A stretch of 64,000 nucleotides of DNA from an uncultured Cytophagia bacterium (GTDB lineage: Bacteria; Zhuqueibacterota; Zhuqueibacteria; Oceanimicrobiales; Oceanimicrobiaceae), in assembly GCA_964539665.1 (NCBI GenBank), contig CAZIKB010000003.1, forward strand, positions 60,062 to 124,061. The letters are read 5' to 3'. The notes beneath the pieces were generated by a model that made no database searches, had not been told where the DNA came from, and saw nothing but the letters and a program-made list of their open reading frames with translations. How positions within the stretch are numbered: position 1 is the stretch's first letter; each line of letters begins with the position of its first letter. Both the position numbers and the translations under genes were made by a program. This document shows, piece by piece, positions 1 to 64,000 of this stretch.

Positions 1-1
1 G

Positions 2-439
2 GCGACATCATTAGAAGCACGCGTGCCTTTTCTTGATCATAGATTCGTTGAATTTACGGCTACTTTACCGAGTAAACTGAAATTAAATGGTACGAACACA
101 AAATTTATTTTAAAAGATGCAATGAAGGAATTGTTACCTCCTGAGATTTTAAAAAGAGGTAAAGAGGGATTTAGCATTCCAATTAAAAATTGGTTAAAGA
201 AAGATCTGAAGAACTTAATGCTGGATGTGCTTGATCCACAGAAAATTAAACGGGAAGGTTTTTTTAATCCAGATTACGTGCAGAGACTGACGCAAGAGCA
301 TTTAACCGGTAAAGAGAATCACAGCCATCGATTATGGGCAATTATGGTATTTGGAATTTGGCAGGATATTTATTTAGGCAGGAAAGAAAAAACCCATGAA
401 ACAACCATTAAAACATCTAATGAATTTGTAGAGATTTAG
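2..439 (+). CDS. AsnB-type asparagine synthase/amidotransferase, C-terminal fragment (5' end lies outside the window)
   Basis: The frame is open from the window edge. LEARVPFLDHRFVEF...NHSHRLWAIMVFGIWQ parallels the C-terminal ~140 aa of the full paralog at 6013..7893 (RFPLHDYRLIEF...YSHRLYALLILELW). Confidence 0.8.
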   Translation, partial: ATSLEARVPFLDHRFVEFTATLPSKLKLNGTNTKFILKDAMKELLPPEILKRGKEGFSIPIKNWLKKDLKNLMLDVLDPQKIKREGFFNPDYVQRLTQEHLTGKENHSHRLWAIMVFGIWQDIYLGRKEKTHETTIKTSNEFVEI

Positions 440-504
440 ATTGCTCAATCCTGCTAACAACGGCGTAATAAAATATTGGACTTAAAATATAAAAGGATGC
501 ACCT

Positions 505-1311
505 GTGAATCAAATTTTAGAGGAAATTAAAAAACTTGGCATTGATAATCTTGAACCAAAACTTGAAGAAATTCGGGAATACTGGAATGCCCACATTCAT
601 GACCTGGAATTAGCCAAACATCCTGTAGGCACCATTGGTTTTTTTCAAGACCTGGACGAGTATCGATTTGATAAACTACGCTATTTACCAAAAGTAGTCA
701 ATTTCAACGGGTACAAAGACAGGAAGGTATTAGAGGTCGGTTGCGGAGTAGGTATTGATCTGGTAAGATTCGCCAGAGGAGGCGCCATTGTTACTGGCGT
801 GGATTTAGCCGAGAAATCAATTGAATTGGCAAAGCAAAATTTTCAATTGCACGGCCTTGAAGGTCAGCTTAGGCTGGGAAACGGGGAAAATTTAGATTTC
901 CCGGACAACAGCTTCGACGTGGTTTATGCTCACGGTGTGATTCAGTACACTGCAAATGCTCAAAAAATGGTAAACGAATTACAGCGGGTAGTGAAGCCCG
1001 GCGGTGAAATCATCGTTATGGTTTACAACCGCAAATCCTGGCTTAATTTAATGTCGGTAACTTTAGGCGTGGGATTAGAGCATGAAGATGCTCCTGTCTT
1101 GAAAAAGATCACCATTCGGGAGTTGAGGAATTTGCTGCAAGGATTTGCAAAAGTTACAATTATGCCTGAGAGATTCCCTGTAAAATCGAGATTGCATAAA
1201 GGCGCCAAGGCATTGTTCTTCAATGTTTTCTTTGTACCATTATTTAATTTGATTCCAAGATTTATCACGCGCAATACTGGTTGGCATCTAATGGCATTTG
1301 CTAATAAATAA
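505..1311 (+). CDS. class I SAM-dependent methyltransferase
   Basis: GTG start preceded by AAAAGGA. SAM motif I VLEVGCGVGIDLV, then FDVVYAHGVIQY and VKPGGEIIV. Confidence 0.8.
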   Translation: MNQILEEIKKLGIDNLEPKLEEIREYWNAHIHDLELAKHPVGTIGFFQDLDEYRFDKLRYLPKVVNFNGYKDRKVLEVGCGVGIDLVRFARGGAIVTGVDLAEKSIELAKQNFQLHGLEGQLRLGNGENLDFPDNSFDVVYAHGVIQYTANAQKMVNELQRVVKPGGEIIVMVYNRKSWLNLMSVTLGVGLEHEDAPVLKKITIRELRNLLQGFAKVTIMPERFPVKSRLHKGAKALFFNVFFVPLFNLIPRFITRNTGWHLMAFANK

Positions 1312-1377
1312 ACAGAGTCATAATTAATTATGATTTTATTTAAATATAAATAAGAGAAGCGGAAAATCGTTTAGTAA

Positions 1378-3054
1378 ATGGAAAGGAATCTATCTCAATT
1401 AGGGGGGAAACAGTATGATGTTCTGATAATTGGTGGCGGTATTTACGGTGTTTATGCTGCATGGGATGCAGCTTCAAGAGGTTTATCCGTTGCACTGATT
1501 GATAAAGCCGATTTCGGCGCAGCCACATCATCCAATAGTTTGAAAATCATTCATGGTGGTCTTCGCTATTTACAGCATGCTGATTTCAAACGTATGCGTG
1601 AATCTATCGCGGAACGACGCATACTGATGCGAATTGCTCCCCATCTTGTCCACCCGCTTCCTTGTATCATGCCTACTTACGGTCATGCCATGAAAGGTAA
1701 AGAGGTTATGGCTGTGGCGCTTTTCATGAATGACCTCGTTGGATTTGATCGGAATGGTCTTGCTGATCCTCAAAAACACCTACCACGCGGTCGGGTCATT
1801 TCAAAAAAAGAATGTTTAAAGATAATTCCAGGAATTGATGAAGAAGGCCTGACAGGTGGAGCCATCTGGTATGATTGCCAGGTGAATAATTCCGAACGTA
1901 TGCTGTTGTCTATTCTTCATTCAGCCGTGAAGGCCGATGCAGTAGTGGCTAATTACGTTGAAATGCTGAGTTTTATGAGGGATAAGGAGCGGGTATCAGG
2001 CGTTGTGGCAAAAGATCACATAACAGGTGAGCAAGTAGAAATCCGGGCGAAACTAGTGATCAATAACAGCGGACCCTGGGTTGAAAATATCCTTAGCCAT
2101 TTGAATGGACACTCGATACAACCTGAGATTAAGATGTCAGCAGCGATGAATTTGGTGTTAAAGAGACAAATTATATCTGAATACGCTGCAGGCATTTGGA
2201 GTAAGGCTACATTTAAAGATACGGATGCGTTAATTAGTAAGGGGTCCCGGCTTTTTTTTATTACTCCCTGGCAAAATTATTCAATAATTGGTACAACCCA
2301 TGTTCATTATGAAGGTGATCCGGGTCAATTCAAAATACGTGAACAGGATATTCAATCGTTTGTCAACGAGGTCAATGAGGCGTATCCAGCCGCCAATATA
2401 AAAAGGGAAGATGTCTCATTTTTTTATGGCGGCCTGCTGCCGGCCGATGCAAACCAGCCTGACACGGGAGATGTAAAACTGTTGAAGAGTTACAGGATTA
2501 TTGACCATGAAATTGAAAGTGGCATTAAAGGCTTGCTTTCGGTAGTCAGTGTGAAATATACCACAGCCAGAGATGTTGCGCAAAAAACCGTAGATTATAT
2601 TTTCAATAAATTAAATATTCAATCTCCTGCGTGTCAAACTTCGAGTGTGCCGCTATTTGGCGGTGAAATTGAGTTGTTTGACGATTTTCTAAAAAAAGAA
2701 AAAGCTAAAGCTATGAAGGGATTAAGCGAAGATATAATTGAGCATTTAATTAAGAATTACGGTTCAGAATATAAAAGAATTTTAAATTATACAGATGAAA
2801 ATTCTGATTGGGCTGAAACAGTAAATGATTCGTCAAATGTTTTAAAAGCGGAAATCATTCATACAGTCCGGGAAGAAATGGCGCTAAAGCTTCGTGATGT
2901 TGTCAGGATACGCACAGAACTTGGCAGTGCAGCTTATCCGGGTCTGGAGACTCTTGAAACCTGTGCAGCTTTAATGGCGCATGAATTAGGTTGGGATGCT
3001 AAAAAAATACAAAGTGAAATTGATGAAGCTAAGGCTATTTATGTGCCAGCATAA
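1378..3054 (+). CDS. FAD-dependent glycerol-3-phosphate dehydrogenase/oxidase-like oxidoreductase (GlpD/GlpO family)
   Basis: N-terminal dinucleotide fold YDVLIIGGGIYGVYAAWDAASRGLSVALIDKADFGAATSSNSLKIIHGGLRYL. The 558-aa length fits a DAO domain plus the GlpD C-terminal domain. Confidence 0.75.
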   Translation: MERNLSQLGGKQYDVLIIGGGIYGVYAAWDAASRGLSVALIDKADFGAATSSNSLKIIHGGLRYLQHADFKRMRESIAERRILMRIAPHLVHPLPCIMPTYGHAMKGKEVMAVALFMNDLVGFDRNGLADPQKHLPRGRVISKKECLKIIPGIDEEGLTGGAIWYDCQVNNSERMLLSILHSAVKADAVVANYVEMLSFMRDKERVSGVVAKDHITGEQVEIRAKLVINNSGPWVENILSHLNGHSIQPEIKMSAAMNLVLKRQIISEYAAGIWSKATFKDTDALISKGSRLFFITPWQNYSIIGTTHVHYEGDPGQFKIREQDIQSFVNEVNEAYPAANIKREDVSFFYGGLLPADANQPDTGDVKLLKSYRIIDHEIESGIKGLLSVVSVKYTTARDVAQKTVDYIFNKLNIQSPACQTSSVPLFGGEIELFDDFLKKEKAKAMKGLSEDIIEHLIKNYGSEYKRILNYTDENSDWAETVNDSSNVLKAEIIHTVREEMALKLRDVVRIRTELGSAAYPGLETLETCAALMAHELGWDAKKIQSEIDEAKAIYVPA

Positions 3055-3102
3055 TTAATTTGTGATTTAGTTTTTTAATTTTTGCAGGACCGATAATTAC
3101 TT

Positions 3103-4089
3103 ATGGGCAAAGAAGCGTTTGTAACAGGGGCGAACGGTTTTACGGGTAGTCACCTTTGTAAATTATTAATTGAAAAAGGTTACTCGGTAAATGCAATGGT
3201 AAGAAATTCGAGCAAATGTGTAATTTTAGAAGAAATGGGCGCCAAAATTGTTGTAGCCGATTTGTCCGATTCATTTTCGCTCGATGGGATTTTAAAAGAT
3301 ACAGATGTCGTCTATCACATTGCGGCGGCTTACCGACAGGAAGGTATCTCGAAAGAACTTTTTTGGAAGGTAAATGTTGATGGGACTCGCAAATTACTTG
3401 AACAATCTAAAGCAAGCGGTGTTAAACGTTTTGTGCATTGCAGTACAGTTGGTGTGCAGGGTGAAATAGCCAAACCGCCGGCAAAAGAAACTGATCCGTA
3501 TAAACCAGGCGACCATTATCAGGAATCGAAAATGGAGGGGGAGAAAATAGCTCGGGGCTATTTTGAAAAATATGGTATGGAAGGAGTTATTGTTCGTCCG
3601 GTAGGCATTTATGGTCCTGGAGATACACGATTTTTAAAATTGTTTAAGTATATTAATAATGGTAAATTTAGAATGATTGGCTCGGGAGAAGTCCTTTATC
3701 ATTTGACTTTTGTGGAAGATTTAGTTAATGGTATTTCGCTGGCCGGTGAAAAACCGGCAGCTGTCGGGCATATATACACAATCGGTGGCAATGAATATTT
3801 AACTCTTAAGGAGCTTGTTGTGTTAATTGCCGAGGTTCTTGGAAAACCGGCGTCGAGAAAATATTTGCCCTTAAAACCAGTCTACTGGGCTGCAACTGTG
3901 TGCGAAGCCGTCTGCAGGCCATTAGGAATAGAACCGCCATTATATCGCCGCAGGCTTGATTTTTTTACTAAAGACAGAGCATTTGATATTTCGAAAGCTA
4001 AAAATGAATTGGGCTATCTGCCCAAAATGCCCTTAAAGGACGGCCTGGCAATTACCGCGGAATGGTACAAAAAACATGGCCTGATTTGA
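3103..4089 (+). CDS. NAD-dependent epimerase/dehydratase (extended SDR)
   Basis: VTGANGFTGSHL Rossmann motif and catalytic YQESK (YxxxK). Confidence 0.85.
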   Translation: MGKEAFVTGANGFTGSHLCKLLIEKGYSVNAMVRNSSKCVILEEMGAKIVVADLSDSFSLDGILKDTDVVYHIAAAYRQEGISKELFWKVNVDGTRKLLEQSKASGVKRFVHCSTVGVQGEIAKPPAKETDPYKPGDHYQESKMEGEKIARGYFEKYGMEGVIVRPVGIYGPGDTRFLKLFKYINNGKFRMIGSGEVLYHLTFVEDLVNGISLAGEKPAAVGHIYTIGGNEYLTLKELVVLIAEVLGKPASRKYLPLKPVYWAATVCEAVCRPLGIEPPLYRRRLDFFTKDRAFDISKAKNELGYLPKMPLKDGLAITAEWYKKHGLI

Positions 4090-4113
4090 AATTAAATAAT
4101 TGAGGAAATTGAA

Positions 4114-5124
4114 GTGAAAACTGCTGCTGTAAAAAATGTAGAACCCAATATAGAGGAAGAAGAGCAATCGCAAAAGAGAGATTCTAAAAGCTGGCTTATG
4201 ATGGCGATTAAAATCGTAATCAGCGCTTCGCTCATAATCTTTCTGGTCAATAAAACCAATCTGACAGAAATTTGGCGATCAATGAAATCCGCCAACATGC
4301 TTCTCATCTGGTTGTCGTTTTTACTGCATGGGATTGGCTATTTCTCCAGTTCCTACCGCTGGCGACTGCTGTTACTCGCTCAGGGATATGATGTGTCTGT
4401 TGGTTATTTGGTTCGATCTTATGCAGTTGCCATGTTTTTCAATAATCTTTTACCTTCCACTATCGGAGGAGATGGCTACCGCGCTTATGATACATCCAAA
4501 TGTAATATACCGAAATTAAAAGCATTGGCTATTGTGATCGTCGAAAGATTTTTAGGATTATTTGCTTTAATGGTATTTGCTATGCTGGCGCTGGCTTTGG
4601 CGACTGAACTTACCACGCAAATTGAAAATCTCTGGATCTGGTCGTTTTTAACTTTTTCAGCTATGCTGGTTGCGGTGTGGTTAATATTCTTTCACAGTGG
4701 AAAAGTACCCTGGCTGCGAAAAATTTTGAATATGCCGGGAATGAGTATTGTAAACAAACTGCTCATGAAAATCACAGACTCATTTGCGCCGTTTCGCAGA
4801 AAAACCAAAGCATTGAGTTGGGGTCTGGTTTTATCTCTTGTTTTACAAATAAATGTCATCTTCCATTATTATCTGATTTCTGAAGCCCTGGGTCTGTCAA
4901 TTCCTTTTGTGAAATTTTTGGTCATCATTCCTTTGTCTATCTTCATTCAAATGGTGCCGGTTTCGATTAACGGAATTGGCCTTCGCGAGTCGTTCTATGT
5001 GTTCTTCTTATCAACAATTTATGGCGCGCCAATCGCGGCCGCTCTGGCTTTTTCCTGGATTGCTTACGGGATGATTCTACTTTTAGGCATCTTTGGTGGA
5101 GTGATTTATGCTTTCAGAAAATAA
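4114..5124 (+). CDS. polytopic membrane protein, lysylphosphatidylglycerol-synthase-TM-region / flippase-like (UPF0104) family
   Basis: GTG start after GAGGAAA. Multiple TM helices and the family-typical LLPSTIGGDGYRAYD loop. Family assignment is from memory of the motif. Confidence 0.55.
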   Translation: MKTAAVKNVEPNIEEEEQSQKRDSKSWLMMAIKIVISASLIIFLVNKTNLTEIWRSMKSANMLLIWLSFLLHGIGYFSSSYRWRLLLLAQGYDVSVGYLVRSYAVAMFFNNLLPSTIGGDGYRAYDTSKCNIPKLKALAIVIVERFLGLFALMVFAMLALALATELTTQIENLWIWSFLTFSAMLVAVWLIFFHSGKVPWLRKILNMPGMSIVNKLLMKITDSFAPFRRKTKALSWGLVLSLVLQINVIFHYYLISEALGLSIPFVKFLVIIPLSIFIQMVPVSINGIGLRESFYVFFLSTIYGAPIAAALAFSWIAYGMILLLGIFGGVIYAFRK

Positions 5125-5181
5125 AGTACTGCAAGCGTCATCGTTTGCGATTTATTACAAAATCTATTTTAGGAGTTATAA

Positions 5182-5979
5182 ATGAGTGAAAATAACAATC
5201 CGAAAATCATGGATACGCAAAAAGAGCTTTTTGATGAAAAAAAGTCAAAAGCCAAGAAATACCAGGAAATTTTTATAGGGGAGCCGGGATTCTTTAAGAT
5301 GGTCAAATATGAGCTAATCATTACTTTGTTTAGCTGGGTTCCTGGTGCAATGGGGATTTTTTTACGCTCTTTTTTTTATCGTTATATTTTAGGTTCAACG
5401 GGGCGAGGAGTTGCGCTCGGAGCAAATATTGCTATTCGGCACCCAGGTAAAATCCACCTCGGAAATAATGTTGTGATAGATGATAATTGTGTTATGGATG
5501 CGAAAGGCGAAAACAACCAGGGAATCAAAATTGAAAATGGCGTTTTTGTTGGACGCGGAACCATACTGACCTGCCATAATGGAGACATTATTCTTGAGGA
5601 TAATGTGAACATCGGCTTCAATTGTGTTATCTCTTCACTCAGCCGCATCGTTATAAAAAAGAACCACCTGATGGCTGCTTTTTGTTATTTGGTCGGAGGC
5701 GATCACGACAGCGATCGCACCGATATTCCGGTTCTGCACCAGGGTCGGTCATCCAAAGGAATCACCATCGATGAAAACGTCTGGCTGGGAGCTGGTGTGG
5801 CTGTGTTGGATGGCGTCACCATCGGGCGTGATAGCATAATTGGTGCGGGCGCAGTTGTAAACAAGGATGTCCAGGAATATGCTATCGCGGCAGGATTGCC
5901 TGCCAAATTTTTGTGGGACCGTCGGAAGGGCAAAGAACATAATGAAATTTTAAAAGGCGAGGCAGTCGAACAGAAATAA
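5182..5979 (+). CDS. hexapeptide-repeat (left-handed beta-helix) acyl/acetyltransferase with N-terminal membrane segment
   Basis: Repeated [LIV]G-x4 hexapeptide pattern (IGRDSIIGAGAVVNKDV, VWLGAGVAVLDGVTIG) and a hydrophobic N-terminal helix. Confidence 0.75.
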   Translation: MSENNNPKIMDTQKELFDEKKSKAKKYQEIFIGEPGFFKMVKYELIITLFSWVPGAMGIFLRSFFYRYILGSTGRGVALGANIAIRHPGKIHLGNNVVIDDNCVMDAKGENNQGIKIENGVFVGRGTILTCHNGDIILEDNVNIGFNCVISSLSRIVIKKNHLMAAFCYLVGGDHDSDRTDIPVLHQGRSSKGITIDENVWLGAGVAVLDGVTIGRDSIIGAGAVVNKDVQEYAIAAGLPAKFLWDRRKGKEHNEILKGEAVEQK

Positions 5980-6012
5980 ATTTTATATATTCGATTAAAT
6001 ACGGAGAAGTAC

Positions 6013-7893
6013 ATGATTTACGGTATTGTTAACCGCTCAAAAGAGCAGAATGTCAGTCAGGGAGGATTGATAAAACTACGGCCAGAACATTTATCAGGTA
6101 AAGCGGTCAATACTTTTATTAACCAGAATGTAGCCTTGGGAATCAGCGAAATAGGAGTTCCAACCATTGATGAACGGGTAGGAATAGCTTTTAGCTCAGA
6201 TAAGCAGATTGCAGTCGCTGCAACCGGGAATATTTTTAGAAGTAATGAAGACGTGTCTGAGAAGTCAAGCGGGACGAGGTCAACAAAGACAGATGTGGCT
6301 AAATTGATTTTAACCTGCTACCAAAAATCAGCGGATAGTGGTTTTAAAAAATTAAATGGTCAATTTGCTGCTGCTATCTGGGATGCCGCCAAAAACAGAT
6401 TTTTACTTGTGCGGGATCATCTGGGTTTTGAACCGCTGTTTTATTACTGGGATGAGAAAACCCTTGTATTTTGCTCGTCCTTGAAAGCCTTGCTGCAATT
6501 TGAGAAAATTAAAGATCAGCTTAATTACCGGGCTATACGAAACTATCTGCTTTTCAATTATAATCCGGGATTAGATACATTTATTCAGAATGTTAAAAAA
6601 GTGCAACCTGGATTTTGCTTGATTTTAGAAAATGAAAAATTAACTCCAAAAAAGTACTGGTTTTTGTCCTACCAAAATCAAAATGGTCGTCAGCTTGAAG
6701 AGTACACAGAAGAGCTTATTTTTTTAACCAAAGATTCTATTAAAATCCGGGCGAATGAAAGCAGCTCTGATCCTGGTGCGTTTCTTAGTGGTGGCATGGA
6801 TTCGAGTTCCGTGGTCGGTCTGCTAAGTGGATTGGTGGATAGACCCGTTCATACTTTTTCATTCAGGTGCCGTGAAAAATCTGTTGACGAGTCATACTAT
6901 GCCAGGGTTATGGCCGAACATTATAAAACTCAACATCATGAGGTTGAATTCACCGCAGATGAACTCATAAACCTTGAGAAAATGACGGACTGGATGGAAG
7001 AGCCGTTATGTGATATCGGTGTGGAACTGGGCTCGTACATTTTAGGAAAAGCCGCTCAAAAGGATGTGCAATATATTCTCACTGGCGATGGTGGAGATGA
7101 ACTCTATGCCGGGCATCCGGTTTATATGGCTGATAAAATTGCCAGACTGTTCGATATTGTTCCCGGCCCTTTGAGATTCGGTATCACAAAAGCTGCGCAG
7201 ATTCTGCCAGACTCCGATAAAAAGAAAAGTTTGCTGGTAAAAACTCGCCGTTTTGCTTACAGCTACAGTTTCCCAGCGGAACTCTTAAGTAACCGCTGGC
7301 GGATTTATTATAATGACCGTGAGCTTGCTAAACTCTGTACACCTGAACTGGTCTCTGGATTCGGCGATTTGAACTCGTATAAAGATATCACAGATCTTTA
7401 TTCTGATGCAGATGGAAATGATTTTCTCAGCAATTCGCTCTATGGCGATTATCAAACGCTTGTGCATTTTCATGTTGATAGATTGCGACTAACCCGCGCG
7501 TTTGGCATCGAAGCGCGATTCCCTCTGCATGATTACCGTCTTATTGAATTTTCGGCTACTATTCCCCCTGAATTGAAAATTAAGGGTTACTCACAGGTTA
7601 AATATATCCAGAAGAAAGCATTAGAAGGAATTCTACCGGATGAAATTGTGCACCGAAAGGACAAAATGGGGCACAATGTGCCCATGAAAAACTGGATGCG
7701 CGATACAACCCAATTTAGAGATTTGCTAAATGATGTTTTATCTGAATCTGCTGTTAAAAACCGCAACTTTTTTAATCCAAAAATAATTCAGGAAATGTTA
7801 GAAGCCCATTTAAAAAAGAGAAAGGACTACTCCCATCGCCTTTACGCCCTCTTGATATTAGAACTTTGGCTGCAGAAAAATCTTGATAATTAA
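6013..7893 (+). CDS. AsnB-type amidotransferase paralog with intact synthetase PP-loop but no N-terminal Cys nucleophile
   Basis: PP-loop AFLSGGMDSS. The GATase-II-like N-domain (LNGQFAAAIWD...LLVRDHLGFEPLFYY) begins MIYGIV instead of MCGI. In-frame stop at 5977..5979 with no alternative upstream start. Confidence 0.8.
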   Translation: MIYGIVNRSKEQNVSQGGLIKLRPEHLSGKAVNTFINQNVALGISEIGVPTIDERVGIAFSSDKQIAVAATGNIFRSNEDVSEKSSGTRSTKTDVAKLILTCYQKSADSGFKKLNGQFAAAIWDAAKNRFLLVRDHLGFEPLFYYWDEKTLVFCSSLKALLQFEKIKDQLNYRAIRNYLLFNYNPGLDTFIQNVKKVQPGFCLILENEKLTPKKYWFLSYQNQNGRQLEEYTEELIFLTKDSIKIRANESSSDPGAFLSGGMDSSSVVGLLSGLVDRPVHTFSFRCREKSVDESYYARVMAEHYKTQHHEVEFTADELINLEKMTDWMEEPLCDIGVELGSYILGKAAQKDVQYILTGDGGDELYAGHPVYMADKIARLFDIVPGPLRFGITKAAQILPDSDKKKSLLVKTRRFAYSYSFPAELLSNRWRIYYNDRELAKLCTPELVSGFGDLNSYKDITDLYSDADGNDFLSNSLYGDYQTLVHFHVDRLRLTRAFGIEARFPLHDYRLIEFSATIPPELKIKGYSQVKYIQKKALEGILPDEIVHRKDKMGHNVPMKNWMRDTTQFRDLLNDVLSESAVKNRNFFNPKIIQEMLEAHLKKRKDYSHRLYALLILELWLQKNLDN

Positions 7894-7908
7894 ATAATTG
7901 AATAAATT

Positions 7909-8514
7909 ATGCCTTTACCGTTTGGACATTCTTTGATGGGATATACCCTGTACGAAACTATGCCCCACAAAGCAAAGGGATTAAATTGGCGAATGTTAAT
8001 GCTATTCATTGTGATAGCAAATTTGCCGGATATTGATTTTCTCCCGGGATTTCTGGGGGGTAATCCAAACATATATCATCATCATTATTTGAGCCATAGT
8101 ATAGGATTTGCAGTGTTCATTGGTGGTATGTTTGCATGGTTTTTTTCTTTTAAGAAGGGTGGAAATTTTCTGTCGTATTTTCTGATATTTACAAGTGTTT
8201 GTTATTCACATATAATAATGGACCTGGTTACAGCCGACACTGGTGAACCTTTTGGTGTGCCGATGTTTTGGCCTTTAACAAAAACATATTATTATTCTCC
8301 TTTTTCTATATTTATGTCGTTACATAAGATTGGATTAAATAAAGAATTCATTCAAAGTTTGTTTGTATTGCACAACCTCTGGGTAGCGCTTTGGGAGATT
8401 GTAATTTTTATGCCAATTTTGACAATAATAACGGTAGTGAAAATGTGTAGAAAATCTCAAAAAAAAAGAGACCGTGTGGGAAATTTAAAGTCAGATATCG
8501 TCTCAACAACATAG
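7909..8514 (+). CDS. membrane-bound metal-dependent hydrolase (YdjM/DUF457-like)
   Basis: MPLPFGHSLMGY start, LPDIDFLPG and HHHYLSHS His clusters, several TM helices. Confidence 0.55.
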   Translation: MPLPFGHSLMGYTLYETMPHKAKGLNWRMLMLFIVIANLPDIDFLPGFLGGNPNIYHHHYLSHSIGFAVFIGGMFAWFFSFKKGGNFLSYFLIFTSVCYSHIIMDLVTADTGEPFGVPMFWPLTKTYYYSPFSIFMSLHKIGLNKEFIQSLFVLHNLWVALWEIVIFMPILTIITVVKMCRKSQKKRDRVGNLKSDIVSTT

Positions 8515-8581
8515 GCGAAAAAGTGCAAGGTTTTTTGAAACTTTTGAGTAAGAAAACATAATTCAAATATTAGAACAATAT

Positions 8582-9553
8582 ATGAATCAAATTGAATATT
8601 CGGTTGTAGTTCCTGTTATGGATGAAGAAGACAATGTGAAAATTCTTTATAACGGGATAAAAGAAGTACTGCAAAAAATGGGGAAGTCTTATGAAATAAT
8701 ATTCGTCGATGATGGCAGTACTGACCGGACATTTTCCATTATGAAATCGATTAATAATCAGGATCATGATTTTAAAGTAATTAAATTCAGACGTAATTTT
8801 GGTCAATCTGCTGCGATGGCTGCTGGATTCGATCAGGCAAAGGGTAAGATTGTCATTTCCATGGATGGTGATTTGCAGAATGATCCAAAGGATATTCCGG
8901 CCCTGGTTGAAAAGATTCATGAGGGCTATGACATTGTGGCTGGTTGGCGAAAAAACCGAAAAGATAAATTGTTAATTAGAAAAGTCCCTTCAAAGATTGC
9001 AAATAGAATTATACGATATTTAACCGGCGTCCAGTTGCATGACACTGGCTGCTCCCTGAAAGCATATCGGCTGGAGGTGATAAAGAAAATCAGACTTTAT
9101 GGAGAATTGCATCGATTTATTCCGGCGCTGGCTCGCATTGAAGGCGCCCGAATATCTGAAATGATTGTTTCGCATCACCACCGTAAATTTGGTAAATCGA
9201 AATACAACTTGACCCGCACCTTCAAGGTAGTGATGGATTTAACAACTCTGAATCTTTTCATCAAATATTTAAATAATCCAGTTCATTTTTTTGGCATGCT
9301 GGGTTTTGTGTTTAATTTTATCGGAACATTTGCATTATGTATTTGTGGCTATTTATTTTTAAGGGAAGTTTATGATTTGCCCGGATTAAATGTATTTATT
9401 TCTTTTGCGTTTTTATTGATTGCTTCAGGCTGTCAATTTTTCTTCTACGGCCTGATTGCAAACATGGTCGTAAAAACTGGTGAAGATAATAATAATAAAC
9501 TTATGGAGTACTATTCAAAAGCTAATCTTCGTGAAGGTAATAAACTGACATGA
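8582..9553 (+). CDS. GT2 polyprenyl-phosphate glycosyltransferase (GtrB/ArnC/DPM1-like), copy 1
   Basis: VVVPVMDEE...IIFVDDGSTDRT...ISMDGDLQNDP (DXD) plus two C-terminal TM helices. Confidence 0.85.
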   Translation: MNQIEYSVVVPVMDEEDNVKILYNGIKEVLQKMGKSYEIIFVDDGSTDRTFSIMKSINNQDHDFKVIKFRRNFGQSAAMAAGFDQAKGKIVISMDGDLQNDPKDIPALVEKIHEGYDIVAGWRKNRKDKLLIRKVPSKIANRIIRYLTGVQLHDTGCSLKAYRLEVIKKIRLYGELHRFIPALARIEGARISEMIVSHHHRKFGKSKYNLTRTFKVVMDLTTLNLFIKYLNNPVHFFGMLGFVFNFIGTFALCICGYLFLREVYDLPGLNVFISFAFLLIASGCQFFFYGLIANMVVKTGEDNNNKLMEYYSKANLREGNKLT

Positions 9554-9602
9554 TTTTTAAATGTTTAGTCACAAACTCTTAGCTCAATAGTATCAATTTA
9601 AT

Positions 9603-10616
9603 TTGGAAATAAATTCGATGGAAGAACAAATAATTACTCGTAGTACGCCACAAGATGGGGAAAGTGAGCAAGTCATGTTACCTCCAAAAGATAAAACCTC
9701 CATCATTATTACCGTAAAAAACTTTGAATCAGAGATCGGTGAAATAAATCAAACATTGCTCGCGAGTTTAGAAAAATCCAACGATGATTTTGAAGTGATC
9801 TATATCGATGATGGCAGCCTTGATAATACCTGGGAAGCGCTCAAGCAACAGGCTCTGAATGACAGGCGCATTAAATTGATTCGAATGCGCACTTCATTCG
9901 GGGAGTCTGCTGCATTCGAGGCAGGAATCAAACATGCTCAGGGCGACCGGATCGTGTTTTTTGCAACGAGGGTGCGGATCAATCCTGCTCAAATTTCAAA
10001 TTTAGTGGCAAAGTTAAAAGATGATTATGATTTAGTTATGGGTTGGCGGCATCCCCGTCGGGATTCGCTGTTAAATAGAGTTATCTCAAAAACATTTAAT
10101 ATGATGATTAAATGGATTTCTAAGATAACATTGCATGATATAAATAGCGGAGTTTTTGCCACCAGAAAAGAAGTTTTGCAGGATGTCCCAATTTATGGTA
10201 ATTTGAACATTTTCCTGCCAATTTTAGCAACCAGAAAGGGCTACCGGGTAGGGGACGAACAGATCGAACAACTTCCCGGAAAATTTCGGCAGTCGAAATA
10301 TTTCTCCGAATATATTCAAAGGCTTCTGGACATGGTCACTGTAATCTTCCTGACCAATTATTCCAAGAAACCTCTGCACTTCTTAGGCTTCTTTGGTATT
10401 ATTTTTACGATAATTGGTGCAGGAATGAATCTGTACCTGTTTATTTACAGGTTGCTGGAATTTGGCCCGATTGCTGGTCGGCCGCTCCTTCTACTTGGAG
10501 CATTGCTGTTAGTAATTGGCATCCAGATGATTTCAATCGGATTAATAGGCGAAATGATTATTTTTACCCATGCGAAAGAAATCAAAGAATATACAATTGA
10601 AGAAATTTTGGATTAA
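9603..10616 (+). CDS. GT2 GtrB/ArnC-like paralog, copy 2, lacking the DXD motif (start may be ATG 9618)
   Basis: VIYIDDGSLDNT is retained, but the position aligned to DGD reads FFATRVRINP. Same C-terminal two-TM architecture. TTG at 9603, ATG at 9618. Confidence 0.75.
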   Translation: MEINSMEEQIITRSTPQDGESEQVMLPPKDKTSIIITVKNFESEIGEINQTLLASLEKSNDDFEVIYIDDGSLDNTWEALKQQALNDRRIKLIRMRTSFGESAAFEAGIKHAQGDRIVFFATRVRINPAQISNLVAKLKDDYDLVMGWRHPRRDSLLNRVISKTFNMMIKWISKITLHDINSGVFATRKEVLQDVPIYGNLNIFLPILATRKGYRVGDEQIEQLPGKFRQSKYFSEYIQRLLDMVTVIFLTNYSKKPLHFLGFFGIIFTIIGAGMNLYLFIYRLLEFGPIAGRPLLLLGALLLVIGIQMISIGLIGEMIIFTHAKEIKEYTIEEILD

Positions 10617-10637
10617 AAAATATACATTGGATTTATT

Positions 10638-11624
10638 ATGAAGCTCATTATTCAAATTCCTTGTTTAAATGAAGAAAAGTCCTTACCTGAGACTTTGAAT
10701 GATTTACCAGATTCCATTGAAGGTGTGGATGAAATCGAAACCTTGATTATTGACGATGGCAGTGAAGACCGGACTATAGAAGTTGCACGCGAGTCAGGGG
10801 TGAATCATATTGTACAACACACAAATAATAAAGGGCTTGCAGAAGCATTTGTGACTGGTATTGACGCCTGCCTTAAACTCGGCGCGGACATTATTGTCAA
10901 TACTGACGGGGACAATCAATATAATGGCCGTAGCATCGTAGATTTGATTGATCCGATTCTAAAACGCAAAGCGGATATGGTTGTGGGAGATCGGCAGGTA
11001 AACGGTATTCCTCATTTTTCGTTTTTTAAAAAACGTTTGCAATCTCTGGGCAGTTGGGTTGTTCAGCATATCTCTGATACGAAGGTTCCCGATACCACCA
11101 GTGGCTTCCGAGCGTTCAGCCGCGAAGCAGCGCTTCGAATGAATGTTATTTCAAGGTTTACCTACACGCTCGAGACTATTATTCAGGCAGGGAAAAGCAA
11201 TGTCGCTATTACGCATGTTCCAGTAGAGACCAATGAGAAACTGCGGGATTCGCGTCTTTTCAAAAGCATACCTAATTATATTAAGCGCTCTGTGGCAACA
11301 ATATTTAGAATTTACACAATGTATGAACCGCTCAAGACATTTTCGATGATTGGAGGTTTTGTTTTTGGCGGCGGTATGCTCTTGTCTTTAAGATATCTAT
11401 ATTTTTATTTTACAACCGGCGGCGGAGGACATATTCAGTCTTTAATCCTTGCCGCTGTGCTCATGTTAATAGGATTTCAGGTGATTATGATTGGGCTCCT
11501 CGCTGATTTAATTCGCGGTAATCGTCGTTTAATTGAAGATACGCAATACCGGGTAAAAAAGATGGAGATAGGACATTTGTACAAAGATGTCAAATTGAAT
11601 GAAAAAAACAGAGAAGAAAGTTAA
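10638..11624 (+). CDS. GT2 polyprenyl-phosphate glycosyltransferase (GtrB/ArnC/DPM1-like), copy 3
   Basis: IQIPCLNEE...LIIDDGSEDRT...VNTDGDNQYNG (DXD) and C-terminal TM helices. Confidence 0.85.
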   Translation: MKLIIQIPCLNEEKSLPETLNDLPDSIEGVDEIETLIIDDGSEDRTIEVARESGVNHIVQHTNNKGLAEAFVTGIDACLKLGADIIVNTDGDNQYNGRSIVDLIDPILKRKADMVVGDRQVNGIPHFSFFKKRLQSLGSWVVQHISDTKVPDTTSGFRAFSREAALRMNVISRFTYTLETIIQAGKSNVAITHVPVETNEKLRDSRLFKSIPNYIKRSVATIFRIYTMYEPLKTFSMIGGFVFGGGMLLSLRYLYFYFTTGGGGHIQSLILAAVLMLIGFQVIMIGLLADLIRGNRRLIEDTQYRVKKMEIGHLYKDVKLNEKNREES

Positions 11625-12672
11625 AATTTGTTATATTGCAGGTCGTGAAGCCAGTTATTCGCGTACAAGAATGATGATTCACGGACTGCAGTCCGTGGGA
11701 TTTGATGTGGTAAAATGTTTGCCGCCGAATAAATCGTTTAAATATTATCCCAATATAATGTGGCAGTTTCTTCGCAAAAAACGTGGCTGCGATTTGGTAA
11801 TCGTTGGCTTTTATGGACAGCTTTTACTGCCCTTCGTCTGGTTGTTCACGACAAAACCTATTTTATTCGATGTGTACATTTCCACTTTCGGGACAATGAT
11901 TGATGATCGGGCTAAAGGACGACGGAATGGTTTCCGGGCCAGACTATACTGGCTGTCAGATTACATTTCTATGAAACTGGCAAATAGAATTATTACTGAG
12001 TCATGCCATCATATAAAACAGTATGCGAAAATGTTTCGGGTTCCGGAAAGTAAATTTAGGCATATTTTTTTAGCAACTGATCCCAATATCATTTATCCAA
12101 AATCGCTGCCGCAACCCAAGGGAAAATTCCTGGTTCATTTCCATGGAGAATATGCACCATTTCATGGCGTCAAATATATTTTCCAGGCGGCTGATATTTT
12201 AAGAAATGAGAATGTGGAATTCCAAATCGTTGGCCGCGGCATTACTCATGAACAGGACATGAAATTTGCAAAAGAGTTGAATCTGCAAAATTGTAAATTT
12301 ATTGAATGGGTGCCTTATGAAGAATTGGCCGACTACATGTCGCGTGCGCATTGCTGCCTGGGATTTTTCGGTGATAATCCCAGAACCATGCGTGTTTTTA
12401 CAAATAAAGTTGTAGAAGCCATTGCAGTCGCAAAGCCATTAATCTCCACAAAAAATGAGCCGGTTCAGGAATTGCTAAAAAATGACGAAAGCGCTTTGCT
12501 GGTTGAAAGAGCTAATCCAGCCCAGATAGCGAAAGCCATTCGTAAATTGCGGGATGACGCTGAATTGCGGCAACGAATCGGCAATGCGGGCCATGAACTG
12601 TTTTTAAAAAATTGTACTTTGGAGGTTTTTTCAAAATATATTAAAAATAATATTGAGGAGATGCTGAATTAA
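11599..12672 (+). CDS. GT-B fold glycosyltransferase (GT1/GT4-like)
   Basis: C-terminal half has the typical GT-B pattern (FLVHFHGEYAPFHGVKYI..., VVEAIAVAKPLIS). Overlaps the upstream gene by 26 nt. Confidence 0.65.
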   Translation: MKKTEKKVKICYIAGREASYSRTRMMIHGLQSVGFDVVKCLPPNKSFKYYPNIMWQFLRKKRGCDLVIVGFYGQLLLPFVWLFTTKPILFDVYISTFGTMIDDRAKGRRNGFRARLYWLSDYISMKLANRIITESCHHIKQYAKMFRVPESKFRHIFLATDPNIIYPKSLPQPKGKFLVHFHGEYAPFHGVKYIFQAADILRNENVEFQIVGRGITHEQDMKFAKELNLQNCKFIEWVPYEELADYMSRAHCCLGFFGDNPRTMRVFTNKVVEAIAVAKPLISTKNEPVQELLKNDESALLVERANPAQIAKAIRKLRDDAELRQRIGNAGHELFLKNCTLEVFSKYIKNNIEEMLN

Positions 12673-13691
12673 TGATTGCAGATTTTGATTATTCTTTATT
12701 GAAAGGGAAAAAAGTTCTGATCACCGGCGGTCTTGGATTTATCGGCAGCAGTATCGCTCATCGGTGCGTTGAGTTAGGTGCGAGCGTGATGATTTTAGAC
12801 GCCTGCTTGGAACCTTACGGCTGGAATTTTACTAATATTGAGGAGATTAAAAATAATATCGAATTTATTAAAGGCGATATTCGCGATAGAAATCTGCTGA
12901 TGAAATTAACGCCGAACCAGGATATCATTTTTCACATGGCGGCGCAGGTGGGTCGTGAAATTTCAATTGAGAGCCCGGAATTGGATGTAGAGATCAACTG
13001 TACTGGTACGATTAATCTTCTCGAAGCCTGCCGAAAAAATACGAAAGGTGTTAAAGTAGTCTTCGCTGGTTCTCGGGGGCAAATAGGCGAGCCAGTATAT
13101 TTTCCGGTTGATGAAAACCATCCACAAAATCCTACGGATATTTACGGTATCAATAAAATGGCCGCTGAACAGTATTTATTTCTTTACAGTAAAATAAGTG
13201 AATTCCCGGTTGTATCTCTGAGGCTTAATAATGTCTACGGCCCGAGATGTCAGATGCATGCCAGCTTTTATGGGATTCTTAACTGGTTTATGGCTAATGC
13301 CATGACCGGTAAAGCCATCACTGTTTACGGCGAAGGCAAACAGACCAGAGATTATGTTTATATTGACGATGTTGTGGATGCTTTTATCCGGGTGGCCATT
13401 TCTGAGCAAGCCAATGGTCAGGTCTATTTCGTTGGCTCGGCTGTGGAGACCGTCTTCCTCGAAATGGTGAATGAGATTGTGCGTGCAGTGGGCACAGGCG
13501 AAATAGTACACATCCCGTTTCCTGAGATACGTGATAAAATTGATATAAAAAGATTTGTGGTTACTTATTCGAAAATAAATGCAGCGGTAGGGTGGAAACC
13601 GAATTATGATTTACGAACCGGCGTCAGAAAAACTGTGAATTATTATCGCGGCAGATTGAACGACTATTTGCACCGAGGCGGAGAGAGCTGA
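12672..13691 (+). CDS. NAD-dependent epimerase/dehydratase (extended SDR)
   Basis: ITGGLGFIGSSIA and YGINK (YxxxK). TAATG start/stop overlap with the upstream gene. Confidence 0.85.
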   Translation: MIADFDYSLLKGKKVLITGGLGFIGSSIAHRCVELGASVMILDACLEPYGWNFTNIEEIKNNIEFIKGDIRDRNLLMKLTPNQDIIFHMAAQVGREISIESPELDVEINCTGTINLLEACRKNTKGVKVVFAGSRGQIGEPVYFPVDENHPQNPTDIYGINKMAAEQYLFLYSKISEFPVVSLRLNNVYGPRCQMHASFYGILNWFMANAMTGKAITVYGEGKQTRDYVYIDDVVDAFIRVAISEQANGQVYFVGSAVETVFLEMVNEIVRAVGTGEIVHIPFPEIRDKIDIKRFVVTYSKINAAVGWKPNYDLRTGVRKTVNYYRGRLNDYLHRGGES

Positions 13692-13692
13692 G

Positions 13693-14682
13693 ATGTCAGA
13701 TCCAGTATCAGTGAAAGATGTAAAAAACATTAATAATCTGAGTGAAAAGCAAAATATAGACCTATCCGTAATAATAGCATGCTTTAATTCCAGTAGAACA
13801 ATCCGGAATGCGCTTGAAGCTATTTCAAATCAGGTAACAAACTACAATTTTGAAATTCTTGTCGTCGATAGCTCCAAAGATGACACTCCTGAGATCGTGG
13901 CTAATGAATTTCCGCACGTCCATCTCTTCAGGTATGAACGTCAGACCTACCCTGGAACGGCACGCAACCTGGGAATAGAGAAAGCACGCGGTACTTATGT
14001 CGTTTTTACCGATTCGGATTGTGTGCCCGATTCTAACTGGGTCGAACAGATTATAAAAACAATCACCAGAGTACAAACAGACGCAGTGGGAGGATGTTTG
14101 ATTAATGGCTATCCAAAGAGTCTTACCGCCTGGGTTAGCCATTTAATTGAATTTAACGAGTGGACAGAAACAACTCCGGCAGGTATTGTGACCAATATCC
14201 CCAGCGCAAATCTGGCTTATAAAAAGGAAACGTTTACACGCTTAAAAGAATACTTCCCTGATTATCTGGGCTCAGAAGATACAATACTCAACTGGAAAAT
14301 GCAAAATAAAGGCGTCAGGATTTATTTCGATCCCAAAATCAGAATTGTCCATTTGAACCGAGTTTCTTTAATAAAACTGTTTCGCCATCAGTATAATTTA
14401 GGCAGGTGGTCAGCCGAAGCAAGACGCAATGTAGATTTGCCAGGGAGTTATTTGGTGAAGTATCGCATCTTGGTATTCGCACTCCCCATCATTCGTTGGG
14501 CCCGGGCGTTAGTCAGGCTGCTTCGTAAAGATATACCGAAATTTTTGCTATTTCTGTTCATCACACCCATTTATTTAGCAACGGCTGTTGCCTGGAGCAT
14601 TGGTTTTGTTTCTAAACAAAAGCTAACATTTTCTATTCAATCGCAGGAAAATTCCAATATTTCCTCAAACACGAGAAGTTAA
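13693..14682 (+). CDS. GT2 family glycosyltransferase
   Basis: LSVIIACFNSSRTI...ILVVDSSKDDT...FTDSDCVPD. Confidence 0.8.
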   Translation: MSDPVSVKDVKNINNLSEKQNIDLSVIIACFNSSRTIRNALEAISNQVTNYNFEILVVDSSKDDTPEIVANEFPHVHLFRYERQTYPGTARNLGIEKARGTYVVFTDSDCVPDSNWVEQIIKTITRVQTDAVGGCLINGYPKSLTAWVSHLIEFNEWTETTPAGIVTNIPSANLAYKKETFTRLKEYFPDYLGSEDTILNWKMQNKGVRIYFDPKIRIVHLNRVSLIKLFRHQYNLGRWSAEARRNVDLPGSYLVKYRILVFALPIIRWARALVRLLRKDIPKFLLFLFITPIYLATAVAWSIGFVSKQKLTFSIQSQENSNISSNTRS

Positions 14683-14683
14683 C

Positions 14684-16828
14684 ATGGATGTAAAAAGTCA
14701 AGCTAAAAAAAAGATTTTTGTAACCGGGGGTTCTGGATTTTTAGGTCGAGCAATAATAAGCCATCTTTTAACTGATGGTTTTCAGATCGTTGCACTGGCG
14801 CGGCGTTCGAATGTCCCCGAACATCTGAAGAATCCTGACATTAAATTAGTAGAGGGTGATGTTCGTGATTCCAAAAGTATACAAAAAGCTATGCGGGGCG
14901 TAGATTTCGTTGTCCATGCTGCTGCAACGATGCAAGGTTCCTGGGATGATTTCTATCAAATAAATGTCGAAGCTACCAAAACGCTGCTGGATGCTGCTGT
15001 GAAGCATAAAGTGGAACGATTTATTTATATTAGTTCTGTGAGCGTTTATGCGCACGCCACGATGGAGAACGCTGCAGTGTTTACCGAAGATATGCCGTAC
15101 GAGGGTGACGCGTTCACTAATTTCTACTCCAAATCAAAAATGGAAGCGGAGAAATTAGTCTGGCAGGCTATTAGCGAGAATAAATTATCCAGTGTGATAT
15201 TGCGACCTGGTGCGATTTATGGCCCCGGAGGTAACATATTCCCGGCAACGCTTGGTTTGGGGCTCGGGGTTGACAAAATTATTTTATTCGGCGATTCCAA
15301 AACCGAGCTTCCGTTGAGTTATGTCGAAAATGTAGTTGACGCCATTGTGAAGTCAATTGAACAAAAGGAAGCTGTCGGGGAATGTTTCAATTTAGTTGAA
15401 GACCGGACACTCAGCCGGATAGATTATGCAAATGCCCTGAAATCAGAGGCCAATCCAAATCTGAAAATACTGCGTTTACCGCTCTGGTTCATGAATTTTG
15501 TAAAATTTACTCTGAAAACAGGATTCCGTCTGATAGGTAAAAAAGCGCCGTTGAGCGCATTAAATCTAAAGTTATATTGCTCTTCAATAAAATACTCAAA
15601 TGAAAAATATAAAAGAATTTTTGGTGCGAAACCTTATGTCGACTTTGATGAGAGTATTCATCGAACCATGCAATGGCATAAGAAAAAAAGGACGCCAATT
15701 AGATCTCAGGGACTTCCAGGGGGGGAAGTCCTGCTTTCTACAAAACAAAAACTGAACGTTGGGATCATCGGCTGTGGAAATATTGCTCATGTACATTTAT
15801 TATTTTTGAAGAAGTTCAAGAATGTCGGCAAAATTTACATTGCCGATCCTCAACCAGCTGCTTTGAATGCGATCAGTAAAAAATATAAAGTAGCGAAAGG
15901 CTATAATGACTACCAGGAAATGCTTACTAAAGAACAGATTGATGTGGTTCACATTCTGGCGCCGCCGCAATTTCATGCAGAAATTACCGAGTTTGCTGCA
16001 AAACAGGACTGCCATGTTCTGGTTGAAAAGCCCATGGCTCTGGATTACAGGCAAGCCAAAAAGATGCTGACAGTCGCCCAAAAAAGTAAAATAAAACTAT
16101 GTGTTGTACACAATCATCTTTATGATAAAGTCATGGTCAAAGCCAGGGATATTCTTGCCCAGGGTGTTTTAGGACGCATCACCTATATTGAAAGTTGGTA
16201 TGGAACCCAATTTGGCTCTTTTGCTCCGCCATTCGATCCGCAAAAATATTGGGGTTATTCATTGCCTGGTTCTCTTTACCAAGACTACTTACCCCACGCA
16301 TTATATGTGCTGCTTGACATATTGGGCCGTGGCGAAATCAAAAATATTACGGCTAATTATATCGGCGGCGTGCCTTCCGTTGAAACCGATGAGCTAAAGA
16401 TCATGTTTGAACACGAAAAGAAGGTGGGACTACTTTCCCTGTCTTTGTCGGTGGCGCCGCGTTATCAGTTTATGAATATCTATGGTACGAACGGAACGGT
16501 GAAAATCGACTTCTTAAATAAAGTCGTATTTTTAGACAAGGAGATCGGCGGTGTTCCGAAAACCATAAATCGGGCATTATCAGCTATGAAATATTCGAAG
16601 TTGCTGGGCACGGCCGCTATTCGAAATATCTTTACCATGCACAGGGTACAGCAAAATTTATTTGAAGGCACGGGCAGAATTATTCGGTTGTTTTATCGCA
16701 GCATTTTATTAGATGAGCCCGAACCTGTACCTGCAACCGAAGGCTTACAGGTCATGAACCTTCTGGATCAAATTTGGTCTGAAATTAATACAAAGGAATC
16801 CGCACCTCAGAAAAAAATGCCTGCGTAA
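14684..16828 (+). CDS. bifunctional fusion: N-terminal SDR epimerase/dehydratase + C-terminal Gfo/Idh/MocA oxidoreductase
   Basis: aa 1-~335: VTGGSGFLGRAII and YSKSK. aa ~355-714: VGIIGCGNIAHVHL Rossmann motif and VLVEKPMALD, the Gfo/Idh/MocA signature. Confidence 0.8.
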   Translation: MDVKSQAKKKIFVTGGSGFLGRAIISHLLTDGFQIVALARRSNVPEHLKNPDIKLVEGDVRDSKSIQKAMRGVDFVVHAAATMQGSWDDFYQINVEATKTLLDAAVKHKVERFIYISSVSVYAHATMENAAVFTEDMPYEGDAFTNFYSKSKMEAEKLVWQAISENKLSSVILRPGAIYGPGGNIFPATLGLGLGVDKIILFGDSKTELPLSYVENVVDAIVKSIEQKEAVGECFNLVEDRTLSRIDYANALKSEANPNLKILRLPLWFMNFVKFTLKTGFRLIGKKAPLSALNLKLYCSSIKYSNEKYKRIFGAKPYVDFDESIHRTMQWHKKKRTPIRSQGLPGGEVLLSTKQKLNVGIIGCGNIAHVHLLFLKKFKNVGKIYIADPQPAALNAISKKYKVAKGYNDYQEMLTKEQIDVVHILAPPQFHAEITEFAAKQDCHVLVEKPMALDYRQAKKMLTVAQKSKIKLCVVHNHLYDKVMVKARDILAQGVLGRITYIESWYGTQFGSFAPPFDPQKYWGYSLPGSLYQDYLPHALYVLLDILGRGEIKNITANYIGGVPSVETDELKIMFEHEKKVGLLSLSLSVAPRYQFMNIYGTNGTVKIDFLNKVVFLDKEIGGVPKTINRALSAMKYSKLLGTAAIRNIFTMHRVQQNLFEGTGRIIRLFYRSILLDEPEPVPATEGLQVMNLLDQIWSEINTKESAPQKKMPA

Positions 16829-16895
16829 TTCCTTGCTTAATTAGTAACTGGACAGACGAGCATAAATAAATTTTGAACTTACTATCGTAGCTGAC

Positions 16896-16963
16896 TTCCC
16901 GAAATCTCTAAATCGGGAATCCATGTGAGTTGGGCCTGGATTCCCGCTTCAAACATGCGGGAA
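16896..16963 (+). promoter_or_regulatory. tandem TTCCCG...CGGGAA hairpins/palindromes with a mutually exclusive middle pairing
   Basis: TTCCCGA(16896-16902)/TCGGGAA(16913-16919); GGGAATCC(16915-16922)/GGATTCCC(16938-16945); TTCCCGC(16941-16947)/GCGGGAA(16957-16963). Confidence 0.4.
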
Positions 16964-16992
16964 AGACTTATTTATAGAAAGAAATGAAAAAT

Positions 16993-17005
16993 TGTCAGGC
17001 TGACA
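16993..17005. promoter_or_regulatory. perfect 13-bp palindrome TGTCAGgCTGACA (operator-like)
   Basis: Read directly. The 1-nt centre is too small for an RNA loop, so a DNA site is more likely. Lies ~180 nt upstream of the flippase start. Confidence 0.3.
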
Positions 17006-17171
17006 GGATGAAGAGCTCTAAAACTGGATCAGGTAAAATAAAAAACAATTTGATTTCATTCAGGATGAATCTTTCTCATGTCTATGTAAGCTTCTGTTTA
17101 TTAAAAAGATTCTTCCAGAATGACAGTGGCCGTTTTTGTTTTAATATTCCGTGTAAAATCCGTGTCCTTCC

Positions 17172-18608
17172 GTGGTTAAAGGCTGTATGATTTCCCGGGC
17201 GACAATTTTATTGATGACCAGCCAGGTCATCTTTTTATTTTCCGGCTTTCTGATAAATTCTGGATTAGCCCGCATTTTCAAACCAATAGATTATGGCACC
17301 TTTGGACTCGTCATGTCTATTTTGGTGATTGTTGAGTTGTTTGTAATTACAGGCATTCCTGAAGCCATTCAAAAATTTGGCGGGGAACGTCCCGAGGTAA
17401 TGTCGAAGCTAATTTCCAAAACACTTCCCTGGCAAATAGTTTATGCCATAATTGTTTTTCTGATTTTTTGGTTAATTGCCCCCTTGTTGTCCAATATTTT
17501 TGGGGACTCTGAGTTAACATTTTATTTAAGAATAGCTGGAATTGACATAATCATTTATGGTTTGTATAAATATTTTTTGGGAGTGCAAAATGGCCTGCAT
17601 CGATTTTTTCACTACACGATATTAGGCATTACCTATTCTCTGGCAAAGTTAGCTGCCATTCTTGGTTTAGTCTGGTTAGGATTCTCCATATCCGGAGCGC
17701 TGGTTGGCAATATTATCGGCTCAGTGCTTGCCCTGATTTTAGCTTTTATGTTTTCACGGGTTCCTGAATCTGAAGTGGAATTAGAATCGAGATCCTATAC
17801 TTCTTTTGTAATTCAGAATGTGTTTTATTTTGTTGGTTTAAATCTGTTTTTTTCAATTGATCTTTGGTTTGTAAAATATTATATACCAGGAGCCGGGGTA
17901 GGTTTATATGTTTCTGCTTCGGTTTTAGCAAAAGTGACCTATTTGATATCGGTGGCTCTTTCGGCTGTTTTGCTGCCTTCTTTGTCCAGAACCATCAAAT
18001 TGCAACAACAGCAAAGAACCAATGCGCTTATTAAAGACTCGCTACGTTATCTCATGATTTTTTTAGTTTTAATAAATACAGTCATAATTATTAATTCAAC
18101 CGGGATCATCAAGTTGTTTTTTGGTGATGATTACATAGCGGCTGCCTCTGTTTTAAGTATTTTAATAGTAGGCCTGTCTTTCTTTACTATGATGGCAATA
18201 ATCAACACAATCATGATTGCTAACAATCAAATGCGGGCCAGTTTAGTTCTTATATTAGGCCTGCTAATTTTGGATTGCATCTTAAATCGAATATTAGTGC
18301 CTCACTATCAATTGTACGGTGCAGCTATCGCAACAGCAACAGTTGGCTTGCTTGGAACGATTTTAGGCGGATTATATGTTTTTAAAGAATTCAAATCTCT
18401 CATAATATCTTTCTCCTTGGTACGCTTAACAGCCATCACTCTATTTGTCTTTTTTATCGCAAATTTAATGAATCAAATACATATAGATGTGATATTAAAA
18501 TCGGTGCTTTTGGGGAGTATTTTTTTATTTCTATTGTGGCTAACCAGGGAAATAACTTCCGTTGATTTACGTCGATTTAAAGAGTCTCTTGGATTTTCAA
18601 ATACTTAA
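17172..18608 (+). CDS. polysaccharide/oligosaccharide flippase (Wzx-like, MOP superfamily); start may be ATG 17187
   Basis: About 12-14 TM helices across 478 aa, the typical polysaccharide-biosynthesis-protein layout. GTG at 17172, ATG at 17187. Confidence 0.75.
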   Translation: MVKGCMISRATILLMTSQVIFLFSGFLINSGLARIFKPIDYGTFGLVMSILVIVELFVITGIPEAIQKFGGERPEVMSKLISKTLPWQIVYAIIVFLIFWLIAPLLSNIFGDSELTFYLRIAGIDIIIYGLYKYFLGVQNGLHRFFHYTILGITYSLAKLAAILGLVWLGFSISGALVGNIIGSVLALILAFMFSRVPESEVELESRSYTSFVIQNVFYFVGLNLFFSIDLWFVKYYIPGAGVGLYVSASVLAKVTYLISVALSAVLLPSLSRTIKLQQQQRTNALIKDSLRYLMIFLVLINTVIIINSTGIIKLFFGDDYIAAASVLSILIVGLSFFTMMAIINTIMIANNQMRASLVLILGLLILDCILNRILVPHYQLYGAAIATATVGLLGTILGGLYVFKEFKSLIISFSLVRLTAITLFVFFIANLMNQIHIDVILKSVLLGSIFLFLLWLTREITSVDLRRFKESLGFSNT

Positions 18609-18698
18609 CTTGAATTACTCCTGGCATGGCCAGGCAGAAAAAAAATATCAACTTCAAACTAAAATCATTTGAAATAATTGGGTAATTTCATTTAAAAA

Positions 18699-20384
18699 AT
18701 GATTAGTTCTAACTTTAATAATAAACTCGCGAAGAGATTAATTTATTTATGGCTGTTGGGCTGTCTGTGTATTGGTGGATTCCTACGTTTTTATCAATTG
18801 GGCGGTCCAAGTGTTTGGGTTGACGAGTTGAATCACCTTTATGCGGGACAATCATTAATAGAAAACGGCAGCCCGGAGCTCCCTTCCGGACAATTATACG
18901 ATCGCGCATTGATATACTCGAAATTAGTTTCATACTCATTCCAGGTGCTGGGTGTTAATGAATTTAGTTTGCGACTGCCCAGCGCAATAATTGGCCTGTT
19001 ATGTTTAGTTCTAATTTATTTCGTAGCAAAACGTTTTTTTGGAGTAACTCCAGCACTGTTATCTGTATTATTTTTAGCTATTTCGCCGTTTGAGATTGGT
19101 TGGTCACGAATTTCAAGAATGTACACGCTATTCCAGTTTTTATTCCTCCTGGGAATTTATACTTTTTATCTTGGTTTTGAAAGTGAAAACAAAGATACGT
19201 TTTCGAGAGTACAAACGAATATATTAAAGCGGTTCACAGCGGGGGGAATTATTAATTTCATAGAAAGTTGGAATCTCAATCTTATTTGGCTATCAATTTC
19301 AGTCATATTTCTAACGGTATCCTACTTTGTGCATCAGCTCACTGCCTTATTTTTTGTTGGAATTCTGTTTTATTTAGCGCTCATGTTTTTAGTACAATGG
19401 CGTAATGAAAGTTTTTTGCAGGCGCTAAAGGGGAAATATTTCATACTTTTGGTTTTATCGCTGGGCATGACGGGGATTATGATTTTAGTTGTTCCCGGAA
19501 TAATTGCATTTGTGCAATACGCTGTTTTATATTCGCCCAAATGGGCTGCCATGCCTAAATTCCAAAATCCCAAACTTTATCTTGATTTTATTTTTGACCA
19601 ATATAATTTTCCCATGGGAGTGTTGTTTGTATTAGGCATCTACCAGGTGATGAGCAGGTTACATCGATTTGGATATTATATTGTTTCTATTTTCATGGCT
19701 TGTCTGTTACTGTTTACATTTGTTTTTTCTTACCGGCATTTGCAGTATTTGTACAATATTTATCCAATATTAATTATAGTCAGCGCTTACGCATTTTCAA
19801 ATATTGTCAATAGTGAATCAGGAAGAATTAAAACAGCCTGGTTCAAAAAGAGTCGATTAAATGATGTGATTTTTAAGGCGCTCATTGTTTGTTGTTTTTT
19901 AGTCTGGATTCCACTGACTCCATCCTTACGGTTAGCAAGGCGTATTCCATTCTCTAAGGATGGCGGTTTCAATGGCGCTGTTTTTTTGACGGAACATCGA
20001 CAGGCTTGCAATTACATACGAGAAAATTGCAGAAATGATGATCTGATAATATCATCAGACGCATTGGGAACACTTTACTATCTGGAGCGAGTCGATTATG
20101 ATCTTAATTTTGCAGATTTTGATCTTTCAAAAGAAAAAGATTTAAAAAATAATCAGGGAGAATATTTTGATCTTTACTCTGGAAAACCGTTCTTACAAAG
20201 TGTGTCGCAGTTACAAACCTTAATGGAACAATACAACTCTATTTGGCTGGTCTCTGAAGACTATAAATTTTCCCGGGCGCCAGTTTATGTACCGACCCCT
20301 ATTCGGGAATTTGTTTTAGCTAATTTTGAAAAAGTATTCACAACAAAGAATGGTACTATTTTAGTGTTTCATTTTTCCAAATAA
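18699..20384 (+). CDS. GT-C fold glycosyltransferase (ArnT/PMT-like, GT39/GT83-type)
   Basis: Polytopic N-terminal region with the first-loop motif VWVDELNHLYAG (DE motif) and a soluble C-terminal domain. Confidence 0.75.
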   Translation: MISSNFNNKLAKRLIYLWLLGCLCIGGFLRFYQLGGPSVWVDELNHLYAGQSLIENGSPELPSGQLYDRALIYSKLVSYSFQVLGVNEFSLRLPSAIIGLLCLVLIYFVAKRFFGVTPALLSVLFLAISPFEIGWSRISRMYTLFQFLFLLGIYTFYLGFESENKDTFSRVQTNILKRFTAGGIINFIESWNLNLIWLSISVIFLTVSYFVHQLTALFFVGILFYLALMFLVQWRNESFLQALKGKYFILLVLSLGMTGIMILVVPGIIAFVQYAVLYSPKWAAMPKFQNPKLYLDFIFDQYNFPMGVLFVLGIYQVMSRLHRFGYYIVSIFMACLLLFTFVFSYRHLQYLYNIYPILIIVSAYAFSNIVNSESGRIKTAWFKKSRLNDVIFKALIVCCFLVWIPLTPSLRLARRIPFSKDGGFNGAVFLTEHRQACNYIRENCRNDDLIISSDALGTLYYLERVDYDLNFADFDLSKEKDLKNNQGEYFDLYSGKPFLQSVSQLQTLMEQYNSIWLVSEDYKFSRAPVYVPTPIREFVLANFEKVFTTKNGTILVFHFSK

Positions 20385-20435
20385 TTAACTATATTTTTGT
20401 ATTAATTTATTGAAAAATAATGGTCAGGTAAAAAA

Positions 20436-21548
20436 TTGAGCGAATCGAAATTGAAAATTGCAATTATGGGTATTCGGGGTATTCCTGCAAATTATGGCGG
20501 CTTTGAAACTTTCGCGGAACAACTTGCTCCCCTATTAGTTCAACGCGGGCATGATGTTACGGTTTATGGGCGCTCCAATTGTATTAAATATGAAAATCAG
20601 TATTATAAGGGAGTGCGATTGGTCATCCTGCCGACTATTTCCCATAAATATCTTGATACGGTTGCTCACACATTATTCTGTGCCATCCATGCCTTAAAAG
20701 AACGATTTGATGTGATTTTAATGTGTAACAGTGCAAATGCCTACTGTGCATTCATACCGCGCCTTGTTGGCACGCCGGTAGCGCTCAATGTCGACGGCCT
20801 GGAATGGAAACGCTCAAAATGGAATAAACTCGGACAATGGTTCTACCTCATTTCTGAAAGGCTGGCCACATTTACAGCGACAGAATTGGTTTCCGACGCC
20901 CGTGAAATCGAAAAATATTATCAGGATAAATTTAACAAATCTTCGACATTTATTCCTTATGGCGCTCCCACAGATAAAGTCGAGTCCCTGGAGGTTTTAA
21001 AGCAATTCGATTTACAGCCTCAACAGTATGTGCTTTATGTCAGCAGATTGGAACCGGAAAATAATGCACACCTGGTCGTAAAAGCTTTTGAAAATGTTAA
21101 AACGGATTTGAAATGTGTGATAGTAGGCGACGCGCCTTATAATGGGGAGTATATTCAAAATTTAAAAAAGACCAAGGATCCGCGGATCATTTTTACAGGC
21201 TATGTGTTTGGTAAAGGTTATCGGGAATTGCAGTCAAATGCCTATTTTTATGTACAGGGAACAGAAGTAGGCGGAACTCATCCGGCTCTGCTCGAGGGTA
21301 TGGGACACGGCAATTGTGTCTTAGCCAATGATGTTCCGGAACATCGGGAGGTTTTAGGAGATTCAGGAGTATATTTCAGCTCCAGGGAAAATGGCGGGCT
21401 TTCTGAAAAAATGCAGTACCTCCTTGATCATCCTGAATTAGTGAATGAATATGGTCAAAAAGCAGTTTCGAGAATTAAGAAATATTATTCATGGGATAAA
21501 GTCACAGAGGAGTATGAGAACTTATTTTATCAATTATCAAAGAAATAA
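20436..21548 (+). CDS. GT-B glycosyltransferase with DUF1972-type N-terminus (TTG start at 20436 or 20451)
   Basis: KIAIMGIRGIPANYGGFETFAEQLAP, the DUF1972 hallmark. C-terminal GT1 region EVGGTHPALLEGMGHGNCVLA. Confidence 0.8.
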   Translation: MSESKLKIAIMGIRGIPANYGGFETFAEQLAPLLVQRGHDVTVYGRSNCIKYENQYYKGVRLVILPTISHKYLDTVAHTLFCAIHALKERFDVILMCNSANAYCAFIPRLVGTPVALNVDGLEWKRSKWNKLGQWFYLISERLATFTATELVSDAREIEKYYQDKFNKSSTFIPYGAPTDKVESLEVLKQFDLQPQQYVLYVSRLEPENNAHLVVKAFENVKTDLKCVIVGDAPYNGEYIQNLKKTKDPRIIFTGYVFGKGYRELQSNAYFYVQGTEVGGTHPALLEGMGHGNCVLANDVPEHREVLGDSGVYFSSRENGGLSEKMQYLLDHPELVNEYGQKAVSRIKKYYSWDKVTEEYENLFYQLSKK

Positions 21549-21551
21549 ATT

Positions 21552-22610
21552 ATGATTTCTAAATTAGTTTTAGAAGATGGTTCGGTATATACTGGTGAGG
21601 CTTTTGGCGATCTCAAATCTGTGGCGGGCGAAGTCGTGTTCAACACTGGAATGGTGGGATACCCTGAGTGCATGACAGATCCTTCCTATGAAGGTCAAAT
21701 TCTTATTTTCACCTATCCGCTTATCGGCAACTATGGTGTTCCATCTGCTCAGGGTGGAAATGGTTTGTTGGAACAAAATTTTGAATCAGATAGAATCCAT
21801 ATTGCCGGTTTGGTTGTGTCTGAACATTCCAGAGATTTTAGCCACTGGAAAGGCCAATCAAATTTAGACACCTGGCTTAAGTCAAATCAAGTCCCGGGGA
21901 TAAGCGGCATAGACAGCCGTTTATTGACTCAAAAGTTGCGAGAAAAAGGCTCAATGCTGGGTAAGTTGGTTACTCACCATCATGATGTTGATTTTAAAGA
22001 TCCAAATCTGGAAAATTTAGTGGCGAGAGTTTCTCCAAATAAACCCATTGAATATGGCAATGGTAGTAAGAGAGTGCTGGTTGTCCATTGTGGATGTAAA
22101 TTAAATATCATCCGCTGCCTTTTAAAAAGAAATGTTTCTGTTTTAGCAGTGCCATGGGATTGGGAAATCGGCAAAGAACAGTTTGATGGAGTGGTAATTT
22201 CTAATGGACCTGGCGATCCAAAGATGTGTGATGTTACCATAAGAAACATCCGGAAATTATTTGATCGAGACCTGCCAGTTTTCGGTATCTGTTTAGGTAA
22301 TCAGATTCTTGCTTTAGCTGCAGGGGCGGATACATATAAGCTAAAATATGGACACAGAAGCCAGAATCAACCCTGTATACTTGTAGGAAGTAAACGTTGT
22401 TATATTACTTCGCAGAATCATGGCTATGCGGTTGATGAAAAGTCTTTGACAGCAGATTGGGAACCCTGGTTTTTTAACGCCAATGATGGCACTAATGAAG
22501 GCATCCGAAATCGCACCAAGCCGTTTTTTGGAGTACAATTTCATCCAGAGGCTTCACCCGGCCCTCTCGATACCAGTTATCTTTTTGATGAATATATAAA
22601 ATTGTTATAA
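21552..22610 (+). CDS. carA: carbamoyl-phosphate synthase small (glutaminase) subunit
   Basis: VFNTGMVGYPECMTDPSYEGQILIFTYPLIGNYGVP; catalytic FGICLGNQIL and FGVQFHPEASPGP. Confidence 0.95.
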   Translation: MISKLVLEDGSVYTGEAFGDLKSVAGEVVFNTGMVGYPECMTDPSYEGQILIFTYPLIGNYGVPSAQGGNGLLEQNFESDRIHIAGLVVSEHSRDFSHWKGQSNLDTWLKSNQVPGISGIDSRLLTQKLREKGSMLGKLVTHHHDVDFKDPNLENLVARVSPNKPIEYGNGSKRVLVVHCGCKLNIIRCLLKRNVSVLAVPWDWEIGKEQFDGVVISNGPGDPKMCDVTIRNIRKLFDRDLPVFGICLGNQILALAAGADTYKLKYGHRSQNQPCILVGSKRCYITSQNHGYAVDEKSLTADWEPWFFNANDGTNEGIRNRTKPFFGVQFHPEASPGPLDTSYLFDEYIKLL

Positions 22611-22611
22611 T

Positions 22612-25600
22612 ATGGAAAATCTCCCCAAAAAAGTTATCGTATTAGGAAGCTCTGCGCTCAAAATTGGTGAAGCTGGAGAATTCGATTATTCTGGCAGCCA
22701 GGCTATTAAAGCTTTAAAGGAAACCGGAATCCAAACCGTTTTGGTGAATCCAAATATTGCTACAATTCAAACCTCGGAACATTTAGCAGATCAGGTGTAC
22801 TTTTTACCTGTGAATGCATATTTTACTGAGAAGATTATTGAGAAAGAAAAACCAGATGGGATTTTGCTTGCTTTCGGTGGTCAAACAGCGCTCAACTGTG
22901 GGCTTGAATTGTCAAAGAATGGCGTATTTGAAAAGCATAATCTAAGAATATTAGGTAGTCCTCTGAAAGCCATTCAAGAAACAGAAGATCGTGGTCTATT
23001 TGTAAAACGCTTACGGGAAATTGAAGTTGATGTACCTCGAAGCGTGGCGGTTAATTCTACTGAGGAAGCTTTAGCAACGGCTCGAAAAATCGGCTACCCT
23101 GTGATGATTCGAATTGCTTTTGCTTTGGGCGGGCTTGGTTCAGGGATTTGTGTCTCTGAAAACGAGATCAGGGAATTGGCGGATAAGGCTTTTTCATTTA
23201 CCAACCAGATACTTATTGAGGAATACCTGCAGGGCTGGAAAGAAGTCGAATACGAAGTTGTTCGTGATGTTTATAATAATTGCATCACTGTTTGTAATAT
23301 GGAGAATTTTGATCCCTTGGGCATACATACTGGCGAAAGTATTGTAGTTGCACCGAGCCAAACCTTGAATAACCATGAATATCATCGACTCCGTGAAATC
23401 TCTATTCGGGTTGTTCGACACATTGGAATTGTCGGAGAATGTAATGTGCAGTTTGCATTAAATCCTCTGACCGGGGATTACCAGGTCATAGAAGTGAATG
23501 CACGTTTGTCACGAAGCTCTGCCCTGGCCTCAAAAGCAACGGGCTATCCATTGGCATTCATTGCAGCAAAACTGGCCTTAGGATTTGGTTTGACTGATTT
23601 AAAGAATTCGATTACCCAAACAACCATGGCCTGTTTTGAACCAGCTTTAGATTATGTTGTGGTGAAAATTCCTCGCTGGGATTTAAAGAAGTTTCACCGG
23701 GTTTCCACAAGGATTGGCTCTGGCATGAAATCTGTGGGCGAAGTCATGGCCATCGGGCGGTCGTTTGAAGAGGCATTGCAAAAAGCTTTAAGAATGCTGG
23801 ACATTGGGGTTTCAGGTCTGACCGGTAATGACCATCTGGAATTTGAAGATGTGAAAACCGAATTAACTCATCCCACGGACGAGCGCATTTTCGCGATTGT
23901 AAGTGCGTTCAAAGCGGGTATCTCAATTGAAGAAGTCCATAAATTAACCAACATTGACAACTGGTTTCTTTATAAGATCCAACATATACTTCAAGTTGAG
24001 AAGTTGCTTAATGGATATAAAAGTGGTATTTGTCCAAGAGGCACATTATTAGAGGCTAAACGCGCTGGCTTTTCTGATTGTCAGATTGCAAAAAATTTAG
24101 ATTGCCATGATGACGATGTTCGGCGTATGCGCAAGAATTATGGTATCAAGCCTTGCGTGAAACAAATCGACACCCTGGCTGCTGAATATCCGGCACAAAC
24201 AAATTATCTCTACCTAACCTACAATGGCGAGTCTGATGATATCGATTTTCAAATAACAAATTCTGTGATTGTACTGGGTTCCGGAGTGTACCGAATCGGC
24301 AGCTCTGTCGAGTTTGATTGGTGCTGCGTTAACGCAGTTATGACTTTAAGAGAACTGGGCTACAAAACCATTCTTATAAATTATAATCCGGAAACTGTAA
24401 GTACGGACTATGATGAATGTGACCGATTGTATTTTGATGAACTTAGCTTTGAAACCATTTTTGATATTTATGAAAAAGAAAAACCACATGGAGTGATCAT
24501 TTCCATGGGAGGGCAAATTCCAAACAATTTAGCCATGAAATTTCATCAGGCAGGCATGAATGTTTTGGGAACGACCTCTCAAAATATTGATAATGCAGAG
24601 GACCGACACAAATTTTCAACTTTATTAGATACGCTAAAAATTGATCAGCCTGAATGGAACGAACTGGTTTCGACAGAGGAGGCAAAAGCGTTTGCCAAAA
24701 AAGTTAATTACCCGGTATTGGTTCGTCCTTCTTATGTTTTAAGCGGCGCTGCTATGGGAGTGGCCTCGACTGATGTGGAGCTTACCAAGCTGTTAGAAAG
24801 AGCCGCGGAAATTTCCTCTGAATTTCCTGTCGTTATCAGTAAATTTTTGGAGAACGCCAAAGAAATTGAATTTGATGGAGTGGCTCAAAAAGGTGAGTTA
24901 ATTGTTTATGCAATTTCAGAACATGTGGAGAACGCCGGGGTGCATTCCGGCGATGCTACATTGGTTTTACCGCCTCAAAGAACTTACATCGAAACCATTC
25001 GACAGGTGCGCAGCATTTCCAGAAAAATAGCCCAGGCTCTGCAAATAACCGGCCCGTTTAATATGCAATTCATCGCTAAAAATAACGATGTGAAAGTAAT
25101 AGAATGCAATTTAAGAGCTTCACGAAGTTTTCCTTTCGTTTCAAAGGTTGTTAAGGTTAATTTTATTGATATCGCCACTCGTGTTCTTTTAGGTGAAATC
25201 GTGCCTAAAAGTGATAAATCATTTATGGAGCTCGAATATGTTGGAGTTAAAGCTCCGCATTTTTCCTTTACCCGTCTACAGGGTGCGGATCCTACCCTGG
25301 GCGTTGAAATGGCCTCAACAGGCGAAGTAGGCTGCCTGGGAGATGACTTTGAAGAAGCGTTTCTTAAAGCGTTAATTTCAGTTGGATTTAAATTACCTGT
25401 CCGTTCAATTTTAATTTCGACTGGTCCCCTTGAAAACAAAGCCGAATTTATTTCCAGCGCAAAAATACTCATGGATTTAGGTGTAAGAATATATTCCACT
25501 AAAGGAACTTCAGAATTTATGAAGCAATACGGAATAGACACCGATATTCTATATTGGCCTCTGGAGAAAAAGAGCCCGAATGTTTTAGAATATTTAAGTA

Positions 25601-25806
25601 ATAATAAAATTGATTTGGTAATTAATATTCCAAAAAATTATCAGGAAGAAGAACTGACTAACGATTATATCATTCGTCGCCATGCAGTAGATTATGGCAT
25701 TCCATTGATTACTAATTTGCAGCTTGCCAGACGATTCGTTGAGGCTATGTCAAGAAAAGCGCCATCTGAATTACAAATCAAAAGTTGGGGGGATTACGAG
25801 TTATGA
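22612..25806 (+). CDS. carB: carbamoyl-phosphate synthase large subunit
   Basis: 1064 aa with duplicated ATP-grasp halves (GSSALKIGEAGEFDYSGSQA; GSGVYRIGSSVEFDWC) and an MGS-like C-terminal domain. Confidence 0.95.
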   Translation: MENLPKKVIVLGSSALKIGEAGEFDYSGSQAIKALKETGIQTVLVNPNIATIQTSEHLADQVYFLPVNAYFTEKIIEKEKPDGILLAFGGQTALNCGLELSKNGVFEKHNLRILGSPLKAIQETEDRGLFVKRLREIEVDVPRSVAVNSTEEALATARKIGYPVMIRIAFALGGLGSGICVSENEIRELADKAFSFTNQILIEEYLQGWKEVEYEVVRDVYNNCITVCNMENFDPLGIHTGESIVVAPSQTLNNHEYHRLREISIRVVRHIGIVGECNVQFALNPLTGDYQVIEVNARLSRSSALASKATGYPLAFIAAKLALGFGLTDLKNSITQTTMACFEPALDYVVVKIPRWDLKKFHRVSTRIGSGMKSVGEVMAIGRSFEEALQKALRMLDIGVSGLTGNDHLEFEDVKTELTHPTDERIFAIVSAFKAGISIEEVHKLTNIDNWFLYKIQHILQVEKLLNGYKSGICPRGTLLEAKRAGFSDCQIAKNLDCHDDDVRRMRKNYGIKPCVKQIDTLAAEYPAQTNYLYLTYNGESDDIDFQITNSVIVLGSGVYRIGSSVEFDWCCVNAVMTLRELGYKTILINYNPETVSTDYDECDRLYFDELSFETIFDIYEKEKPHGVIISMGGQIPNNLAMKFHQAGMNVLGTTSQNIDNAEDRHKFSTLLDTLKIDQPEWNELVSTEEAKAFAKKVNYPVLVRPSYVLSGAAMGVASTDVELTKLLERAAEISSEFPVVISKFLENAKEIEFDGVAQKGELIVYAISEHVENAGVHSGDATLVLPPQRTYIETIRQVRSISRKIAQALQITGPFNMQFIAKNNDVKVIECNLRASRSFPFVSKVVKVNFIDIATRVLLGEIVPKSDKSFMELEYVGVKAPHFSFTRLQGADPTLGVEMASTGEVGCLGDDFEEAFLKALISVGFKLPVRSILISTGPLENKAEFISSAKILMDLGVRIYSTKGTSEFMKQYGIDTDILYWPLEKKSPNVLEYLSNNKIDLVINIPKNYQEEELTNDYIIRRHAVDYGIPLITNLQLARRFVEAMSRKAPSELQIKSWGDYEL

Positions 25807-27620
25807 ACATATTAGGTATATCTTGTTTTTATCATGACAGCGCCGCCTGTTTAGTGCAGGATGGTGAAATTGTTGCCGCAGCACAGGAAGAAAGGTTTAC
25901 CCGTAAAAAGCATGATCAGGAGTTTCCCCAAAATGCCATTAATTTTTGTCTGGATTATGCAAAAATCGATGTCAAGGATTTAGATTTTGTAGCTTTCTAT
26001 GATAAACCTTTCTTGAAATTCGAGCGAATATTAGAGACCTATCTTGCCTTTACTCCAAAAGGAATTACGTCATTTTTAATGGCCATCCAATTATGGATTA
26101 AGCGAAAGCTCTGGATCCCTGACTTAATTCGCAAAGAACTTGGGTATGATGGGAAAATAATTTATCCGGAACATCATGAATCACATGCTGCGTCGGCATT
26201 TTTCCCCTCTCCATATCAAGAGGCTGCGTTTATAACCATGGACGGCGTCGGCGAATGGACCACCACATCTTACGGTGTTGGCAAAGACAATAAAGTAAGT
26301 ATTCTTGCTGATTTACAATTCCCGCATTCATTAGGATTGTTGTATTCGGCATTCACATACTTTACTGGATTTAGGGTCAATTCAGGGGAATATAAAGTAA
26401 TGGGTTTGGCTCCCTATGGAGAACCAAAGTATGTCCAGGCTATTCGGGACAATTTAATCGATATTAAAGAAGACGGTTCCTATAAAATGAACATGGAATA
26501 TTTCGATTACTGTTCCGGATTAAAGATGACAAATGGCAAGTTTGATAAAATATTTGGCGGACCGCCAAGAAAGCGAGAGTCGAAACTGGCGCAGCGAGAG
26601 ATGGACCTGGCGCGTTCGGTGCAGGAAATTACTGAAGAAATTATGCTTAAAACTGCGCGTCATGTTCATGACGAAACCGGGCAGAAGTATTTGTGCCTGG
26701 CTGGCGGGGTGGCCCTCAATTGTGTTGGCAACGGAAGAATTCTACGAGAAGGTCCATTTGAGGATATCTGGATTCAGCCCGCCGCTGGAGACGCCGGGGG
26801 GGCTCTGGGAGCTGCACTGTTTACCTGGCACCAATATTTAGACAATAATCGACAAAGCAATGGCAGAGATGAGTTACAAAAAGGATCGTATTTAGGCCCT
26901 GAATATAGCGATAATGACATCCAAAGCTTTTTAGACGAACATAAAATACCCTATCAAAAAATAAACTCTGAAGAGTTACCCACAATAATCGCTGATGTAA
27001 TTATTAATGAAAAAGTTGTCGGCTGGTTTCAAGGCAGGATGGAGTTTGGTCCGAGAGCGCTCGGCAGCCGTTCAATTATTGGCGATGCACGTTCGTCTGA
27101 GATGCAAAAAGTTATGAATCTTAAAATCAAATTCAGAGAAAGTTTCAGGCCATTTGCTCCATCGGTTTTAGAAGAGCGGGTGTCCGATTATTTTGAGATT
27201 GACAGAGCAAGCCCATATATGCTTTTGGTTGCGCCTGTAAATAAAAATATACGGCGCAACATGACCGAAGAAGAACAAAATTTATTTGGCATTGATAAAC
27301 TTAATATAGCCCGTTCAGAAATACCGGCCATTACGCACGTTGATTATTCGGCGCGAATTCAGACTGTTGATTGTCGTACCAATCCACTTTATCATAAACT
27401 GATTTCAGCAGTGGAGTCTAAAACTGGATGTCCTGTTATCATCAATACCTCTTTTAATGTGCGTGGCGAACCCATCGTGTGTACACCTTTAGACGCCTAT
27501 AAATGTTTTATGCGCACAGAAATGGATTATCTTTGTATGGGTAATTTTCTTTTGGATAAAAAACAACAGCCAGAGTTTCATGATGATATTAACTGGCAAG
27601 AAAAATATGAGTTAGATTAA
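25803..27620 (+). CDS. carbamoyltransferase (NodU/CmcH family), copy 1
   Basis: [18 protein letters not shown]...[13 protein letters not shown]...[10 protein letters not shown]...[13 protein letters not shown]...[12 protein letters not shown]. Its ATG overlaps the carB TGA (ATGA). Confidence 0.9.
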   Translation: [605 protein letters not shown]

Positions 27621-27621
27621 T

Positions 27622-28059
27622 ATGAATTTAATCGATGACATAAAGTTTGAAATAACAAAGTTAAAAGAAGATAAGAGCACCTTAAGAAAATTTGCAATTA
27701 CCATAGCATCCGCACTTTGCATTATAGGTGCTTTAGTATTCTTTCTTGGAAGCAGGGCAGAGACCGCATTCTGGTTATGGGGATTTGGATCATCCATTTT
27801 AATATTAGGTATCACGGTTCCCAATGTCTTAAAGCCATTTCACCTATTGTGGATGACATTGGCCTTTGTTTTAGGTTGGTTTGTATCACGCTTAATTCTA
27901 AGCATAGTTTTTTATTTAGTGATGACACCCATCGGATTAGTAATGAAAATCATCGGAAAAGATCTGATAAATCAAAAGCTTGAAAAGAATAATTTATCTT
28001 ACTGGATAAAACGTGACCCGGTAAATAGGAATCCTGAAAGTTATGAAAAATTATTCTAA
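27622..28059 (+). CDS. SxtJ-family small membrane protein
   Basis: Two or three TM helices and the C-terminal pattern LVMTPIGLVMKIIGKDLINQK...SYWIKRD, as in SxtJ-like proteins that follow carbamoyltransferases. Confidence 0.65.
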   Translation: MNLIDDIKFEITKLKEDKSTLRKFAITIASALCIIGALVFFLGSRAETAFWLWGFGSSILILGITVPNVLKPFHLLWMTLAFVLGWFVSRLILSIVFYLVMTPIGLVMKIIGKDLINQKLEKNNLSYWIKRDPVNRNPESYEKLF

Positions 28060-28068
28060 GAGGTTGAC

Positions 28069-28227
28069 ATGAGCAAAATCTCAATAATAAAAGAATTTAG
28101 TCAATTTCTTATTTATAGAAAAAAATGGTGGTTAACTCCAATTGTAATTGTATTATTGCTGCTTGGTGCTTTAATCATTTTGACTGAAGGCAGTGCATTG
28201 GCACCGTTCATTTACACCTTATTTTAG
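28069..28227 (+). CDS. DUF5989-like 52-aa membrane peptide (absent from the ORF track because it is <60 aa)
   Basis: MSKISIIKEFSQFLIYRKKWWLTPIVIVLLLLGALIILTEGSALAPFIYTLF. ATG lies 9 nt after the SxtJ stop. The RKKWWL + single TM + APFIYTLF pattern is typical of the peptide found after carbamoyltransferase-SxtJ pairs. Confidence 0.6.
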   Translation: MSKISIIKEFSQFLIYRKKWWLTPIVIVLLLLGALIILTEGSALAPFIYTLF

Positions 28228-28380
28228 TTGAAGAGATTGATTCAACATTATGACAGTCAACAAGATTTATAAAGATGTGTAAGCTTTTTAAGGATACGAA
28301 AAGCAGGTGTATTTAAATCAATTAGTCACAAGCAAGAATAAACTCGCCTCTTCATCCACCCACCCGAAAGGAACGCGCCA

Positions 28381-29628
28381 ATGAAAGTTCTCATGATAGA
28401 TAAGTATTTTTTTATTAAAGGTGGCGCAGAACGTTATTTCTTTGAATTGAAGGATATATTAGAGGATAAAGGACATAAAGTGATCCCGTTTTCCATGAAG
28501 CATCCCGACAACTTTGAAACTCCTTATGAAAAATATTTTGTGAATAACATAGACTATGAATTCACTTCAGTCTTTAAAAAAGCGCTCGCTTTTCCACAGA
28601 TTACTGCGCGCATGCTTTATTCATTCCATGCGAAAAATCGACTAGAGAAATTGTTGTCAGACGAAAGGCCAGATATTGCCCACCTTCATATGATTGATCA
28701 TCAGTTGTCTCCATCGATATTACATACGCTTAAAAAGCATAAAATCCCTGTAATACAGACTATTCATCAGTATAAACTTGTATGTCCAAACTATCGTCTG
28801 TATAACCCCACGACAAATAAAATTTGTGAAAAATGCCTGGATGGAAATCTGTTTCATCCAATTATTGAAAAATGTCATAAGAATTCGCAATTGGCCAGCG
28901 CTTTAATTGCGATAGAAAGTTATTTTCATCGATTTATCCGTATTTATGAAAAGAACATTGACATATTTCATACGCCAAGTCGATTCATGGGGGATAAACT
29001 TAAATGCGCCAATATTGGCAATGGAAAAATTCGACATCTTTTTTATTCTTTGAATTTAGATAATTATCAACCCCATATCGAGTTCGATGATTATATCGTC
29101 TATTTTGGGAGATTAGCAATTGAAAAAGGTGTCCTGACGCTTCTCAAAGCTATGCAAAAGCTCAGTCATGTAAAATTGCGGGTTGTTGGTGACGGCCCGG
29201 AACGTAAAACATTGGAAGAGTATGCAAATCTTAATAATTTATCTAATGTTGTTTTTGTTGGTAATAAAGACGGTGACGAATTAAAGTCGATAATTCAAAA
29301 TAGTAAGTTCGTGATTATACCATCAGAATGGTATGATAACTCGCCTCTGGTCATTTATGAAGCATTTGCTTACGGTAAACCTGTTATTGGGGCCCGGATG
29401 GGTGGAATTCCAGAGTTAATTGATCATAAAATAAACGGATTCCATTATGAAGCTGGAAATGATGAAGAATTAGCTGAACACATCAAATATCTCTCTAGCC
29501 AACCATATCTTATTGCTGAATTTGGTAATCAAGCTCGAGCAAAAGCGGAAAGAGAATTTGAACCGGAACATCATTACAAGCAAATGTATGCCTGGTATGA
29601 AGAATTACTTGTTGGTAATGAAAAATAA
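28381..29628 (+). CDS. GT4 (GT-B) glycosyltransferase with a four-Cys insertion
   Basis: GRLAIEKGV...PSEWYDNSPLVIYEAFAYGKPVIGARMGGIPELI. Cys135/149/152/165 are spaced C-x13-C-x2-C-x12-C. Confidence 0.85.
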   Translation: MKVLMIDKYFFIKGGAERYFFELKDILEDKGHKVIPFSMKHPDNFETPYEKYFVNNIDYEFTSVFKKALAFPQITARMLYSFHAKNRLEKLLSDERPDIAHLHMIDHQLSPSILHTLKKHKIPVIQTIHQYKLVCPNYRLYNPTTNKICEKCLDGNLFHPIIEKCHKNSQLASALIAIESYFHRFIRIYEKNIDIFHTPSRFMGDKLKCANIGNGKIRHLFYSLNLDNYQPHIEFDDYIVYFGRLAIEKGVLTLLKAMQKLSHVKLRVVGDGPERKTLEEYANLNNLSNVVFVGNKDGDELKSIIQNSKFVIIPSEWYDNSPLVIYEAFAYGKPVIGARMGGIPELIDHKINGFHYEAGNDEELAEHIKYLSSQPYLIAEFGNQARAKAEREFEPEHHYKQMYAWYEELLVGNEK

Positions 29629-29980
29629 CCTGTGCAAATCAATCGATTTACATGTTAGGGGTCGCTCAAAAATATAGTTGCTTTCTCGGATTCAAATATC
29701 GCGATAGTAAAATTTCTAATTACAAAAATGCTAAGTGCATAGAGCCGAGGGCAAAGCCGCAAGTTTCACTCTGCGCCACGCGAAAGGTAATGTAATTGCG
29801 TTCAACATGATATTACAATTTATCTACATCACATACGGAATAATGCCGCTGGCTCTTCAACTGTACAGGATCATTTAGTTATATGATGCTAATCTTATAA
29901 ACTTTCCATTTGTTGTAATTACTAAGCTTACTGTTGAGGCTGTCAAAAAAGTTTTCGTTTTCAGCTAACTTCATGCTGAA

Positions 29981-30070
29981 TCCCGAAGGTTTTGAAGTAA
30001 ATTGGGCACTGTTTCAAGCCTTTTGTTGCATTTAAAAGTTGAATTTAGATATCGAATCAAACCTTCGGGA
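29981..30070. repeat. long-range inverted repeat TCCCGAAGGTTTTGA ... TCAAACCTTCGGGA (function unknown)
   Basis: Arms at 29981-29995 and 30057-30070: 14 of 15 positions complementary with one bulged T, 61-nt spacer. Lies inside the 1.16-kb ORF-free gap. Confidence 0.5.
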
Positions 30071-30256
30071 GGTTAGGTTGACGCCAATGCGAAGTGAATT
30101 CAGGAAAGCATATTGATAATTAGTGACTTAGGTGTCTTTCTGATCCGCTCATGATGAAGCCAAATTAATTTATCAACAATCTCGTTAGGCGTATATTGTT
30201 AGTTGACCAATATGTTTTATTCTAAATATTCAACTGCTGCGAACTTAAAGCTAATT

Positions 30257-30272
30257 TGGCGCAGCATTTGCA
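30257..30272 (+). promoter_or_regulatory. candidate sigma-54 (-24/-12) promoter
   Basis: TGGCGC-agcat-TTGCA versus consensus TGGCAC-N5-TTGCA/T, with correct GG/GC spacing. Next gene start (30786) is ~510 nt downstream. Confidence 0.4.
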
Positions 30273-30785
30273 ACAGTGCTGGTGATTTATTTTGCATTCG
30301 CTTGTAACCTTACTTCATTGTATGCTTTTTAAAAGTTACTTTATTTTTGACCGGTATTATGAAACACATCCTGAACCAGTCGATTCGGTTATTTAAGTTG
30401 TTAATAGTTGAATTTATAAAGTTTAGGATAATACTACAGAGTGTACCTGTGAATTAAAGATATACTATATTTATTGATAGTAAATAATTTTGAAATGCAA
30501 TAAATAATAAGTATTATACAGCATATTATGAGTAAATTGCTCAATATACAACACATGTACATTATTGAAACACTGATCAATTGTCGGGACGTGTTTCAAA
30601 GCTAATTTATTATTAACAAGAAATAATTTATAAGGTGATTTAACACAATATTATTTAGAAAGTAACACCATTGCCGATATATTTCATGAGAAGCGTTCTG
30701 GGTCACATATAAAACAGGTAAATCCTCTACCTTTGCAGAGTGCATTATTTCCAACTGGGCTGAAGATAAAAATACAAAATTTGAA

Positions 30786-32477
30786 ATGCTTCAATTAAAT
30801 AAATATCTAAATTTGAAAAAAAATAATAAAAATAAATCAGTGCAATTAGTGCTTTTTATTACAGTCGTGGGTATAATCTTTCGATTATTTCTAATGCGCT
30901 ATAGATTTGCTGTTGGATTTGATGAAGTTAATTATTTAAAACTTGGAGTGAGCGGTCACTTGAACGGATTATCCGATATTCTACATACTTACTGGTCACC
31001 GCTTCTACCGATGCTAATTTCATTCTCGAGTGGAATTTTTGATAATTATGAATTTGCTGGTCGTATTATATCAATTTTAGCCGGAACATTATTAGTAATT
31101 CCGGTTTATAGCCTGGGCAAATATGTTTATGATGAGAAAATCGGACTGATTGCGGCTGGATTTGTTGCTATTTATCCACCATTGGCTTTTCAAGCAACGA
31201 ATGTCAAGACAGAACCTGTTTATATGCTTTTCGCAATCATTGCAATTATTTTTGGCCTGCGAATGTTAAATCGAGAATCAAAGGGATTTGCCTTTCTTGC
31301 CGGATTATTTTCAGGTTTAGCTTATCTTACCCATCCCCAGGGTATGGGCTTTTGTATTGTGATTGCGTTTTGGATTTTATTTAGTACCTTGTTCAGGCTC
31401 TATGCATTTCGATTTCGACGAATGATTGTGCTGTTCGCTATTTTGAGTTTTGGTTTTATCATTATTGCTGCTCCTTATTTAATTTATTTGAAAAAGGCAA
31501 CCGGAGGCTGGACTTTAAGCGCCAAAGGCGCTGCAAATCAGCAAATGGAGGCTCACGTGAGTGAAGAAGGGCAAGATGCGTTTCGAGCGCTGGATGCAAG
31601 TAACAAAAACGTGCTCTTCGATCAAATTTTTCATAAAGGTGATTTCTTGGATGCAACCAATGATGGAACGGATCCTGTGACAGTAGTCAGGCTCGGCCCG
31701 CTCTTTTTCAAGTATATTGAGAACCTGGCAAACATGTTAAAAGGTACAATTCCGGAATTTTTTACTACCCTGCCGATGATTCTTTTGGGAATCGGTTTGT
31801 TTGGAGAAAGATGGCAATCCCAACAAGGCAAAATCATCCTGTATCTTGTAAGCTTCATTGTGTTTTTTTGGTTAATATTAATTCCATTGTTTCATCTCAA
31901 TTTAAGGTACCTTTCACCACTCTGGCCGCTCTGTGCAATATGGATTGCAAAAGGCGCCAGCCACATATATGGTTGGTTAGCATCTTATATGCCGTTGGTA
32001 AACTTTTCGAAGAGATTTGATAACAAATTAAATTCTAATACTGTTGCAGTGGTTATTATTCTTGCAGTTTTTTTTAGTTTGACTTTTCTGCCGGAATTGG
32101 GACGTGTTATATCAAGACGTTCAGATACGAGAGAATACTGGGGTGATGCTGTAGATCAAAAAAAAGCAGGCCTTTGGATAAAAGAAAAAATGCCTGGAGA
32201 TAAGTCAATTATGAGTTATAATCATGCGGTAAGTTTTTATGCCGGCAGCTATGATATTAGCCAATCTATTGAAATTCCTGATAATGGGATAGAACGCATT
32301 TTGAAATACGCAAAGTATAGAAAAGTAAATTTACTTGTTCTAAATGAAAGATATAAAATAGTTTTTCCCAGAATCAATTATTTATTAAGTTCTGAAAATG
32401 TCCCGGATGGACTTGAATTAGTTTATCAGGATATGGATCGTTCAGGACTAAAAACCGTGATATATAAAATATTGTAA
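30786..32477 (+). CDS. GT-C fold glycosyltransferase (ArnT/PMT-like), copy 2
   Basis: Polytopic protein with the first-loop motif VGFDEVNYLKLG. Size and architecture match 18699..20384. Confidence 0.7.
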   Translation: MLQLNKYLNLKKNNKNKSVQLVLFITVVGIIFRLFLMRYRFAVGFDEVNYLKLGVSGHLNGLSDILHTYWSPLLPMLISFSSGIFDNYEFAGRIISILAGTLLVIPVYSLGKYVYDEKIGLIAAGFVAIYPPLAFQATNVKTEPVYMLFAIIAIIFGLRMLNRESKGFAFLAGLFSGLAYLTHPQGMGFCIVIAFWILFSTLFRLYAFRFRRMIVLFAILSFGFIIIAAPYLIYLKKATGGWTLSAKGAANQQMEAHVSEEGQDAFRALDASNKNVLFDQIFHKGDFLDATNDGTDPVTVVRLGPLFFKYIENLANMLKGTIPEFFTTLPMILLGIGLFGERWQSQQGKIILYLVSFIVFFWLILIPLFHLNLRYLSPLWPLCAIWIAKGASHIYGWLASYMPLVNFSKRFDNKLNSNTVAVVIILAVFFSLTFLPELGRVISRRSDTREYWGDAVDQKKAGLWIKEKMPGDKSIMSYNHAVSFYAGSYDISQSIEIPDNGIERILKYAKYRKVNLLVLNERYKIVFPRINYLLSSENVPDGLELVYQDMDRSGLKTVIYKIL

Positions 32478-32484
32478 ATTAAAA

Positions 32485-33882
32485 ATGACAGGTTTAATAT
32501 TTAATTCAGAAATTGTTTATTTTGGGCTCGTAGTGGTCATTTTTACCCTGGGATTTATAATGTTCTCTAATCACGCTTATTTTCTTTTGGCGGCAGGCAC
32601 AATATCAGCGGCCTTTCAGGGTGGTCTGTGGATTCCGTCATTCAATACAGATTTCTATTTGAGCTTTATTATCTTCAGCATTCTTTTAGTCTATTCCTAT
32701 GTAAATCCTAAAAGCAATAATGGAATACGGTATAATAACAAAGTTATGATCTTTGCCTGGCTTGGTGTATTTCTTTTTTCGATATTTGCCATCACAAAGG
32801 CACTGGATGTAAGCAAGGCACGCCAGGCAATTATCTTGTTTTCTATCGATTTAGTGATATTTTTTGCAATATGGCGAACTGTTCGAACTCCCAAGGATGT
32901 TCAATTTTTTATTGCCTGCCTAATAGCAGCTTTAATTGTTCAGAGTATGATTGGTATGCTGCAATACAAAATCCCACTTTTTAAAATTGGCATTATTGAT
33001 CAGGTTCTGGCAGAGGGTAAAACAAAATGGTACCGCGCTAAAGGTACGTTTTATCATCCCAATGGATTTGGAATGTATATAATGATTATGCTGCCCATTG
33101 CGTACCGTGGCTTAATTAACGCATACATGCAAAAAAATATAAAGTGGCGTTTTTATTGTATCGTGGGATTGACATTTGGAATTGTTGCGCTGCTGGCCTC
33201 ATTTAATCGTGGTTCCTGGGCGGGTTTATTTGTTGGATTCTTTATAATGTGTATGGTAGATTTTTTTCGTCGAAAGAAAAAAATTACCAAAGTACTTTCA
33301 AATTTAATTGTTGCTGCCTTTATCTTTGGTACCATAATTTCGATTAAATTTGCCCCGGTTGTGTTAGAACGAATATATGGGGCCGATGCTGATGAACAAG
33401 TTGAAAACAGATCTTCTCAGATGGTTGAGGCAACTGAATTGATTAAGCAAAATCCATTTATAGGAGTAGGGTATGGCAATGATCTATTTTATGCCGCACA
33501 GATATTTGTGCATAACCTTTATTTATTGATCGCTGCTGAAGCTGGCATTCCTGGATTGATCTTTTTCTTATGGTTTTTGATTGAATTATTTAGGGAAACC
33601 TGGAGGACAAGCGGATCGCAAATTATCTATTGTGCTAATTACTCTCGTGGTTTTATCGCATCACTAATAGGTTTTTGTATTTCTTCCTGGGTAGGTCCCG
33701 ATTTTTGGATACATTATGGAGTTCAATCATATTTCTGGCTTTTAGTTAGTCTTGTGTTTGTTGTAGGGCGGTTAGATCGAAATTTAATATATAAACAAAA
33801 AATGATGCAAAAGCGACAAAGAGAGACGGTTGCACACAATAACATACCAGTTTTGATGAGTACAAGCGGATATCCTAAATAA
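32485..33882 (+). CDS. O-antigen ligase / Wzy-like polymerase family membrane protein
   Basis: About 10-12 TM helices, FNRGSWAGLFVGFF motif and a large loop with GVGYGN. Confidence 0.7.
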   Translation: MTGLIFNSEIVYFGLVVVIFTLGFIMFSNHAYFLLAAGTISAAFQGGLWIPSFNTDFYLSFIIFSILLVYSYVNPKSNNGIRYNNKVMIFAWLGVFLFSIFAITKALDVSKARQAIILFSIDLVIFFAIWRTVRTPKDVQFFIACLIAALIVQSMIGMLQYKIPLFKIGIIDQVLAEGKTKWYRAKGTFYHPNGFGMYIMIMLPIAYRGLINAYMQKNIKWRFYCIVGLTFGIVALLASFNRGSWAGLFVGFFIMCMVDFFRRKKKITKVLSNLIVAAFIFGTIISIKFAPVVLERIYGADADEQVENRSSQMVEATELIKQNPFIGVGYGNDLFYAAQIFVHNLYLLIAAEAGIPGLIFFLWFLIELFRETWRTSGSQIIYCANYSRGFIASLIGFCISSWVGPDFWIHYGVQSYFWLLVSLVFVVGRLDRNLIYKQKMMQKRQRETVAHNNIPVLMSTSGYPK

Positions 33883-33946
33883 GTGGATTTTGTGCAATGC
33901 GTTATTCTCAAATTTATTTTCACATTTTTAGACGGTTAATACACGA

Positions 33947-35746
33947 ATGAAGGAGTACAGTATGGCAATTCTCTCTTTTAGTAATGAGCATGAAGCTGGT
34001 GCGGCAATTATCAGGCATGGTAAAATTGTTGCCGCGATTAATGAGGAACGACTTACCCGGGTAAAAAATCAAGATGGATTCCCAAATCTATCAATTGCTT
34101 ACGTACTTCAGAAATCTAACTTGCGACCAAATGATATTAATCATGTTATTATACCTGAAATTAGTAAAATACGCGATATTTTTACGAATGTTCTTGTGCA
34201 ATATCCACTAAATGTATTCTATAAATCACCTGGAATGCAGTGCAGTTTTACAGATTATCTACGTCAATTACTATTATCAGGTTATATTTTAGTTAGAACC
34301 TATGCGCGAGTTCTACTTGACCATCGAAGAGATGAAAAACTGCTGCGAAAGATGTTCCCGAGGGCTGAATTTCACCGATTGAACCATCATCTATCTCATG
34401 CCGCTTCAACTTTTTTCACCAGTGGTTTTGAAAAAGCAATGATTATTACAGCCGATTATTGGGGAGACTTTACAACAACTATGGTTTCAATTGGCGAAGG
34501 TAAGAAAATTCGTCCTGTGGAACAAAGCTATTATCCGCATTCGTTAGGACATTACTACGCCAGTTTAACTAATTGGCTTGGCTTTCGTCCGAACCGGCAT
34601 GAAGGTAAAATCCTTGGTCTGGCAGCAATGGGCGATCCTGAATCTCCGGTTTATGATATGATCAAGGATTTATTGATTTGTGATGGACTTAAAATAAAAG
34701 CGCCCTTCATGATTGGTAAAATGTGGCATAAAAATGTTCGATGGTTCAAGAACTGTTTAATGCGCCAAATGGTTGATAATTATTCACGTGAAGATATATC
34801 TGCTGCATTCCAGCGCAGGTTTGAGGAAGTATTTGTTGAATTGGTTAAAAATGCGGTGAAGCAGTTTGGTCTGAAAAATATAGCATTAGCTGGTGGTGCG
34901 TTTGCAAATGTTAAGCTTAACCAAAATATTTTAGAAGTTGACGGAATAGAAAATATTTATATTTATCCGAACATGAGCGATGGCGGTATTTCTCAAGGCG
35001 CAGCATTATACTATGATATTCAATCAAATGGCAGTATGCCGTCGTTACTGACTAATGTTTATTTCGGTCCAAGTTATACCGACGATCAAATCGAGGCGGA
35101 GCTCAAGGAAAGGAATATAAAATATCACAGACATGAAAACATCGAAAAAGAAATAGCTAAATTAATTGCTGAAAGCAATGTGGTGGCACGATTCGCCGGG
35201 GCTATGGAACTCGGTCCACGAGCATTAGGCAATCGTTCCATTCTATACTCCGCGACGGATCCGAAAGTTAATAAATGGCTCAATGCCCGATTGAAGCGAA
35301 CTGAATTTATGCCATTTGCACCCGTGACCCTCGAAGAATATGCTGATAAATGCTACAAAAATTTCAATGGCGCTAAAATAGCATCCAAGTTTATGGTGAT
35401 TACCTTTGACTGCACCGATTTTATGAAAGAAAAATCTCCGGCAACAGTTCATGTGGATGGCACAGCAAGACCGCAAGTTATAAATGAAAAAGACAATCCT
35501 AGCTATTATAATATTCTAAAAGAGTATCATAAACTTACCGGCATTCCAACCCTGGTGAATACCAGTTTTAATATGCACGAAGAACCGATAGTATGTACTC
35601 CTCAGGATGCAATTCGCTCATTTTTACAGGGTACTCTGGATTACCTGGCAATTGGAAATTTCTTAGTGAAAAATAAGGATAAGGAATCACCTGAGAAAGG
35701 ACATGTTGATGAATTAAAGGAAGTCCCTTTCAAAGAATTAGTCTGA
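33947..35746 (+). CDS. carbamoyltransferase (NodU/CmcH family), copy 2 (start may be ATG 33962)
   Basis: MAILSFSNEHEAGAAII...AAINEERLTRVKNQDGFP...HHLSHAASTFF...MELGPRALGNRSI...NTSFNMHEEPIV. Confidence 0.9.
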   Translation: MKEYSMAILSFSNEHEAGAAIIRHGKIVAAINEERLTRVKNQDGFPNLSIAYVLQKSNLRPNDINHVIIPEISKIRDIFTNVLVQYPLNVFYKSPGMQCSFTDYLRQLLLSGYILVRTYARVLLDHRRDEKLLRKMFPRAEFHRLNHHLSHAASTFFTSGFEKAMIITADYWGDFTTTMVSIGEGKKIRPVEQSYYPHSLGHYYASLTNWLGFRPNRHEGKILGLAAMGDPESPVYDMIKDLLICDGLKIKAPFMIGKMWHKNVRWFKNCLMRQMVDNYSREDISAAFQRRFEEVFVELVKNAVKQFGLKNIALAGGAFANVKLNQNILEVDGIENIYIYPNMSDGGISQGAALYYDIQSNGSMPSLLTNVYFGPSYTDDQIEAELKERNIKYHRHENIEKEIAKLIAESNVVARFAGAMELGPRALGNRSILYSATDPKVNKWLNARLKRTEFMPFAPVTLEEYADKCYKNFNGAKIASKFMVITFDCTDFMKEKSPATVHVDGTARPQVINEKDNPSYYNILKEYHKLTGIPTLVNTSFNMHEEPIVCTPQDAIRSFLQGTLDYLAIGNFLVKNKDKESPEKGHVDELKEVPFKELV

Positions 35747-35776
35747 GAGATTTCGATTCGATTGTGTGACTTTATT

Positions 35777-37219
35777 ATGAGCCGAGAGAACAAGTTTTTT
35801 AAAAATACACTCGCAATTTCGTTAGCACATGGACTGCAACCTTTTCTTTCTTTAGTATTATCGCTGGCAATAGCTCGACTGCTGGGCAAGGAAAGTTTTG
35901 GAGTCTATGCAACTATATTTTATTTGATTGCGATTTTCGAGATGATAAGTTCTTTAGGGGTGAAAACGGTTTTAACTCGCGAAGTAGCAAAAGATAAATC
36001 ATCTGCTTCAAATTACATCACAAGCAGTGTCATAGTTACGTTCGCGTTATCCATACTGGCCATTATTTTACTACATATTACTGTTCGGTCTATCAAGTAT
36101 GATGATATAATTTTGCAACCAGTTTACATCCTGGCCTGGTCTCTGATTGCTTCTGGAATTGCAGATTCTTTAGAAGGAATACTGCAAGGTTTGGAGAAAA
36201 TTCAAGCCATCGCGAGCGCCTGGATGATTGAGCAGATACTACGTGTGGCCGTAAGTCTCTTTATTATCTACAATGGATATGGCATAATTGAATTGGCGCT
36301 GGTTTATGCTGTGATACGCTATGTTTACCCTGTGCTTCTTTATTGGATGTTAATGAGGACGACAAAAAAAATAAGGTGGCAGCCGGACTTAAATTTAGTA
36401 AAAAAATTATTTTCAGCAACAAGAGTTTTTGGCCCAATAATGATTTTTGTTTCTGTATACTGGCGAATAGATTCTATTATATTAGCTAAGGTTTTAGATC
36501 TTAAGGATGTAGGCATTTATAATGCCGGCAATAAACTTTTTTGGTTTTTTATTATTCTGGTACGAAGTTTCTTTGCATCTTTTTATCCACTTGTTTCTGA
36601 TATATTTGCTAATCGAGCTTCACGGTTTGAAATTGTATGCAAGAAATCTATATTCTATTTATTGGCCTTACTGGTACCGATTGCTGTATCTATTACACTG
36701 TTTTCCGAACAAATTATAACAACATTGTGGGGCCAACAATACATTGGAGCGGGCACTGTTTTACAAATATTAATTTGGTGTACATTGCCATACGCTGTGT
36801 CCAAAGTGTTCGCGTATGCCTTTATCTCGAGCAATTTGCAGCGTTTTGATCTTTGGGTAAACATTATAGGGGTGGCTTTTAAAGTTACAATATTTACAAT
36901 AATGATAAATTTATATGGAGTTGTAGGTGGAGCCTGGGCAAATTTGATTGGCATGTTTTTTGTAGTGGTGATACAGTTGCCATTTGTTATGAATTATTTA
37001 TTTAAGTTTGAACTCAGTTCTATGTTAATGCCTTGTGTAAAACTTTTAATTGCTGTTTTTTCGATGTTTGTAATAGGAAAATTGTTCCCACATGTTAATT
37101 TCATTTTGATGGGAGTCGTAATAAATGTTATTTATTTTGCAACTTTATTTCTAATAAAAGTATTCAATGATGAAGATAAGTTACTTTTTCGTAAGTTATT
37201 ACATCTTAGCAGGACATAG
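35777..37219 (+). CDS. polysaccharide flippase (Wzx-like, MOP superfamily), copy 2
   Basis: About 12-14 TM helices. ATG at 35777 is preferred over TTG at 35762 in the same frame. Confidence 0.75.
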   Translation: MSRENKFFKNTLAISLAHGLQPFLSLVLSLAIARLLGKESFGVYATIFYLIAIFEMISSLGVKTVLTREVAKDKSSASNYITSSVIVTFALSILAIILLHITVRSIKYDDIILQPVYILAWSLIASGIADSLEGILQGLEKIQAIASAWMIEQILRVAVSLFIIYNGYGIIELALVYAVIRYVYPVLLYWMLMRTTKKIRWQPDLNLVKKLFSATRVFGPIMIFVSVYWRIDSIILAKVLDLKDVGIYNAGNKLFWFFIILVRSFFASFYPLVSDIFANRASRFEIVCKKSIFYLLALLVPIAVSITLFSEQIITTLWGQQYIGAGTVLQILIWCTLPYAVSKVFAYAFISSNLQRFDLWVNIIGVAFKVTIFTIMINLYGVVGGAWANLIGMFFVVVIQLPFVMNYLFKFELSSMLMPCVKLLIAVFSMFVIGKLFPHVNFILMGVVINVIYFATLFLIKVFNDEDKLLFRKLLHLSRT

Positions 37220-37248
37220 TAAATAAATATTGCAGGCAGGGAACGTAA

Positions 37249-38628
37249 ATGTCTTTTAAAAAACCAAATATAATTTTAATTATGATAGATTGCGGGCGGG
37301 CTGATCATTTTTCTATTTATAATGATAGTAAAAATACGACTCCAAATTTAAAAAAAATAGCTGCGGAAAGCATGGTTTACAATAATGCTATCTCACCTGC
37401 CGGTTGGACCTTGCCAACCCATTCATCAATATTTACTGGTGTTTATCCCTCGCAACACGGCGCCCACAATGAAAATCATCAACTCTCAAATGAATACCCA
37501 ACGCTTGCAGAATTGCTTGTTGAACAAGGGTACAAGACTTTTGGAATCTGTACTATAGATTGGCTAAGTCAGGCTACCGGAGTAATTAGAGGATTCCAGG
37601 AATTTGATAACTTACATTTTAGTAAGTCAAAATTAATATTGAAAAGAATGTTACAATACCCCATAATTGGCGGGAAGGACTGCTGGGGATATGAAACCAA
37701 CAGAAAAGCGAAAAAATGGCTAAAACAAAATGATTCAGGCAATCCATTTTTTATGTATCTCCATTATAATGAATTGCATCTGCCTTACAACATACCTGAA
37801 AAAATATTGAAGAATTTTTTACCGGAAGATGTGACGGTTGCTAAGGCATTAAAAATTAATCAAGATGCCAAAAAATATTATGCCGGTATTGCAAAAATGA
37901 GTGCAGAGGATTTTAAAATACATAAAGCATTGTATGACGCCGGATTGAAATACACTGACGATTTAATAGGGCAATTGATTGATTTCTTAAGAAAGCAAGA
38001 TATTCTTGATAACACAATTCTTGTCATCACAAGTGACCACGGTGAAAGCTTAGGCGAACACGGACATTTTGACCATTATTACGTCCTTTATGAATCCCTG
38101 CTCCATGTGCCTTTAATGGTTAGATATTTCCCTGTTTTTGGCTCGGGAAAGTCAGATGCGCTTGTGCAAACTATTGATCTATATCCAACTTTATTACAAT
38201 TAGCCGGTGTACCAATTGAAAAATATGAACATCACGCTGCGTTAACCCTTCCCCCGGTTGGAAAAAATAAAGGGCGAGAATATGCGTATGCTGAACGCTT
38301 TCAGGATTTAAAAGGTTTAAAGGAAAGCTTCAAAAATCATGATTTATCACATTTGGAAAAATATGAGCAGGAACGTCTGACTGTTATTAGAGGCGAGCGA
38401 TATAAGCTTATTTATTCTATGCAAGGTCGTCATGAATTGTTCGATTTACACAATGATCCCCGCGAAGAAGAAAATATATTATTAAAAGAACCGGGAATAG
38501 CAGAAATCATGATGGATAAACTAAAAGAGTGGCAATCATCATTTCCATTAAAACAAACAGAAGGAGAAGAAGCATATTTTGATAAAGAGGCTGTTGAACG
38601 TCTAAAAGCATTGGGATATCTTGGTTAA
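37249..38628 (+). CDS. sulfatase-fold (PF00884-type) hydrolase/transferase, Thr nucleophile, no TM or signal peptide; LGY tail
   Basis: IILIMIDCGRADHF, TSDHGESLGEHG and ELFDLHNDPREEENI are family motifs. The FGly site reads T-L-P-T-H-SSIFTG instead of C/S-x-P-x-R. Ends ...AVERLKALGYLG. Confidence 0.8.
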   Translation: MSFKKPNIILIMIDCGRADHFSIYNDSKNTTPNLKKIAAESMVYNNAISPAGWTLPTHSSIFTGVYPSQHGAHNENHQLSNEYPTLAELLVEQGYKTFGICTIDWLSQATGVIRGFQEFDNLHFSKSKLILKRMLQYPIIGGKDCWGYETNRKAKKWLKQNDSGNPFFMYLHYNELHLPYNIPEKILKNFLPEDVTVAKALKINQDAKKYYAGIAKMSAEDFKIHKALYDAGLKYTDDLIGQLIDFLRKQDILDNTILVITSDHGESLGEHGHFDHYYVLYESLLHVPLMVRYFPVFGSGKSDALVQTIDLYPTLLQLAGVPIEKYEHHAALTLPPVGKNKGREYAYAERFQDLKGLKESFKNHDLSHLEKYEQERLTVIRGERYKLIYSMQGRHELFDLHNDPREEENILLKEPGIAEIMMDKLKEWQSSFPLKQTEGEEAYFDKEAVERLKALGYLG

Positions 38629-38684
38629 TTAATTATTACTTATCGACTAATCGATCCATGTATTAAAATTTAGCGAAGGTTAAA

Positions 38685-40538
38685 ATGTTTAATTACAATT
38701 CTGATAAAGTTAAATTACCTTATACATTTGCTAAAATGTGCAAAATTAAGGTACAATATTGTTTGGCGATAATGCCATTGTTTATTTTGTTTAATACGTC
38801 TTTTGCTCAAAGCCCGAAGCACAACTATCCTTTAATTGGATGGCAGACTTTTGGTGGAGCGGTCGATGATTTCTATGCTCGATTTGATCTTTTAGTAACA
38901 AAATCTTCAAGTAATGGTTTTGTAAAAAGATTAAAAGGCATAAATCCTGATATGTTAATCGTCTCGACTACAGACTGGAATACCGGGCGAGACATTGATA
39001 ACATGCCAGAGGAATGGTGGTTACGTGATTCAAATGGAAACGTGAAAATAATTTATGGCGGCTTTAAAATGGCGAACCTATCCGATCTTTGCCCAAAAGC
39101 TACACGGGGTGCATTTAGTGGGATGACCTATTCTGAGTATTTGCCTGTATTTTTGTCTAGTAGAATAGATTTAACCTATTTTGATGGAGTCGGTACTAAT
39201 GGCGTCTGGGGAAAGGATGGAATGGAATGGAATTGGAATCGTAATGAATGGTCTGATATTGACATTGATAATAACGGTGTCAATGATCATGATGAACACT
39301 CAAAAGATTGGTTCTTGACTCATTGGCAAGGTGGATTAGATGTCCTCATGTCAAAATTGCGTCAAATGATTGGACCGAATAAACTCCTACTGATAAATAG
39401 CGGGACCTCGCACTCCTGGGGCTGGGAGGAGTCCAATGGCATTATTGATGAAAAATTAACATCGTACTCTGACACTAAATTTAATTTAAATTATTATAAA
39501 GCCATTAAAAATGTGTCACAAAAACCTTTCATTACAGTTGCAGACGGTTTACCTTTTTATGGTAATCCAAATGTGCCGGATGAATCAAAAAATGATTATA
39601 TTGGTATGCGTTTTGGACTTGTAACCTGTATGTTTAATGATATATATTTCAGTTTTCAGAATATCCGGGCCAATGAACATTACTGGAGTTATTGGTATGA
39701 TGAATTTGATGTTAATCTCGGCAAACCAATTGGCCGCCCTTCTAAAATAAGAGAAGGACTTTGGGTGCGATTTTTTGATAACGGTGTTGCAATAGCGAGT
39801 ACAGATGGCTATTCTCAGGTTGTAACTGATTCTGATTTAAAAGGATTCTCTGAATATAGCGGACCTTATTATAGGTTCCTGGGAAGCCAAAATCCATCTT
39901 TCAACAACGGTCAAATATTCGATAGAGTAGAACTTGATGGACACATTCAGAGCTCAAGTAGAATTTTTGGTGATGGCATTTTATTGTTAAAAGAGCCAAC
40001 AGTTGTTGTTGCTGATATTATCATTGATAACAGTGATGCCGGTACTTCCCCATCAAGTTCTAAGGCTAAATTGAAAAATGGTTTTGTTCTTCAAACAGAC
40101 TGTAAATCTGGCTATGATTTTTACAAGTTACGCTGCTCAAGCTGGCAGGAAGTATACGGCTATGCCTATGCCCCGTCAGGAAACGGCGAAGCAATTTATC
40201 GCCCCAATATCGGCGTGGCGGGCGAGTATGAAGTATTCGAGTGGCATGGTAAAATGGATGGCGTTAATATGGCCACAAATGCAGTGTACAATATACTGCA
40301 TTCGAATGGACAGGATAGCAAACGAGTTAATCAATCTAATAACACCGGCCACTGGAATAGCCTGGGAGTTTATCAATTCAGAAAGGGCAGCGACCTTAAT
40401 GTGACAATAAAGGCACAAGGCGCGGATGGTTATGTAATGGCAGACGCTATTAAGTTTGTTAATCTTAGTTCAAAAGTAGAGCCTCCAGCGAATCTGTTGC
40501 CTCCGATTGGTGTTCGTGTGCAACAAAATAATAACTAA
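38685..40538 (+). CDS. secreted protein: putative glycoside-hydrolase-like TIM barrel (GHL15-like) + golvesin-like C-terminal domain (start may be 38736)
   Basis: Signal-like MCKIKVQYCLAIMPLFILFNTSFAQ. The N-domain resembles hypothetical GH-like families. The C-terminus (GEYEVFEWH...NTGHWNSLGVYQF...GYVMADAIKFV) resembles golvesin C-terminal-like domains. Both are recollection-based. Confidence 0.4.
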   Translation: MFNYNSDKVKLPYTFAKMCKIKVQYCLAIMPLFILFNTSFAQSPKHNYPLIGWQTFGGAVDDFYARFDLLVTKSSSNGFVKRLKGINPDMLIVSTTDWNTGRDIDNMPEEWWLRDSNGNVKIIYGGFKMANLSDLCPKATRGAFSGMTYSEYLPVFLSSRIDLTYFDGVGTNGVWGKDGMEWNWNRNEWSDIDIDNNGVNDHDEHSKDWFLTHWQGGLDVLMSKLRQMIGPNKLLLINSGTSHSWGWEESNGIIDEKLTSYSDTKFNLNYYKAIKNVSQKPFITVADGLPFYGNPNVPDESKNDYIGMRFGLVTCMFNDIYFSFQNIRANEHYWSYWYDEFDVNLGKPIGRPSKIREGLWVRFFDNGVAIASTDGYSQVVTDSDLKGFSEYSGPYYRFLGSQNPSFNNGQIFDRVELDGHIQSSSRIFGDGILLLKEPTVVVADIIIDNSDAGTSPSSSKAKLKNGFVLQTDCKSGYDFYKLRCSSWQEVYGYAYAPSGNGEAIYRPNIGVAGEYEVFEWHGKMDGVNMATNAVYNILHSNGQDSKRVNQSNNTGHWNSLGVYQFRKGSDLNVTIKAQGADGYVMADAIKFVNLSSKVEPPANLLPPIGVRVQQNNN

Positions 40539-41766
40539 TACCTCAAAAGGCAGAGCAATCAATTTGGTAATTAGCTACTTCAGTTATGCCTGGGATATAA
40601 ACGGTATTTCAGCCGGTGCGGCCATTAAAGCAAAAGAGTTTATCAACGCGATCGAAAAACACGGTCATACCGTCCATCTTGAATGGCGCATGCAACAACC
40701 AGGAAATGAACCGGATATTTCCACCAAAATTAAAGAAAGAATTAAACCATATTTGCAGAAGTATCTGCGTGAATCTCGTGTGCTGTTAAGTAATTTGGGA
40801 CACCTGAAAAATGAACACAAGATTCTTAAACAGCAAAAACCTGATATTTTTTTTCCACGTCTTGAATACGGAAATATCTCTTGTTTTTTACTATCTAAAT
40901 GGTTGAATATTCCAACAGTTGTAGAGGTTGATTGTCCGCCAACTCATGAATGGGAAACATTTTATGCTCAGGATGCACTAAAATTTGGTGATTTGTCGTT
41001 AAAATTGGAAATAGTAACTTTGAAGCAGGCTGATGCTGTTATAGTTCAATCTAATCAGTTGATGAGTTACTATGAGTCGCTGGGCGTGTCAAAAGAGAAA
41101 ATATATGTGATTCCGAATGCGGCTGATATAAAAAAATTTCAACCGCGTGAGAAGTATGAGTCTGTTGTTTCTGAATATAAGTTGCAGGATAAAATAGTAA
41201 TTGGTTGGATAGGCGCCGGCTATGCCTGGACCGGCATTGATGTTGTCATAGATATGGCTAAAAAATTAATGCGAAATTACCCTTCAGTGCGATTTTTAAT
41301 GGTAGGCAGTAAACACAATATGGACGTTTTTCAGACACATTTTAATTCCAAAGATTTTGAGGACAGAGTAATTTTACCTGGCTTTGTACCGCATGAAAAA
41401 ATGCCTGATTATCTTTCATGTATGGATATTGTGTTGGCGCCGTATCCAAAACTTGACTTTTTCTACGCATCATCCATGAAACTTTTTGAATATATGGCAG
41501 CCGGAAAAGCAATTGTAGCTACCCGCATCGGTCAGATGGCAGAGGTAATTCAGGATGGAATAAATGGATTCTTATTTGAGCCTGATTTGTCCAGTGAGTT
41601 GTATGAAAAGGTGGAATTATTAGTCACATCCGAAGCGCTGCGTAAGAAGATATCTCAAAATGCACGGTACGATGCTGAACGAAAGTGGAATTGGGACCAA
41701 GTCGGAAATAAAATGATTCAGGTATTTGAAGAGGTTTTAACTAAGCGAAATGCACATCGCTGTTGA
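40507..41766 (+). CDS. GT4 (GT-B) glycosyltransferase (start uncertain; TTG at 40507 overlaps the upstream gene)
   Basis: IGWIGAGYAWTGIDVVI...ASSMKLFEYMAAGKAIVATRIGQMAEVIQDGINGFL. Confidence 0.8.
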   Translation: MVFVCNKIITNTSKGRAINLVISYFSYAWDINGISAGAAIKAKEFINAIEKHGHTVHLEWRMQQPGNEPDISTKIKERIKPYLQKYLRESRVLLSNLGHLKNEHKILKQQKPDIFFPRLEYGNISCFLLSKWLNIPTVVEVDCPPTHEWETFYAQDALKFGDLSLKLEIVTLKQADAVIVQSNQLMSYYESLGVSKEKIYVIPNAADIKKFQPREKYESVVSEYKLQDKIVIGWIGAGYAWTGIDVVIDMAKKLMRNYPSVRFLMVGSKHNMDVFQTHFNSKDFEDRVILPGFVPHEKMPDYLSCMDIVLAPYPKLDFFYASSMKLFEYMAAGKAIVATRIGQMAEVIQDGINGFLFEPDLSSELYEKVELLVTSEALRKKISQNARYDAERKWNWDQVGNKMIQVFEEVLTKRNAHRC

Positions 41767-41922
41767 AGAAGTAACCTTCCGATGGTTTATTAATATATAA
41801 ATTCCTGTATGTTGAGTTTAATTGATTTACACACTACATACAGTAAGTCAATAATCCTTCTGAAGGTTTTCAGCACTTAATCAACAAAGTCATGCACGTT
41901 TGAAAATTACCAGTAAAATTCT

Positions 41923-43731
41923 ATGATTAAAAAAATATTAATCTTTGTAGCAGTTACAAGTATCCTTTTAGCCGTGGTTTTATGGTTTGGTCAAAGACCT
42001 ATTTTAGAGTGGGTCAAAAAGAATCCGGATCTTTATAGGGTACTTCAAAAGGGAAATGCGAAATTTAAATCAATCACGAATCAAACTAATAGCTTGGGCG
42101 ATTTAAATAAAAATGAAAGCATGACTGAAGCACATTTGGTGATAGACTACAATAAGTCACTCGGCCAATTTAACAAATTTTGGCGTGGATTTGGAATAGA
42201 TTCTTTTAATAATGGAATTTTGTTACCGTTCAATTATGAATTTTTAAAAACAGCCGGCCAATCAAAGGATGACAGTCAACTTTTCACTCACGTTAATGTC
42301 AAAGGAATATTTGCTGACCCTCCAAATAACAAAGTCAATGATATTGGAGGTCATGTCTACAAAGAAAATGCCGATGGAAAAGTAGAATATAATTGGAAAA
42401 TTGTTGACAAAGTTTTTGATAGTATATTAGAAAACAATTTAAAACCAGTGATTTCTTTAAGCTACATGCCCGAGGACCTGGCTTCAAATGTGAATAAAAA
42501 AAATCCATGGAATCATGCTGTAGTTTCACCGCCAACAGACTACAATAAGTGGCGGGACCTGGTTTATGCCACGATTGAACATTTACAGGATAGGTACGGT
42601 ACGGATGAGATAAAGGATTGGTATTTTGAAGTTTGGAACGAACCAGACATGCCTCAATTTTTTTGGAAAAAACATCCTGATCGCAAACGATATCCCAAAA
42701 GAGGGGATAATTTAGAATATTTTAAACTGTATGATTATACTATCGATGGTGCCATTGACGCCGAACCTGATTTACAAATTGGCGGGCCTGCAATAGCCGG
42801 TGATATTTTTTTATTTATTAATGAATGGTTTTCGCATTGCCTGAATGCAAAAAATTACAAAACCGGCAAAACAGGTACAAGGATTGATTTTTTATCACGC
42901 CATTGTTACGGTAATATTGAAAATAGAATTTTACCCGGTATTATGCAATTTGTGGGTAAGTCTAAAGAAAACGGTCTGGAGATTTTTAATAGATCAAAAT
43001 TTCTGATTTCTGAAGCAGGGCCGAGTACCGTGCCTAAAAAATGGCTAAATACTCGCTATGTCGCTGCCTGGATTGTAAAATTGATTGACGGTATTTGTTA
43101 TCTGGGCGACCAGAAAGGGGAAGACTATATTCCTGATTTGCTGTTATTCTGGACAAAACCGATCCCAGCGAATTTTGATACCCATTTTGGTTTGATGACT
43201 GCTCTGGGTAATAAATGGCACCCATCATCAAACGCGTTGATTAAAAGACCCGCATTCAACGCTTTTGATTCTTTAAATAAAATGGGACCGGTTAGATTGG
43301 TAGTAGAAGGTACACAATTTGGCGACCCAATTCATGCTTTGGCAGCAAAAAGTCAAAACGAGTCAGTTCAGATATTATTATATCATTTAAGGGAAGATGA
43401 TTATTTTAATGAAAACTCACGCAACTACCCGGCTTATTTAAAAATAAATAATTTACCCGAAGGGAAATACAGATCTGATATGTATGTAATTGATGAATCC
43501 CGCAGCAACGGCTTTACACTTTGGAAGAGCCTTGGCAGACCAGCTAAGCCAGGCAAAGCACAATTGCGACAACTACAACAAAACGATGATTTAGAGCTGG
43601 TCGAAACCAAATTTGAATCCATCAATAATGAAAGAAAATATGAAAAATTGATTAATTTGCAAAATAATAGTGTAGCTTTATTAATTTTATCAAAGGTCAA
43701 TTCTGTTGGTAACCTTAATGCAGCAAATTAA
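41923..43731 (+). CDS. membrane-anchored glycoside hydrolase, GH39/PslG-like
   Basis: N-terminal TM helix ILIFVAVTSILLAVVLWF. The WYFEVWNEPD acid/base motif is typical of clan GH-A (GH39-like) enzymes. Confidence 0.6.
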   Translation: MIKKILIFVAVTSILLAVVLWFGQRPILEWVKKNPDLYRVLQKGNAKFKSITNQTNSLGDLNKNESMTEAHLVIDYNKSLGQFNKFWRGFGIDSFNNGILLPFNYEFLKTAGQSKDDSQLFTHVNVKGIFADPPNNKVNDIGGHVYKENADGKVEYNWKIVDKVFDSILENNLKPVISLSYMPEDLASNVNKKNPWNHAVVSPPTDYNKWRDLVYATIEHLQDRYGTDEIKDWYFEVWNEPDMPQFFWKKHPDRKRYPKRGDNLEYFKLYDYTIDGAIDAEPDLQIGGPAIAGDIFLFINEWFSHCLNAKNYKTGKTGTRIDFLSRHCYGNIENRILPGIMQFVGKSKENGLEIFNRSKFLISEAGPSTVPKKWLNTRYVAAWIVKLIDGICYLGDQKGEDYIPDLLLFWTKPIPANFDTHFGLMTALGNKWHPSSNALIKRPAFNAFDSLNKMGPVRLVVEGTQFGDPIHALAAKSQNESVQILLYHLREDDYFNENSRNYPAYLKINNLPEGKYRSDMYVIDESRSNGFTLWKSLGRPAKPGKAQLRQLQQNDDLELVETKFESINNERKYEKLINLQNNSVALLILSKVNSVGNLNAAN

Positions 43732-43767
43732 GTTCAATAATTTGAATATTTAAAAGGAGATAACATA

Positions 43768-45645
43768 TTGAATTCAAATTATTCCAAACAAAATAGCGTA
43801 ATTCATCAAATTAAGATTAGCTTTTTGGGGGGACTTTTGACCGGTATAATTATCGGTGGCTCTCTGGCAATTTATAACACCTGGTTTTTAAATTACTATA
43901 TTCAGAAAGGGCTAACTCATTTTGTCATTGAAATATTCAGTGAATATATCATTCAAGCCACTTTGGCTGCAACTTTGATCTTTTTATTTTTATTACCTTT
44001 TGTGGCTTTTTTTAGTCAAACCATTTCAGAAATTAGGGCCATTCGTCTGGCAAGATTCACATTAATGCTGGTCGGAATAATCTGGGTAATTGGCGGCTAT
44101 CAAATAAACAAATCTATCTGGTTCCCACCGATAGCTTCTGCGAAAGGCATTTTAGGAAACATGTTTTACAGTTTCATCTGTCTGGGATTGGCTTTTCTTT
44201 TATACAAAATAATGATGGCATTTCGTTTAAAACTGCCTTTGCCATTTGCTGGATTATTGCATAAATTATACAATGGCAAATTATTGAGTGCAATTGCGTC
44301 AATTTTTATTGTTGCGAATGGATGTACCATTTATCATCTCGCAAACCATAAACCTAATAGTCCCAATGTTGTAATTCTTTCGATTGATACGTTACGTGCT
44401 GATCATCTTGGTTGTTATGGTTATGAAAGGAATACGAGCCCAACTATTGATAAATTAGCCAGCGAGGGCGTTCAATTCTCTAATTGTTATGCTCAACGTG
44501 GTCTAACCTGGCCGTCACTAACATCAATAATGACTGCCATGTATCCGAAAACTCATGGAGTCAGACGCAATCAGGTTCCGCTTGACGGCAAAAATATTAC
44601 CATCGCCGAAATTCTTAAAAATGAAGGGTACAAGACCGGTGCATTTCTTGCAAATTATTATTTTTCACCAAATCGTGGTTTCGACACCAAAATGGGTGGT
44701 GAAATTGGCGATCTGGATTATGCCATCACGGGGCAAGCTTTAGGTTGGCTGAATGGGATTAATCCTCAGGAAGACAATTTTTTCTTGTGGATTCACTATA
44801 AAAATCCTCATTTACCTTATGAACCGCCTGAACCGTTTACAAATATGTTTGACTCAACTTATACCGGCCAGTACGATGGTTCAAGGAAGTCAGTCAATTC
44901 GATTTATGTGAATAAAACAGAACTCGAAGAAAGAGATCTTGACCACATTGTTGCACTTTATGATGCTGAGATAAGATCTACAGACAGCTATATTGAACTT
45001 ATCCTGCAAAAGCTCAAAGCCATGAATGTGTATGATAATACAATTATTGTCTTCATCTCTGACCATGGTGAAGAGCTTTATGAGCGTAATTATTATTTTG
45101 ATCATGCTTGCTCAATCTACGATGGTGTTTTGCGAATTCCTTTGGTCATAAAATATTCGGATGTTATTCCGGCTGGGAAAATAATGGAAAATCAGATTGA
45201 AAGTATTGATATCACCCCAACCATCCTCAATATTTTAAAAGTTCCTTTACGTGATGAATTTGAAGGTCGCAGTATATTTGGAATGATATTAGATGATTCT
45301 TCTGATGTATGGTTTCCTTCTTTTGCTGACCGCTCAATTGTCATAAATTCCATTCGAACACCGCAGTGGAAATATATTTATAATCCGGAAGATTACCATG
45401 CAGTGTGTGTAACTGGCGCCGTAGAGGATGATGGAGAAGGTTATGATGTTGAAATTGAAGAACTTTATAATATACAAACCGATCCGTCTGAGCAAGTAAA
45501 TCTGGCTGAGCAATTTCCGAATATTGCTAAAGAATTACGCGCAGAGATCATAAACTGGCTCAATACCAACAAGAAAGTACATAAAGAATATACACTGTCC
45601 AAAGAAGCAGAAAAAAGACTGCGTGCCCTGGGATACGTCAAATGA
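43768..45645 (+). CDS. sulfatase-fold (PF00884-type) protein with 5-TM N-terminal domain (LtaS/EptA-like architecture), Thr nucleophile; LGY tail
   Basis: TTG start after AAAAGGAGA. Five hydrophobic helices in aa 17-189. VVILSIDTLRADHLG, ISDHGEELYE, ELYNIQTDPSEQVNL. The FGly site reads T-W-P-S-L-TSIMTA. Ends ...AEKRLRALGYVK. Confidence 0.8.
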   Translation: MNSNYSKQNSVIHQIKISFLGGLLTGIIIGGSLAIYNTWFLNYYIQKGLTHFVIEIFSEYIIQATLAATLIFLFLLPFVAFFSQTISEIRAIRLARFTLMLVGIIWVIGGYQINKSIWFPPIASAKGILGNMFYSFICLGLAFLLYKIMMAFRLKLPLPFAGLLHKLYNGKLLSAIASIFIVANGCTIYHLANHKPNSPNVVILSIDTLRADHLGCYGYERNTSPTIDKLASEGVQFSNCYAQRGLTWPSLTSIMTAMYPKTHGVRRNQVPLDGKNITIAEILKNEGYKTGAFLANYYFSPNRGFDTKMGGEIGDLDYAITGQALGWLNGINPQEDNFFLWIHYKNPHLPYEPPEPFTNMFDSTYTGQYDGSRKSVNSIYVNKTELEERDLDHIVALYDAEIRSTDSYIELILQKLKAMNVYDNTIIVFISDHGEELYERNYYFDHACSIYDGVLRIPLVIKYSDVIPAGKIMENQIESIDITPTILNILKVPLRDEFEGRSIFGMILDDSSDVWFPSFADRSIVINSIRTPQWKYIYNPEDYHAVCVTGAVEDDGEGYDVEIEELYNIQTDPSEQVNLAEQFPNIAKELRAEIINWLNTNKKVHKEYTLSKEAEKRLRALGYVK

Positions 45646-45854
45646 AATCCTTATCCGAATTATCTCAGCATCGAGCATAAAATTGTCATACCGAATCCGT
45701 TTTAGCGAGTGAGTAATCTGAGTTCTTACAAGATTTAGCTTTGTAGTAGTGTTTGAACCGGAAATAAATGGATAACCTGCAATAATGGACTAAAGATAGT
45801 ATTATAATTTGTTGACCTTACTATATCCAAAATTTAAGTGAAGGATGATTTGAG

Positions 45855-47513
45855 ATGAACAAAACAAATCATAGAGGAATTTTATTCTTTTTGAAGATAG
45901 GTATAATATCCGGTTTAATGTATGGCTTAATTTTAGGCTTGGTGAGATTATTAAGTCATGACGCTGTAAGAGCCTACTATTCAGCAAATTTTACAGATGT
46001 CCTGTTTTCATATACACAGGATTTTCTTAATCAAACCGTCATAATAACTTTGCTCGTATTTATTGTAATTGAAATGACTTTCTATTTTTTAAACAAATTA
46101 TTTGCAACCGCAGATAATAAGATAGTAAAATATTCAAGAATGATCGCGATTAATGGATTTTTCTTTTTATTAATTTTCTATTATTTAAATATTCAACACT
46201 GGTTTCCATCGATGTTGTCTAATAGCGCTTTATTGTACTACATAATTATTCTCGCGGGCAATGCTTTATTACTGTTATTATTCAATCGAATCAGAAACAA
46301 AATAGTTGTTCATGATTCTTTTAAATCCATTAAATTGCCAGTAATTACTGTTATCGTTTTATTATTGTTTAGCAATGTATTTAGTTATTTTCAAAAGAGT
46401 AAATTAAAAGCTGAAACACCGATAAATGTCATAATGATTGTGATTGATGCCCTGCGCGCCGGGCAGTTAGGTTGTTACGGATATGATCTGCCTACAACTC
46501 CGAACATCGATGCATTTGCTCAAGAAAGCCTTAGATTCACGAGCAGCTTTTCACCGAGCAACCATACTAAACCTTCCACAGCATCGCTTTTTACTTCGCT
46601 CTATCCTTCGCAACATAACGTTATTCTAGGAAATAGGTCAAATAATTCCGGGGAGTATTTCTCAGATGTTTTAGATGAATCATTCAAAACGATTGCAGAA
46701 TATTTGTATGAAGCAGATTATAACACGGCCGGGTTTCTAAACCAGGGTCAATTGCGTAAATATTTGGGATTTGCACAGGGATTTATCTATTATAATTCCC
46801 GGTTAGGAAGGGCGCCGCAAATTAATCGTGAATTTTTGCGTTGGCTGCCCATGAATAAACATAGAAAATTTTTTGCATACATACATTATTTGGATGTACA
46901 CGGCCCTTATGATCCGCCTGAGAAATATCGAAAAATATTTAATGTGAATGAGCTGACCAGCGAAATTCCGGAGCGTGCTAAAAATTGGCGAAAATTTAAA
47001 AAAGACTTTGAGAGCGGTGCTTTAGAATTTACGCCTGAGGACCTGGAAAATTTGAAAGCGCTTTACAATGCTGAACTTAAATCCGTTGATGATCAGCTTG
47101 GAATACTTTTTCAGGAATTGAAAAGGCAAGGAGTATATGAAAACAGTCTAATCATAATCACGGCTGACCACGGTGAGTCGTTTGTTGAACATGGCGAAAT
47201 AGATCATGGCTCCACTTTGTTCGATGAAGTTTTACGCGTACCTTTAATAATCCATTATCCTAACCAGGAAAAAACCGGCGTAGTAGATGCAAATGTGCAA
47301 ACTCTTGATTTACTGCCGACCATTTTAGATTATTTAAATATTACGCCTTCAAAAGACTTGATGGGACAAAGTATTTTAAAGTATTCAAATGGCAGCATTG
47401 AGCACGATGAATATCCTATTTTCTGTGAAAGAAATAATCTGGTCTCATTGATCTTTGGTAAAGATAAATATATTTTTGATAAAATAGCCAGACGGGGGAA
47501 CTCTATAACTTAG
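45855..47513 (+). CDS. sulfatase-fold paralog with multi-TM N-terminus, Thr nucleophile; reading frame broken near 47481 (see next feature)
   Basis: VIMIVIDALRAGQLG, TADHGESFVEHG, FGly site T-K-P-S-T-ASLFTS. The ORF ends ...KYIFDKIARRGNSIT*, while the homologous C-terminus continues in another frame. Confidence 0.75.
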   Translation: MNKTNHRGILFFLKIGIISGLMYGLILGLVRLLSHDAVRAYYSANFTDVLFSYTQDFLNQTVIITLLVFIVIEMTFYFLNKLFATADNKIVKYSRMIAINGFFFLLIFYYLNIQHWFPSMLSNSALLYYIIILAGNALLLLLFNRIRNKIVVHDSFKSIKLPVITVIVLLLFSNVFSYFQKSKLKAETPINVIMIVIDALRAGQLGCYGYDLPTTPNIDAFAQESLRFTSSFSPSNHTKPSTASLFTSLYPSQHNVILGNRSNNSGEYFSDVLDESFKTIAEYLYEADYNTAGFLNQGQLRKYLGFAQGFIYYNSRLGRAPQINREFLRWLPMNKHRKFFAYIHYLDVHGPYDPPEKYRKIFNVNELTSEIPERAKNWRKFKKDFESGALEFTPEDLENLKALYNAELKSVDDQLGILFQELKRQGVYENSLIIITADHGESFVEHGEIDHGSTLFDEVLRVPLIIHYPNQEKTGVVDANVQTLDLLPTILDYLNITPSKDLMGQSILKYSNGSIEHDEYPIFCERNNLVSLIFGKDKYIFDKIARRGNSIT

Positions 47514-47692
47514 AAATAGATCCGGGAGAGCGGAATAAAATTAATTCCCGGAATAGTGAATTAGAGCAGAAAATGAAAGCTATGGTTTTAGAATGGAGTG
47601 AGGCCATGAAACTCGTTAGTAAAAAGTCAGAAGGTACTAAATTAGATAAAGAAACCATCGAAAAACTTAAAAGTCTGGGATATATCAAATAA
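47483..47692 (+). other. displaced 3' segment of the 45855 sulfatase-fold gene (frame -1 relative to the upstream part)
   Basis: Translates NSQTGELYNLEIDPGERNKI...KETIEKLKSLGYIK*, matching the ELY(N/D)LxxDPxE box and LGY tail of the two paralogs. Junction is GATAAAATAGCC, an A4 run where A5 would restore the frame. Confidence 0.75.
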
Positions 47693-47833
47693 GACTGTTG
47701 AATTAAGGTCAAGTGCCATCTAATATTCTCAGTCGGGCGAATTCCATGGTTGGAAAAACGCATTCACTTCATTATTAGCCACGTGGCAGAGTGATTCCAA
47801 ATCAACGTACACTTCAGAATAAACCTAAATGAA

Positions 47834-47961
47834 TTGTCAAATTATGATTATAAGCTGTCATTTGGTTGTCATTAAGTCATCTGTTGTCATTGATTTAATG
47901 ACCTAATGACCATGAATGACATTGTGACTGAAACAGTAGTTCAGGTATACTGTTTGTCATT
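47834..47961. repeat. array of (T)TGTCA(T/A)T direct repeats and AATGAC inverted copies (putative regulator binding sites)
   Basis: TTGTCAA 47834; TGTCATT 47856, 47867, 47885, 47955; AGTCATC 47875; AATGAC 47897, 47905, 47915. Central palindrome GTCATT-gattt-AATGAC at 47886-47902. Spacings mostly 8-11 bp. Confidence 0.55.
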
Positions 47962-48211
47962 GAATATTGCAATGATAATCAGTAATCATTCCACTATAAT
48001 TGTTGCTCCCTTAATATTTTCCTCAGAAGTTAATATATCAGGCATTAAGCAAAAAATTATGAGAAGCTTTTGTTATACATTGTTTCATACTGTAACACAA
48101 AAAAATGTTGATCCGTTTTAAGACAATTATTTTTATGCCGATATTAATTTTGTAGTCGGTCTTTTTAAGTAAGTTCGTATTAATAAAGCACTAAATGTTT
48201 ATAATTTACAT

Positions 48212-48227
48212 TGGTATAAATTTTGCT
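48212..48227 (+). promoter_or_regulatory. candidate sigma-54 (-24/-12) promoter of the sulfation operon
   Basis: TGGTAT-aaatt-TTGCT with correct GG/GC spacing, ~64 nt upstream of ATG 48291. Confidence 0.4.
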
Positions 48228-48290
48228 AAAGTATTGCGACTGACTTCAAAAATGTTCATTATACGTGATATTAAGACGTGAGGAAAATAT

Positions 48291-48590
48291 ATGTCGGAAC
48301 AGAACCGAAAAAGAGTAATTGGTAAGGCAATTACTTATAGAGGACTTGGCACATTAGTTACTATATCAGTAATATATATTTTCACTGGAAAATTGGCGCT
48401 TTCATTTGGTGTCGGACTTGTTGAGGTCGTTGCTAAAATGCTTTTTTATTACCTGCATGAACGACTTTGGGAGAAAATATCATGGGGTAAAGATAAACAT
48501 CCTCTTGCTGGAATCCCTGTTAAAAAGGAGCTTGAACCTGAAGACAAAGTATTGCTTGAAGAGAGATTAAAAGAGCTTGGATATTTATAA
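48291..48590 (+). CDS. DUF2061-family small membrane protein with C-terminal LGY tail
   Basis: KAITYRGLGTLVTISVIYIFTG...KMLFYYLHERLWEKISWG is the DUF2061 pattern, a family I recall as linked or fused to APS kinases. Ends ...LEERLKELGYL. RBS GAGGAAA. Confidence 0.7.
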   Translation: MSEQNRKRVIGKAITYRGLGTLVTISVIYIFTGKLALSFGVGLVEVVAKMLFYYLHERLWEKISWGKDKHPLAGIPVKKELEPEDKVLLEERLKELGYL

Positions 48591-48611
48591 AAATCGAATT
48601 ATTGGGAGCAA

Positions 48612-50795
48612 ATGATGAATCGAAAATACTCGTTAATTACTTTACTCATTTTATTGGTATTCTTAATTATCGATGCACAGCCTGCTTTTGCATATATCGG
48701 CCCCGGCGCCGGTTTTGCATTTTTAACTTCATTTGCAATGCTATTTGCCAGTTTCTTTATGGCTTTTTTTACATTGCTAACCTGGCCTTTCCGGGTTTTT
48801 TTACGGTTTTTCAAAAGAAGAAAAGCTTTAGCCAGAGCTAAAACAGATCGGGTTGTGATTCTGGGCCTTGACGGTCTTGACCCAACTATCACAGAACGCA
48901 TGCTACAGGAAGGTAAATTACCAAATTTGAAAAAACTTAAAGAGCAAGGTTCTTACAAACATTTACAGACCACTTATCCAGCTCTCTCGCCAGTTGCCTG
49001 GTCAGCCTTTGCAACTGGAGTTAATCCTGGTCGACATAACATTTTTGATTTTCTTTCACGCAATCGATTCAACTATTTACCCGAATTATCCTCTTCAAAA
49101 GTTGGGTCTCCAAATCGAAAAATATCCCTGGGAAAATTCGAAATCCCGCTTGGCAAACCGATTGTTCGATTATTACGTCGCAGCAAAAGCTTCTGGACAA
49201 TATTGGGAGAGAACGGTATTTTCAGTCATGTACTTCGTGTACCAATCACTTTCCCACCTGAAAAATTTAACGGAGCGTTACTTTCAGCGATGTGTACTCC
49301 GGACCTCTGGGGAACGCAAGGCACTTTTTCCTACTTCACGACTGATACAACTAATAAAAAATTTAAAGAGGGAGGAGAGACTGCAGTTGTGAAATGGGTA
49401 GGCGATAGAATTGAGGGATTTATTAAAGGCCCTGAGAACTCCATTACTAAAAAGCATGAGTCGATGAAGCTCCCTTTTGAAGTAAAGATTTTGAGTGATG
49501 ACGAAATAGAACTGATAATAGAAAAAAAGAAATACAACCTAAAAAAGAAAAAATACACCGATTGGATTGAATTGAAATTTAAAGCCGGAATGGGGATCAA
49601 AGTACATGGTATTGCACGATTTTACCTGCTTGAAACCAATCCAGTTTTTAGATTGTATATGACGCCCATCAATATCGATCCGGAAAAGCCAGCGCTGCCA
49701 ATTTCTTACCCTTATTTCTATTCCGTTTATCTTTCTAAGTTATTCGGGAAATTCGCGACATTGGGTTTAGCGGAAGATACCTGGGCTTTGAACGAGGGCG
49801 TTCTTGATGAGGAAGCTTTTTTAGAGCAGGCATATCTAATTCATGAAGAACGTGAAAAACAATTTTTTCATACTTTAAGCAAAACCAGAAAAGGTTTGTG
49901 TTCAGTGGTATTTGATGCCAGTGATCGAATTCAGCACATGTTTTTCCGAACGCTTGAAGATGACCATCCTGCCAACCGAGGCAAAGAAACTGAAAAATAT
50001 AAAAATGTTATTGCCGATATGTATGAGCAAATGGATGACCTCGTTGGTAGAACCATGGCTAAAATAAATAAAGATGAGGTTTTTATTGTGCTCTCTGATC
50101 ATGGTTTTAAATCATTCAGACGCGGTATAAACCTGAATTCCTGGTTAAAAGCTAATGGTTATCTAAAGCTGAAAGACGGTAGGGAAGAGAGTGGGGAATT
50201 TTTTCAGGGTGTTGATTGGGAAAATACAAAAGCCTATGCATTCGGACTGACGGGTATTTACATCAATGTTAAAGGCCGGGAAAAGAACGGCATTGTCGCA
50301 CCAGGTGAAGAATTAAAAACACTCAAAGATGAGTTGATTGCTAAACTTTCCGGGATGTTAGATCCTGAAACCGGGGAAGTTGCCATTATCGAGATGTTTG
50401 ATAATAGTGAAATTTACAAGGGACCTTATACTAACAATGGACCCGACTTGATTAGTGGCTACAATAGCGGCTATCGAATTTCATGGAATGGCGCAACCGG
50501 GAATGTCAATGAGCAAATTTTTGAAGACAACGTTAAAGCCTGGAGCGGCGATCATTGTGTTGACCCGAGGCTTGTCCCCGGGGTGATTTTTAGCAACCAA
50601 AAAATTATGGCCGCTAAACCAGGTTTGATGGATATAGCGCCAACAGTTCTTGAATTATTTGGAATAACTAAACCAGGCTATATGGAAGGCCAGGATATCT
50701 TAAGTAGTGAACCAGAAGAGACAGCAAAAGATGAAGATATTCCCACCATAGTGCCAACAGTAAAAAAAACGGAGGTGGCTTCGGTCAATGAATAA
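48612..50795 (+). CDS. alkaline-phosphatase-superfamily protein (type I phosphodiesterase/NPP-like, COG3379-like), long form with N-terminal membrane hairpin
   Basis: VVILGLDGLDP, SPVAWSAFATG (Ser at the nucleophile position), LSDHGF, WSGDHC. N-terminus has two hydrophobic segments followed by RFFKRRKALARAK. Confidence 0.75.
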   Translation: MMNRKYSLITLLILLVFLIIDAQPAFAYIGPGAGFAFLTSFAMLFASFFMAFFTLLTWPFRVFLRFFKRRKALARAKTDRVVILGLDGLDPTITERMLQEGKLPNLKKLKEQGSYKHLQTTYPALSPVAWSAFATGVNPGRHNIFDFLSRNRFNYLPELSSSKVGSPNRKISLGKFEIPLGKPIVRLLRRSKSFWTILGENGIFSHVLRVPITFPPEKFNGALLSAMCTPDLWGTQGTFSYFTTDTTNKKFKEGGETAVVKWVGDRIEGFIKGPENSITKKHESMKLPFEVKILSDDEIELIIEKKKYNLKKKKYTDWIELKFKAGMGIKVHGIARFYLLETNPVFRLYMTPINIDPEKPALPISYPYFYSVYLSKLFGKFATLGLAEDTWALNEGVLDEEAFLEQAYLIHEEREKQFFHTLSKTRKGLCSVVFDASDRIQHMFFRTLEDDHPANRGKETEKYKNVIADMYEQMDDLVGRTMAKINKDEVFIVLSDHGFKSFRRGINLNSWLKANGYLKLKDGREESGEFFQGVDWENTKAYAFGLTGIYINVKGREKNGIVAPGEELKTLKDELIAKLSGMLDPETGEVAIIEMFDNSEIYKGPYTNNGPDLISGYNSGYRISWNGATGNVNEQIFEDNVKAWSGDHCVDPRLVPGVIFSNQKIMAAKPGLMDIAPTVLELFGITKPGYMEGQDILSSEPEETAKDEDIPTIVPTVKKTEVASVNE

Positions 50796-52782
50796 GATTA
50801 AAGTTGTATTTGGTATAATAGCTATCCTATTTTTAGTGTCATTGATTAGCTTATCTGTTTTCTGGGGATGCAAAAAAAGCAATGCAAGCGCAATTGAAAA
50901 AAAAGTGATTGTTATTGGCTTTGATGGTATGGATCCAAGACTTTTGTCAAAATATATGAGTGAGGATCGACTTCCAAATTTTACTAAATTAGCTGAAACG
51001 GGCGATTATAAACCGCTTGGTACAAGTATTCCTCCACAGAGTCCGGTTGCCTGGTCAAATTTCATAACAGGTATGAATCCTGGCGGACATGGCATATTTG
51101 ATTTCCTTCATCGTGATCCAAATACAATGCTGCCACTCTCATCTACATCAAAAACGGAAGAGTCTGGCAAATCAATAAAGATCGGCAAATGGGTAATTCC
51201 ATTATCGGGAGGGAAAGTAGTGAATCTACGTAAAGGGCAGGCCTTCTGGGAGAAACTTGAAGATTCAGGCGTCCCAACGACAATTTTCAAAATACCATCA
51301 AATTTTCCACCGGTAAAAACAGACGGCAAAGCTTTGAGTGGTATGGGTACTCCTGATTTACAGGGTACATTTGGTACGTTTTCTTATTATACGGACGACC
51401 CTCCGCCAAATCGCGACGATATTTCCGGCGGTGTGGTTTATCCCGTCAAAATACTAAACAATGAAGTAGAAGCTCAATTAACAGGTCCAGCAAATACATT
51501 TTTAGAAGATGCCCCGAATGCTACTATTCCGTTTAAAGTGTGGAGTGATCCCGAAAATCCTGTAGTAAAAATATCAGTGCAGGATCACCAGATTTTGTTG
51601 AAAGAGAAAGAGTGGAGTGACTGGATTCAGGTGAAATTTGATATTATTCCTGTTCTGGAATCTGTAACTGGCATCTGTAGATTCTATCTGAAAGAAGTAC
51701 GACCGCATTTCAAATTATATGTTACTCCGATAAACATTGATCCTTCAAATCCAGCATTACCCATTTCAACACCTGATGATTATGCAAAAGAACTGTACGA
51801 CCACTGCGGATACTTTTATACGCAAGGCATGCCTGAGGATACAAAAGCGTTGTCCTGGAATGTATTTGATCATGATGATTTCCTGAAACAAGGCTTGAAT
51901 GTACTTGATGAACGATTACGTCTTTTCAATTATGTGTTTGACACGTTTGAGCAAGGTCTGCTGTTTTTTTATTTTTCAACTACCGATTTAAATGGACACA
52001 TGTATTATAATATGATTGATCCTGAACATCCGGGGTATGATGCAAAACAAGCGCAAAAATATGGTGACGTTATGAGTAAGTTATACGAAAGCGCTGATAA
52101 AGCAGTTGGCCACGTACTCGAGCGAATAGATGAAAACACTACACTTATAGTCATGTCAGATCATGGATTTGCACCGTTCAGACGCGCTGTGCATTTAAAT
52201 ACCTGGCTAAAAAATGAAGGATACATTACTTTAATTGATGAATCAAAGCAAGCCGAAAATGAATACTTTCAGAATGTCAATTGGAGCCGAACGCAAGCTT
52301 ATGGATTAGGTTTCAATGGGCTTTATGTAAATTTAAGAGGTCGGGAATCTTATGGTTTTGTTGCTCGACGGGAAAAGAAAGCCCTTTTGAATGAAATTTC
52401 CGAGAAGCTTTTAGCTCTACGCGATCCCAAAGATAATACAAGAATTATCGAACGGGTTTATCTGGCTGAAGAAATTTATTCTGAGCAATATTTAGAAAAT
52501 GCACCTGATCTCATTGTCGGTTACAACCGTGGATACAGAGCTTCATGGGAAACGACAATTGGTAACTTTCCACTGGAATGGATTTCGGACAATATGGATC
52601 CCTGGAGCGGTGATCATTGTATGGCAGCAGAGCTTGTACCTGGTGTAATTTTATCAAATAAAAAAATAGACGCTCAAAATCCTAAACTTTATGATATGGC
52701 CCCTACAATTCTTAACGAATTTAACGTTGAAAAGAGTGACGACATGGTGGGGCAAGTGATATTCAACAACATAGTAAATTAA
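50788..52782 (+). CDS. alkaline-phosphatase-superfamily protein (COG3379-like), long form with single N-terminal TM or lipoprotein-like signal
   Basis: VIVIGFDGMDP, SPVAWSNFITG, MSDHGF, WSGDHC. N-terminus ILFLVSLISLSVFWGC. 8-nt overlap with the upstream paralog. Confidence 0.75.
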   Translation: MNKIKVVFGIIAILFLVSLISLSVFWGCKKSNASAIEKKVIVIGFDGMDPRLLSKYMSEDRLPNFTKLAETGDYKPLGTSIPPQSPVAWSNFITGMNPGGHGIFDFLHRDPNTMLPLSSTSKTEESGKSIKIGKWVIPLSGGKVVNLRKGQAFWEKLEDSGVPTTIFKIPSNFPPVKTDGKALSGMGTPDLQGTFGTFSYYTDDPPPNRDDISGGVVYPVKILNNEVEAQLTGPANTFLEDAPNATIPFKVWSDPENPVVKISVQDHQILLKEKEWSDWIQVKFDIIPVLESVTGICRFYLKEVRPHFKLYVTPINIDPSNPALPISTPDDYAKELYDHCGYFYTQGMPEDTKALSWNVFDHDDFLKQGLNVLDERLRLFNYVFDTFEQGLLFFYFSTTDLNGHMYYNMIDPEHPGYDAKQAQKYGDVMSKLYESADKAVGHVLERIDENTTLIVMSDHGFAPFRRAVHLNTWLKNEGYITLIDESKQAENEYFQNVNWSRTQAYGLGFNGLYVNLRGRESYGFVARREKKALLNEISEKLLALRDPKDNTRIIERVYLAEEIYSEQYLENAPDLIVGYNRGYRASWETTIGNFPLEWISDNMDPWSGDHCMAAELVPGVILSNKKIDAQNPKLYDMAPTILNEFNVEKSDDMVGQVIFNNIVN

Positions 52783-52795
52783 AAAGGAGTTTTAT

Positions 52796-52987
52796 ATGTT
52801 AGGTCCCAAAATTAAATTAGAAAAAGAATTATATGATCGAATTAAAAAATTTTCTGAAATCGCTGGTTATTCTTCTGTTGAAGAATTTGTAACTCATGTG
52901 CTGGAAAAAGAACTGTCGACAATAGATGACTCTGAATCAGAAGAAGAAGTGAAAAAACGATTACAGGGATTGGGATATTTGTCTTAA
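52796..52987 (+). CDS. 63-aa ribbon-helix-helix-like protein with acidic linker and LGY tail
   Basis: KIKLEKELYDRIKKFSEIAGYSSVEEFVTHVLEKEL has the strand-helix-helix pattern of CopG/NikR-type RHH domains. It is followed by DDSESEEEVKKRLQGLGYLS. Confidence 0.5.
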   Translation: MLGPKIKLEKELYDRIKKFSEIAGYSSVEEFVTHVLEKELSTIDDSESEEEVKKRLQGLGYLS

Positions 52988-53038
52988 AATATTTCATAAT
53001 TCCAATAATACCATAAATCCACGGAGTTAGTATAAAAT

Positions 53039-53869
53039 ATGTTGAATATATTGAACTATTTTTTTAATATAATTTTTAATGTTATATTTTTTCCATTTAA
53101 AAATATGGATCCGATCTGGGGCATGTTAGTGGTTTCGTTTGTTACAGGGATTGTGATGTTATTTGTTTTTAAGGCAACTTCCGATCAGATTGGTATTAAA
53201 AAAGCAAAAAATTTGGTAAAGGGCCATTTCCTGGCCATTCGACTCTATCGGGACGATATCACACTTATGTTTGTTACCATGAAAAATATTATCATGAGTA
53301 ACCTGCTTTACATGAAAAAATCTTTTCGCCCCATGCTTTTTCTAATAATTCCTGTGGGTGTCATTTTAATTCACCTTGGCACCAGGTATGAATTCCGGCC
53401 ATTCAAAGTTGGGGAGACAATTATTGTTTCCATACGTCTGGATGACAAAATTCAGGATCTGAATCTCAACAATGTTGTTTTTGAACTTCCAGATGGTTTA
53501 ACCTCCGACATGCCGCCCGTTCGAATTCAGCAATTACGGGAAATTAACTGGCGTATCAAAGCTGAAAAGCCAGGCATCTATGATCTGATTTTTAAATACA
53601 ACAACAGTAATGTAACAAAGCGACTTGAAGTCAGAGATTCATTGATACCGCTTTCGAAAGAAATTGCCCAGAACAGTTTATCTGTGACTCTAATGAATCC
53701 CGGGGAATCGAGTTTGCCCGGATCTTCATTCGCTTCTCACATTGCAATCGGTTACCCCAAAAGAGATTTCAAATTCTTAGGATTCAGTTTCCATTGGTTA
53801 ATTGCTTTCTTTGTTTTTAGTCTAATTGCGGCATTTTCATTTAAAGGCGTGCTTGGCGTTGAAGTTTAG
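53039..53869 (+). CDS. hypothetical membrane protein (3-4 TM helices + central soluble beta-rich region), family not recognised
   Basis: Long ORF with coding-like composition. TM segments at WGMLVVSFVTGIVMLFVF, MLFLIIPVGVILI and HWLIAFFVFSLIAAFSF. Confidence 0.5.
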   Translation: MLNILNYFFNIIFNVIFFPFKNMDPIWGMLVVSFVTGIVMLFVFKATSDQIGIKKAKNLVKGHFLAIRLYRDDITLMFVTMKNIIMSNLLYMKKSFRPMLFLIIPVGVILIHLGTRYEFRPFKVGETIIVSIRLDDKIQDLNLNNVVFELPDGLTSDMPPVRIQQLREINWRIKAEKPGIYDLIFKYNNSNVTKRLEVRDSLIPLSKEIAQNSLSVTLMNPGESSLPGSSFASHIAIGYPKRDFKFLGFSFHWLIAFFVFSLIAAFSFKGVLGVEV

Positions 53870-53938
53870 GAGATAATTATTTTAAAAAAACAATTTGCAT
53901 GTGATAGAAATCTTTTTTAATATGCCGGTTAAAAAGCG

Positions 53939-54775
53939 ATGAGTTATAAATTTTTATCTACTAAAACAAGTCAGGAACATGATTTAGACCAGTGGCAAAA
54001 TCGTAGCCTCGAAGGTGAAATAAAAAGTTTTGAAGGCCGTACATTAGTTCGTATTTTTAATAAATATTTAAACGGAAAAGAAGCGAAAATCCTTGAAGGA
54101 GGTTGCGGATTTGGTGCTTGGTGTGAGTGGTTCCAAAAACAGGGTTATCAAATATTAGGTATTGAATACGATAATAATATAGTAAAAAGAGCCAAAAAAT
54201 ATAAGCCAGATGTAGCCGTTGAATTAGGCGATATCACCGAAATAAAGTACCCGTCCGATAGCTTTGACGCTTATGTATCATTGGGAGTGATTGAACATTT
54301 TGAACATGGTCCAGAGTCTGCCCTGAGAGAAGCCCATCGAATTCTTAAACCAGATGGCATAGCCTTTGTAACTACGCCTTATTTAACAGTAATCCGAAGG
54401 TTTGTTGCTCATCCGGTTCGCAGCTTGTATTTTTTAATTCGAGAGTTTCGTGGAAAATCAAATTATTTTTGGGAATATCGGTTTACAAAAAATGAATTAC
54501 GTTCTTTTCTTGAGAATACTGGCTTTGAAATTATACATGCGGATATCGACGATTATGAGCATAGGATTAAGAATCGCCACATAGGTCTGTGGGCGGATTG
54601 GTTTTTTTTAAGAAGAAAAAATGGTGCAATCTGGGAGTTAAATGGTTTAGGAAAATTTGTGCTCAGAGTTGTCAATCTTTTTCCTGATTCCTGGTACTGC
54701 TCGGGTTTGCATCTGGTTGCAAGGGCAAAAAAGAACGATATCACTGAAAATAGTGAAATTACTAAATCCAAATAA
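53939..54775 (+). CDS. class I SAM-dependent methyltransferase
   Basis: [15 protein letters not shown] (motif I), [22 protein letters not shown]. Confidence 0.8.
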
Positions 54776-54798
54776 TTATAAAATATGAAAGGAATTAC

Positions 54799-57435
54799 AT
54801 GGAATTAATCGCACCTCACGGTGGCAAACTTGTTGATCAGGTTTTACGTGGCGAAGAACGTGAAGCAGCTTTGAACAAAGCTAAGCATCTAAAAAAAATT
54901 GCAATCAACGCAACAGCAATTTCTGATGTAGAACTCATTGCAGTTGGTGCATTCAGCCCATTAACGGGATTTATGAAACAGGCTGATTATGAAAATGTAG
55001 TTACGAATATACGTTTAGCAAATGGCGTGGTCTGGTCGATACCAATAACTTTGTCAGTTACCAGTGAAATTGCTGATGAAGTTAAAATTGACGAAGAAAT
55101 TGTATTAACCAATGATGCCGGATTGCAATTAGCATTATTAAAAGTTGAGGAAAAGTTTACTTACGATAAAACCCGGGAAGCGGAATTTGTATATAAAACA
55201 ACCGAAGAAGCCCATCCTGGCGTTGCCCGGCTTTACAAGCAGGATGATGTGTTATTAGGTGGTGAGATTAGGCTAATCAATCGGGTGCCGGATCAACCAT
55301 TTCCGGATTTTCGACACGATCCTGTTCAGAGTCGGCGTATGTTTGCCAGTCGCGGTTGGAAAAAAATTGTAGGATTTCAAACTCGCAATCCAATACATCG
55401 TGCGCATGAATACATACAGAAATGTGCATTGGAAATTGTCGATGGTTTATTTTTACATCCATTAGTTGGGGAGACTAAAAAGGATGATATTCCCGCGGAT
55501 ATTCGCATGCAAAGTTATGAGAGCCTGCTGCGAGATTATTATCCGCCAAACCGTACACTTTTAGGGGTATATCCGGCCGCCATGCGCTATGCCGGTCCAA
55601 GAGAGGCTATTTTTCATGCGATTGCGCGAAAGAATTATGGCTGCAGCCATTTTATAGTCGGTCGAGACCATGCCGGGGTTGGTAATTATTATGGAACGTA
55701 TGATGCTCAAAAAATATTCGATGATTTCAAAAAGGAAGAAATAGATATCACACCTTTATTTTTTGATCATACATTTTATTGCAAAAAATGCGGTGCTATT
55801 GTTTCTGACAAAACCTGTCCGCATGATCAATCTGAGCGTTTGATATTAAGTGGCACTCAGGTTCGTGAAATGCTCACTCGCGGGGAAGCGCCACCACCAG
55901 AATTAACCCGCCCGGAAGTGGCGAGTATACTGATCGAAGGTTATCGCAAAGAAGGCAAATCAGTTCAACCAGAAAAAAAACCGGAAGCCAAAAGAGCACC
56001 AGCTAAATCCGAACCAAAGGCAGCGGTTGCAAGGGCGTCTAAAAATGGCAAGCGGAAAGTATTTGTCATCGGCCTTGATTGTGCCACACCCGAATTGATT
56101 TTTGACCAGTACAAATCGGAGCTTCCAAACTTTCGGAAATTAATGGAAAGCGGTCTTTACGGAGAATTAGAAAGCAGCATTCCGCCAATTACCGTTCCAG
56201 CCTGGTCGTCCATGATGAGCAGTAAAGATCCGGGGCAGTTGGGCTTTTACGACTTTCGTAATCGTGCAGATTACTCCTATGAAAGCATGTATATTGCCTC
56301 ATCCAGGTCAGTAAAAACGGATCGGGTCTGGGATATTCTCTCTCGTTCAGGAAAACAGGTATCGGTTGTGGGAGTGCCTCAAACCTATCCTATCCAGCCC
56401 GTTAAAGGAAACATGATTTCTTGCTTTCTGACTCCTTCTACTGAAAGCCAGTACACCTATCCTGAAGAACTTAAATCTGAAATCCAGGAGTTGGTGGGAG
56501 ACTACATGATTGATGTGCCTAATTTTAGAACCGAGAACAAGGATTTGCTTTTGCGGCAAATTTATGAAATGACCGAAAAGCGTTTTCGGCTTGTTCGCTA
56601 TCTAATGCGGAAAAAACCGTGGGACTTTTTTATGTTTGTCGAAATGGGTACAGATCGCATTCATCACGGATTCTGGAAGTATATGGATACCGGCCATAAA
56701 AAATATGAACCCGGTAATCCTTATGAAAACTCAATAAAGGAATATTATAAATATCTGGATCGGGAAATCGGCGAGGTACTTGATAACCTTGACGACGATA
56801 CATCCGTTTTGGTGGTTTCAGACCATGGCGCCAAAAAAATGGATGGCGGTATATGCATTAATGAATGGCTCATTGAAAATGGCTATCTTATTTTAAAAGA
56901 GAAACCGGCTTCACTTATGCCACTGGAGAAAGCAGAAATAGACTGGCCCAAAACGAAAGCATGGGGCGCTGGCGGATATTTTGGCCGAATTTTTCTTAAT
57001 GTCCGCGGCCGCGAACCTGAAGGCGCGGTTGCACCTGAAGAGTATGAAACCATTCGGAATGAATTGATTCATAAGCTGGAAAATATAAAGGACGAAAAAG
57101 GCCAGCCATTAACTACCAGAGTTATAAAGCCAAATGAGGTTTATAAGGAAGTAAACAATATTCCTCCGGATTTAATGGTCTATTTTGGTGATTTGAATTG
57201 GCGGTCGGTTGGCAGTGTCGGATTAAATCGAATACACACTTTTGATAAAGAGCTGGGACCTGATGATGCTAACCATTCTCAGCACGGTATTTTTGTCATG
57301 CATGATCCACAAAATCCTGCAAATGGCAAGAGAATTCACGGCATGCAATTGGTTGATGTTGCGCCAACTATTTTAGATTTATTTGGTGACGAAATTCCAA
57401 ATGATATGATCGGTAAAGTTATCAGGAACAAATAA
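54799..57435 (+). CDS. sat: fusion protein: ATP sulfurylase (Sat) + Lys/Pro/Ala-rich linker + COG3379-like alkaline-phosphatase-superfamily domain
   Basis: aa 1-~385: [15 protein letters not shown] (HxxH), [30 protein letters not shown]. Linker [37 protein letters not shown]. aa ~421-878: [28 protein letters not shown]. Confidence 0.85.
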
Positions 57436-57461
57436 GGCGTTAGAGGAAACACGCTGAGGAT

Positions 57462-57494
57462 ATTTGCCACACACTTCCAGGGTGTGTGGCAAAT
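57462..57494 (+). terminator. perfect 13-bp stem hairpin between sat-fusion and cysC (attenuator or mRNA-stabilising element; weak U tract)
   Basis: ATTTGCCACACAC-ttccagg-GTGTGTGGCAAAT followed by CCAATTTTAAATT. Confidence 0.45.
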
Positions 57495-57559
57495 CCAATT
57501 TTAAATTAAAATCAATTAATTAGTTGTAATGATATAAATTTTATGGAGGTTTCAATTTT

Positions 57560-58183
57560 ATGAAGACATCTAAAAAAGCATGTACAATTTGGTTCACGGG
57601 TTTACCTTCCTCTGGAAAATCTACTTTGGCGGAGATGCTGGAAAAGGAGTTAAAAAACCGCGGAGAAAGGGTCGAAATTTTAGATGGCGATGTAGTCCGT
57701 ACGAATTTAAGCAAAGGCTTGACCTTTAGTAAGGAAGATCGGGACATCAATATCCGGAGAATAGGATTTGTTTGTCATTTGTTGACAAGAAATGGTGTGT
57801 TCGCAATTTCTGCAGCAATATCTCCTTATAGAAATATACGAGATGAAAACCGTGCACTCATAGGCAACTTTGTCGAGGTTTTTGTTGATTGTCCACTGGA
57901 TGAATGTATTAAAAGAGATGTAAAAGGTCTTTATAAAAAAGCATTGGCCGGCGAAATAAAGGAATTTACCGGCGTTTCTGATCCTTATGAAGAACCTCTC
58001 AAACCTGAAATTGTGATTGACGCCCACGGAGAAGAACCCAAAGATAGCCTTCAAAAAATACTGGCGAGATTAGTAGAATTAGGTTACTTATCCAATAACG
58101 GTCTTGATACATCTGACAAAGCATATTCTGATGAAGAAGAAGAGGTAGTGAGAAAGCGGCTGAGTGATCTGGGCTATATTTAA
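57560..58183 (+). CDS. cysC: adenylyl-sulfate (APS) kinase with a 30-aa C-terminal extension ending in an LGY tail
   Basis: P-loop [42 protein letters not shown]. The core ends ...[12 protein letters not shown], then [37 protein letters not shown]. Confidence 0.9.
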
Positions 58184-59529
58184 TGTTAAATATTTTTAAG
58201 AAAAATAAGGGATCAAAAGTATTTGTTCTGTCTATCGACGGTGTTCCCTTTTCATTTATGCAGGAAAACATAGAAAAGGGTCATTTTCCTAACTTCAAAC
58301 GTTTTTTGAATATGGGTGATTTTAAAAGGATGAATTCAGTGCAACCGGTGATATCATCGGTTGCCTGGTCCTCTTTTATGACAGGCAAGAATCCGGCTAA
58401 GCATAATATTTATGGATTTGTGGATCAAATGCCGGGTTCAAATAATGTATATATTCCTACTTCGCTCAACATGACCAGTAAAACCATTTGGGATATCATG
58501 AGTGAGGCTGGGAAAAAAGTGTTTGTGATGAATGTTCCTGTAACCTATCCACCACGCGCGGTAAATGGAATTATGATTGGCTGTTTCCTTTGCACTCAAA
58601 TTGAGAAAATAGCTTCCCCGCCTGCTATTTCTGCTGAATTAAAAAATATGGGCTATAAGATTGATGCAGACGCCTGGATCGCCCGTGAAAATTTAGACAA
58701 ATTCCTGGAGGAAGTAAATACTACCCTGGAAAAGCGAACCGAGGCTATGTTTCATTTTTTGGCAAAGGAAGATTGGGATTATTTTCACACCCACATCATG
58801 GAAACAGACCGGATAAATCACTTTTTATGGGAGCACATGGAACTCGATGAGCCGAAATATGCTAAAGCTTTTTTCCAATTTTATAAAAGGTTGGATGATA
58901 TTTTAGGTGAAGTTGAACAAAAAATCGGCGAAGACGCGGAATTTATAGTTCTGTCTGATCACGGTTTTTGTACTATTAAGAAAGAAATCTATCTCAATAA
59001 TTATTTGGAAGAAGCCGGTATATTGAAATTTAATAACTCTCAGCCGGAAAGTATCGCGGACATGCATGAAGATTCCACGGCCTACAGCTTGATTCCAGGC
59101 AGGGTATTTGTGAATCTAAATGGGCGCGAGCCGAACGGTTCGATATCGCCGGGGAATTATGAAAAGACCCGGGAAAAACTCACTGAGACGCTTCTTAATT
59201 TAAAGGAAAAAGACACCGGCGAATTTATTATCAAGGAAGTTATCAGGCGCGAAAATATCTACGAAGGTCAAAATATTGGCTCCGCAGCGGACTTAATTGC
59301 TGTTCCACATGATGGTTATGACTTGAAAGGGAACGTGAATAAAGAAGTGTTTGGTGAAAAGGGGGCGCTGGTCGGAATGCATACATTCGAAGATTCACTT
59401 TTATTTGTTCGAAATAAATCTTTGTTAAAACAGAATAATCAATTTTGGATCGGAGATTTGGCTCCAACTATTTTAAATATGATGAATATACCCATCCCAA
59501 ACGATATGGATGGAGTGGCATTAGTTTGA
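58183..59529 (+). CDS. alkaline-phosphatase-superfamily protein (COG3379-like), short cytoplasmic form
   Basis: VFVLSIDGVPF, SSVAWSSFMTG, LSDHGF. TAATG overlap with cysC. No TM segment. Confidence 0.75.
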   Translation: MLNIFKKNKGSKVFVLSIDGVPFSFMQENIEKGHFPNFKRFLNMGDFKRMNSVQPVISSVAWSSFMTGKNPAKHNIYGFVDQMPGSNNVYIPTSLNMTSKTIWDIMSEAGKKVFVMNVPVTYPPRAVNGIMIGCFLCTQIEKIASPPAISAELKNMGYKIDADAWIARENLDKFLEEVNTTLEKRTEAMFHFLAKEDWDYFHTHIMETDRINHFLWEHMELDEPKYAKAFFQFYKRLDDILGEVEQKIGEDAEFIVLSDHGFCTIKKEIYLNNYLEEAGILKFNNSQPESIADMHEDSTAYSLIPGRVFVNLNGREPNGSISPGNYEKTREKLTETLLNLKEKDTGEFIIKEVIRRENIYEGQNIGSAADLIAVPHDGYDLKGNVNKEVFGEKGALVGMHTFEDSLLFVRNKSLLKQNNQFWIGDLAPTILNMMNIPIPNDMDGVALV

Positions 59530-59548
59530 GTAATCTTTGCAGGAAAAA

Positions 59549-60682
59549 ATGACCCAGAAATCACAAATCAATGTTCTTCAGGTTGTAGAGGGACTCAATT
59601 TAGGCGGGGCTGAAATTAAGCTTTTGGAGCTCATCGCCAACATGGATCGCAGCAGATTTAGAACGGTTGTGTGTAGTCTTGGAATGGGTGAAAGAATTAA
59701 AGAAAAAGTAACAGAATTAGATGTTAAATTTGTTAGTCTCGCGAGGAAAAGACGATTTGATCCAATGTTGATATGGAAAGTGGCCAAATTGATTCGTCAG
59801 GAAAATATTGATGTCGTGATGACTACGCTTTTTTATGCTGATGTTGTTGGCGCTTTTGCCCGGCTCTTCAGCCCGACTAAAGCTGTATTCTCCTGGGAAA
59901 CCATATCTGCTCCGGAATGGCTGCTAAAACACAGGCTTTTTGCTTATCGCTTTGCCATGCGATATTGCGATAATATCATTTCAGTTTCACAAGCAACGGC
60001 AAATTGGCTGGTCGAAAAACGCGGTGTCTCAAATGATAAAATAATAGTCATACCGTACGGCGTTAACCTTGATTTGTATCGACAGGGAAAAAATCATGAG
60101 TTGAAACAGAGTTTAGGAATTCATCCTGATACATTTGTAGCTGGGGTAGTGGCGCGACTCCATCCTCAGAAAGGGCACAAATATTTAATTGAGGCGGCTA
60201 AAACAATTGTCCAAAAACATGCAAATATTAAATTTGTATTTGCTGGCGATGGAGAATTAAGAAGTGAATTAGAAAGCCTGGTGCAATCCGCGAATCTTCA
60301 GGATTATTTTCTGTTCTTAGGCTTCAGAAATGATGTGAAAGAACTATTAGGGACGTTTGATGCTTTTGTGCTTCCCTCTTTGTACGAGGGGCTGCCAAAT
60401 GTTATTTTGGAAGCAATGGCAACCGGCCTTCCTGTTGTTGCGACTGCAGTTGATGGCACAGTCGAATTAATTGAAGATGGTGAAACCGGGTTTCTTGTAC
60501 CGCCGAAAGATCCACAGGCTTTAGTGGAAAAAATCTATCAACTAATTCAAGACAAAGACCGAATCTGTAGATTTGGCAAACAAGGGCGTAAACGAGTTGA
60601 GTTAAAATATTCTCTACAGATGCAGGTGAGCAATTTCCAGAATCTATATGAAAAATATGTTTTTAATGGAATTAAAAAATAA
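59549..60682 (+). CDS. GT4 (GT-B) glycosyltransferase
   Basis: VLQVVEGLNLGGAE...PSLYEGLPNVILEAMATGLPVVATAVDGTVELIEDGETGFLV. ATG at 59549 preferred over TTG at 59537. Confidence 0.85.
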   Translation: MTQKSQINVLQVVEGLNLGGAEIKLLELIANMDRSRFRTVVCSLGMGERIKEKVTELDVKFVSLARKRRFDPMLIWKVAKLIRQENIDVVMTTLFYADVVGAFARLFSPTKAVFSWETISAPEWLLKHRLFAYRFAMRYCDNIISVSQATANWLVEKRGVSNDKIIVIPYGVNLDLYRQGKNHELKQSLGIHPDTFVAGVVARLHPQKGHKYLIEAAKTIVQKHANIKFVFAGDGELRSELESLVQSANLQDYFLFLGFRNDVKELLGTFDAFVLPSLYEGLPNVILEAMATGLPVVATAVDGTVELIEDGETGFLVPPKDPQALVEKIYQLIQDKDRICRFGKQGRKRVELKYSLQMQVSNFQNLYEKYVFNGIKK

Positions 60683-60721
60683 ACTGTTACGAATATAAAT
60701 AAAAAATTGATGTATTAAATG

Positions 60722-60747
60722 GGCGCGATATTTATGGCGCCTTTTTT
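60722..60747 (+). terminator. rho-independent terminator-like hairpin after the GT4 gene
   Basis: GGCGC-gatatttatg-GCGCC followed by TTTTTTATTT. The stem is short (5 bp), but the U tract is good and the position is right. Confidence 0.5.
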
Positions 60748-60794
60748 ATTTCATAGAAATTTATCAAATTAATGCTAACCTGAAAGATATCACA

Positions 60795-60919
60795 AGCCAC
60801 GCGATTGTTTTATTTGGAAGAAAGGCTATCGCAATCGAGACGATTGTGTGGCTACAACCGAGCGCTTCCTGAATGCCTGCATGAAACTGACCTTTTTACA
60901 AAAGGTTAGTTTCTTTTTT
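60795..60919 (+). ncRNA. candidate structured RNA (13-bp stem with three G-U pairs + terminator-like hairpin); identity unknown
   Basis: AGCCACGCGAUUG (60795-60807) pairs with CGAUUGUGUGGCU (60841-60853), with wobble pairs only if the + strand is transcribed. ACCTTTT-tac-AAAAGGT (60890-60906) is followed by TAGTTTCTTTTTT. Confidence 0.25.
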
Positions 60920-61112
60920 AACTAAACACACACAAACCTTTTTCAAGAAGGTCTGCGTTTCCTTATAGTAATATGTTTAACAATGAAACAATTGTACAAA
61001 ATAAATACATGGAAAATCAGAAAAATTAATTCATTTGATAAAATCATATTTTAAAATTTAGATAATACTTTATAAATTAAGGAGTTGAAAATAGCACAAA
61101 ATAATGCCACTC

Positions 61113-61127
61113 TGGCATAAATATTGC
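61113..61127 (+). promoter_or_regulatory. candidate sigma-54 (-24/-12) promoter
   Basis: TGGCAT-aaata-TTGC(C) with correct GG/GC spacing, ~150 nt upstream of ATG 61276. Confidence 0.4.
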
Positions 61128-61275
61128 CATTTTTCTTTGGAATAAAAATAAATTCAATATAAGGTAGTTAGTTCCTGTTTTTTAAAAATTGAATTAAGTT
61201 AGTGCTTTAATTTCCGATACTTAACATATCACAAGCATTTAAAAAGTGTTGCTATTTTGGGTTGGATAAGATACT

Positions 61276-62013
61276 ATGAAAAACGGATTTAAGGTAGCGA
61301 TTTTAGTTCCGGCATTGAACGAAGCGGATACTATCGAAAATGTTATAAAAGGGATAAAAAAAAACAATCCTGACTTTGACGTTGTTGTAATTGATGATGG
61401 CTCAACCGATAAAACAGCCGAACTGGCTGAACGTGCAGGAGCTGCCGTTCTTTCGCTTACTGTAAATTTAGGTTATGGTGCAGCCCTTCAAACGGGGTAT
61501 AAATATGCATTATTGAATGGATATGATTACACTGTGCAAATTGATGGGGACGGCCAGCACGACCCTAAATATATTAATAATTTAATCGAAACGGTGCAAA
61601 ATGGCACTGATGTAGCCATTGGCTCGAGATTTCTTGATAACCTTGGTAATTACAATCATCCAACCCTTCGCCAGATTGGAATGATGTTTTTCCGATTTTT
61701 AATTTATCTGTTTATCAATCAAAAAATATCAGATCCAACTTCAGGCTTTCAAGCCTTGAATAAAAATGTTATTTCCTATTTCGCGAAGAGCAAACAGTAT
61801 CCTTCGGATTTTCCGGATGCAGATATCATTATCCTGCTGCATTATGCCGGATTTCGAATTTCTGAGGTTCCGGTTGTCATGTTTAGAAACGAAACTGGCA
61901 AATCTATGCATAGTGGATTCAAGCCAATCTATTATATTATTAAAATGCTATTATCCATTTATGCAGTTCTTTTTGGCAACCAAAAACTTACATATACTAA
62001 AAATGCCACTTAA
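61276..62013 (+). CDS. GT2 family glycosyltransferase (short, soluble, polyprenyl-phosphate-sugar-synthase-like)
   Basis: VAILVPALNEADTI...VVVIDDGSTDKT...TVQIDGDGQHDP. Confidence 0.85.
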   Translation: MKNGFKVAILVPALNEADTIENVIKGIKKNNPDFDVVVIDDGSTDKTAELAERAGAAVLSLTVNLGYGAALQTGYKYALLNGYDYTVQIDGDGQHDPKYINNLIETVQNGTDVAIGSRFLDNLGNYNHPTLRQIGMMFFRFLIYLFINQKISDPTSGFQALNKNVISYFAKSKQYPSDFPDADIIILLHYAGFRISEVPVVMFRNETGKSMHSGFKPIYYIIKMLLSIYAVLFGNQKLTYTKNAT

Positions 62014-62389
62014 AGCACAAATTATAATAATCGTTTTAAGTTTATCTCTTTTTCTTTTTGTTTTAAATTTAATTCGAAAACGACAACTAAATATTGAGCA
62101 TTCTATCCTGTGGTTAGTGGTAAGTGTGACGATTTTAATTGCTTCAATCTGGCATAATTTAGCGGACCAGGTTGCATTATTTTTAGGCATTGAATATCCT
62201 CCAGCTTTATTTTTATCCGTTGCTATTTTCTTTTCTCTCGCAATACTTATGCACTTTTCAATTGAACTTTCAAAATTAAAAGATCAAAACAAAACTTTAA
62301 TACAGGAACTGGCAATTTACAAGAACTTAATTAAAAAACTTGAAAAAAAGATAACGGAAGTTGATGAGAGTCTTAACAGTAACCCATGA
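62003..62389 (+). CDS. DUF2304-family small membrane protein
   Basis: MPLKAQIIIIVLSLSLFLFVLNLIRKRQLNIEHSILWL... then a coiled C-terminus. The GT2 + DUF2304 pairing is common. The track ORF from 61766 is an in-frame read-through of the GT2 3' end. Confidence 0.65.
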   Translation: MPLKAQIIIIVLSLSLFLFVLNLIRKRQLNIEHSILWLVVSVTILIASIWHNLADQVALFLGIEYPPALFLSVAIFFSLAILMHFSIELSKLKDQNKTLIQELAIYKNLIKKLEKKITEVDESLNSNP

Positions 62390-63401
62390 TAAAGAGCAAA
62401 TTTGGGATAATTTTGCATTAAATCATCCTGATGCAACCATGTATCATTTGTTTGGGTGGAAAAATGTCTTTGAATCTGTATTTGGATATAAGCCATTTTA
62501 CCTGATGGCTGTGAACTCAATGGATGAGCCTGAGGGTATCCTCCCCATGTTTAGCATGATGGACATGTTTCGTCGCAAATATTTAATTTCTAATCCTTTT
62601 TCCAATTTTGCAGGCATCTGCGCTAATTGCCGGGAAGCGGAGGAAAGTCTGTTAAATAAAGCAATCGAAATAGCTGCAAATTCAGGGGCACGTTACGTGG
62701 AGCTGAGGCAGTTGAATAAAAAGATATCGTCTGACCTGCCGACTAAAGAATCCTTTGTAACATTAATGCTAAACCTCCCTTCAAACTCAGAATTTGTTTG
62801 GGATTCCATTTCTTCAAGAAATAGAAATAAAATTAGAAAAGCTGAAAAAAATGGTTTGGAAGTGGATTTTGGAATGCAATTTCTGAATCAATTTTATGCC
62901 ATTTACGCAAGAAATATGAAGTTCTTAGGCACGCCTGTTTTTCCCTTGCAAATGTTTGAAGCGGTTGCGAAAATTTTCGCTGATCGGGTAGAACTGCTTG
63001 TTTTAAAAAAGAATAGCGAGCCAGTTTCCGGAATGTTTCTATTTAAGTTCAAAAAAGTTATATCCGAACCCTGGGTGGCTTCTTTAAGAATATTAAATAA
63101 AATTTATGTTAATAATTATTTGTATTGGCAGGCAATTAAATATGCGTGTAACCAGGAGTTTATTGTATTTGATTTTGGGCGTTCAACGGTTGATACTGGG
63201 ACTTATGATTTTAAAAAACAATGGGGCGCTGAACCTGTTCCGCTGCAATATCAATATTATTTAAACAAGGCCAGGGAAATTCCTGTAGTAGATGCCATTA
63301 ATAATAAGTATCAAAAGATAATTGATATTTGGAAGAAATTACCGCTTGGACTTACAAATTTTGTGGGACCCAAAGTGGTACAATATTTGCCTGAACTTTG
63401 A
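62364..63401 (+). CDS. FemAB-family (GNAT-fold) protein, PEP-CTERM/exosortase-EPS-locus-associated type
   Basis: 346 aa. WDNFALNHPDATMYHLFGWKNVFESVFGYKPFYL and the C-terminal FDFGRSTVDTGTYDFKKQWGA pattern match FemAB-like proteins of EPS loci (recollection-based). Confidence 0.6.
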   Translation: MRVLTVTHDKEQIWDNFALNHPDATMYHLFGWKNVFESVFGYKPFYLMAVNSMDEPEGILPMFSMMDMFRRKYLISNPFSNFAGICANCREAEESLLNKAIEIAANSGARYVELRQLNKKISSDLPTKESFVTLMLNLPSNSEFVWDSISSRNRNKIRKAEKNGLEVDFGMQFLNQFYAIYARNMKFLGTPVFPLQMFEAVAKIFADRVELLVLKKNSEPVSGMFLFKFKKVISEPWVASLRILNKIYVNNYLYWQAIKYACNQEFIVFDFGRSTVDTGTYDFKKQWGAEPVPLQYQYYLNKAREIPVVDAINNKYQKIIDIWKKLPLGLTNFVGPKVVQYLPEL

Positions 63402-63418
63402 CAGGGAAAGAATATCAA

Positions 63419-64000
63419 ATGATGAATTTATTAACATTTGACATTGAAGATTGGTACCATCCGAATCTTGTATCTCATGATTCTATGGACATCTCAAAAT
63501 ATGAAGATAGGGTTGTAGAACCTACATTAAGAATAATCAATATGTTAGCTGAAACTAATAATAAGGCTACTTTTTTTGTTTTGGGTGAAGTTGCAATGAA
63601 ATTTCCAGAACTCATTCAGGAAATTGTTAAAAAAGGTCATGAAGTGGGTTCACACGGGTACCGCCATAATTTGATCTATAATTATACAAAATACCAATTT
63701 GAAACAGATATTAATAAGTCAGTTAAACTACTTGAGAATACCATTAATCAAAAAATCCTGGGGTATCGCGCTCCTTCATGGTCATTAAATGAAAAAACAC
63801 CCTGGGTGTGGGAAGTTCTCAACGCATTTGGTTTCGAATATGATTCAAGTATGTATCCCTACAAAACTTTCTTGTTTGGCAACAACAATTCACCAAGGTT
63901 TGAATATGATATCGAACTACAAAATGGCAGTAAGATTAAAGAAATTCCTCCCTCAGCAGCAGAGATAATGAAAAAACGAGTGCCATTTGCCGGCGGATTT
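63419..64000 (+). CDS. polysaccharide deacetylase (NodB homology; PEP-CTERM-locus type), 3' end outside the window
   Basis: MMNLLTFDIEDWYHP...ATFFVLGEVAMKFPELIQEIVKKGHEVGSHGYRH...GYRAPSW. The frame is open to the window end, so the ORF is absent from the track. Confidence 0.8.
   Translation, partial: MMNLLTFDIEDWYHPNLVSHDSMDISKYEDRVVEPTLRIINMLAETNNKATFFVLGEVAMKFPELIQEIVKKGHEVGSHGYRHNLIYNYTKYQFETDINKSVKLLENTINQKILGYRAPSWSLNEKTPWVWEVLNAFGFEYDSSMYPYKTFLFGNNNSPRFEYDIELQNGSKIKEIPPSAAEIMKKRVPFAGGF

What the first reader, a model, noticed from the sequence alone, without database searches (positions are those of the whole stretch)
21552..28227. carAB embedded in the EPS locus, its stop codon overlapping the start of a carbamoyltransferase-SxtJ-DUF5989 cassette
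Full-length carA and carB sit between glycosyltransferase genes. The carB stop overlaps the carbamoyltransferase start (ATGA at 25803-25806). SxtJ follows 1 nt later and a 52-aa DUF5989-like peptide 9 nt after that. This arrangement suggests carbamoyl phosphate is produced for polysaccharide O-carbamoylation rather than, or in addition to, arginine and pyrimidine synthesis. The roles of the SxtJ and DUF5989 partners of such carbamoyltransferases are, as far as I know, undefined.
Basis: partly seen in the sequence, partly recalled or inferred. Interest (0 to 1): 0.6.

Follow-up and report, generated by a model that had tools for sequence, protein, structure and literature searches.

The report
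carAB beside a carbamoyltransferase cassette
The genes that make carbamoyl phosphate sit inside a large surface-polysaccharide gene cluster and run directly into an enzyme cassette that consumes it, an arrangement that recurs in related bacteria, so supply and use of this unstable donor are probably coupled, although the genes look like the cell's ordinary copy rather than a special one.

Summary
carA (21552-22610), carB (22612-25806), a TobZ/NodU-type O-carbamoyltransferase (CT1, 25803-27620, ATGA overlap with carB), an SxtJ-like membrane protein and a 52-aa DUF5989 (SxtK-like) peptide are packed with gaps of 3, 1, -4, 1 and 9 nt. They lie inside a >60 kb one-strand Wzx/Wzy polysaccharide locus.

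In relatives, carAB holds the same slot, GT1(DUF1972)-carA-carB-PMT_2-Wzy-GT1-Wzx. This holds with the CT cassette touching carB, 4.5 kb away, or absent. carAB is therefore a conserved backbone gene and the cassette is a movable decoration module.

Each named MAG checked contributes one CarB of this type, and one close relative carries it outside any glycan locus. The CarB tree broadly follows taxonomy. The pair therefore looks like the lineage's ordinary CPS, not a specialised paralogue. Copy number in the source genome could not be tested.

Linkage is nevertheless non-random. A CT lies within 6.5 kb of carB in 8 of 21 loci in this CarB clade, in at least five gene orders, against 0 of 146 outside it.

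CT-SxtJ-SxtK is the known sxtIJK trio and usually occurs without carAB. My verdict is a new variant of known kinds, of moderate interest.

The parts
17172..18608 (+). Wzx-type flippase (first of two in the window)
   Evidence: Polysacc_synt_3, MurJ and Polysacc_synt matches. 68% identical to the syntenic gene in L001.
18699..20384 (+). PMT_2-family membrane glycosyltransferase. Backbone gene upstream of the GT1-carAB block.
   Evidence: PF13231 match. Same position in L001 and L166.
20436..21548 (+). GT1 glycosyltransferase with a DUF1972 N-terminus. It is the conserved 5' neighbour of carA, and its stop lies 3 nt before the carA start.
   Evidence: Pfam match. 84% identical and in the same position in L001. 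Also immediately 5' of carA in L166, L173 and L175.
21552..22610 (+). carA, the glutamine-hydrolysing small subunit of carbamoyl-phosphate synthase (352 aa)
   Evidence: CPSase_sm_chain plus GATase. TIGR01368 at 447 bits against a cutoff of 307. GICLG cysteine and HPE motif present.
22612..25806 (+). carB, the large subunit of carbamoyl-phosphate synthase (1064 aa). It has both ATP-grasp halves, the oligomerisation domain and the allosteric MGS-like domain.
   Evidence: Pfam matches. TIGR01369 at 1522 bits against a cutoff of 1027. PDB matches to CPS1 and E. coli CarB across residues 6-1049. 85% identical to P0003 and P0004.
25803..27620 (+). CT1, a soluble TobZ/NodU-family O-carbamoyltransferase (605 aa). 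Its start codon overlaps the carB stop (ATGA).
   Evidence: Full-length Carbam_trans_N and Carbam_trans_C matches. PDB homologues are 7xb6, NovN, GdmN and TobZ. No hydrophobic segment.
27622..28059 (+). SxtJ-like small integral membrane protein (145 aa, 3-4 hydrophobic segments). Partner of CT1.
   Evidence: PF19588 match. Hydropathy and alignment across loci. Found next to CT1 homologues in L001, L086, L093, L096, L170-L176.
28069..28227 (+). DUF5989 / SxtK-like 52-aa single-pass membrane peptide with conserved RKKWWL...GSALAPFIYTLF
   Evidence: PF19451 match at 2.7e-24. Alignment of 12 copies from different phyla. sxtK is 165 bp in the sxt clusters (PMC2679770).
28381..29628 (+). GT1 glycosyltransferase. 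It is the backbone gene that sits after Wzy in relatives.
   Evidence: Pfam match. 72% identical to the L001 GT1 at 19273-20502.
30786..33882 (+). PMT_2 (30786-32477) and Wzy_C polymerase (32485-33882). In relatives without an intervening cassette these directly follow carB.
   Evidence: Pfam matches. Order carB-PMT_2-Wzy in L166, L173, L175 and L165.
33947..35746 (+). CT2, a second O-carbamoyltransferase of another subfamily (about 30% identical to CT1 homologues), with no SxtJ/DUF5989 partners
   Evidence: Carbam_trans_N and Carbam_trans_C matches. About 30% identity between CT2 and the L001 CT1 homologue.
35762..37219 (+). Second Wzx-type flippase
   Evidence: Polysacc_synt match.
54799..58183 (+). 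ATP sulfurylase fused to an alkaline-phosphatase-superfamily domain (54799-57435), plus APS kinase (57560-58183). This is in-locus supply of the sulfate donor PAPS and a parallel to in-locus carbamoyl phosphate supply.
   Evidence: Pfam matches.

Best explanation
carAB here is the lineage's ordinary glutamine-dependent carbamoyl-phosphate synthase. In this KSB1/Calditrichota-related family it is a fixed backbone member of a Wzx/Wzy polysaccharide locus: GT1(DUF1972)-carA-carB-PMT_2-Wzy-GT1-Wzx.

The carbamoyltransferase-SxtJ-DUF5989 trio is the widespread sxtIJK-type cassette. It behaves as a movable decoration module within that locus. In this genome it has landed directly 3' of carB and become translationally coupled to it.

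Inferred mechanism:
1. CarAB makes carbamoyl phosphate for arginine and pyrimidine synthesis and also for CT1 (and CT2).
2. CT1, like TobZ, uses carbamoyl phosphate plus ATP to form carbamoyl-AMP in its YrdC-like domain.
3. CT1 transfers the carbamoyl group from its Kae1-like domain to a sugar hydroxyl of the lipid-linked repeat unit on the cytoplasmic face of the membrane.
4. SxtJ (3-4 TM segments) and DUF5989 (1 TM segment) act as its membrane partners.

Co-localising and co-expressing the synthase and the transferase is favoured because carbamoyl phosphate is labile and contested by two major pathways.

Shown: gene identities, spacing, conserved synteny and recurrent linkage. Inferred: the acceptor, the membrane-tether role, dual use of the CPS, and any channelling.
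For: - Identities and spacing.
- Same backbone with carAB in the same slot: L001 has the cassette 0.5 kb after carB. L173 and L175 have it 4.5 kb downstream. L166 and L165 show no cassette. L167 has carA-Sat/CysC-carB followed by a UDP-GlcNAc 2-epimerase.
- Ortholog-like behaviour: L004 CarB is 85% identical but lies in a non-glycan context. The six named NCBI MAG CarB hits come from six different assemblies. The CarB NJ tree places the clade next to Calditrichia, Ignavibacteria and Zixibacteria.
- Recurrent linkage in other lineages and orders: CT-SxtJ-DUF5989-carA-carB in L093 and L096; SxtJ-CT-DUF5989-carA-carB in L170; carA-carB-MTase-SxtJ-DUF5989-CT in L086; carA-carB-MT-MT-x-CT in L094. 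All sit among glycan or modification genes.
- Counts: 8 of 21 loci in the clade against 0 of 146 outside it.
- CT1 is soluble, and SxtJ and DUF5989 are membrane proteins.
- TobZ-type chemistry: PDB homologues and PMC3814370.
- In-locus PAPS supply offers a parallel.
Against: - Copy number of carAB in the source genome is unknown. The genome is in none of the searchable collections.
- A sole housekeeping CPS with only 3 nt between it and the upstream glycosyltransferase has no visible regulatory region of its own. The sigma-70 promoter and terminator scans are at background level and may not apply to this phylum.
- The CT cassette is usually not next to carAB: Brocadia chromosome, S. meliloti pSymB and a Gemmatirosa plasmid. 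Linkage is therefore not required for function.
- In L001 a 490-bp AT-rich spacer with a hairpin separates carB from CT. Translational coupling is specific to this genome.
- No chemistry shows that the polysaccharide is carbamoylated.
Confidence: 0.5

Rival explanations
1. Dedicated paralogue. The locus-embedded carAB is a second, pathway-specific CPS that exists to supply carbamoyl phosphate for glycan carbamoylation. This would be analogous to NodPQ supplying PAPS for Nod-factor sulfation, or to the arginine- and pyrimidine-specific CPS pairs of Bacillus and Lactobacillus. A separate housekeeping CPS or carbamate kinase would lie elsewhere in the genome.
For: - carAB sits in a glycan context in 7 of 8 family members examined.
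- There are no intergenic regulatory regions around it.
- The locus also encodes its own PAPS-supply enzymes.
- In soil-type lineages the five genes form compact modules.
- One such CarB lies on a contig labelled Acidobacteria gp5 yet groups with the KSB1-type CarBs, a hint of transfer.
Against: - No second CarB of 70% identity or more from the same assemblies was found among named hits.
- L004 carries the equally close ortholog outside any glycan locus.
- L166 and L165 keep carAB in the slot with no CT visible.
- The sequence is highly constrained (85% identity) and passes the housekeeping equivalog models.
- The tree broadly follows taxonomy.
Confidence: 0.25
2. Fortuitous synteny. carAB is simply a housekeeping pair that happens to lie in a recombination-prone polysaccharide region. 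The cassette's position next to it has no functional meaning beyond drawing on the common carbamoyl phosphate pool.
For: - carAB is present in the slot without CT (L166, L165).
- The cassette occupies different positions in the locus.
- Most CT-SxtJ-DUF5989 cassettes elsewhere lack carAB.
- None of 146 more distant CarB loci has a CT nearby.
Against: - Direct carAB-CT adjacency appears in at least five gene orders across three CarB subclades.
- 8 of 21 loci have a CT within 6.5 kb of carB. By my own rough estimate, about 1% would be expected for one or two CT genes placed at random in a 4-Mb genome.
- The 4-nt overlap implies co-translation here.
Confidence: 0.2
3. Pyrimidine supply. carAB is kept in the locus to boost UTP, and hence UDP-sugar, synthesis for polysaccharide production rather than for carbamoylation.
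For: Capsule production is tied to uracil/pyrimidine metabolism in S. pneumoniae (PMC5863508, title and abstract seen). carAB persists in loci that lack a CT.
Against: No pyrB or other pyr gene was detected in the window. The five-gene modules in other lineages pair carAB specifically with a carbamoyl phosphate consumer.
Confidence: 0.05

Closest known systems
sxtI-sxtJ-sxtK of cyanobacterial saxitoxin clusters
   Same: It is the same trio: an O-carbamoyltransferase of about 605-612 aa, a small SxtJ membrane protein (PF19588) and a peptide of about 54 aa (sxtK is 165 bp; DUF5989, PF19451). The genes are adjacent and co-oriented. J and K have no defined function (PMC2679770, PMC2684587).
   Different: Here the trio sits in a Wzx/Wzy polysaccharide locus, not a toxin cluster, so the presumed acceptor is a sugar. 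It is fused to carAB, which the sxt gene tables read here do not list. I did not compare sequence identity to SxtI itself.
TobZ / NovN / GdmN / NodU family O-carbamoyltransferases
   Same: It has the two-domain Kae1-like plus YrdC-like architecture over its full length. The best PDB matches are 7xb6, 9s2t (NovN), 7vyj (GdmN) and 3ven (TobZ). The chemistry expected is carbamoyl phosphate plus ATP to carbamoyl-AMP, then transfer (PMC3814370).
   Different: CT1 is not NodU: 141 bits against a cutoff of 1000 for the NodU equivalog model. It belongs to a far more conserved 605-aa subfamily, 72-74% identical across phyla. The acceptor is unknown.
Pathway-specific CPS duplicates (Bacillus subtilis CarAB and PyrAA/AB; Lactobacillus plantarum) and NodPQ-type in-cluster donor supply
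   Same: The idea is the same: a donor-synthesising enzyme is encoded with, and co-expressed with, the pathway that consumes the donor. The window also carries ATP sulfurylase and APS kinase for PAPS. These comparisons rest on my own knowledge and are not cited.
   Different: The defining feature is a second CPS copy in the same genome with separate regulation. That could not be tested, and the indirect evidence points to a single ortholog.
E. coli CarAB and human CPS1 (solved CPS structures)
   Same: All domains align end to end. The glutamine-hydrolysis cysteine and HPE motif are present, unlike in CPS1.
   Different: Sequence is closer to CPS1 than to E. coli CarAB: CarB 1245 against 857 bits, CarA 378 against 248 bits, allosteric domain 99 against 23.5 bits. 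The effector specificity cannot be inferred from E. coli.

Membership tests
Glutamine-dependent carbamoyl-phosphate synthase (CarAB) | Small subunit with a CPSase small-chain domain plus a class I amidotransferase with the catalytic Cys and His-Glu | tested here: met
   Pfam PF00988 and PF00117. TIGR01368 at 447 bits against a cutoff of 307. GICLG and FHPE motifs seen in the alignment.
Glutamine-dependent carbamoyl-phosphate synthase (CarAB) | Large subunit with two ATP-grasp halves, an oligomerisation domain and a C-terminal MGS-like allosteric domain | tested here: met
   CPSase_L_D1 x2, CPSase_L_D2 x2, CPSase_L_D3 and MGS. TIGR01369 at 1522 bits against 1027. Aligned over residues 6-1049 to solved CPS structures.
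Pathway-specific (dedicated) CPS paralogue | A second CPS gene pair in the same genome | not testable with these tools
   The source genome is not in the look-up index or in the genome collection. Indirectly, the six named MAG CarB hits come from six different assemblies.
Pathway-specific (dedicated) CPS paralogue | Locus-linked copies form a clade separate from housekeeping copies of the same lineage | tested here: not met
   L004 CarB (non-glycan context) falls inside the clade of the window and L001, at distance 0.166 against 0.163.
TobZ/NodU/CmcH-type O-carbamoyltransferase | N-terminal Kae1-like and C-terminal YrdC-like domains, both full length | tested here: met
   PF02543 2-346 of 346 and PF16861 1-170 of 170. 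PDB homologues at E-values 1e-73 to 7e-93.
TobZ/NodU/CmcH-type O-carbamoyltransferase | Carbamoyl phosphate- and ATP-dependent carbamoyl transfer to a hydroxyl group | not testable with these tools
   This needs an enzyme assay. Individual metal- and nucleotide-binding residues were not checked.
NodU (Nod-factor 6-O-carbamoyltransferase) equivalog | Score above the NCBIfam NF041651 cutoff | tested here: not met
   CT1 scores 141 bits and CT2 154 bits against a cutoff of 1000.
sxtIJK-type cassette | CT gene adjacent to and co-oriented with an SxtJ (PF19588) gene and a gene for a DUF5989/SxtK peptide of about 50 aa | tested here: met
   for the families and for the spacing. The same trio occurs in 12 other loci from several phyla.
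Wzx/Wzy-dependent polysaccharide locus | Flippase, polymerase and multiple glycosyltransferases and sugar-modifying enzymes in one transcriptional direction | tested here: met
   Two Wzx genes, one Wzy_C, eleven GT1/GT2 genes plus two PMT_2 genes, three epimerase-family genes, AsnB, and acetyl- and methyltransferases, all on the + strand. No initiating transferase or export genes were identified in the window.

The most novel reading that the evidence does not exclude
The locus copy is a dedicated CPS that forms a membrane-associated metabolon with CT1, SxtJ and DUF5989. Labile carbamoyl phosphate is handed directly to the transferase acting on a lipid-linked glycan. This would be a carbamoyl counterpart of NodPQ/NodH. 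It would give the first functional context for the orphan SxtJ/SxtK partners, and it would explain why this 605-aa CT subfamily is 72-74% identical across distant phyla.
Probability: 0.15. Interest if true: 0.6.

Novelty: new variant of a known kind. Interest (0 to 1): 0.4.

Why it matters
Carbamoyl phosphate is unstable and is shared between arginine and pyrimidine synthesis. A recurrent physical link between its synthase and an O-carbamoyltransferase cassette suggests that some bacteria organise donor supply for glycan carbamoylation at the operon level, as they do for sulfation.

The compact five-gene modules also offer a tractable setting for working out what the widespread but uncharacterised SxtJ and SxtK/DUF5989 partners do. 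That question has been open since the saxitoxin clusters were described.

If the pair is only the housekeeping CPS in a conserved neighbourhood, the finding is a useful annotation note and not a new system.

Tried and rejected
- Exact-protein look-ups of the window CarB and of its 100% match P0001 found no contig on record. The source assembly and its other carAB copies could not be examined.
They returned only relatives of 75% identity or less and missed the closest ones seen in the protein search. They still served as a CarB-centred background sample.
- I compared NCBI accessions of the six named CarB hits to look for two copies from one assembly. None were found. This is weak, because unnamed hits and hits below 70% identity were not covered.
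- Sigma-70 promoter and terminator scans of 16.5-31 kb gave counts at shuffle level. I rejected them as evidence either way.
- Rfam and tRNA scans of the whole window found nothing.
- tblastx of the 1.1-kb gaps against all loci found no gene remnants.
- Per-gene GC and GC3 do not mark carAB or the cassette as compositionally foreign.
- The plasmid records carrying CT1 homologues had no usable annotation, so I identified neighbours by tblastn.
- Literature searches for carAB with a carbamoyltransferase in polysaccharide clusters returned nothing relevant, and the search for DUF5989 returned no paper.
- I did not run structure prediction of SxtJ or DUF5989. A fold for such small membrane proteins would be unlikely to discriminate between the hypotheses.

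Full report
**1. Observation**

The window is a single-strand array of polysaccharide genes. It holds methyl-, acetyl- and amidotransferases, eleven GT1/GT2 genes plus two PMT_2 genes, three epimerase-family genes, two Wzx flippases and a Wzy_C polymerase. It also holds several alkaline-phosphatase-superfamily (sulfatase/phosphodiesterase) genes, two glycoside-hydrolase-family genes (GH39 and GHL15), and an ATP sulfurylase plus APS kinase.

- carA, 21552-22610.
- carB, 22612-25806.
- A carbamoyltransferase (CT1), 25803-27620.
- An SxtJ-family protein, 27622-28059.
- A 52-aa DUF5989 peptide, 28069-28227.

The gaps, counted from the upstream GT1 gene, are 3, 1, -4, 1 and 9 nt.

CarA and CarB pass NCBI's equivalog models for glutamine-dependent CPS. 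They carry all domains, including the amidotransferase Cys/His-Glu motifs and the allosteric domain. CT1 is a full-length two-domain TobZ/NodU-family enzyme.

**2. Who the relatives are**

The nearest CarB proteins, at 70-85% identity, come from uncultured MAGs labelled bacterium, KSB1, Caldithrix or Calditrichaeota. I built an NJ tree of 284 CarBs. It places the window in a 138-leaf clade next to Calditrichia, Ignavibacteria and Zixibacteria, so the tree broadly follows FCB-group taxonomy.

**3. carAB is a backbone gene of this locus in the family**

| Locus | CarB identity | Arrangement |
|---|---|---|
| L001 | 85% | GT1(DUF1972)-carA-carB-[490 bp]-CT-SxtJ-DUF5989-PMT_2-Wzy-GT1-Wzx |
| L175 | 83%-type | GT1(DUF1972)-carA-carB-PMT_2-Wzy-GT1-CT-SxtJ-DUF5989-Wzx |
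| L173 | 78%-type | Same as L175 |
| L166 | 82% | Same backbone, no cassette; GT1 is followed directly by Wzx |
| L165 | 81% | carB-DUF559-PMT_2-Wzy-GT1-Wzx-AsnB; region 5' of carB replaced by toxin-antitoxin, HerA and nucleotidyltransferase genes; no carA within 8 kb |
| L167 | 84% | carA-[ATP sulfurylase/APS kinase fusion]-carB, then a UDP-GlcNAc 2-epimerase |
| L004 | 85% | carA-carB between a giant adhesin-like gene and Usp, CitMHS and nuo genes; no glycan genes |

The position of carAB in the locus is therefore conserved over genus- to family-level divergence (locus GC 38-50%). It does not depend on the carbamoyltransferase cassette. The cassette itself behaves as a movable module: touching carB, 4.5 kb away, or absent.

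In the window, the slot between Wzy and the second Wzx, where L173 and L175 carry the CT1 cassette, is occupied by a second carbamoyltransferase of another subfamily (CT2, 33947-35746). It is about 30% identical to CT1 homologues.

**4. Ordinary or dedicated CPS?**

Direct counting was impossible, because the source genome is not retrievable. Four indirect points favour an ordinary ortholog:
- L004, in a non-glycan context, is as close to the window as L001, in the same locus (distances 0.166 and 0.163).
- The six named NCBI CarB hits of 70% identity or more carry accessions from six different assemblies, so no MAG contributes two.
- The tree broadly follows taxonomy.
- The proteins are highly constrained and complete.

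A more divergent second CPS or a carbamate kinase cannot be excluded.

**5. The linkage with carbamoyltransferases is nevertheless not random**

In the CarB-centred samples, a CT lies within 6.5 kb of carB in 8 of 21 loci of the window's CarB clade (245 kb of flank). It does so in 0 of 146 loci outside the clade (2.0 Mb of flank). The window and the CT-ascertained loci L173 and L175 come on top of those eight.

The architectures differ:
- carA-carB-CT-SxtJ-DUF5989 (window, L001).
- CT-SxtJ-DUF5989-carA-carB (L093, L096).
- SxtJ-CT-DUF5989-carA-carB (L170).
- carA-carB-MTase-SxtJ-DUF5989-CT (L086).
- carA-carB-MTase-MTase-x-CT (L094).
- CT(other subfamily)-GT1-MTase-GT1-YdjC-cupin-carA-carB (L168).

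Where flanks are visible they encode DegT aminotransferases, epimerases, GT1/GT2 enzymes and methyltransferases. They are again glycan-type loci, but of higher GC (51-68%) and from soil-type metagenomes. Repeated juxtaposition in different orders is the classic signature of selection for co-localisation.

**6. The cassette is known and usually stands alone**

CT1 belongs to a remarkably conserved 605-aa subfamily. It is 72-74% identical in MAGs labelled Brocadia, Nitrospirae, Nitrospinae, Omnitrophica, CPR and even archaea. It is about 59-62% identical in Sinorhizobium/Ensifer pSymB-type replicons and in a Gemmatirosa plasmid.

In the Brocadia chromosome, S. meliloti pSymB and Gemmatirosa, the CT-SxtJ-DUF5989 trio is present with no carAB within 9-10 kb.

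The trio corresponds to sxtI-sxtJ-sxtK of the saxitoxin clusters. [quoted passage not shown] No paper in the library mentions DUF5989.

**7. Mechanism**

CT1 has no hydrophobic segment. SxtJ has 3-4 hydrophobic segments. DUF5989 has one, followed by an almost invariant GSA(L/V)APFIY(T/A)(L/I)F tail and preceded by RKK(W/F/Y)WL.

TobZ-type enzymes make carbamoyl-AMP from carbamoyl phosphate and ATP in the YrdC-like domain, then transfer it in the Kae1-like domain (PMC3814370). Both substrates are cytoplasmic.

I infer the following steps:
1. CarAB makes carbamoyl phosphate.
2. CT1, held at the inner face of the membrane by SxtJ and DUF5989, O-carbamoylates a sugar of the lipid-linked repeat unit before Wzx flipping.
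3. CT2 adds a second carbamoyl group elsewhere.

The ATP sulfurylase and APS kinase in the same locus show that the locus also carries supply genes for another decoration donor.

The 4-nt overlap implies coupled translation of CarB and CT1 in this genome. In L001, a 490-bp AT-rich spacer with a hairpin separates the two genes, so that coupling is recent and local.

**8. Rivals**

- Dedicated paralogue: 0.25.
- Fortuitous synteny: 0.2.
- Pyrimidine or UDP-sugar supply: 0.05.

These are laid out in the Rival explanations section with their tests.

**9. Novelty and score**

CPS, TobZ-family transferases and the sxtIJK trio are all known. In-cluster donor supply is a known theme.

Two things appear to be undescribed in the library searched:
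- carAB as a conserved member of a Wzx/Wzy locus.
- The recurrent five-gene carAB plus CT-SxtJ-SxtK module.

This is a new variant of known kinds. It is moderately interesting, mainly as a handle on SxtJ/SxtK function and on how a labile donor is provisioned.

The central open point is the carAB copy number, which needs the whole assemblies.

Noticed in passing
window 33947-35746: There is a second O-carbamoyltransferase (CT2) of a different subfamily, about 30% identical to CT1 homologues and without SxtJ/DUF5989 partners. It sits between Wzy and the second Wzx. That is the slot where relatives L173 and L175 carry the CT1 cassette.
   Followed up: partly
window 54799-58183, plus 37249-38628, 43768-47513, 48612-52782 and 58183-59529: An ATP sulfurylase is fused to an alkaline-phosphatase-superfamily domain (878 aa) and is followed by an APS kinase. 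Six further sulfatase/phosphodiesterase-fold genes lie in the locus. This suggests a heavily sulfated or phospho-decorated polysaccharide with its own PAPS supply. The role of the fusion is unknown.
   Followed up: no
L167 149-6707: In a close relative (CarB 84% identical), a bifunctional ATP sulfurylase/APS kinase gene is inserted between carA and carB. A UDP-GlcNAc 2-epimerase follows carB.
   Followed up: partly
window 21552-25806: This CPS scores much closer to human mitochondrial CPS1 than to E. coli CarAB. CarB gives 1245 against 857 bits, CarA 378 against 248 bits, and the allosteric domain 99 against 23.5 bits. It still keeps the catalytic glutamine-hydrolysis cysteine that CPS1 lacks.
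   Followed up: partly
window 25803-27620 and proteins P0127-P0245: The 605-aa CT1 subfamily is 72-74% identical across MAGs labelled Brocadia, Nitrospirae, Nitrospinae, Omnitrophica, CPR and archaea. Across that range it appears at least as conserved as CarB. This points to a very constrained acceptor or partner set, or to frequent transfer.
   Followed up: partly
window 29629-30785 and 47514-48611: Two stretches of about 1.1 kb have no ORF of 120 aa or more, no Rfam or tRNA match, and no clear tblastx similarity to related loci or to other parts of the window; the only hits were one short match to L061 and one weak 62-aa match at window 38437-38622. They lie within an otherwise tightly packed operon-like array.
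   Followed up: partly
L001 13199-13688: The 490-bp AT-rich spacer between carB and CT contains a perfect hairpin (GAAACCTTCCAGGTTTTTAAAACCTGGAAGGTTT). It may be a terminator or a repeat element left by the cassette's insertion.
   Followed up: no
L165 1-8000: In this relative the region 5' of carB is replaced by toxin-antitoxin, HerA-type ATPase, nucleotidyltransferase and hypothetical genes. No carA lies within 8 kb, and a DUF559 gene follows carB. The locus edge at carAB looks like a hotspot for insertions.
   Followed up: no
L171 (S. meliloti 1021 pSymB 483.9-486.4 kb): A model organism carries the SxtJ-DUF5989-CT trio (CT 59% identical to CT1) on pSymB, with no carAB nearby. This offers a genetically tractable place to test SxtJ/SxtK function.
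   Followed up: no
window 17172-18608, 35762-37219, 18699-20384 and 30786-32477: There are two Wzx flippases and two PMT_2 genes in one array. The window may hold two fused or tandem polysaccharide units rather than one.
   Followed up: no

Follow-up and report, generated by a model that had tools for sequence, protein, structure and literature searches.

Known short C-terminal modules and related helices

Marking many unrelated catalytic domains of a pathway with a single short C-terminal module is a described strategy, as seen in dockerin-cohesin, Hsp70/Hsp90 EEVD-TPR, PEP-CTERM/LPXTG and the PKS/NRPS docking helices. The tail described here, found at the extreme C-terminus of six gene products in the window (the whole 64,000-nt stretch of DNA that was analysed), has the same layout. 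However, it has no Ca-binding repeats of the dockerin kind, and unlike shared docking or sorting tags, it occurs in both the cytoplasm and the periplasm, with a receptor that is a candidate. It is also not a sorting signal of the PEP-CTERM, LPXTG or GlyGly-CTERM type, since it is without a transmembrane (TM) segment or a basic cluster and nothing follows the motif; there were no matches to NCBIfam sorting-signal models, and cytoplasmic proteins such as the APS kinase CysC and the ribbon-helix-helix (RHH) proteins carry the tail too.

Two kinds of known helices are similar to the tail. The native C-terminal helix of APS kinases (Synechocystis 5cb6, Aquifex 2gks and Thiobacillus 3cr8) finishes with [G/K]-[Y/F]-[I/L] at the chain end, and that of the window CysC reads LVELGYLS, with the same L-x-x-L-G-Y-L pattern as the tail. 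The tail may plausibly have evolved from this helix. The helix, however, is a part of the kinase fold, whereas the tail is a second copy with an acidic N-cap, placed on a disordered linker and attached to unrelated folds. The other kind is helix 1 of the UBA domain with its M/L-G-F/Y loop (...EAIERLKALGF...) and helix 1 of PG_binding_1 (PF01471, ...LQxRLKELGY...), which were the best matches when a tail-only profile was compared with 1.84 billion representatives. The tail thus resembles the first helix of these bundles as a self-capped amphipathic helix, but the two further helices are missing and the chain ends 1-2 residues past the Tyr; no tail-bearing protein has a Pfam match to either domain.

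A further system bears on a neighbour of the tailed genes. In the Oxa1 superfamily, the coiled coils are known to dock cytosolic partners, as that of Get1 does with Get3 (PMC5868721). Similarly to Get1/WRB, the DUF106/Ylp1-like Oxa1-superfamily protein that is fixed in this module has a cytosolic coiled coil. In contrast to Get1/WRB-Get3, there is no Get3-like ATPase or tail-anchored substrate here, and the tail of CysC tracks Phosphodiest (PDE) genes and not the gene of this protein.

Six proteins of the window share one C-terminal tail

The pattern L-x-x-L-G-Y-[ILVM]-x(0,1) closes 6 of the 48 ORFs in the window; at the composition of these 48 + strand ORFs, chance would give 0.0008 such ends. 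When the last 60 residues were shuffled, at least one match appeared in 22 out of 20,000 trials, compared with the six real ones. All six of the near-identical C-termini claimed by the sequence-only reading were located, each on the + strand and within a polysaccharide locus that activates sulfate. They are FDKEAVERLKALGYLG (38578..38625) on a soluble Thr-type sulfatase-fold protein without a signal peptide (gene 37249-38628), LSKEAEKRLRALGYVK (45595..45642) on a 5-TM sulfatase-fold protein (gene 43768-45645), LDKETIEKLKSLGYIK (47642..47689) on the product of a second TM sulfatase-fold gene (45855-47692, with the stop at 47692), LEPEDKVLLEERLKELGYL (48531..48587) on a DUF2061 two-TM protein (gene 48291-48590), DSESEEEVKKRLQGLGYLS (52928..52984) on a 63-aa ribbon-helix-helix protein, RHH-A (gene 52796-52987), and a 19-residue tail (58124..58180) on CysC (gene 57560-58183). 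The folds given to them by the same reading hold as well, namely, Sulfatase PF00884 in three proteins, DUF2061 PF09834, APS kinase and RHH. So does its assertion that no other protein is so tailed, as no further ORF of the window ends in this way, and the tail is absent from the roughly 40 glycosyltransferases, flippases, carbamoyltransferases and similar proteins encoded there.

The gene at 45855 had been called frameshifted, and indeed its tail is in frame only after a 1-nt change at the G-run 47494-47498, where one added G brings back the reading ...ARRGELYNLEIDPGE.... The codons of the Leu, Gly and Tyr residues vary from tail to tail among the six genes, therefore, the tail is not a repeated DNA cassette. 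None of the three sulfatase-fold proteins has the formylglycine signature C/S-x-P-x-R, the corresponding residues being T-L-P-T-H, T-W-P-S-L and T-K-P-S-T; their tail-bearing homologues have T/S-x-P-[ST]-[HVIL] at the nucleophile. The three proteins do, however, match the Pfam Sulfatase fold.

The tail is confined to sulfur-ester-related families

The tail occurs on eight families across 90 loci, which belong to Acidobacteriota, Gemmatimonadota, KSB1, Zixibacteria, Entotheonella and other groups. The motif scan of related loci gave matches concentrated at C-termini and on sulfur-ester-linked families: the motif occurs 83 times in about 1.2 Mb, 72 of them within two residues of a stop. No fewer than eight protein families related to sulfur esters carry the tail, over more than 10 bacterial phyla, the tail-bearing families being APS kinase, Thr-type sulfatase-fold, arylsulfotransferase (ASST) propellers, Phosphodiest-type, DUF2061 and two ribbon-helix-helix families, and every interpretable tail-bearing ORF is an RHH-A, sulfatase-fold, CysC, DUF2061, RHH-B, ASST or Phosphodiest protein. 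RHH-A carries it in 78 of 78 cases and the sulfatase-fold family in 21 of 24, and a locus usually has several tail-bearing proteins.

The tail is a unit of 15-19 residues, in which an N-cap box (hydrophobic-S/T/D-x-E-E) is followed by an amphipathic helix of 3-4 turns, a Gly cap, and the Tyr together with a hydrophobic residue. The Tyr is found in 224 of the 225 distinct tails, with Phe in none of them, the Gly is invariant (224/224), and the two Leu are as invariant as these. The Tyr is preceded by L-G and followed by I/L/M/V, with an acidic run 8-15 residues upstream, and the chain stops one or two residues past it in all 225 tails. The last residue varies by family (K, R, Q, N, D, S, G or hydrophobic), and the net charge averages -2.6 in the tails of CysC and -0.8 in those of RHH-A. 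The tail is retained even on sulfatase domains just 27-32% identical to those of the window. The sequences indicate that the tail is selected at the protein level and is ancient. It is unmatched by any Pfam or NCBIfam model, and we found no description of it in Pfam, NCBIfam, the PDB or the searchable literature, in agreement with the earlier remark that no function had been described. One 91-aa lipoprotein (P0253), a singleton on a 659-bp contig, is composed of a signal peptide and three tandem tails.

The CysC tail co-varies with neighbouring Phosphodiest genes

CysC of the window matches the APS kinase model NF002059 over residues 5-177 (268 bits versus a cut-off of 244), leaving its 30-aa extension outside the model. 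The sequence-only reading had placed this extension after an internal 12-residue segment (58058..58093, + strand) with the helix-Gly-Tyr pattern. The segment turns out to be the native C-terminal helix of the kinase fold, as the NF002059 profile ends at it, and so do the chains of the solved structures 5cb6, 2gks and 3cr8. In the AlphaFold2 model, the linker (residues 182-187) is disordered, with pLDDT below 50, and the tail helix (191-203) has a pLDDT of about 78. Among the best 120 homologues of CysC, 91 carry the tail.

Upstream of CysC, an ATP sulfurylase is fused to a cytosolic Phosphodiest domain (Sat-PDE, 54799..57435, +), and downstream, the ATG of a cytosolic 448-aa Phosphodiest enzyme (58183..59529, +) overlaps the CysC stop codon. 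The presence of the latter kind of gene co-varies with the CysC tail: a cytosolic PDE lies within 2.5 kb of CysC in 14 of 16 loci with the tail, versus none of six without (Fisher p=3.8e-4 for 22 loci, which are not phylogenetically independent). PDE genes often flank a tailed CysC on both sides, with overlapping genes; the two exceptions, in which a tailed CysC has no PDE in this range, are L010 and L088. In the syntenic relatives L094 and L095, CysC is tail-less, Sat is unfused and no PDE follows CysC, whereas the window has Sat-PDE, the tailed CysC and then a PDE with the stop/start overlap. In Sat/CysC-tail/PDE operons without the RHH-A module, a tailed RHH-B stands first.

The constant companions of the tails lie on both sides of the membrane

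COG3379/Phosphodiest paralogues constantly accompany the tails. One of them is cytoplasmic, the other is exported with a lipoprotein or Tat signal, and they are almost never tailed. PDE-A (48612..50795, +), a candidate tail receptor, has a signal-like segment, the sequence AYIGPGAG and a TM segment, and its catalytic domain is predicted to be cytoplasmic. Its paralogue PDE-B (50788..52782, +) carries a lipoprotein-type signal, and relatives in some phyla a Tat (twin-arginine) signal, hence PDE-B is exported and is a candidate receptor of periplasmic tails. The third companion is a membrane protein of 277 aa that belongs to the Oxa1/YidC superfamily (DUF106/Ylp1-like; 53039..53869, +), an alternative docking candidate through its cytosolic coiled coil. 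It adjoins RHH-A in 76 of about 81 loci, it aligns with MJ0480 over TM1-coiled coil-TM2 (E 8.9e-10), and the charged residues R68 and D73 in this region are invariant in the family. In the related loci, none of the core PDE-A, PDE-B or Ylp1-like proteins ever carries the tail. Some other Phosphodiest proteins do (L086, 18279-19946; L073, 18608-19888), which blurs the split between clients and receptors.

The tail of the DUF2061 protein is predicted by the positive-inside rule to be cytoplasmic. CysC, the RHH proteins and one tail-bearing cytosolic PDE have no export signal or anchor, while tail-bearing sulfatase-fold and ASST proteins of other loci have lipoprotein signals or TM anchors. The difficulty raised earlier for docking in a single compartment is therefore real, and sharper than first put, since exported and cytoplasmic proteins are both tailed. 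However, a conserved core in which one Phosphodiest paralogue is cytoplasmic and the other exported offers a natural way out.

A putative docking peptide and its alternatives

We tentatively favour, at somewhat less than an even likelihood, a reading in which the tail is a portable docking peptide that would clip its clients onto COG3379/Phosphodiest enzymes of the AlkP superfamily. As the tail resembles helix 1 of a three-helix bundle without the other two helices, it would need a partner surface. The clients would be APS kinase, DUF2061, Thr-type sulfatase-fold and arylsulfotransferase-type propeller proteins, some PDEs and the two small RHH proteins, all possibly serving a PAPS-linked sulfur-ester pathway. 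Inside the cell, the receptors may be the cytosolic PDEs of about 450 aa, the Sat-PDE fusion and PDE-A, and outside, the lipoprotein/Tat PDE-B; with Phosphodiest paralogues on both membrane sides, one tag is thus usable in both compartments. In the cytoplasm, docking would keep Sat, CysC and PDE together for the hand-over of APS/PAPS. That the core PDE-A, PDE-B and membrane protein are tail-less is as expected of receptors. The earlier suggestion of a docking, assembly or recognition role is thus favoured by the family restriction, the C-terminal position on a flexible linker and the co-variation of the CysC tail with PDE genes, with the interface itself still putative.

The strict Tyr exceeds the needs of a purely hydrophobic contact. 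It might instead be covalently modified by O-sulfation or another ester, as a regulatory mark or as an aryl-sulfate carrier for AlkP-type, sulfatase-fold or ASST enzymes, with the helix merely presenting it. This alternative, which we consider unlikely, would account for the Tyr invariance and for the tails on both membrane sides, and it suits a tail confined to sulfur-ester-linked families, including arylsulfotransferases with their phenol substrates, and a window that makes PAPS (Sat, CysC) and yet gave no Pfam match to a canonical sulfotransferase. On the other side, such enzymes are present in other related loci. The sulfation proposed by the sequence-only reading keeps its invariant Tyr but loses its adjacent acidic residues: the acidic run is distant, unlike in known sulfation sites of the TPST/RaxST type, which have acidic residues within a few positions of the Tyr. 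Furthermore, the Tyr sits in the helix cap between L-G and I/L/M/V, the equally invariant Gly and two Leu point to shape recognition, PAPS is unavailable outside the cell, and there is no clear reason for CysC or a DNA-binding protein to be a sulfate carrier. Docking could also take place on the Ylp1-like protein, where the tail would add a third helix to the cytosolic coiled-coil hairpin and tether the clients to the membrane. The match to MJ0480, the constant place next to RHH-A, the absence of a tail, the invariant R68 and D73 and the Get1-Get3 precedent (PMC5868721) all fit, but CysC-tail operons in L086, L091, L092 and L093 have no Ylp1-like gene within 10 kb, L094 and L095 have one together with a tail-less CysC, the CysC tail follows PDE genes, and periplasmic tails stay unexplained unless the extra domain between TM2 and TM3 binds them as well. 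We thus regard this receptor as quite improbable.

A similarly low likelihood is given to the tails binding each other, by which small helical bundles would zip the tail-bearing proteins together in each compartment with no separate receptor. In UBA and PG-binding domains, the motif forms helix 1 of the bundle, several tailed proteins per locus are usual, and P0253 has its three tails in tandem. However, P0253 is a single case, the helix has just 3-4 turns, PDE-A, PDE-B and the membrane protein are never tailed, and co-variation of the CysC tail with PDE genes is not predicted. That the tail has no shared function, being an intramolecular cap that stabilises its own C-terminus as a favourable and repeatedly arisen helix ending, is very doubtful. 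L-x-x-L-G-Y is a generic helix cap, and the resemblance could be partly convergent: the pattern closes ordinary APS kinases as well as Era of E. coli, it lies inside many helical domains, and the RHH-A monomer model confidently places the tail helix (pLDDT about 88) beside the protein's own two helices, therefore, the tail may pack intramolecularly in RHH-A. Nevertheless, only sulfur-ester-linked families among all the neighbours are tailed, the tail of CysC comes on a disordered linker behind the native cap, the tail is better conserved than the attached domains and is gained or lost along with PDE genes, and its number in the window far exceeds the chance expectation. A membrane-targeting amphipathic helix of the MinD/FtsA type, or a degron of the ssrA type, acting on either side of the membrane, seems highly improbable. 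The position is right and so is the amphipathic hydrophobic spacing, and C-terminal signals read in both the cytoplasm and the periplasm have precedents, such as the ssrA signal read by ClpXP and Tsp. However, the negative net charge is unfavourable for anionic membranes, the strict invariance of L, G and Y is unlike membrane-targeting helices, and the family-dependent, often charged last residue differs from the non-polar ends of ssrA-like degrons.

Ribbon-helix-helix proteins

Under the docking reading, the tag on the RHH proteins would have a separate use. RHH-A has the features of the ribbon-helix-helix fold, namely, an N-terminal strand, two helices (10-23 and 28-40; AlphaFold2 pLDDT 89.8) and a G-x-S/T turn, of which the AGYSS sequence is invariant. 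Its top Foldseek match is the RHH domain of NikR (1.8 Å over 41 residues), with omega and Arc also among the best and the antitoxins ParD, MazE9 and FitA among the matches. RHH-A and RHH-B share with RHH antitoxins (ParD, VapB, FitA and MazE types) the order of RHH domain, linker and C-terminal helix, but unlike in antitoxins, the C-terminal helix is also found on enzymes, and in place of an adjacent cognate toxin the neighbours are AlkP-type enzymes and the Oxa1-like membrane protein. In this antitoxin-like layout, a DNA-binding RHH domain may be combined with a partner-binding C-terminal helix, so RHH activity could report a free docking site. Of about 81 loci, 66-76 have PDE-B and the Ylp1-like protein next to RHH-A, and the identity of RHH-A across phyla is unusually high, with a median of 66%.

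A common C-terminal tail on six proteins of the locus

The window is one long polysaccharide locus, in which the sequence-only reading had claimed that six proteins end almost identically. A six-frame scan bore this out for all six: six plus-strand ORFs have an LGY that is separated from the stop by one or two residues. Three of them encode sulfatase-fold proteins, one soluble (37249-38628) and the other two with five N-terminal TM helices each (43768-45645 and 45855-47692); the remaining three encode a DUF2061 protein (48291-48590), a 63-aa ribbon-helix-helix (RHH) protein that we call RHH-A (52796-52987) and the APS kinase CysC (57560-58183). An extra LGY is internal to CysC, 31 residues before its end, and all other occurrences in the window are ordinary and internal. 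The composition of the 48 plus-strand ORFs predicts 0.0008 tail-type ends, against the six observed, and shuffling the last 60 residues produced any tail match in just 22 of 20,000 trials. The codons of the conserved residues vary from tail to tail, thus, what is under selection is the peptide rather than a DNA repeat; for the same reason, and because the window has no Rfam hit, a repeated DNA cassette or RNA element was ruled out. The tail is absent from the glycosyltransferases, flippases, polymerase, carbamoyl-phosphate synthase, carbamoyltransferases, methyltransferases and epimerases of the window.

In the gene at 45855, the reading frame shifts within five consecutive G (47494-47498). 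Adding one G restores ...ARRGELYNLEIDPGE... and reads on into the tail, giving an intact 612-aa tail-bearing protein. The frame change may be a homopolymer assembly error, a real frameshift, a pseudogene or a phase-variable tract.

Spread and conservation of the tail

The RHH-A family is very large and highly conserved: it has at least 995 matches, and at least 543 GTDB species representatives contain a relative, including Acidobacteriota, Gemmatimonadota, KSB1, Calditrichota, Entotheonella, Eisenbacteria, Methylomirabilota, Brocadiaceae, Verrucomicrobiota and Sumerlaeota; L56, G58, L59, G60 and Y61 are invariant in it. We surveyed 20 kb around each of 80 RHH-A genes using stop-to-stop ORFs (1.17 million residues), and found L-x-x-L-G-Y-[ILVMA] 83 times, 72 of them within two residues of a stop. 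Greedy gene calling was rejected as a source of denominators, being unreliable in high-GC loci. The tail is present on RHH-A in 78/78 cases, on sulfatase-fold proteins in 21/24, and, together with its linker, on CysC in 10/14; among the best 120 CysC homologues, 91 have linker and tail. It is kept in sulfatase-fold relatives whose domains are just 27-32% identical to those of the window. DUF2061 proteins are again carriers in related loci, as are two arylsulfotransferase (ASST) beta-propellers assigned by Pfam (loci L012 and L057), two Phosphodiest enzymes (L073 and L086) and RHH-B, a second small RHH family.

RHH-B, of which the window has no copy, was found at L011 1602-1835, L029 2324-2590, L043 1039-1296, L073 877-1113 and L091 8417-8647, with the signature VTIKIPRxLY...GF[SN]SxTDFIV[FY]V[LM]RD; these tail-bearing genes lie upstream of operons containing ATP sulfurylase (Sat), a Phosphodiest enzyme (PDE), tailed CysC and a further PDE. 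In locus L084, an ASST-like propeller (11200-14013, minus strand) has an internal copy of the motif, DPAELARLKALGYVP, as an insertion, and a sulfatase-fold protein (1807-4461) has an internal SSEELRRLRALGYVGGG followed by a 30-aa low-complexity end.

Structure of the tail

Among 225 distinct tails, the Gly is found in 224/224 and the Tyr in 224/225, never replaced by Phe; the chain continues for exactly one or two residues beyond the Tyr, the first being I, L, M, V or F. The alignment divides the tail into a hydrophobic residue plus an S/T/D-x-E-E box, forming a helix N-cap with a hydrophobic staple, an amphipathic helix of three to four turns, L-x-x-L-G as a Gly C-cap, and the Tyr with a hydrophobic residue. 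In the cytoplasmic carriers CysC and RHH-A it is longer and more acidic ([YF]-S-x-E-E-E-x-x-[IV]-K-K-R-L-x-x-L-G-Y-h) than in the exported sulfatases (h-[ST]-x-E-E-L-x-x-L-[KR]-x-L-G-Y-[IV]-x). The AlphaFold2 model of CysC, built from 61 tail-bearing sequences, has a confident kinase core, a linker at 182-187 (pLDDT below 50) and, at 191-203, a helix formed by the tail (pLDDT of about 78). Solved APS kinases stop at what is here the internal LVELGYLS, so this extension has no solved counterpart. RHH-A is modeled with pLDDT 89.8 and helices at 10-23, 28-40 and 49-58; helices one and two match NikR, omega, Arc and ParD in their RHH domains, and the tail forms helix three.

No Pfam or NCBIfam model, whether of a known domain or a sorting signal, covers the tail, and a profile search of the PDB with it gave nothing significant, the best matches being a basal-body protein (E 0.07) and the E. 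coli Era C-terminus ALRSLGYVDDL (E 0.4). A tail-only profile run against 1.84 billion representatives listed 19 matches at E <= 1e-3, the only level that this search reports, and these amount to repeat proteins and fragments rather than a genome-wide count of single-tail proteins: repeat proteins with the helix-cap motif (UBA helix 1, PG_binding_1 helix 1 and other repeats), CysC and RHH-A fragments, and a 91-aa lipoprotein consisting of three tandem tails. The tail sequence thus resembles the familiar first helix of a three-helix bundle, as in UBA and PG_binding_1, but here the chain stops after it, and it is always C-terminal and restricted to this set of proteins. The predicted lipoprotein (P0253, L090 155-430) has a signal peptide and the units ...ELRALGYID..., ...ELKNLGYMD... 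and ...ELRNLGYLK*; being a singleton from a metagenome contig of 659 bp, it was ruled out as a scaffold family.

Carriers on both sides of the membrane

It had also been pointed out from the sequence that the carriers do not all belong to one compartment, and this complication is real, since both signal-less cytoplasmic and exported carriers exist. Signal peptides are absent from CysC, from both RHH families and from the Phosphodiest enzyme of L086, and the DUF2061 protein is predicted to be N-in/C-in. Sulfatase-fold and ASST carriers in other phyla have an N-terminal lipoprotein signal peptide, a single N-in anchor or a multi-TM block, and the positive-inside rule predicts that the two TM sulfatases of the window have their catalytic domain outside.

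Companion genes of RHH-A

Four genes co-occur in the RHH-A loci: PDE-A, a Phosphodiest/COG3379 protein of about 720 aa (74 loci), its paralogue PDE-B of about 660 aa (66 loci), RHH-A (78 loci) and a 277-aa membrane protein (76 loci). In these loci, the tail is never found on PDE-A, PDE-B or the membrane protein. Three seeming PDE-B tails are stop-free reading frames running into RHH-A, and PDE-B/RHH-A fusions were ruled out as Rosetta-stone evidence, as such long ORFs are stop-free frames of high-GC genomes; only in L033 is the ORF in frame with the real PDE-B end.

At the N-terminus of PDE-A, a signal-like segment is followed by an invariant AY[IV]GPGAG and then by a TM helix with a strongly basic stretch, a layout that is predicted to place the catalytic domain in the cytoplasm. 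In the window (48612-48900) and the orthologues of L006-L085 it reads as a hydrophobic signal-like segment, an AxA site, Y-[IV]-G-P-G-A-G, a TM helix and a basic cluster, and it is an unusual and strongly conserved putative N-out anchor. PDE-B has lipoprotein signals or, in several phyla, RR[ED]F[LIM]K twin-arginine signals, and is thus predicted to be exported. The 277-aa protein (53039-53869) is a member of the Oxa1/YidC superfamily of the DUF106/Ylp1 type, matching MJ0480 (5c8j) with E 8.9e-10 across TM1-coiled coil-TM2 and EMC3_TMCO1 weakly, with about 130 additional residues between TM2 and TM3. The DUF106 group was described as archaeal and eukaryotic (PMC5868721); the protein next to RHH-A in these 76 loci is a bacterial member of this branch.

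RHH-A exceeds the other module genes in conservation: its median identity to the proteins of L006-L085 is 66%, a figure inflated by the choice of loci by similarity to RHH-A, compared with 52% (PDE-A), 47% (PDE-B) and 32% (membrane protein). Such conservation is uncommon in a transcription factor and hints at RHH-A being a structural partner of the enzymes.

Tailed CysC is mostly accompanied by a cytosolic Phosphodiest enzyme

A survey seeded from CysC instead of RHH-A showed tailed CysC genes flanked, in KSB1-like, Zixibacteria-like and other contigs, by genes for cytosolic Phosphodiest enzymes of about 450 aa; stop and start codons of the neighbours often overlap. The window has such a gene at 58183-59529, whose ATG overlaps the CysC stop, and its Sat carries a fused Phosphodiest domain. 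Two close relatives, L094 and L095, share the gene order of the window (PDE-A, PDE-B, RHH-A, Ylp1-like, methyltransferase, Sat, CysC, GT4, GT2, DUF2304, acetyltransferase); their CysC is tail-less, their Sat, of 386-387 aa, is unfused, and there is no Phosphodiest gene after CysC. Over all loci analysed, a cytosolic PDE lay within 2.5 kb of 14/16 tailed CysC genes (including L093, which the regex had missed) versus 0/6 tail-less ones (Fisher's exact p = 3.8e-4; the loci are not phylogenetically independent). RHH-B with the tail is found directly upstream of the Sat/CysC-tail/PDE operon even without the RHH-A module (L091).

A proposed docking peptide and its alternatives

Most economically, the tail is read as a docking peptide, with the COG3379-type Phosphodiest fold as its receptor; that it binds, what it binds to, and any consequences for channelling or regulation are what we infer. 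The tail would clip its carriers onto a COG3379-type enzyme, and the same tag would serve on both sides of the membrane because Phosphodiest paralogues exist in cytoplasm and periplasm. Both RHH proteins would then be antitoxin-style regulators, resembling RHH antitoxins in combining an RHH domain with a partner-binding C-terminal helix, but with a pathway enzyme instead of a toxin as the proposed partner. Against docking, the tail is found on some PDEs themselves, two loci with tailed CysC have no nearby PDE, the motif is a generic helix cap, and the modeled RHH-A tail may pack onto its own helices. A purely intramolecular cap is a lesser alternative, as are docking on the coiled coil of the Oxa1-like protein and bundling of the tails with one another. 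We disfavour a membrane-binding helix or degron, as the net charge is negative and the last residue variable.

Covalent modification of the tail Tyr is kept alive by its strict conservation. In one far-reaching form, which we consider very improbable, the Tyr is a covalent acceptor inside and outside the cell, and the Phosphodiest enzymes load it with sulfuryl from APS/PAPS. The loaders would be these AlkP-type enzymes, which have a Thr nucleophile and are either fused to or coupled with ATP sulfurylase and APS kinase; they would place the sulfuryl group on the Tyr of docked tails to give protein-borne aryl sulfates. Inside the cell these would report sulfate activation through the RHH proteins and CysC feedback, and outside they would be donors for ASST-type and Thr-type sulfatase-fold transferases. 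If true, this would allow PAPS-independent polysaccharide sulfation beyond the cytoplasmic membrane in a locus without a canonical sulfotransferase.

A C-terminal tag shared by the components of one pathway is a known concept, as in dockerins, EEVD, sorting signals and PKS docking helices. We found no description of this tail, its carriers, its probable receptor or the gene module in Pfam, NCBIfam, the PDB or the searchable literature, although such searches do not prove absence. Should the tail prove to be a docking tag, it would mark out a multi-enzyme system for sulfation that had gone unnoticed and is widespread in Acidobacteriota, Gemmatimonadota, KSB1, Zixibacteria, Entotheonella and further phyla that are mostly uncultured. 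The core enzymes of this system would be uncharacterised alkaline-phosphatase-superfamily proteins and not classical sulfotransferases, and enzymes and their likely regulators would, unusually, share a single tag that is used on both sides of a membrane. The tag offers a simple sequence handle (regex or HMM) for cataloguing the components in any genome, and an experimental way, by peptide pull-downs and tail deletions, into bacterial sulfation of extracellular polymers, which matters for marine and soil carbon cycling and for sulfated polysaccharide biotechnology.

Other enzymes and features of the locus

The window has four COG3379/Phosphodiest paralogues: the Sat fusion (54799-57435), PDE-A (48612-50795), PDE-B (50788-52782) and the 448-aa cytosolic PDE (58183-59529). 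A sequence search gave no solved relatives of the latter or of its paralogues. No ORF of at least 150 aa in this 64-kb PAPS-making locus matches a canonical sulfotransferase family, and for this reason the Phosphodiest enzymes may be sulfuryl-transferring or APS/PAPS-processing enzymes. The sulfatase-fold proteins (37249-38628, 43768-45645 and 45855-47692) are without the C/S-x-P-x-R formylglycine signature and have Thr at the nucleophile position (TLPTH, TWPSL and TKPST), a residue shared with tail-bearing homologues elsewhere. For the three proteins of the window, a role as transferases or hydrolases of the EptA/LtaS/NPP kind is more likely than one as classical sulfatases.

Two stretches, 29629-30785 (about 1.15 kb) and 47693-48290 (about 0.6 kb), have no ORF of at least 60 aa and no Rfam match, and interrupt an otherwise tight single-strand gene array. 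The polysaccharide locus also encodes carbamoyl-phosphate synthase small and large chains and two carbamoyltransferases (21552-27620 and 33947-35746), which suggests that its polymer is carbamoylated as well as methylated and sulfated.

Follow-up and report, generated by a model that had tools for sequence, protein, structure and literature searches.

Which enzyme transfers the activated sulfate made by a giant surface-polysaccharide locus is the question raised by the 64-kb stretch of DNA analysed (the window, to which all coordinates refer; all genes listed lie on the + strand). The uncultured bacterium bearing the sulfation block has candidate division KSB1 as its closest named relatives. 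The block starts with DUF2061, a membrane hairpin of two helices whose tail lies in the cytoplasm (48291..48590; Pfam DUF2061, E 1.8e-18; hydropathy), followed by two long COG3379/PF01663 paralogs, AlkP1 (48612..50795; 727 aa; E 4.5e-28) and AlkP2 (50788..52782; 664 aa; E 9e-41), whose ORFs share 8 nt. Next come small63, an RHH-like protein of 63 aa with only a sub-threshold match to DUF7557 (52796..52987), unk276, a membrane protein with three hydrophobic segments and no match in Pfam or NCBIfam even at E 5 (53039..53869), and a SAM-dependent methyltransferase (53939..54775; Pfam Methyltransf_11, E 4.1e-21). A Sat::AlkP3 fusion (54799..57435; PUA_2 E 1e-57, ATP-sulfurylase E 1.3e-97, PF01663 E 3.4e-48), the APS kinase CysC (57560..58183; Pfam APS_kinase, E 1.4e-61), the core short COG3379 paralog AlkP4 (58183..59529; 448 aa; PF01663 E 1.5e-43) and, 3' of it, a GT4 glycosyltransferase (59537..60682; Pfam E 7.8e-47) complete the series. 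Direct reading of the junction showed that the CysC stop and the AlkP4 start overlap as TAATG. ORFs and Pfam thus bore out the gene order, overlaps, Sat::AlkP fusion and CysC of a preliminary description of this DNA. Sat scored 584 bits against an NCBIfam curated cut-off of 387, and CysC 268 bits against 244; together they produce APS and PAPS.

The four AlkP paralogs reported earlier are present, but the count was incomplete, as three PF00884 genes upstream (37249, 43768 and 45855) had been missed; the window locus holds seven AlkP-superfamily genes. The three additional genes encode Sulf1, a soluble sulfatase-fold protein of 459 aa (37249..38628; Pfam Sulfatase, PF00884, E 3.5e-54), and the Thr-type sulfatase-fold proteins Sulf2 (43768..45645; E 9.1e-52) and Sulf3 (45855..47692; E 3e-47), and they belong to the same system as the AlkP block. 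Thr replaces the formylglycine residue in all three. Sulf1 reads T-L-P-T-H where sulfatases carry C/S-x-P-x-R, and its alignment with solved sulfatases places Thr at the formylglycine position with loss of the Arg; no NCBIfam model reached its cut-off for this protein. Sulf2 (T-W-P-S-L) has an N-terminal domain with 4-5 TM segments by hydropathy and Sulf3 (T-K-P-S-T) a 5-TM N-terminus; both resemble LtaS and EptA in having a multi-TM N-terminal domain, and show weak NCBIfam similarity to EptA/MCR. A frameshift near 47490 ends the Sulf3 ORF at 47513, and the sequence for its tail continues in the following reading frame (47483-47692); tblastn with the ortholog from L012 located the frame switch at ~47486-47498.

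Screening the 64-kb window with Pfam gave no Sulfotransfer_* or PAPS_reduct match in any ORF of 150 aa or more, and jackhmmer from a Sulfotransfer_3 seed found no match among the window's six-frame ORFs, in agreement with the earlier claim that the window lacks a canonical sulfotransferase. The companion claim, that PAPS is made for sulfation and not for assimilation, is also supported, there being no PAPS reductase inside this polysaccharide locus of at least 64 kb, of which the block is the sulfation module. As the window covers 64 kb of a 130-kb contig, another part of the genome may encode a sulfotransferase. Searches of L090, a close relative of the window, and of L002-L004, L006-L008 and L091 turned up no canonical sulfotransferase, and other tailoring enzymes are all present in the surrounding loci. 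The preliminary description had named the finding of a conventional sulfotransferase within or beside the locus as something that would refute its reading of the AlkP paralogs. None was found in the window, but among the related loci scored (L001-L088) about 10 of 88 do have a canonical one. The cassette is usually found with no ordinary sulfotransferase close by. L013/L014 and L015-L019 have Sulfotransfer_3 genes inside AlkP3/AlkP4 operons, such as CysC-Sulfotransfer_3-AlkP4 (L014) and AlkP3-pseudoCysC-AlkP4-Wzx-2xSulfotransfer_3 (L016), and in L005, L059 and L067 these genes are close by. Such shared operons indicate that the AlkP proteins are no simple replacement for sulfotransferases.

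Alignment of the four window paralogs revealed invariant metal ligands (Asp, Asp/His, Ser-Asp-His-Gly and His) and a nucleophile column of Ser or Thr followed by x-x-A-W-S. This part of the preliminary description stands, but the GxDGxDP motif that it assigned to all four is restricted to the two long paralogs; the position reads GLDCATP in the fused AlkP3 and SIDGVPF in the short AlkP4. The fusion consists of an ATP sulfurylase (residues 1-390), a Lys/Pro/Ala linker and a core COG3379 domain with intact metal ligands and the Thr of PPITVPAW as nucleophile; its catalytic residues are invariant across 38 orthologs. Those of AlkP4, which has the NPP/PhnA fold and Ser58 as nucleophile, are also invariant across its orthologs. 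AlkP3 and AlkP4 are both COG3379 enzymes of the NPP fold, with two metals at the active site and Ser or Thr as nucleophile. AlkP1 (orthologs in L012, L075 and L090) has at its N-terminus a YIGPGAG hairpin with 8 K/R after it, and an insertion of ~165 aa, as seen by alignment and hydropathy; its catalytic domain is predicted to be on the cytoplasmic side. AlkP2 (orthologs in L011, L012, L076 and L090) has one N-terminal hydrophobic segment of ambiguous topology by hydropathy, and the export proposed for it is not secure, since its lipobox is atypical and K/R are more numerous after the segment than before it.

Of 80 metagenomic loci seeded on AlkP4, 59 were informative. In 42 of these, CysC immediately preceded the AlkP4 ortholog, as it did in 37 of 52 clusters after dereplication at 90% identity, compared with a chance expectation below 0.1% for a single-copy gene. 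The Sat::AlkP3 fusion occurs in at least 120 protein clusters, with identical architecture in all of the best 120, and an AlkP3::CysC fusion in at least five (P0241, P0260, P0262, P0273 and P0284). With fusions in both directions, the association of sat/cysC with COG3379 genes far exceeds chance. [Sat]-AlkP3-CysC-AlkP4 is a conserved cassette across many phyla, in which AlkP4 is translationally coupled to CysC, and median identities across phyla are 60% for AlkP3, 49% for AlkP4, and 58% for both Sat and CysC. The AlkP3::CysC fusions include that of the cultured sulfate reducer Desulfotomaculum copahuensis, with a small63 homolog directly upstream, and small63 is kept beside the cassette in several phyla. 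Homologs of unk276 are present in L011, L012, L076 and L090; in KSB1-like loci this gene accompanies small63, AlkP2 and the methyltransferase. The methyltransferase is directly upstream of Sat::AlkP3 in the window, L006 and L001, and L011, L012 and L091 have a methyltransferase gene a little further upstream, at a distance of a few genes; GT4 also follows AlkP4 in L009, L017, L090 and L092. Six COG3379 genes lie in a row in L052. AlkP4 is also found without CysC in glycan operons, beside an epimerase, GT2, GT4, GT9 or a TMEM260-like protein, and a Brocadiaceae operon reads AlkP3-AlkP4-GT4-GT2-GT2, without Sat or CysC; the AlkP pair thus tracks glycosyltransferases, beyond PAPS synthesis alone.

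A C-terminal tag (consensus YSxEEEExVxxRLxxLGYL), modelled as a helix with a pLDDT of ~88 behind a disordered linker, is common to CysC, DUF2061, the small63-type protein and variable paralogs of the AlkP and sulfatase-like kinds. In the window it ends Sulf1 (ERLKALGYLG), Sulf2 (KRLRALGYVK), Sulf3 (EKLKSLGYIK), DUF2061 (ERLKELGYL), small63 (KRLQGLGYLS) and CysC, where it follows an acidic linker; AlkP1, AlkP2 and AlkP4 are untagged. In related loci it was present in 51 of 55 CysC ORFs, 4/4 DUF2061 ORFs and 7/7 small63 homologs. The tagged variable enzymes are Sulf1-3 in the window and 560-aa COG3379 proteins in other loci, and the canonical sulfotransferase of L013/L014 is tagged as well. Sat and the core AlkP3/AlkP4 ORFs are untagged throughout the 88 loci scored; outside these, one Brocadiaceae AlkP3 bears the tag.

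Synteny, the Sat and CysC fusions, catalytic residues, the absent sulfotransferase and the glycan context, together with a multiplicity of paralogs resembling that of tailoring enzymes and a tag common to CysC, the paralogs and the L013/L014 sulfotransferase, point to the AlkP-fold enzymes as candidate PAPS-dependent sulfuryl transferases, a tentative reading to which, on sequence evidence, we give a little less than an even chance. They would form the PAPS-consuming end of the machine: a Ser/Thr alkoxide would attack the sulfur of PAPS, PAP would be stabilised by the second metal as it leaves, and the resulting covalent sulfo-enzyme would pass its sulfuryl group, on the cytoplasmic side of the membrane, to a glycan hydroxyl, the glycan being lipid-linked or nascent. 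AlkP3 and AlkP4 would serve a conserved acceptor, Sulf1-3, the tagged 560-aa COG3379 proteins and AlkP1/AlkP2 would add further acceptor-specific sulfates, and the assembly would be anchored at the membrane by DUF2061. The AlkP-superfamily transferases LtaS, EptA and OpgB follow the same ping-pong logic, moving phospho-groups. Covalent Ser/Thr intermediates are used by transferases of this superfamily, and promiscuous sulfatase activity is known for AP and NPP; to our knowledge, the superfamily contains no PAPS sulfotransferase. Moreover, a Ser/Thr alkyl sulfate is a chemically poor sulfuryl donor, and nucleotide pyrophosphatases naturally attack phosphorus, so that their fold would suggest hydrolysis of APS/PAPS instead of sulfate transfer, which counts against this reading.

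The main alternative, which is less probable, is that AlkP3 and AlkP4 act instead on the nucleotides of sulfate activation, by converting PAP to AMP and Pi as a CysQ analog, by hydrolysing PPi to pull Sat, or by hydrolysing APS/PAPS for control, with the true sulfotransferase, canonical or unrecognised, elsewhere. Their NPP/PhnA nucleotide-pyrophosphatase fold and their adjacency or fusion to Sat and CysC agree with such a role, and the L014 and L016 operons look like producer-consumer-cleanup arrangements. The equal conservation of AlkP3/AlkP4 and Sat/CysC, also in its favour, is more typical of universal small-molecule substrates (PAP, PPi, APS), while core-paralog conservation as such fits a small-molecule substrate and a conserved acceptor equally. 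There is precedent in the ATP sulfurylase-pyrophosphatase fusions of stramenopiles and haptophytes (PMC2275785). However, no Sat was found in ~15 kb of contig around the D. copahuensis AlkP3::CysC, which argues against PPi pulling, and sulfate reducers with AlkP3::CysC or cassettes (L002, L091) have no Sat in the available sequence, leaving a PPase without anything to pull. A PAP/PAPS phosphatase fused to the PAPS-making kinase would risk a futile cycle. The Brocadiaceae operon and AlkP4 in glycan operons without CysC or a detected sulfotransferase are hard to account for, the 4-7 paralogs per locus are unaccounted for, and the window's locus, with its own Sat and CysC, is left without a sulfotransferase.

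Phospho-group transfer or phosphodiesterase activity on the glycan (glycerol-phosphate, phosphoethanolamine or sugar-phosphate decoration, or a sugar-phosphate phosphomutase), co-encoded with sulfation because the same polymer is decorated, appears improbable. It is the known chemistry of Thr/Ser-nucleophile members such as LtaS, EptA, OpgB, iPGM and phosphopentomutase, and would suit the N-termini and EptA/MCR similarity of Sulf2/Sulf3, the JGI annotation of the AlkP family as 'phosphohydrolase/phosphomutase' and AlkP4 in glycan loci lacking CysC; but it leaves unexplained the fusions of AlkP3 to Sat and CysC, the AlkP4-CysC translational coupling in 71% of loci and the tag shared with CysC, and the NCBIfam transferase models all scored below cut-off. 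We give still less weight to a relay in which the core AlkP proteins load PAPS sulfate onto a membrane carrier on the cytoplasmic side (for example polyprenyl phosphate, giving a phosphosulfate) and Sulf2/3, perhaps with AlkP2, sulfate the exported polymer. Sulf2 and Sulf3 resemble enzymes of the LtaS/EptA type, which draw on lipid donors on the outer face, AlkP2 may be exported, DUF2061 and unk276 are membrane components inside the block, and a conserved carrier would account for core-paralog conservation. This relay is purely speculative, however: we know of no such sulfate-carrying membrane carrier, the tag on the clearly cytoplasmic CysC and Sulf1 as well as on Sulf2/3 argues for a single compartment, and the TM counts are ambiguous (4 vs 5).

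In any case, of the interpretation offered in the preliminary description, PAPS for sulfation, the lack of a sulfotransferase in the window and a non-random linkage stand, whereas core conservation and Sulfotransfer_3 co-occurrence leave the sulfuryl-transfer role of the paralogs not yet supported. If these proteins do transfer sulfuryl groups, the missing catalysts of sulfate addition in environmental bacteria may be AlkP-fold enzymes.

Within the window, the genes for sulfate activation were found in a compact plus-strand block that starts with a DUF2061 gene (48291-48590), followed by two long COG3379/PF01663 proteins, AlkP1 (48612-50795) and AlkP2 (50788-52782), a 63-aa RHH-like protein (small63, 52796-52987), a membrane protein with no family match (unk276, 53039-53869) and a SAM methyltransferase (53939-54775). 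It continues with a fusion of PUA_2, ATP-sulfurylase and PF01663 domains (Sat::AlkP3, 54799-57435), the APS kinase CysC (57560-58183), a short PF01663 protein (AlkP4, 58183-59529) and a GT4 glycosyltransferase (59537-60682). Every gene listed for this block in the preliminary description was located at its expected coordinates, as were the tight junctions noted there, namely the 8-nt overlap of AlkP1 and AlkP2 at 50788 and the start of AlkP4 on the stop codon of CysC (TAATG) at 58183. Sat and CysC scored above the curated NCBIfam cut-offs (NF003166, 584 bits vs 387 for Sat; NF002059, 268 vs 244, and TIGR00455, 222 vs 139, for CysC). A scan of the window against Rfam gave no match.

The whole 64 kb of the window constitutes a single plus-strand polysaccharide locus, with GT2 and GT4 glycosyltransferases, two Wzx-like flippases, Wzy, PMT_2 proteins, a GH39 protein, acetyl- and methyltransferases, carAB and two carbamoyltransferases. 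The carbamoyl-phosphate synthase genes carA and carB lie inside this locus, in the segment 21552-28059, and are followed on their 3' side by an O-carbamoyltransferase and a 145-aa SxtJ-family protein (27622-28059, E 1.3e-12); the second carbamoyltransferase is encoded at 33947-35746. The polymer probably carries carbamoyl groups, for which the locus has a carbamoyl-phosphate supply of its own. A pair of glycoside-hydrolase-like genes (38685-43731), one encoding GHL15 and Golvesin_C domains (38685-40538) and the other the GH39 protein (41923-43731), is placed between sulfatase-like genes and may serve in trimming or processing of the polymer. Farther downstream, a GT2 ORF (61276-62013) and the listed DUF2304 ORF (61766-62389) overlap by about 250 nt; as the DUF2304 protein of L090, a locus closely related to the window, has 135 aa and starts 3' of GT2, the true start of the window gene is probably downstream.

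Pfam searches of window ORFs of at least 150 aa detected neither Sulfotransfer_1/2/3/4/5 or Stf0 domains (E < 0.01/0.001) nor any member of the PAPS-reductase family, and a jackhmmer search seeded with a Sulfotransfer_3 protein retrieved nothing from the window, in agreement with the preliminary description on both counts. The possibility of a sulfotransferase hidden among unassigned ORFs was dropped, as nothing resembling one emerged when unk276, small ORFs and unassigned neighbours from the related loci L006 and L007 were searched against Pfam at relaxed stringency (E up to 5). The same methods did detect sulfotransferases in other related loci (L005, L013, L014, L016, L059 and L067). The proposal that no conventional sulfotransferase lies in or next to the locus therefore holds for the window but not for all of its relatives. 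In L014 the gene order is CysC-Sulfotransfer_3-AlkP4, in L016 it is Wzz-AlkP3-degenerate CysC-AlkP4-Wzx followed by two Sulfotransfer_3 genes, an order probably shared by L015, L018 and L019, and L005, L059 and L067 each have one canonical sulfotransferase within a few kb. Some loci thus contain ordinary sulfotransferases in addition to AlkP3 and AlkP4 (the core AlkPs). The window and L090 are large, apparently complete loci with their own Sat, CysC and all other tailoring functions and without a recognisable sulfotransferase; L003/L004, L006, L007 and L091 also have none, with Sat and CysC complete in only some of them.

Compared to a Pfam gathering score of 23 bits, the four PF01663 paralogs reached 99, 141, 165 and 150 bits, and their alignment bore out the earlier statement that all of them keep the metal ligands, of which there are six, and a Ser/Thr in the nucleophile column. 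Residues D19, S58, D209, H213, D259, H260 and H400 were invariant among 57 AlkP4 orthologs, and the catalytic residues were likewise invariant among 38 AlkP3 orthologs, so that both proteins are predicted to be active enzymes and not scaffolds. Where all four genes were present, median identities to the window proteins were 58% for Sat, 60% for AlkP3, 58% for CysC and 49% for AlkP4; the core AlkPs diverge at a rate as low as that of Sat and CysC. Their sequences contain no hydrophobic N-terminal segment, and they are therefore probably cytoplasmic. At the N-terminus of AlkP1 (48612-48850), two hydrophobic helices joined by AYIGPGAG precede eight Lys/Arg residues, and the motif recurs in the L075 ortholog; judged from sequence, this segment may be a conserved anchor that re-enters the membrane and would leave the catalytic domain in the cytoplasm.

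The AlkP core fold of the paralogs is closest to the NPP clade, but identity to NPP/ENPP and PhnA is only 16-18%, and a sequence search of the PDB returned no significant match. Manual alignment of the motif HGIxxN with H[NG]I[FY][DG]F places a Phe, in all four, at the position of the phosphoryl-contacting Asn of NPP. The paralogs are PF01663 proteins of the NPP structural clade that fall in no characterised subfamily, and, unlike NPP/ENPP and PhnA, they have Sat, CysC and glycosyltransferases as genomic partners. They have the AlkP fold and no Inositol_P or pyrophosphatase fold, and belong neither to the CysQ-type PAP phosphatases nor to the family I-II pyrophosphatases; any hydrolysis of PAP or PPi would therefore be carried out by analogs of those enzymes.

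The preliminary description counted four AlkP-like proteins, which is correct for PF01663 but misses three upstream genes with a PF00884 match and a sulfatase fold, Sulf1 (at 37249), Sulf2 (at 43768) and Sulf3 (45855-47513), which bring the AlkP-superfamily genes with a Ser/Thr nucleophile in the window to seven. In these proteins the C/S-x-P-x-R site of formylglycine sulfatases reads T-x-P-x-[H/L/T]: TLPTH of Sulf1 aligns to SGPSR of a solved sulfatase, and TWPSL and TKPST were read directly in Sulf2 and Sulf3. Formylglycine consequently cannot form, and none of the three has the motif of the S1 sulfatases, which they resemble in fold and Pfam match. No NCBIfam model for LtaS, EptA/MCR-1 or OpgB reached its cut-off, the scores for LtaS and EptA being 20-50 bits against 500-1250; the Thr is present, and hydropathy predicts an N-terminal multi-TM domain in Sulf2 and Sulf3, and neither signal nor TM segment in Sulf1. 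Sulf3 contains a frameshift near 47490, where an ortholog aligns to about 47498 in one frame and from about 47486 in another (window 47483-47513); the shift reflects either an error of sequencing or assembly or a pseudogene, and the second frame encodes a tail carrying the C-terminal tag described below. AlkP-superfamily paralogs multiply and vary in the manner of tailoring enzymes, with six in a row in L052 besides the seven of the window.

Orthologs of AlkP4 number in the thousands, with sources that include KSB1, Zixibacteria, Syntrophobacterales, Anaerolineae and Terriglobia. Neighbourhood statistics, suggested earlier as a check on the link to sulfate activation, revealed adjacency well beyond chance: among 80 metagenomic loci retrieved with an AlkP4 alignment, CysC was directly upstream of AlkP4 in 42 of the 59 with sufficient upstream sequence (37 of 52 clusters after dereplication at 90% identity), compared to an expectation below 0.1% for a single-copy gene. 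AlkP3 preceded CysC in 24 of 40 informative loci and Sat was found in 16 of 26, and these recurrent positions beside AlkP4 define the core [Sat]-AlkP3-CysC-AlkP4. The Sat::AlkP3 fusion was present in all of the 120 best-scoring clusters (60-78% identity), and at least five proteins join AlkP3 to CysC, one of them from the cultured Desulfotomaculum copahuensis (P0262). The same module appears, mostly within glycan loci, in annotated neighbourhoods of Syntrophobacterales, Zixibacteria, Anaerolineae and others, including a Syntrophobacterales cassette AlkP3-DUF2061-CysC-AlkP4 with no Sat in the sequence available. AlkP4 orthologs without an upstream CysC adjoin an epimerase, GT2, GT4, GT9 or TMEM260-like gene, and in a Brocadiaceae genome of the anammox family (L092, JALDQZ010000003.1, 10001-16020) an AlkP3-AlkP4-GT4-GT2-GT2 operon has neither Sat nor CysC nearby. 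The block in the window is, as confirmed by these data, a local instance of a widespread and so far undescribed cassette.

The D. copahuensis locus (L091, LYVF01000166.1) encodes GT2, GT4, Wzx, a methyltransferase and a Thr-type sulfatase-like protein beside rml genes, together with a tagged small RHH-like protein and the AlkP3::CysC fusion; Sat, AlkP4 and canonical sulfotransferases were absent from the contig of about 15 kb available.

Several of these proteins are marked, across phyla, by a C-terminal tag that follows an acidic, disordered linker and has the consensus YSxEEEExVxxRLxxLGY[LIV], with 0-3 residues after it. In six-frame ORFs from 88 loci, the ending LGY[LIVMFA] plus 0-3 residues occurred in 89 of 10,507 ORFs, 84 of them in five classes: CysC (51/55), non-core COG3379 paralogs of about 560 aa (13/30), Thr-type sulfatase-like proteins (9/15), the small RHH-like protein (7/7) and DUF2061 (4/4). 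It was absent from Sat (0/23), core AlkP3 (0/33) and AlkP4 (0/84) in the loci scored, although the Brocadiaceae AlkP3 is itself tagged. In the window the tag is encoded in Sulf1 (38600-38628), Sulf2 (45617-45645), the frameshifted tail of Sulf3 (47660-47692), DUF2061 (48560-48590), small63 (52955-52987) and CysC (58150-58183); its presence in all three Sulf proteins sets them apart from type I sulfatases. The tag was missing from four of five AlkP3::CysC fusions, as expected if its usual role is to tether CysC to an AlkP partner. In an AF2 model of the tagged fusion P0241 both domains were confident, the linker (663-685) was disordered and the tag formed a helix (689-701, pLDDT ~88), suggesting that the helix is docked. 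A tag-like ending, LQxLGYE, is also present on the Sulfotransfer_3 protein encoded between CysC and AlkP4 in L013/L014.

The tag looks like a second copy of the helix with which CysC itself ends (…LVELGYL). Degenerate, shortened CysC homologs of about 155-170 aa occur in L015 (2398-2880), L016 (9433-9903), L018 (2050-2571) and L019 (9395-9907), between AlkP3, or its position, and AlkP4; in L016 the operon includes the two Sulfotransfer_3 genes. The central substrate region is gone from all four and the P-loop Lys is altered in L016, while the tag is kept, so that this protein looks like a kinase turned adaptor.

Sulfated polysaccharide clusters that depend on PAPS have been described for the capsule of Vibrio sp. 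KMM 8419 (PMC11641403) and for synechan of Synechocystis (xss cluster, PMC8205485), and the pairing of sulfate-activation and Sulfotransfer-family genes was considered by their authors a hallmark of such loci. Like them, the window has dedicated sulfate-activation genes among glycosyltransferases, flippases and a polymerase, and no PAPS reductase; unlike them, it has no Sulfotransfer genes and instead has seven AlkP-superfamily genes, one fused to Sat. Physical coupling of sulfate-activating enzymes to a handler of their product or by-product is known from ATP sulfurylase-inorganic pyrophosphatase fusions of stramenopiles, APS kinase-ATP sulfurylase fusions (PMC2275785) and the PAPS synthase-SULT2A1 complex (PMC6016456). 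In the window, however, the fused partner has the NPP fold and is neither a family I/II pyrophosphatase nor a SULT, AlkP3 is joined elsewhere to CysC as well as to Sat, and a detachable C-terminal helix tag adds to the coupling.

In the mechanism that we propose, Sat and CysC would produce PAPS, and AlkP-fold enzymes would be kept in their vicinity through fusion, through translational coupling or through the tag. The metal-activated Ser/Thr of such an enzyme would attack the sulfur of PAPS, with PAP departing on the second metal, and the covalent sulfo-enzyme would then sulfate the hydroxyl of a sugar on the cytoplasmic side of the membrane, a location that fits the hydropathy of the YIGPGAG hairpin of AlkP1 with its eight K/R and of the DUF2061 hairpin. 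Promiscuous sulfatase activity is a property of AP and NPP, and the AlkP-superfamily transferases LtaS, EptA and OpgB follow the same ping-pong scheme for phospho-groups. LtaS, EptA/MCR-1 and OpgB have a Thr nucleophile, form a covalent intermediate and act on a glycan or lipid acceptor; Thr is also found at this site in Sulf1-3. Those enzymes shift phospho-alcohol groups from phospholipids at the external face of the membrane, whereas here the donor would be PAPS and the group sulfate. Sulfuryl transfer, the inference of the preliminary description, is plausible and gains partial support from synteny and fusions, but is itself unproven; we regard PAPS-dependent transfer by AlkP-fold enzymes as a serious possibility just short of an even chance. 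Somewhat more tentatively, there may exist an unrecognised class of glycan sulfotransferases on the AlkP fold (NPP and sulfatase), acting through a Ser/Thr sulfo-enzyme, membrane-tethered with Sat and CysC by fusion and docking helix, and widespread in anaerobic and sediment phyla, namely KSB1, Zixibacteria, Chloroflexota, Desulfobacterota, Acidobacteriota, Brocadiaceae and Firmicutes.

The main rival reading, that the core AlkPs act instead as hydrolases of PAP, PPi, APS or PAPS, is less likely but far from remote, as their strong conservation, their nucleotide-pyrophosphatase fold and their coexistence with ordinary sulfotransferases in part of the loci would all suit such a role. Against it, a phosphatase of PAP or PAPS would, if fused to the kinase that forms PAPS, open the way to futile cycling. 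Pulling of the Sat reaction by PPi removal is not general, since AlkP3 is retained, as a fusion with CysC in D. copahuensis and within the Syntrophobacterales cassette, where the sequence available contains no Sat, and a pure pyrophosphatase role was on this ground rejected as the sole explanation for AlkP3. Phosphodiesterases unrelated to sulfate were likewise rejected as the main reading on account of the fusions and synteny statistics; unrelated phospho-transfer is improbable, and a lipid-linked sulfate relay more improbable still. Agl7 of Haloferax volcanii might be AlkP- or sulfatase-like, which we do not use as evidence. A contribution of this protein to sulfation of DolP-hexose has been reported (PMC3892788). 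The association of AlkP4 with glycan genes, the Brocadiaceae operon, the loci without a sulfotransferase and the variation of the paralogs favour a glycan-modifying, PAPS-consuming role.

Literature searches found no functional work on COG3379 or DUF2061, and one joining sulfotransferase, AlkP superfamily and adenylylsulfate kinase found no AlkP-fold sulfotransferase. As far as these searches reach, the four-gene sulfate-activation cassette, its Sat::AlkP and AlkP::CysC fusions and the common docking tag are undescribed, even if the core pair should prove hydrolytic. Chemically, extracellular polymers with sulfate groups are common throughout granular sludges, mats and sediments. Sulfotransferase genes are reported to be scarce in communities rich in sulfated EPS, where the known reference enzymes may not be those involved (PMC10483923), and the cassette bears directly on this scarcity by supplying specific candidates, namely conserved proteins that are joined to PAPS-making enzymes and can easily be expressed. 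D. copahuensis, a cultured sulfate reducer, offers a tractable organism for testing the hypothesis. Even with a hydrolytic core pair, re-annotation would be due for thousands of genes whose only name at present is "alkaline phosphatase family protein" or "ATP sulfurylase". If sulfate transfer is true, it would open a biotechnological route to sulfated polysaccharides, account for sulfated EPS where canonical sulfotransferases are scarce, and add both a new class of sulfotransferases and a new reaction to a textbook superfamily.
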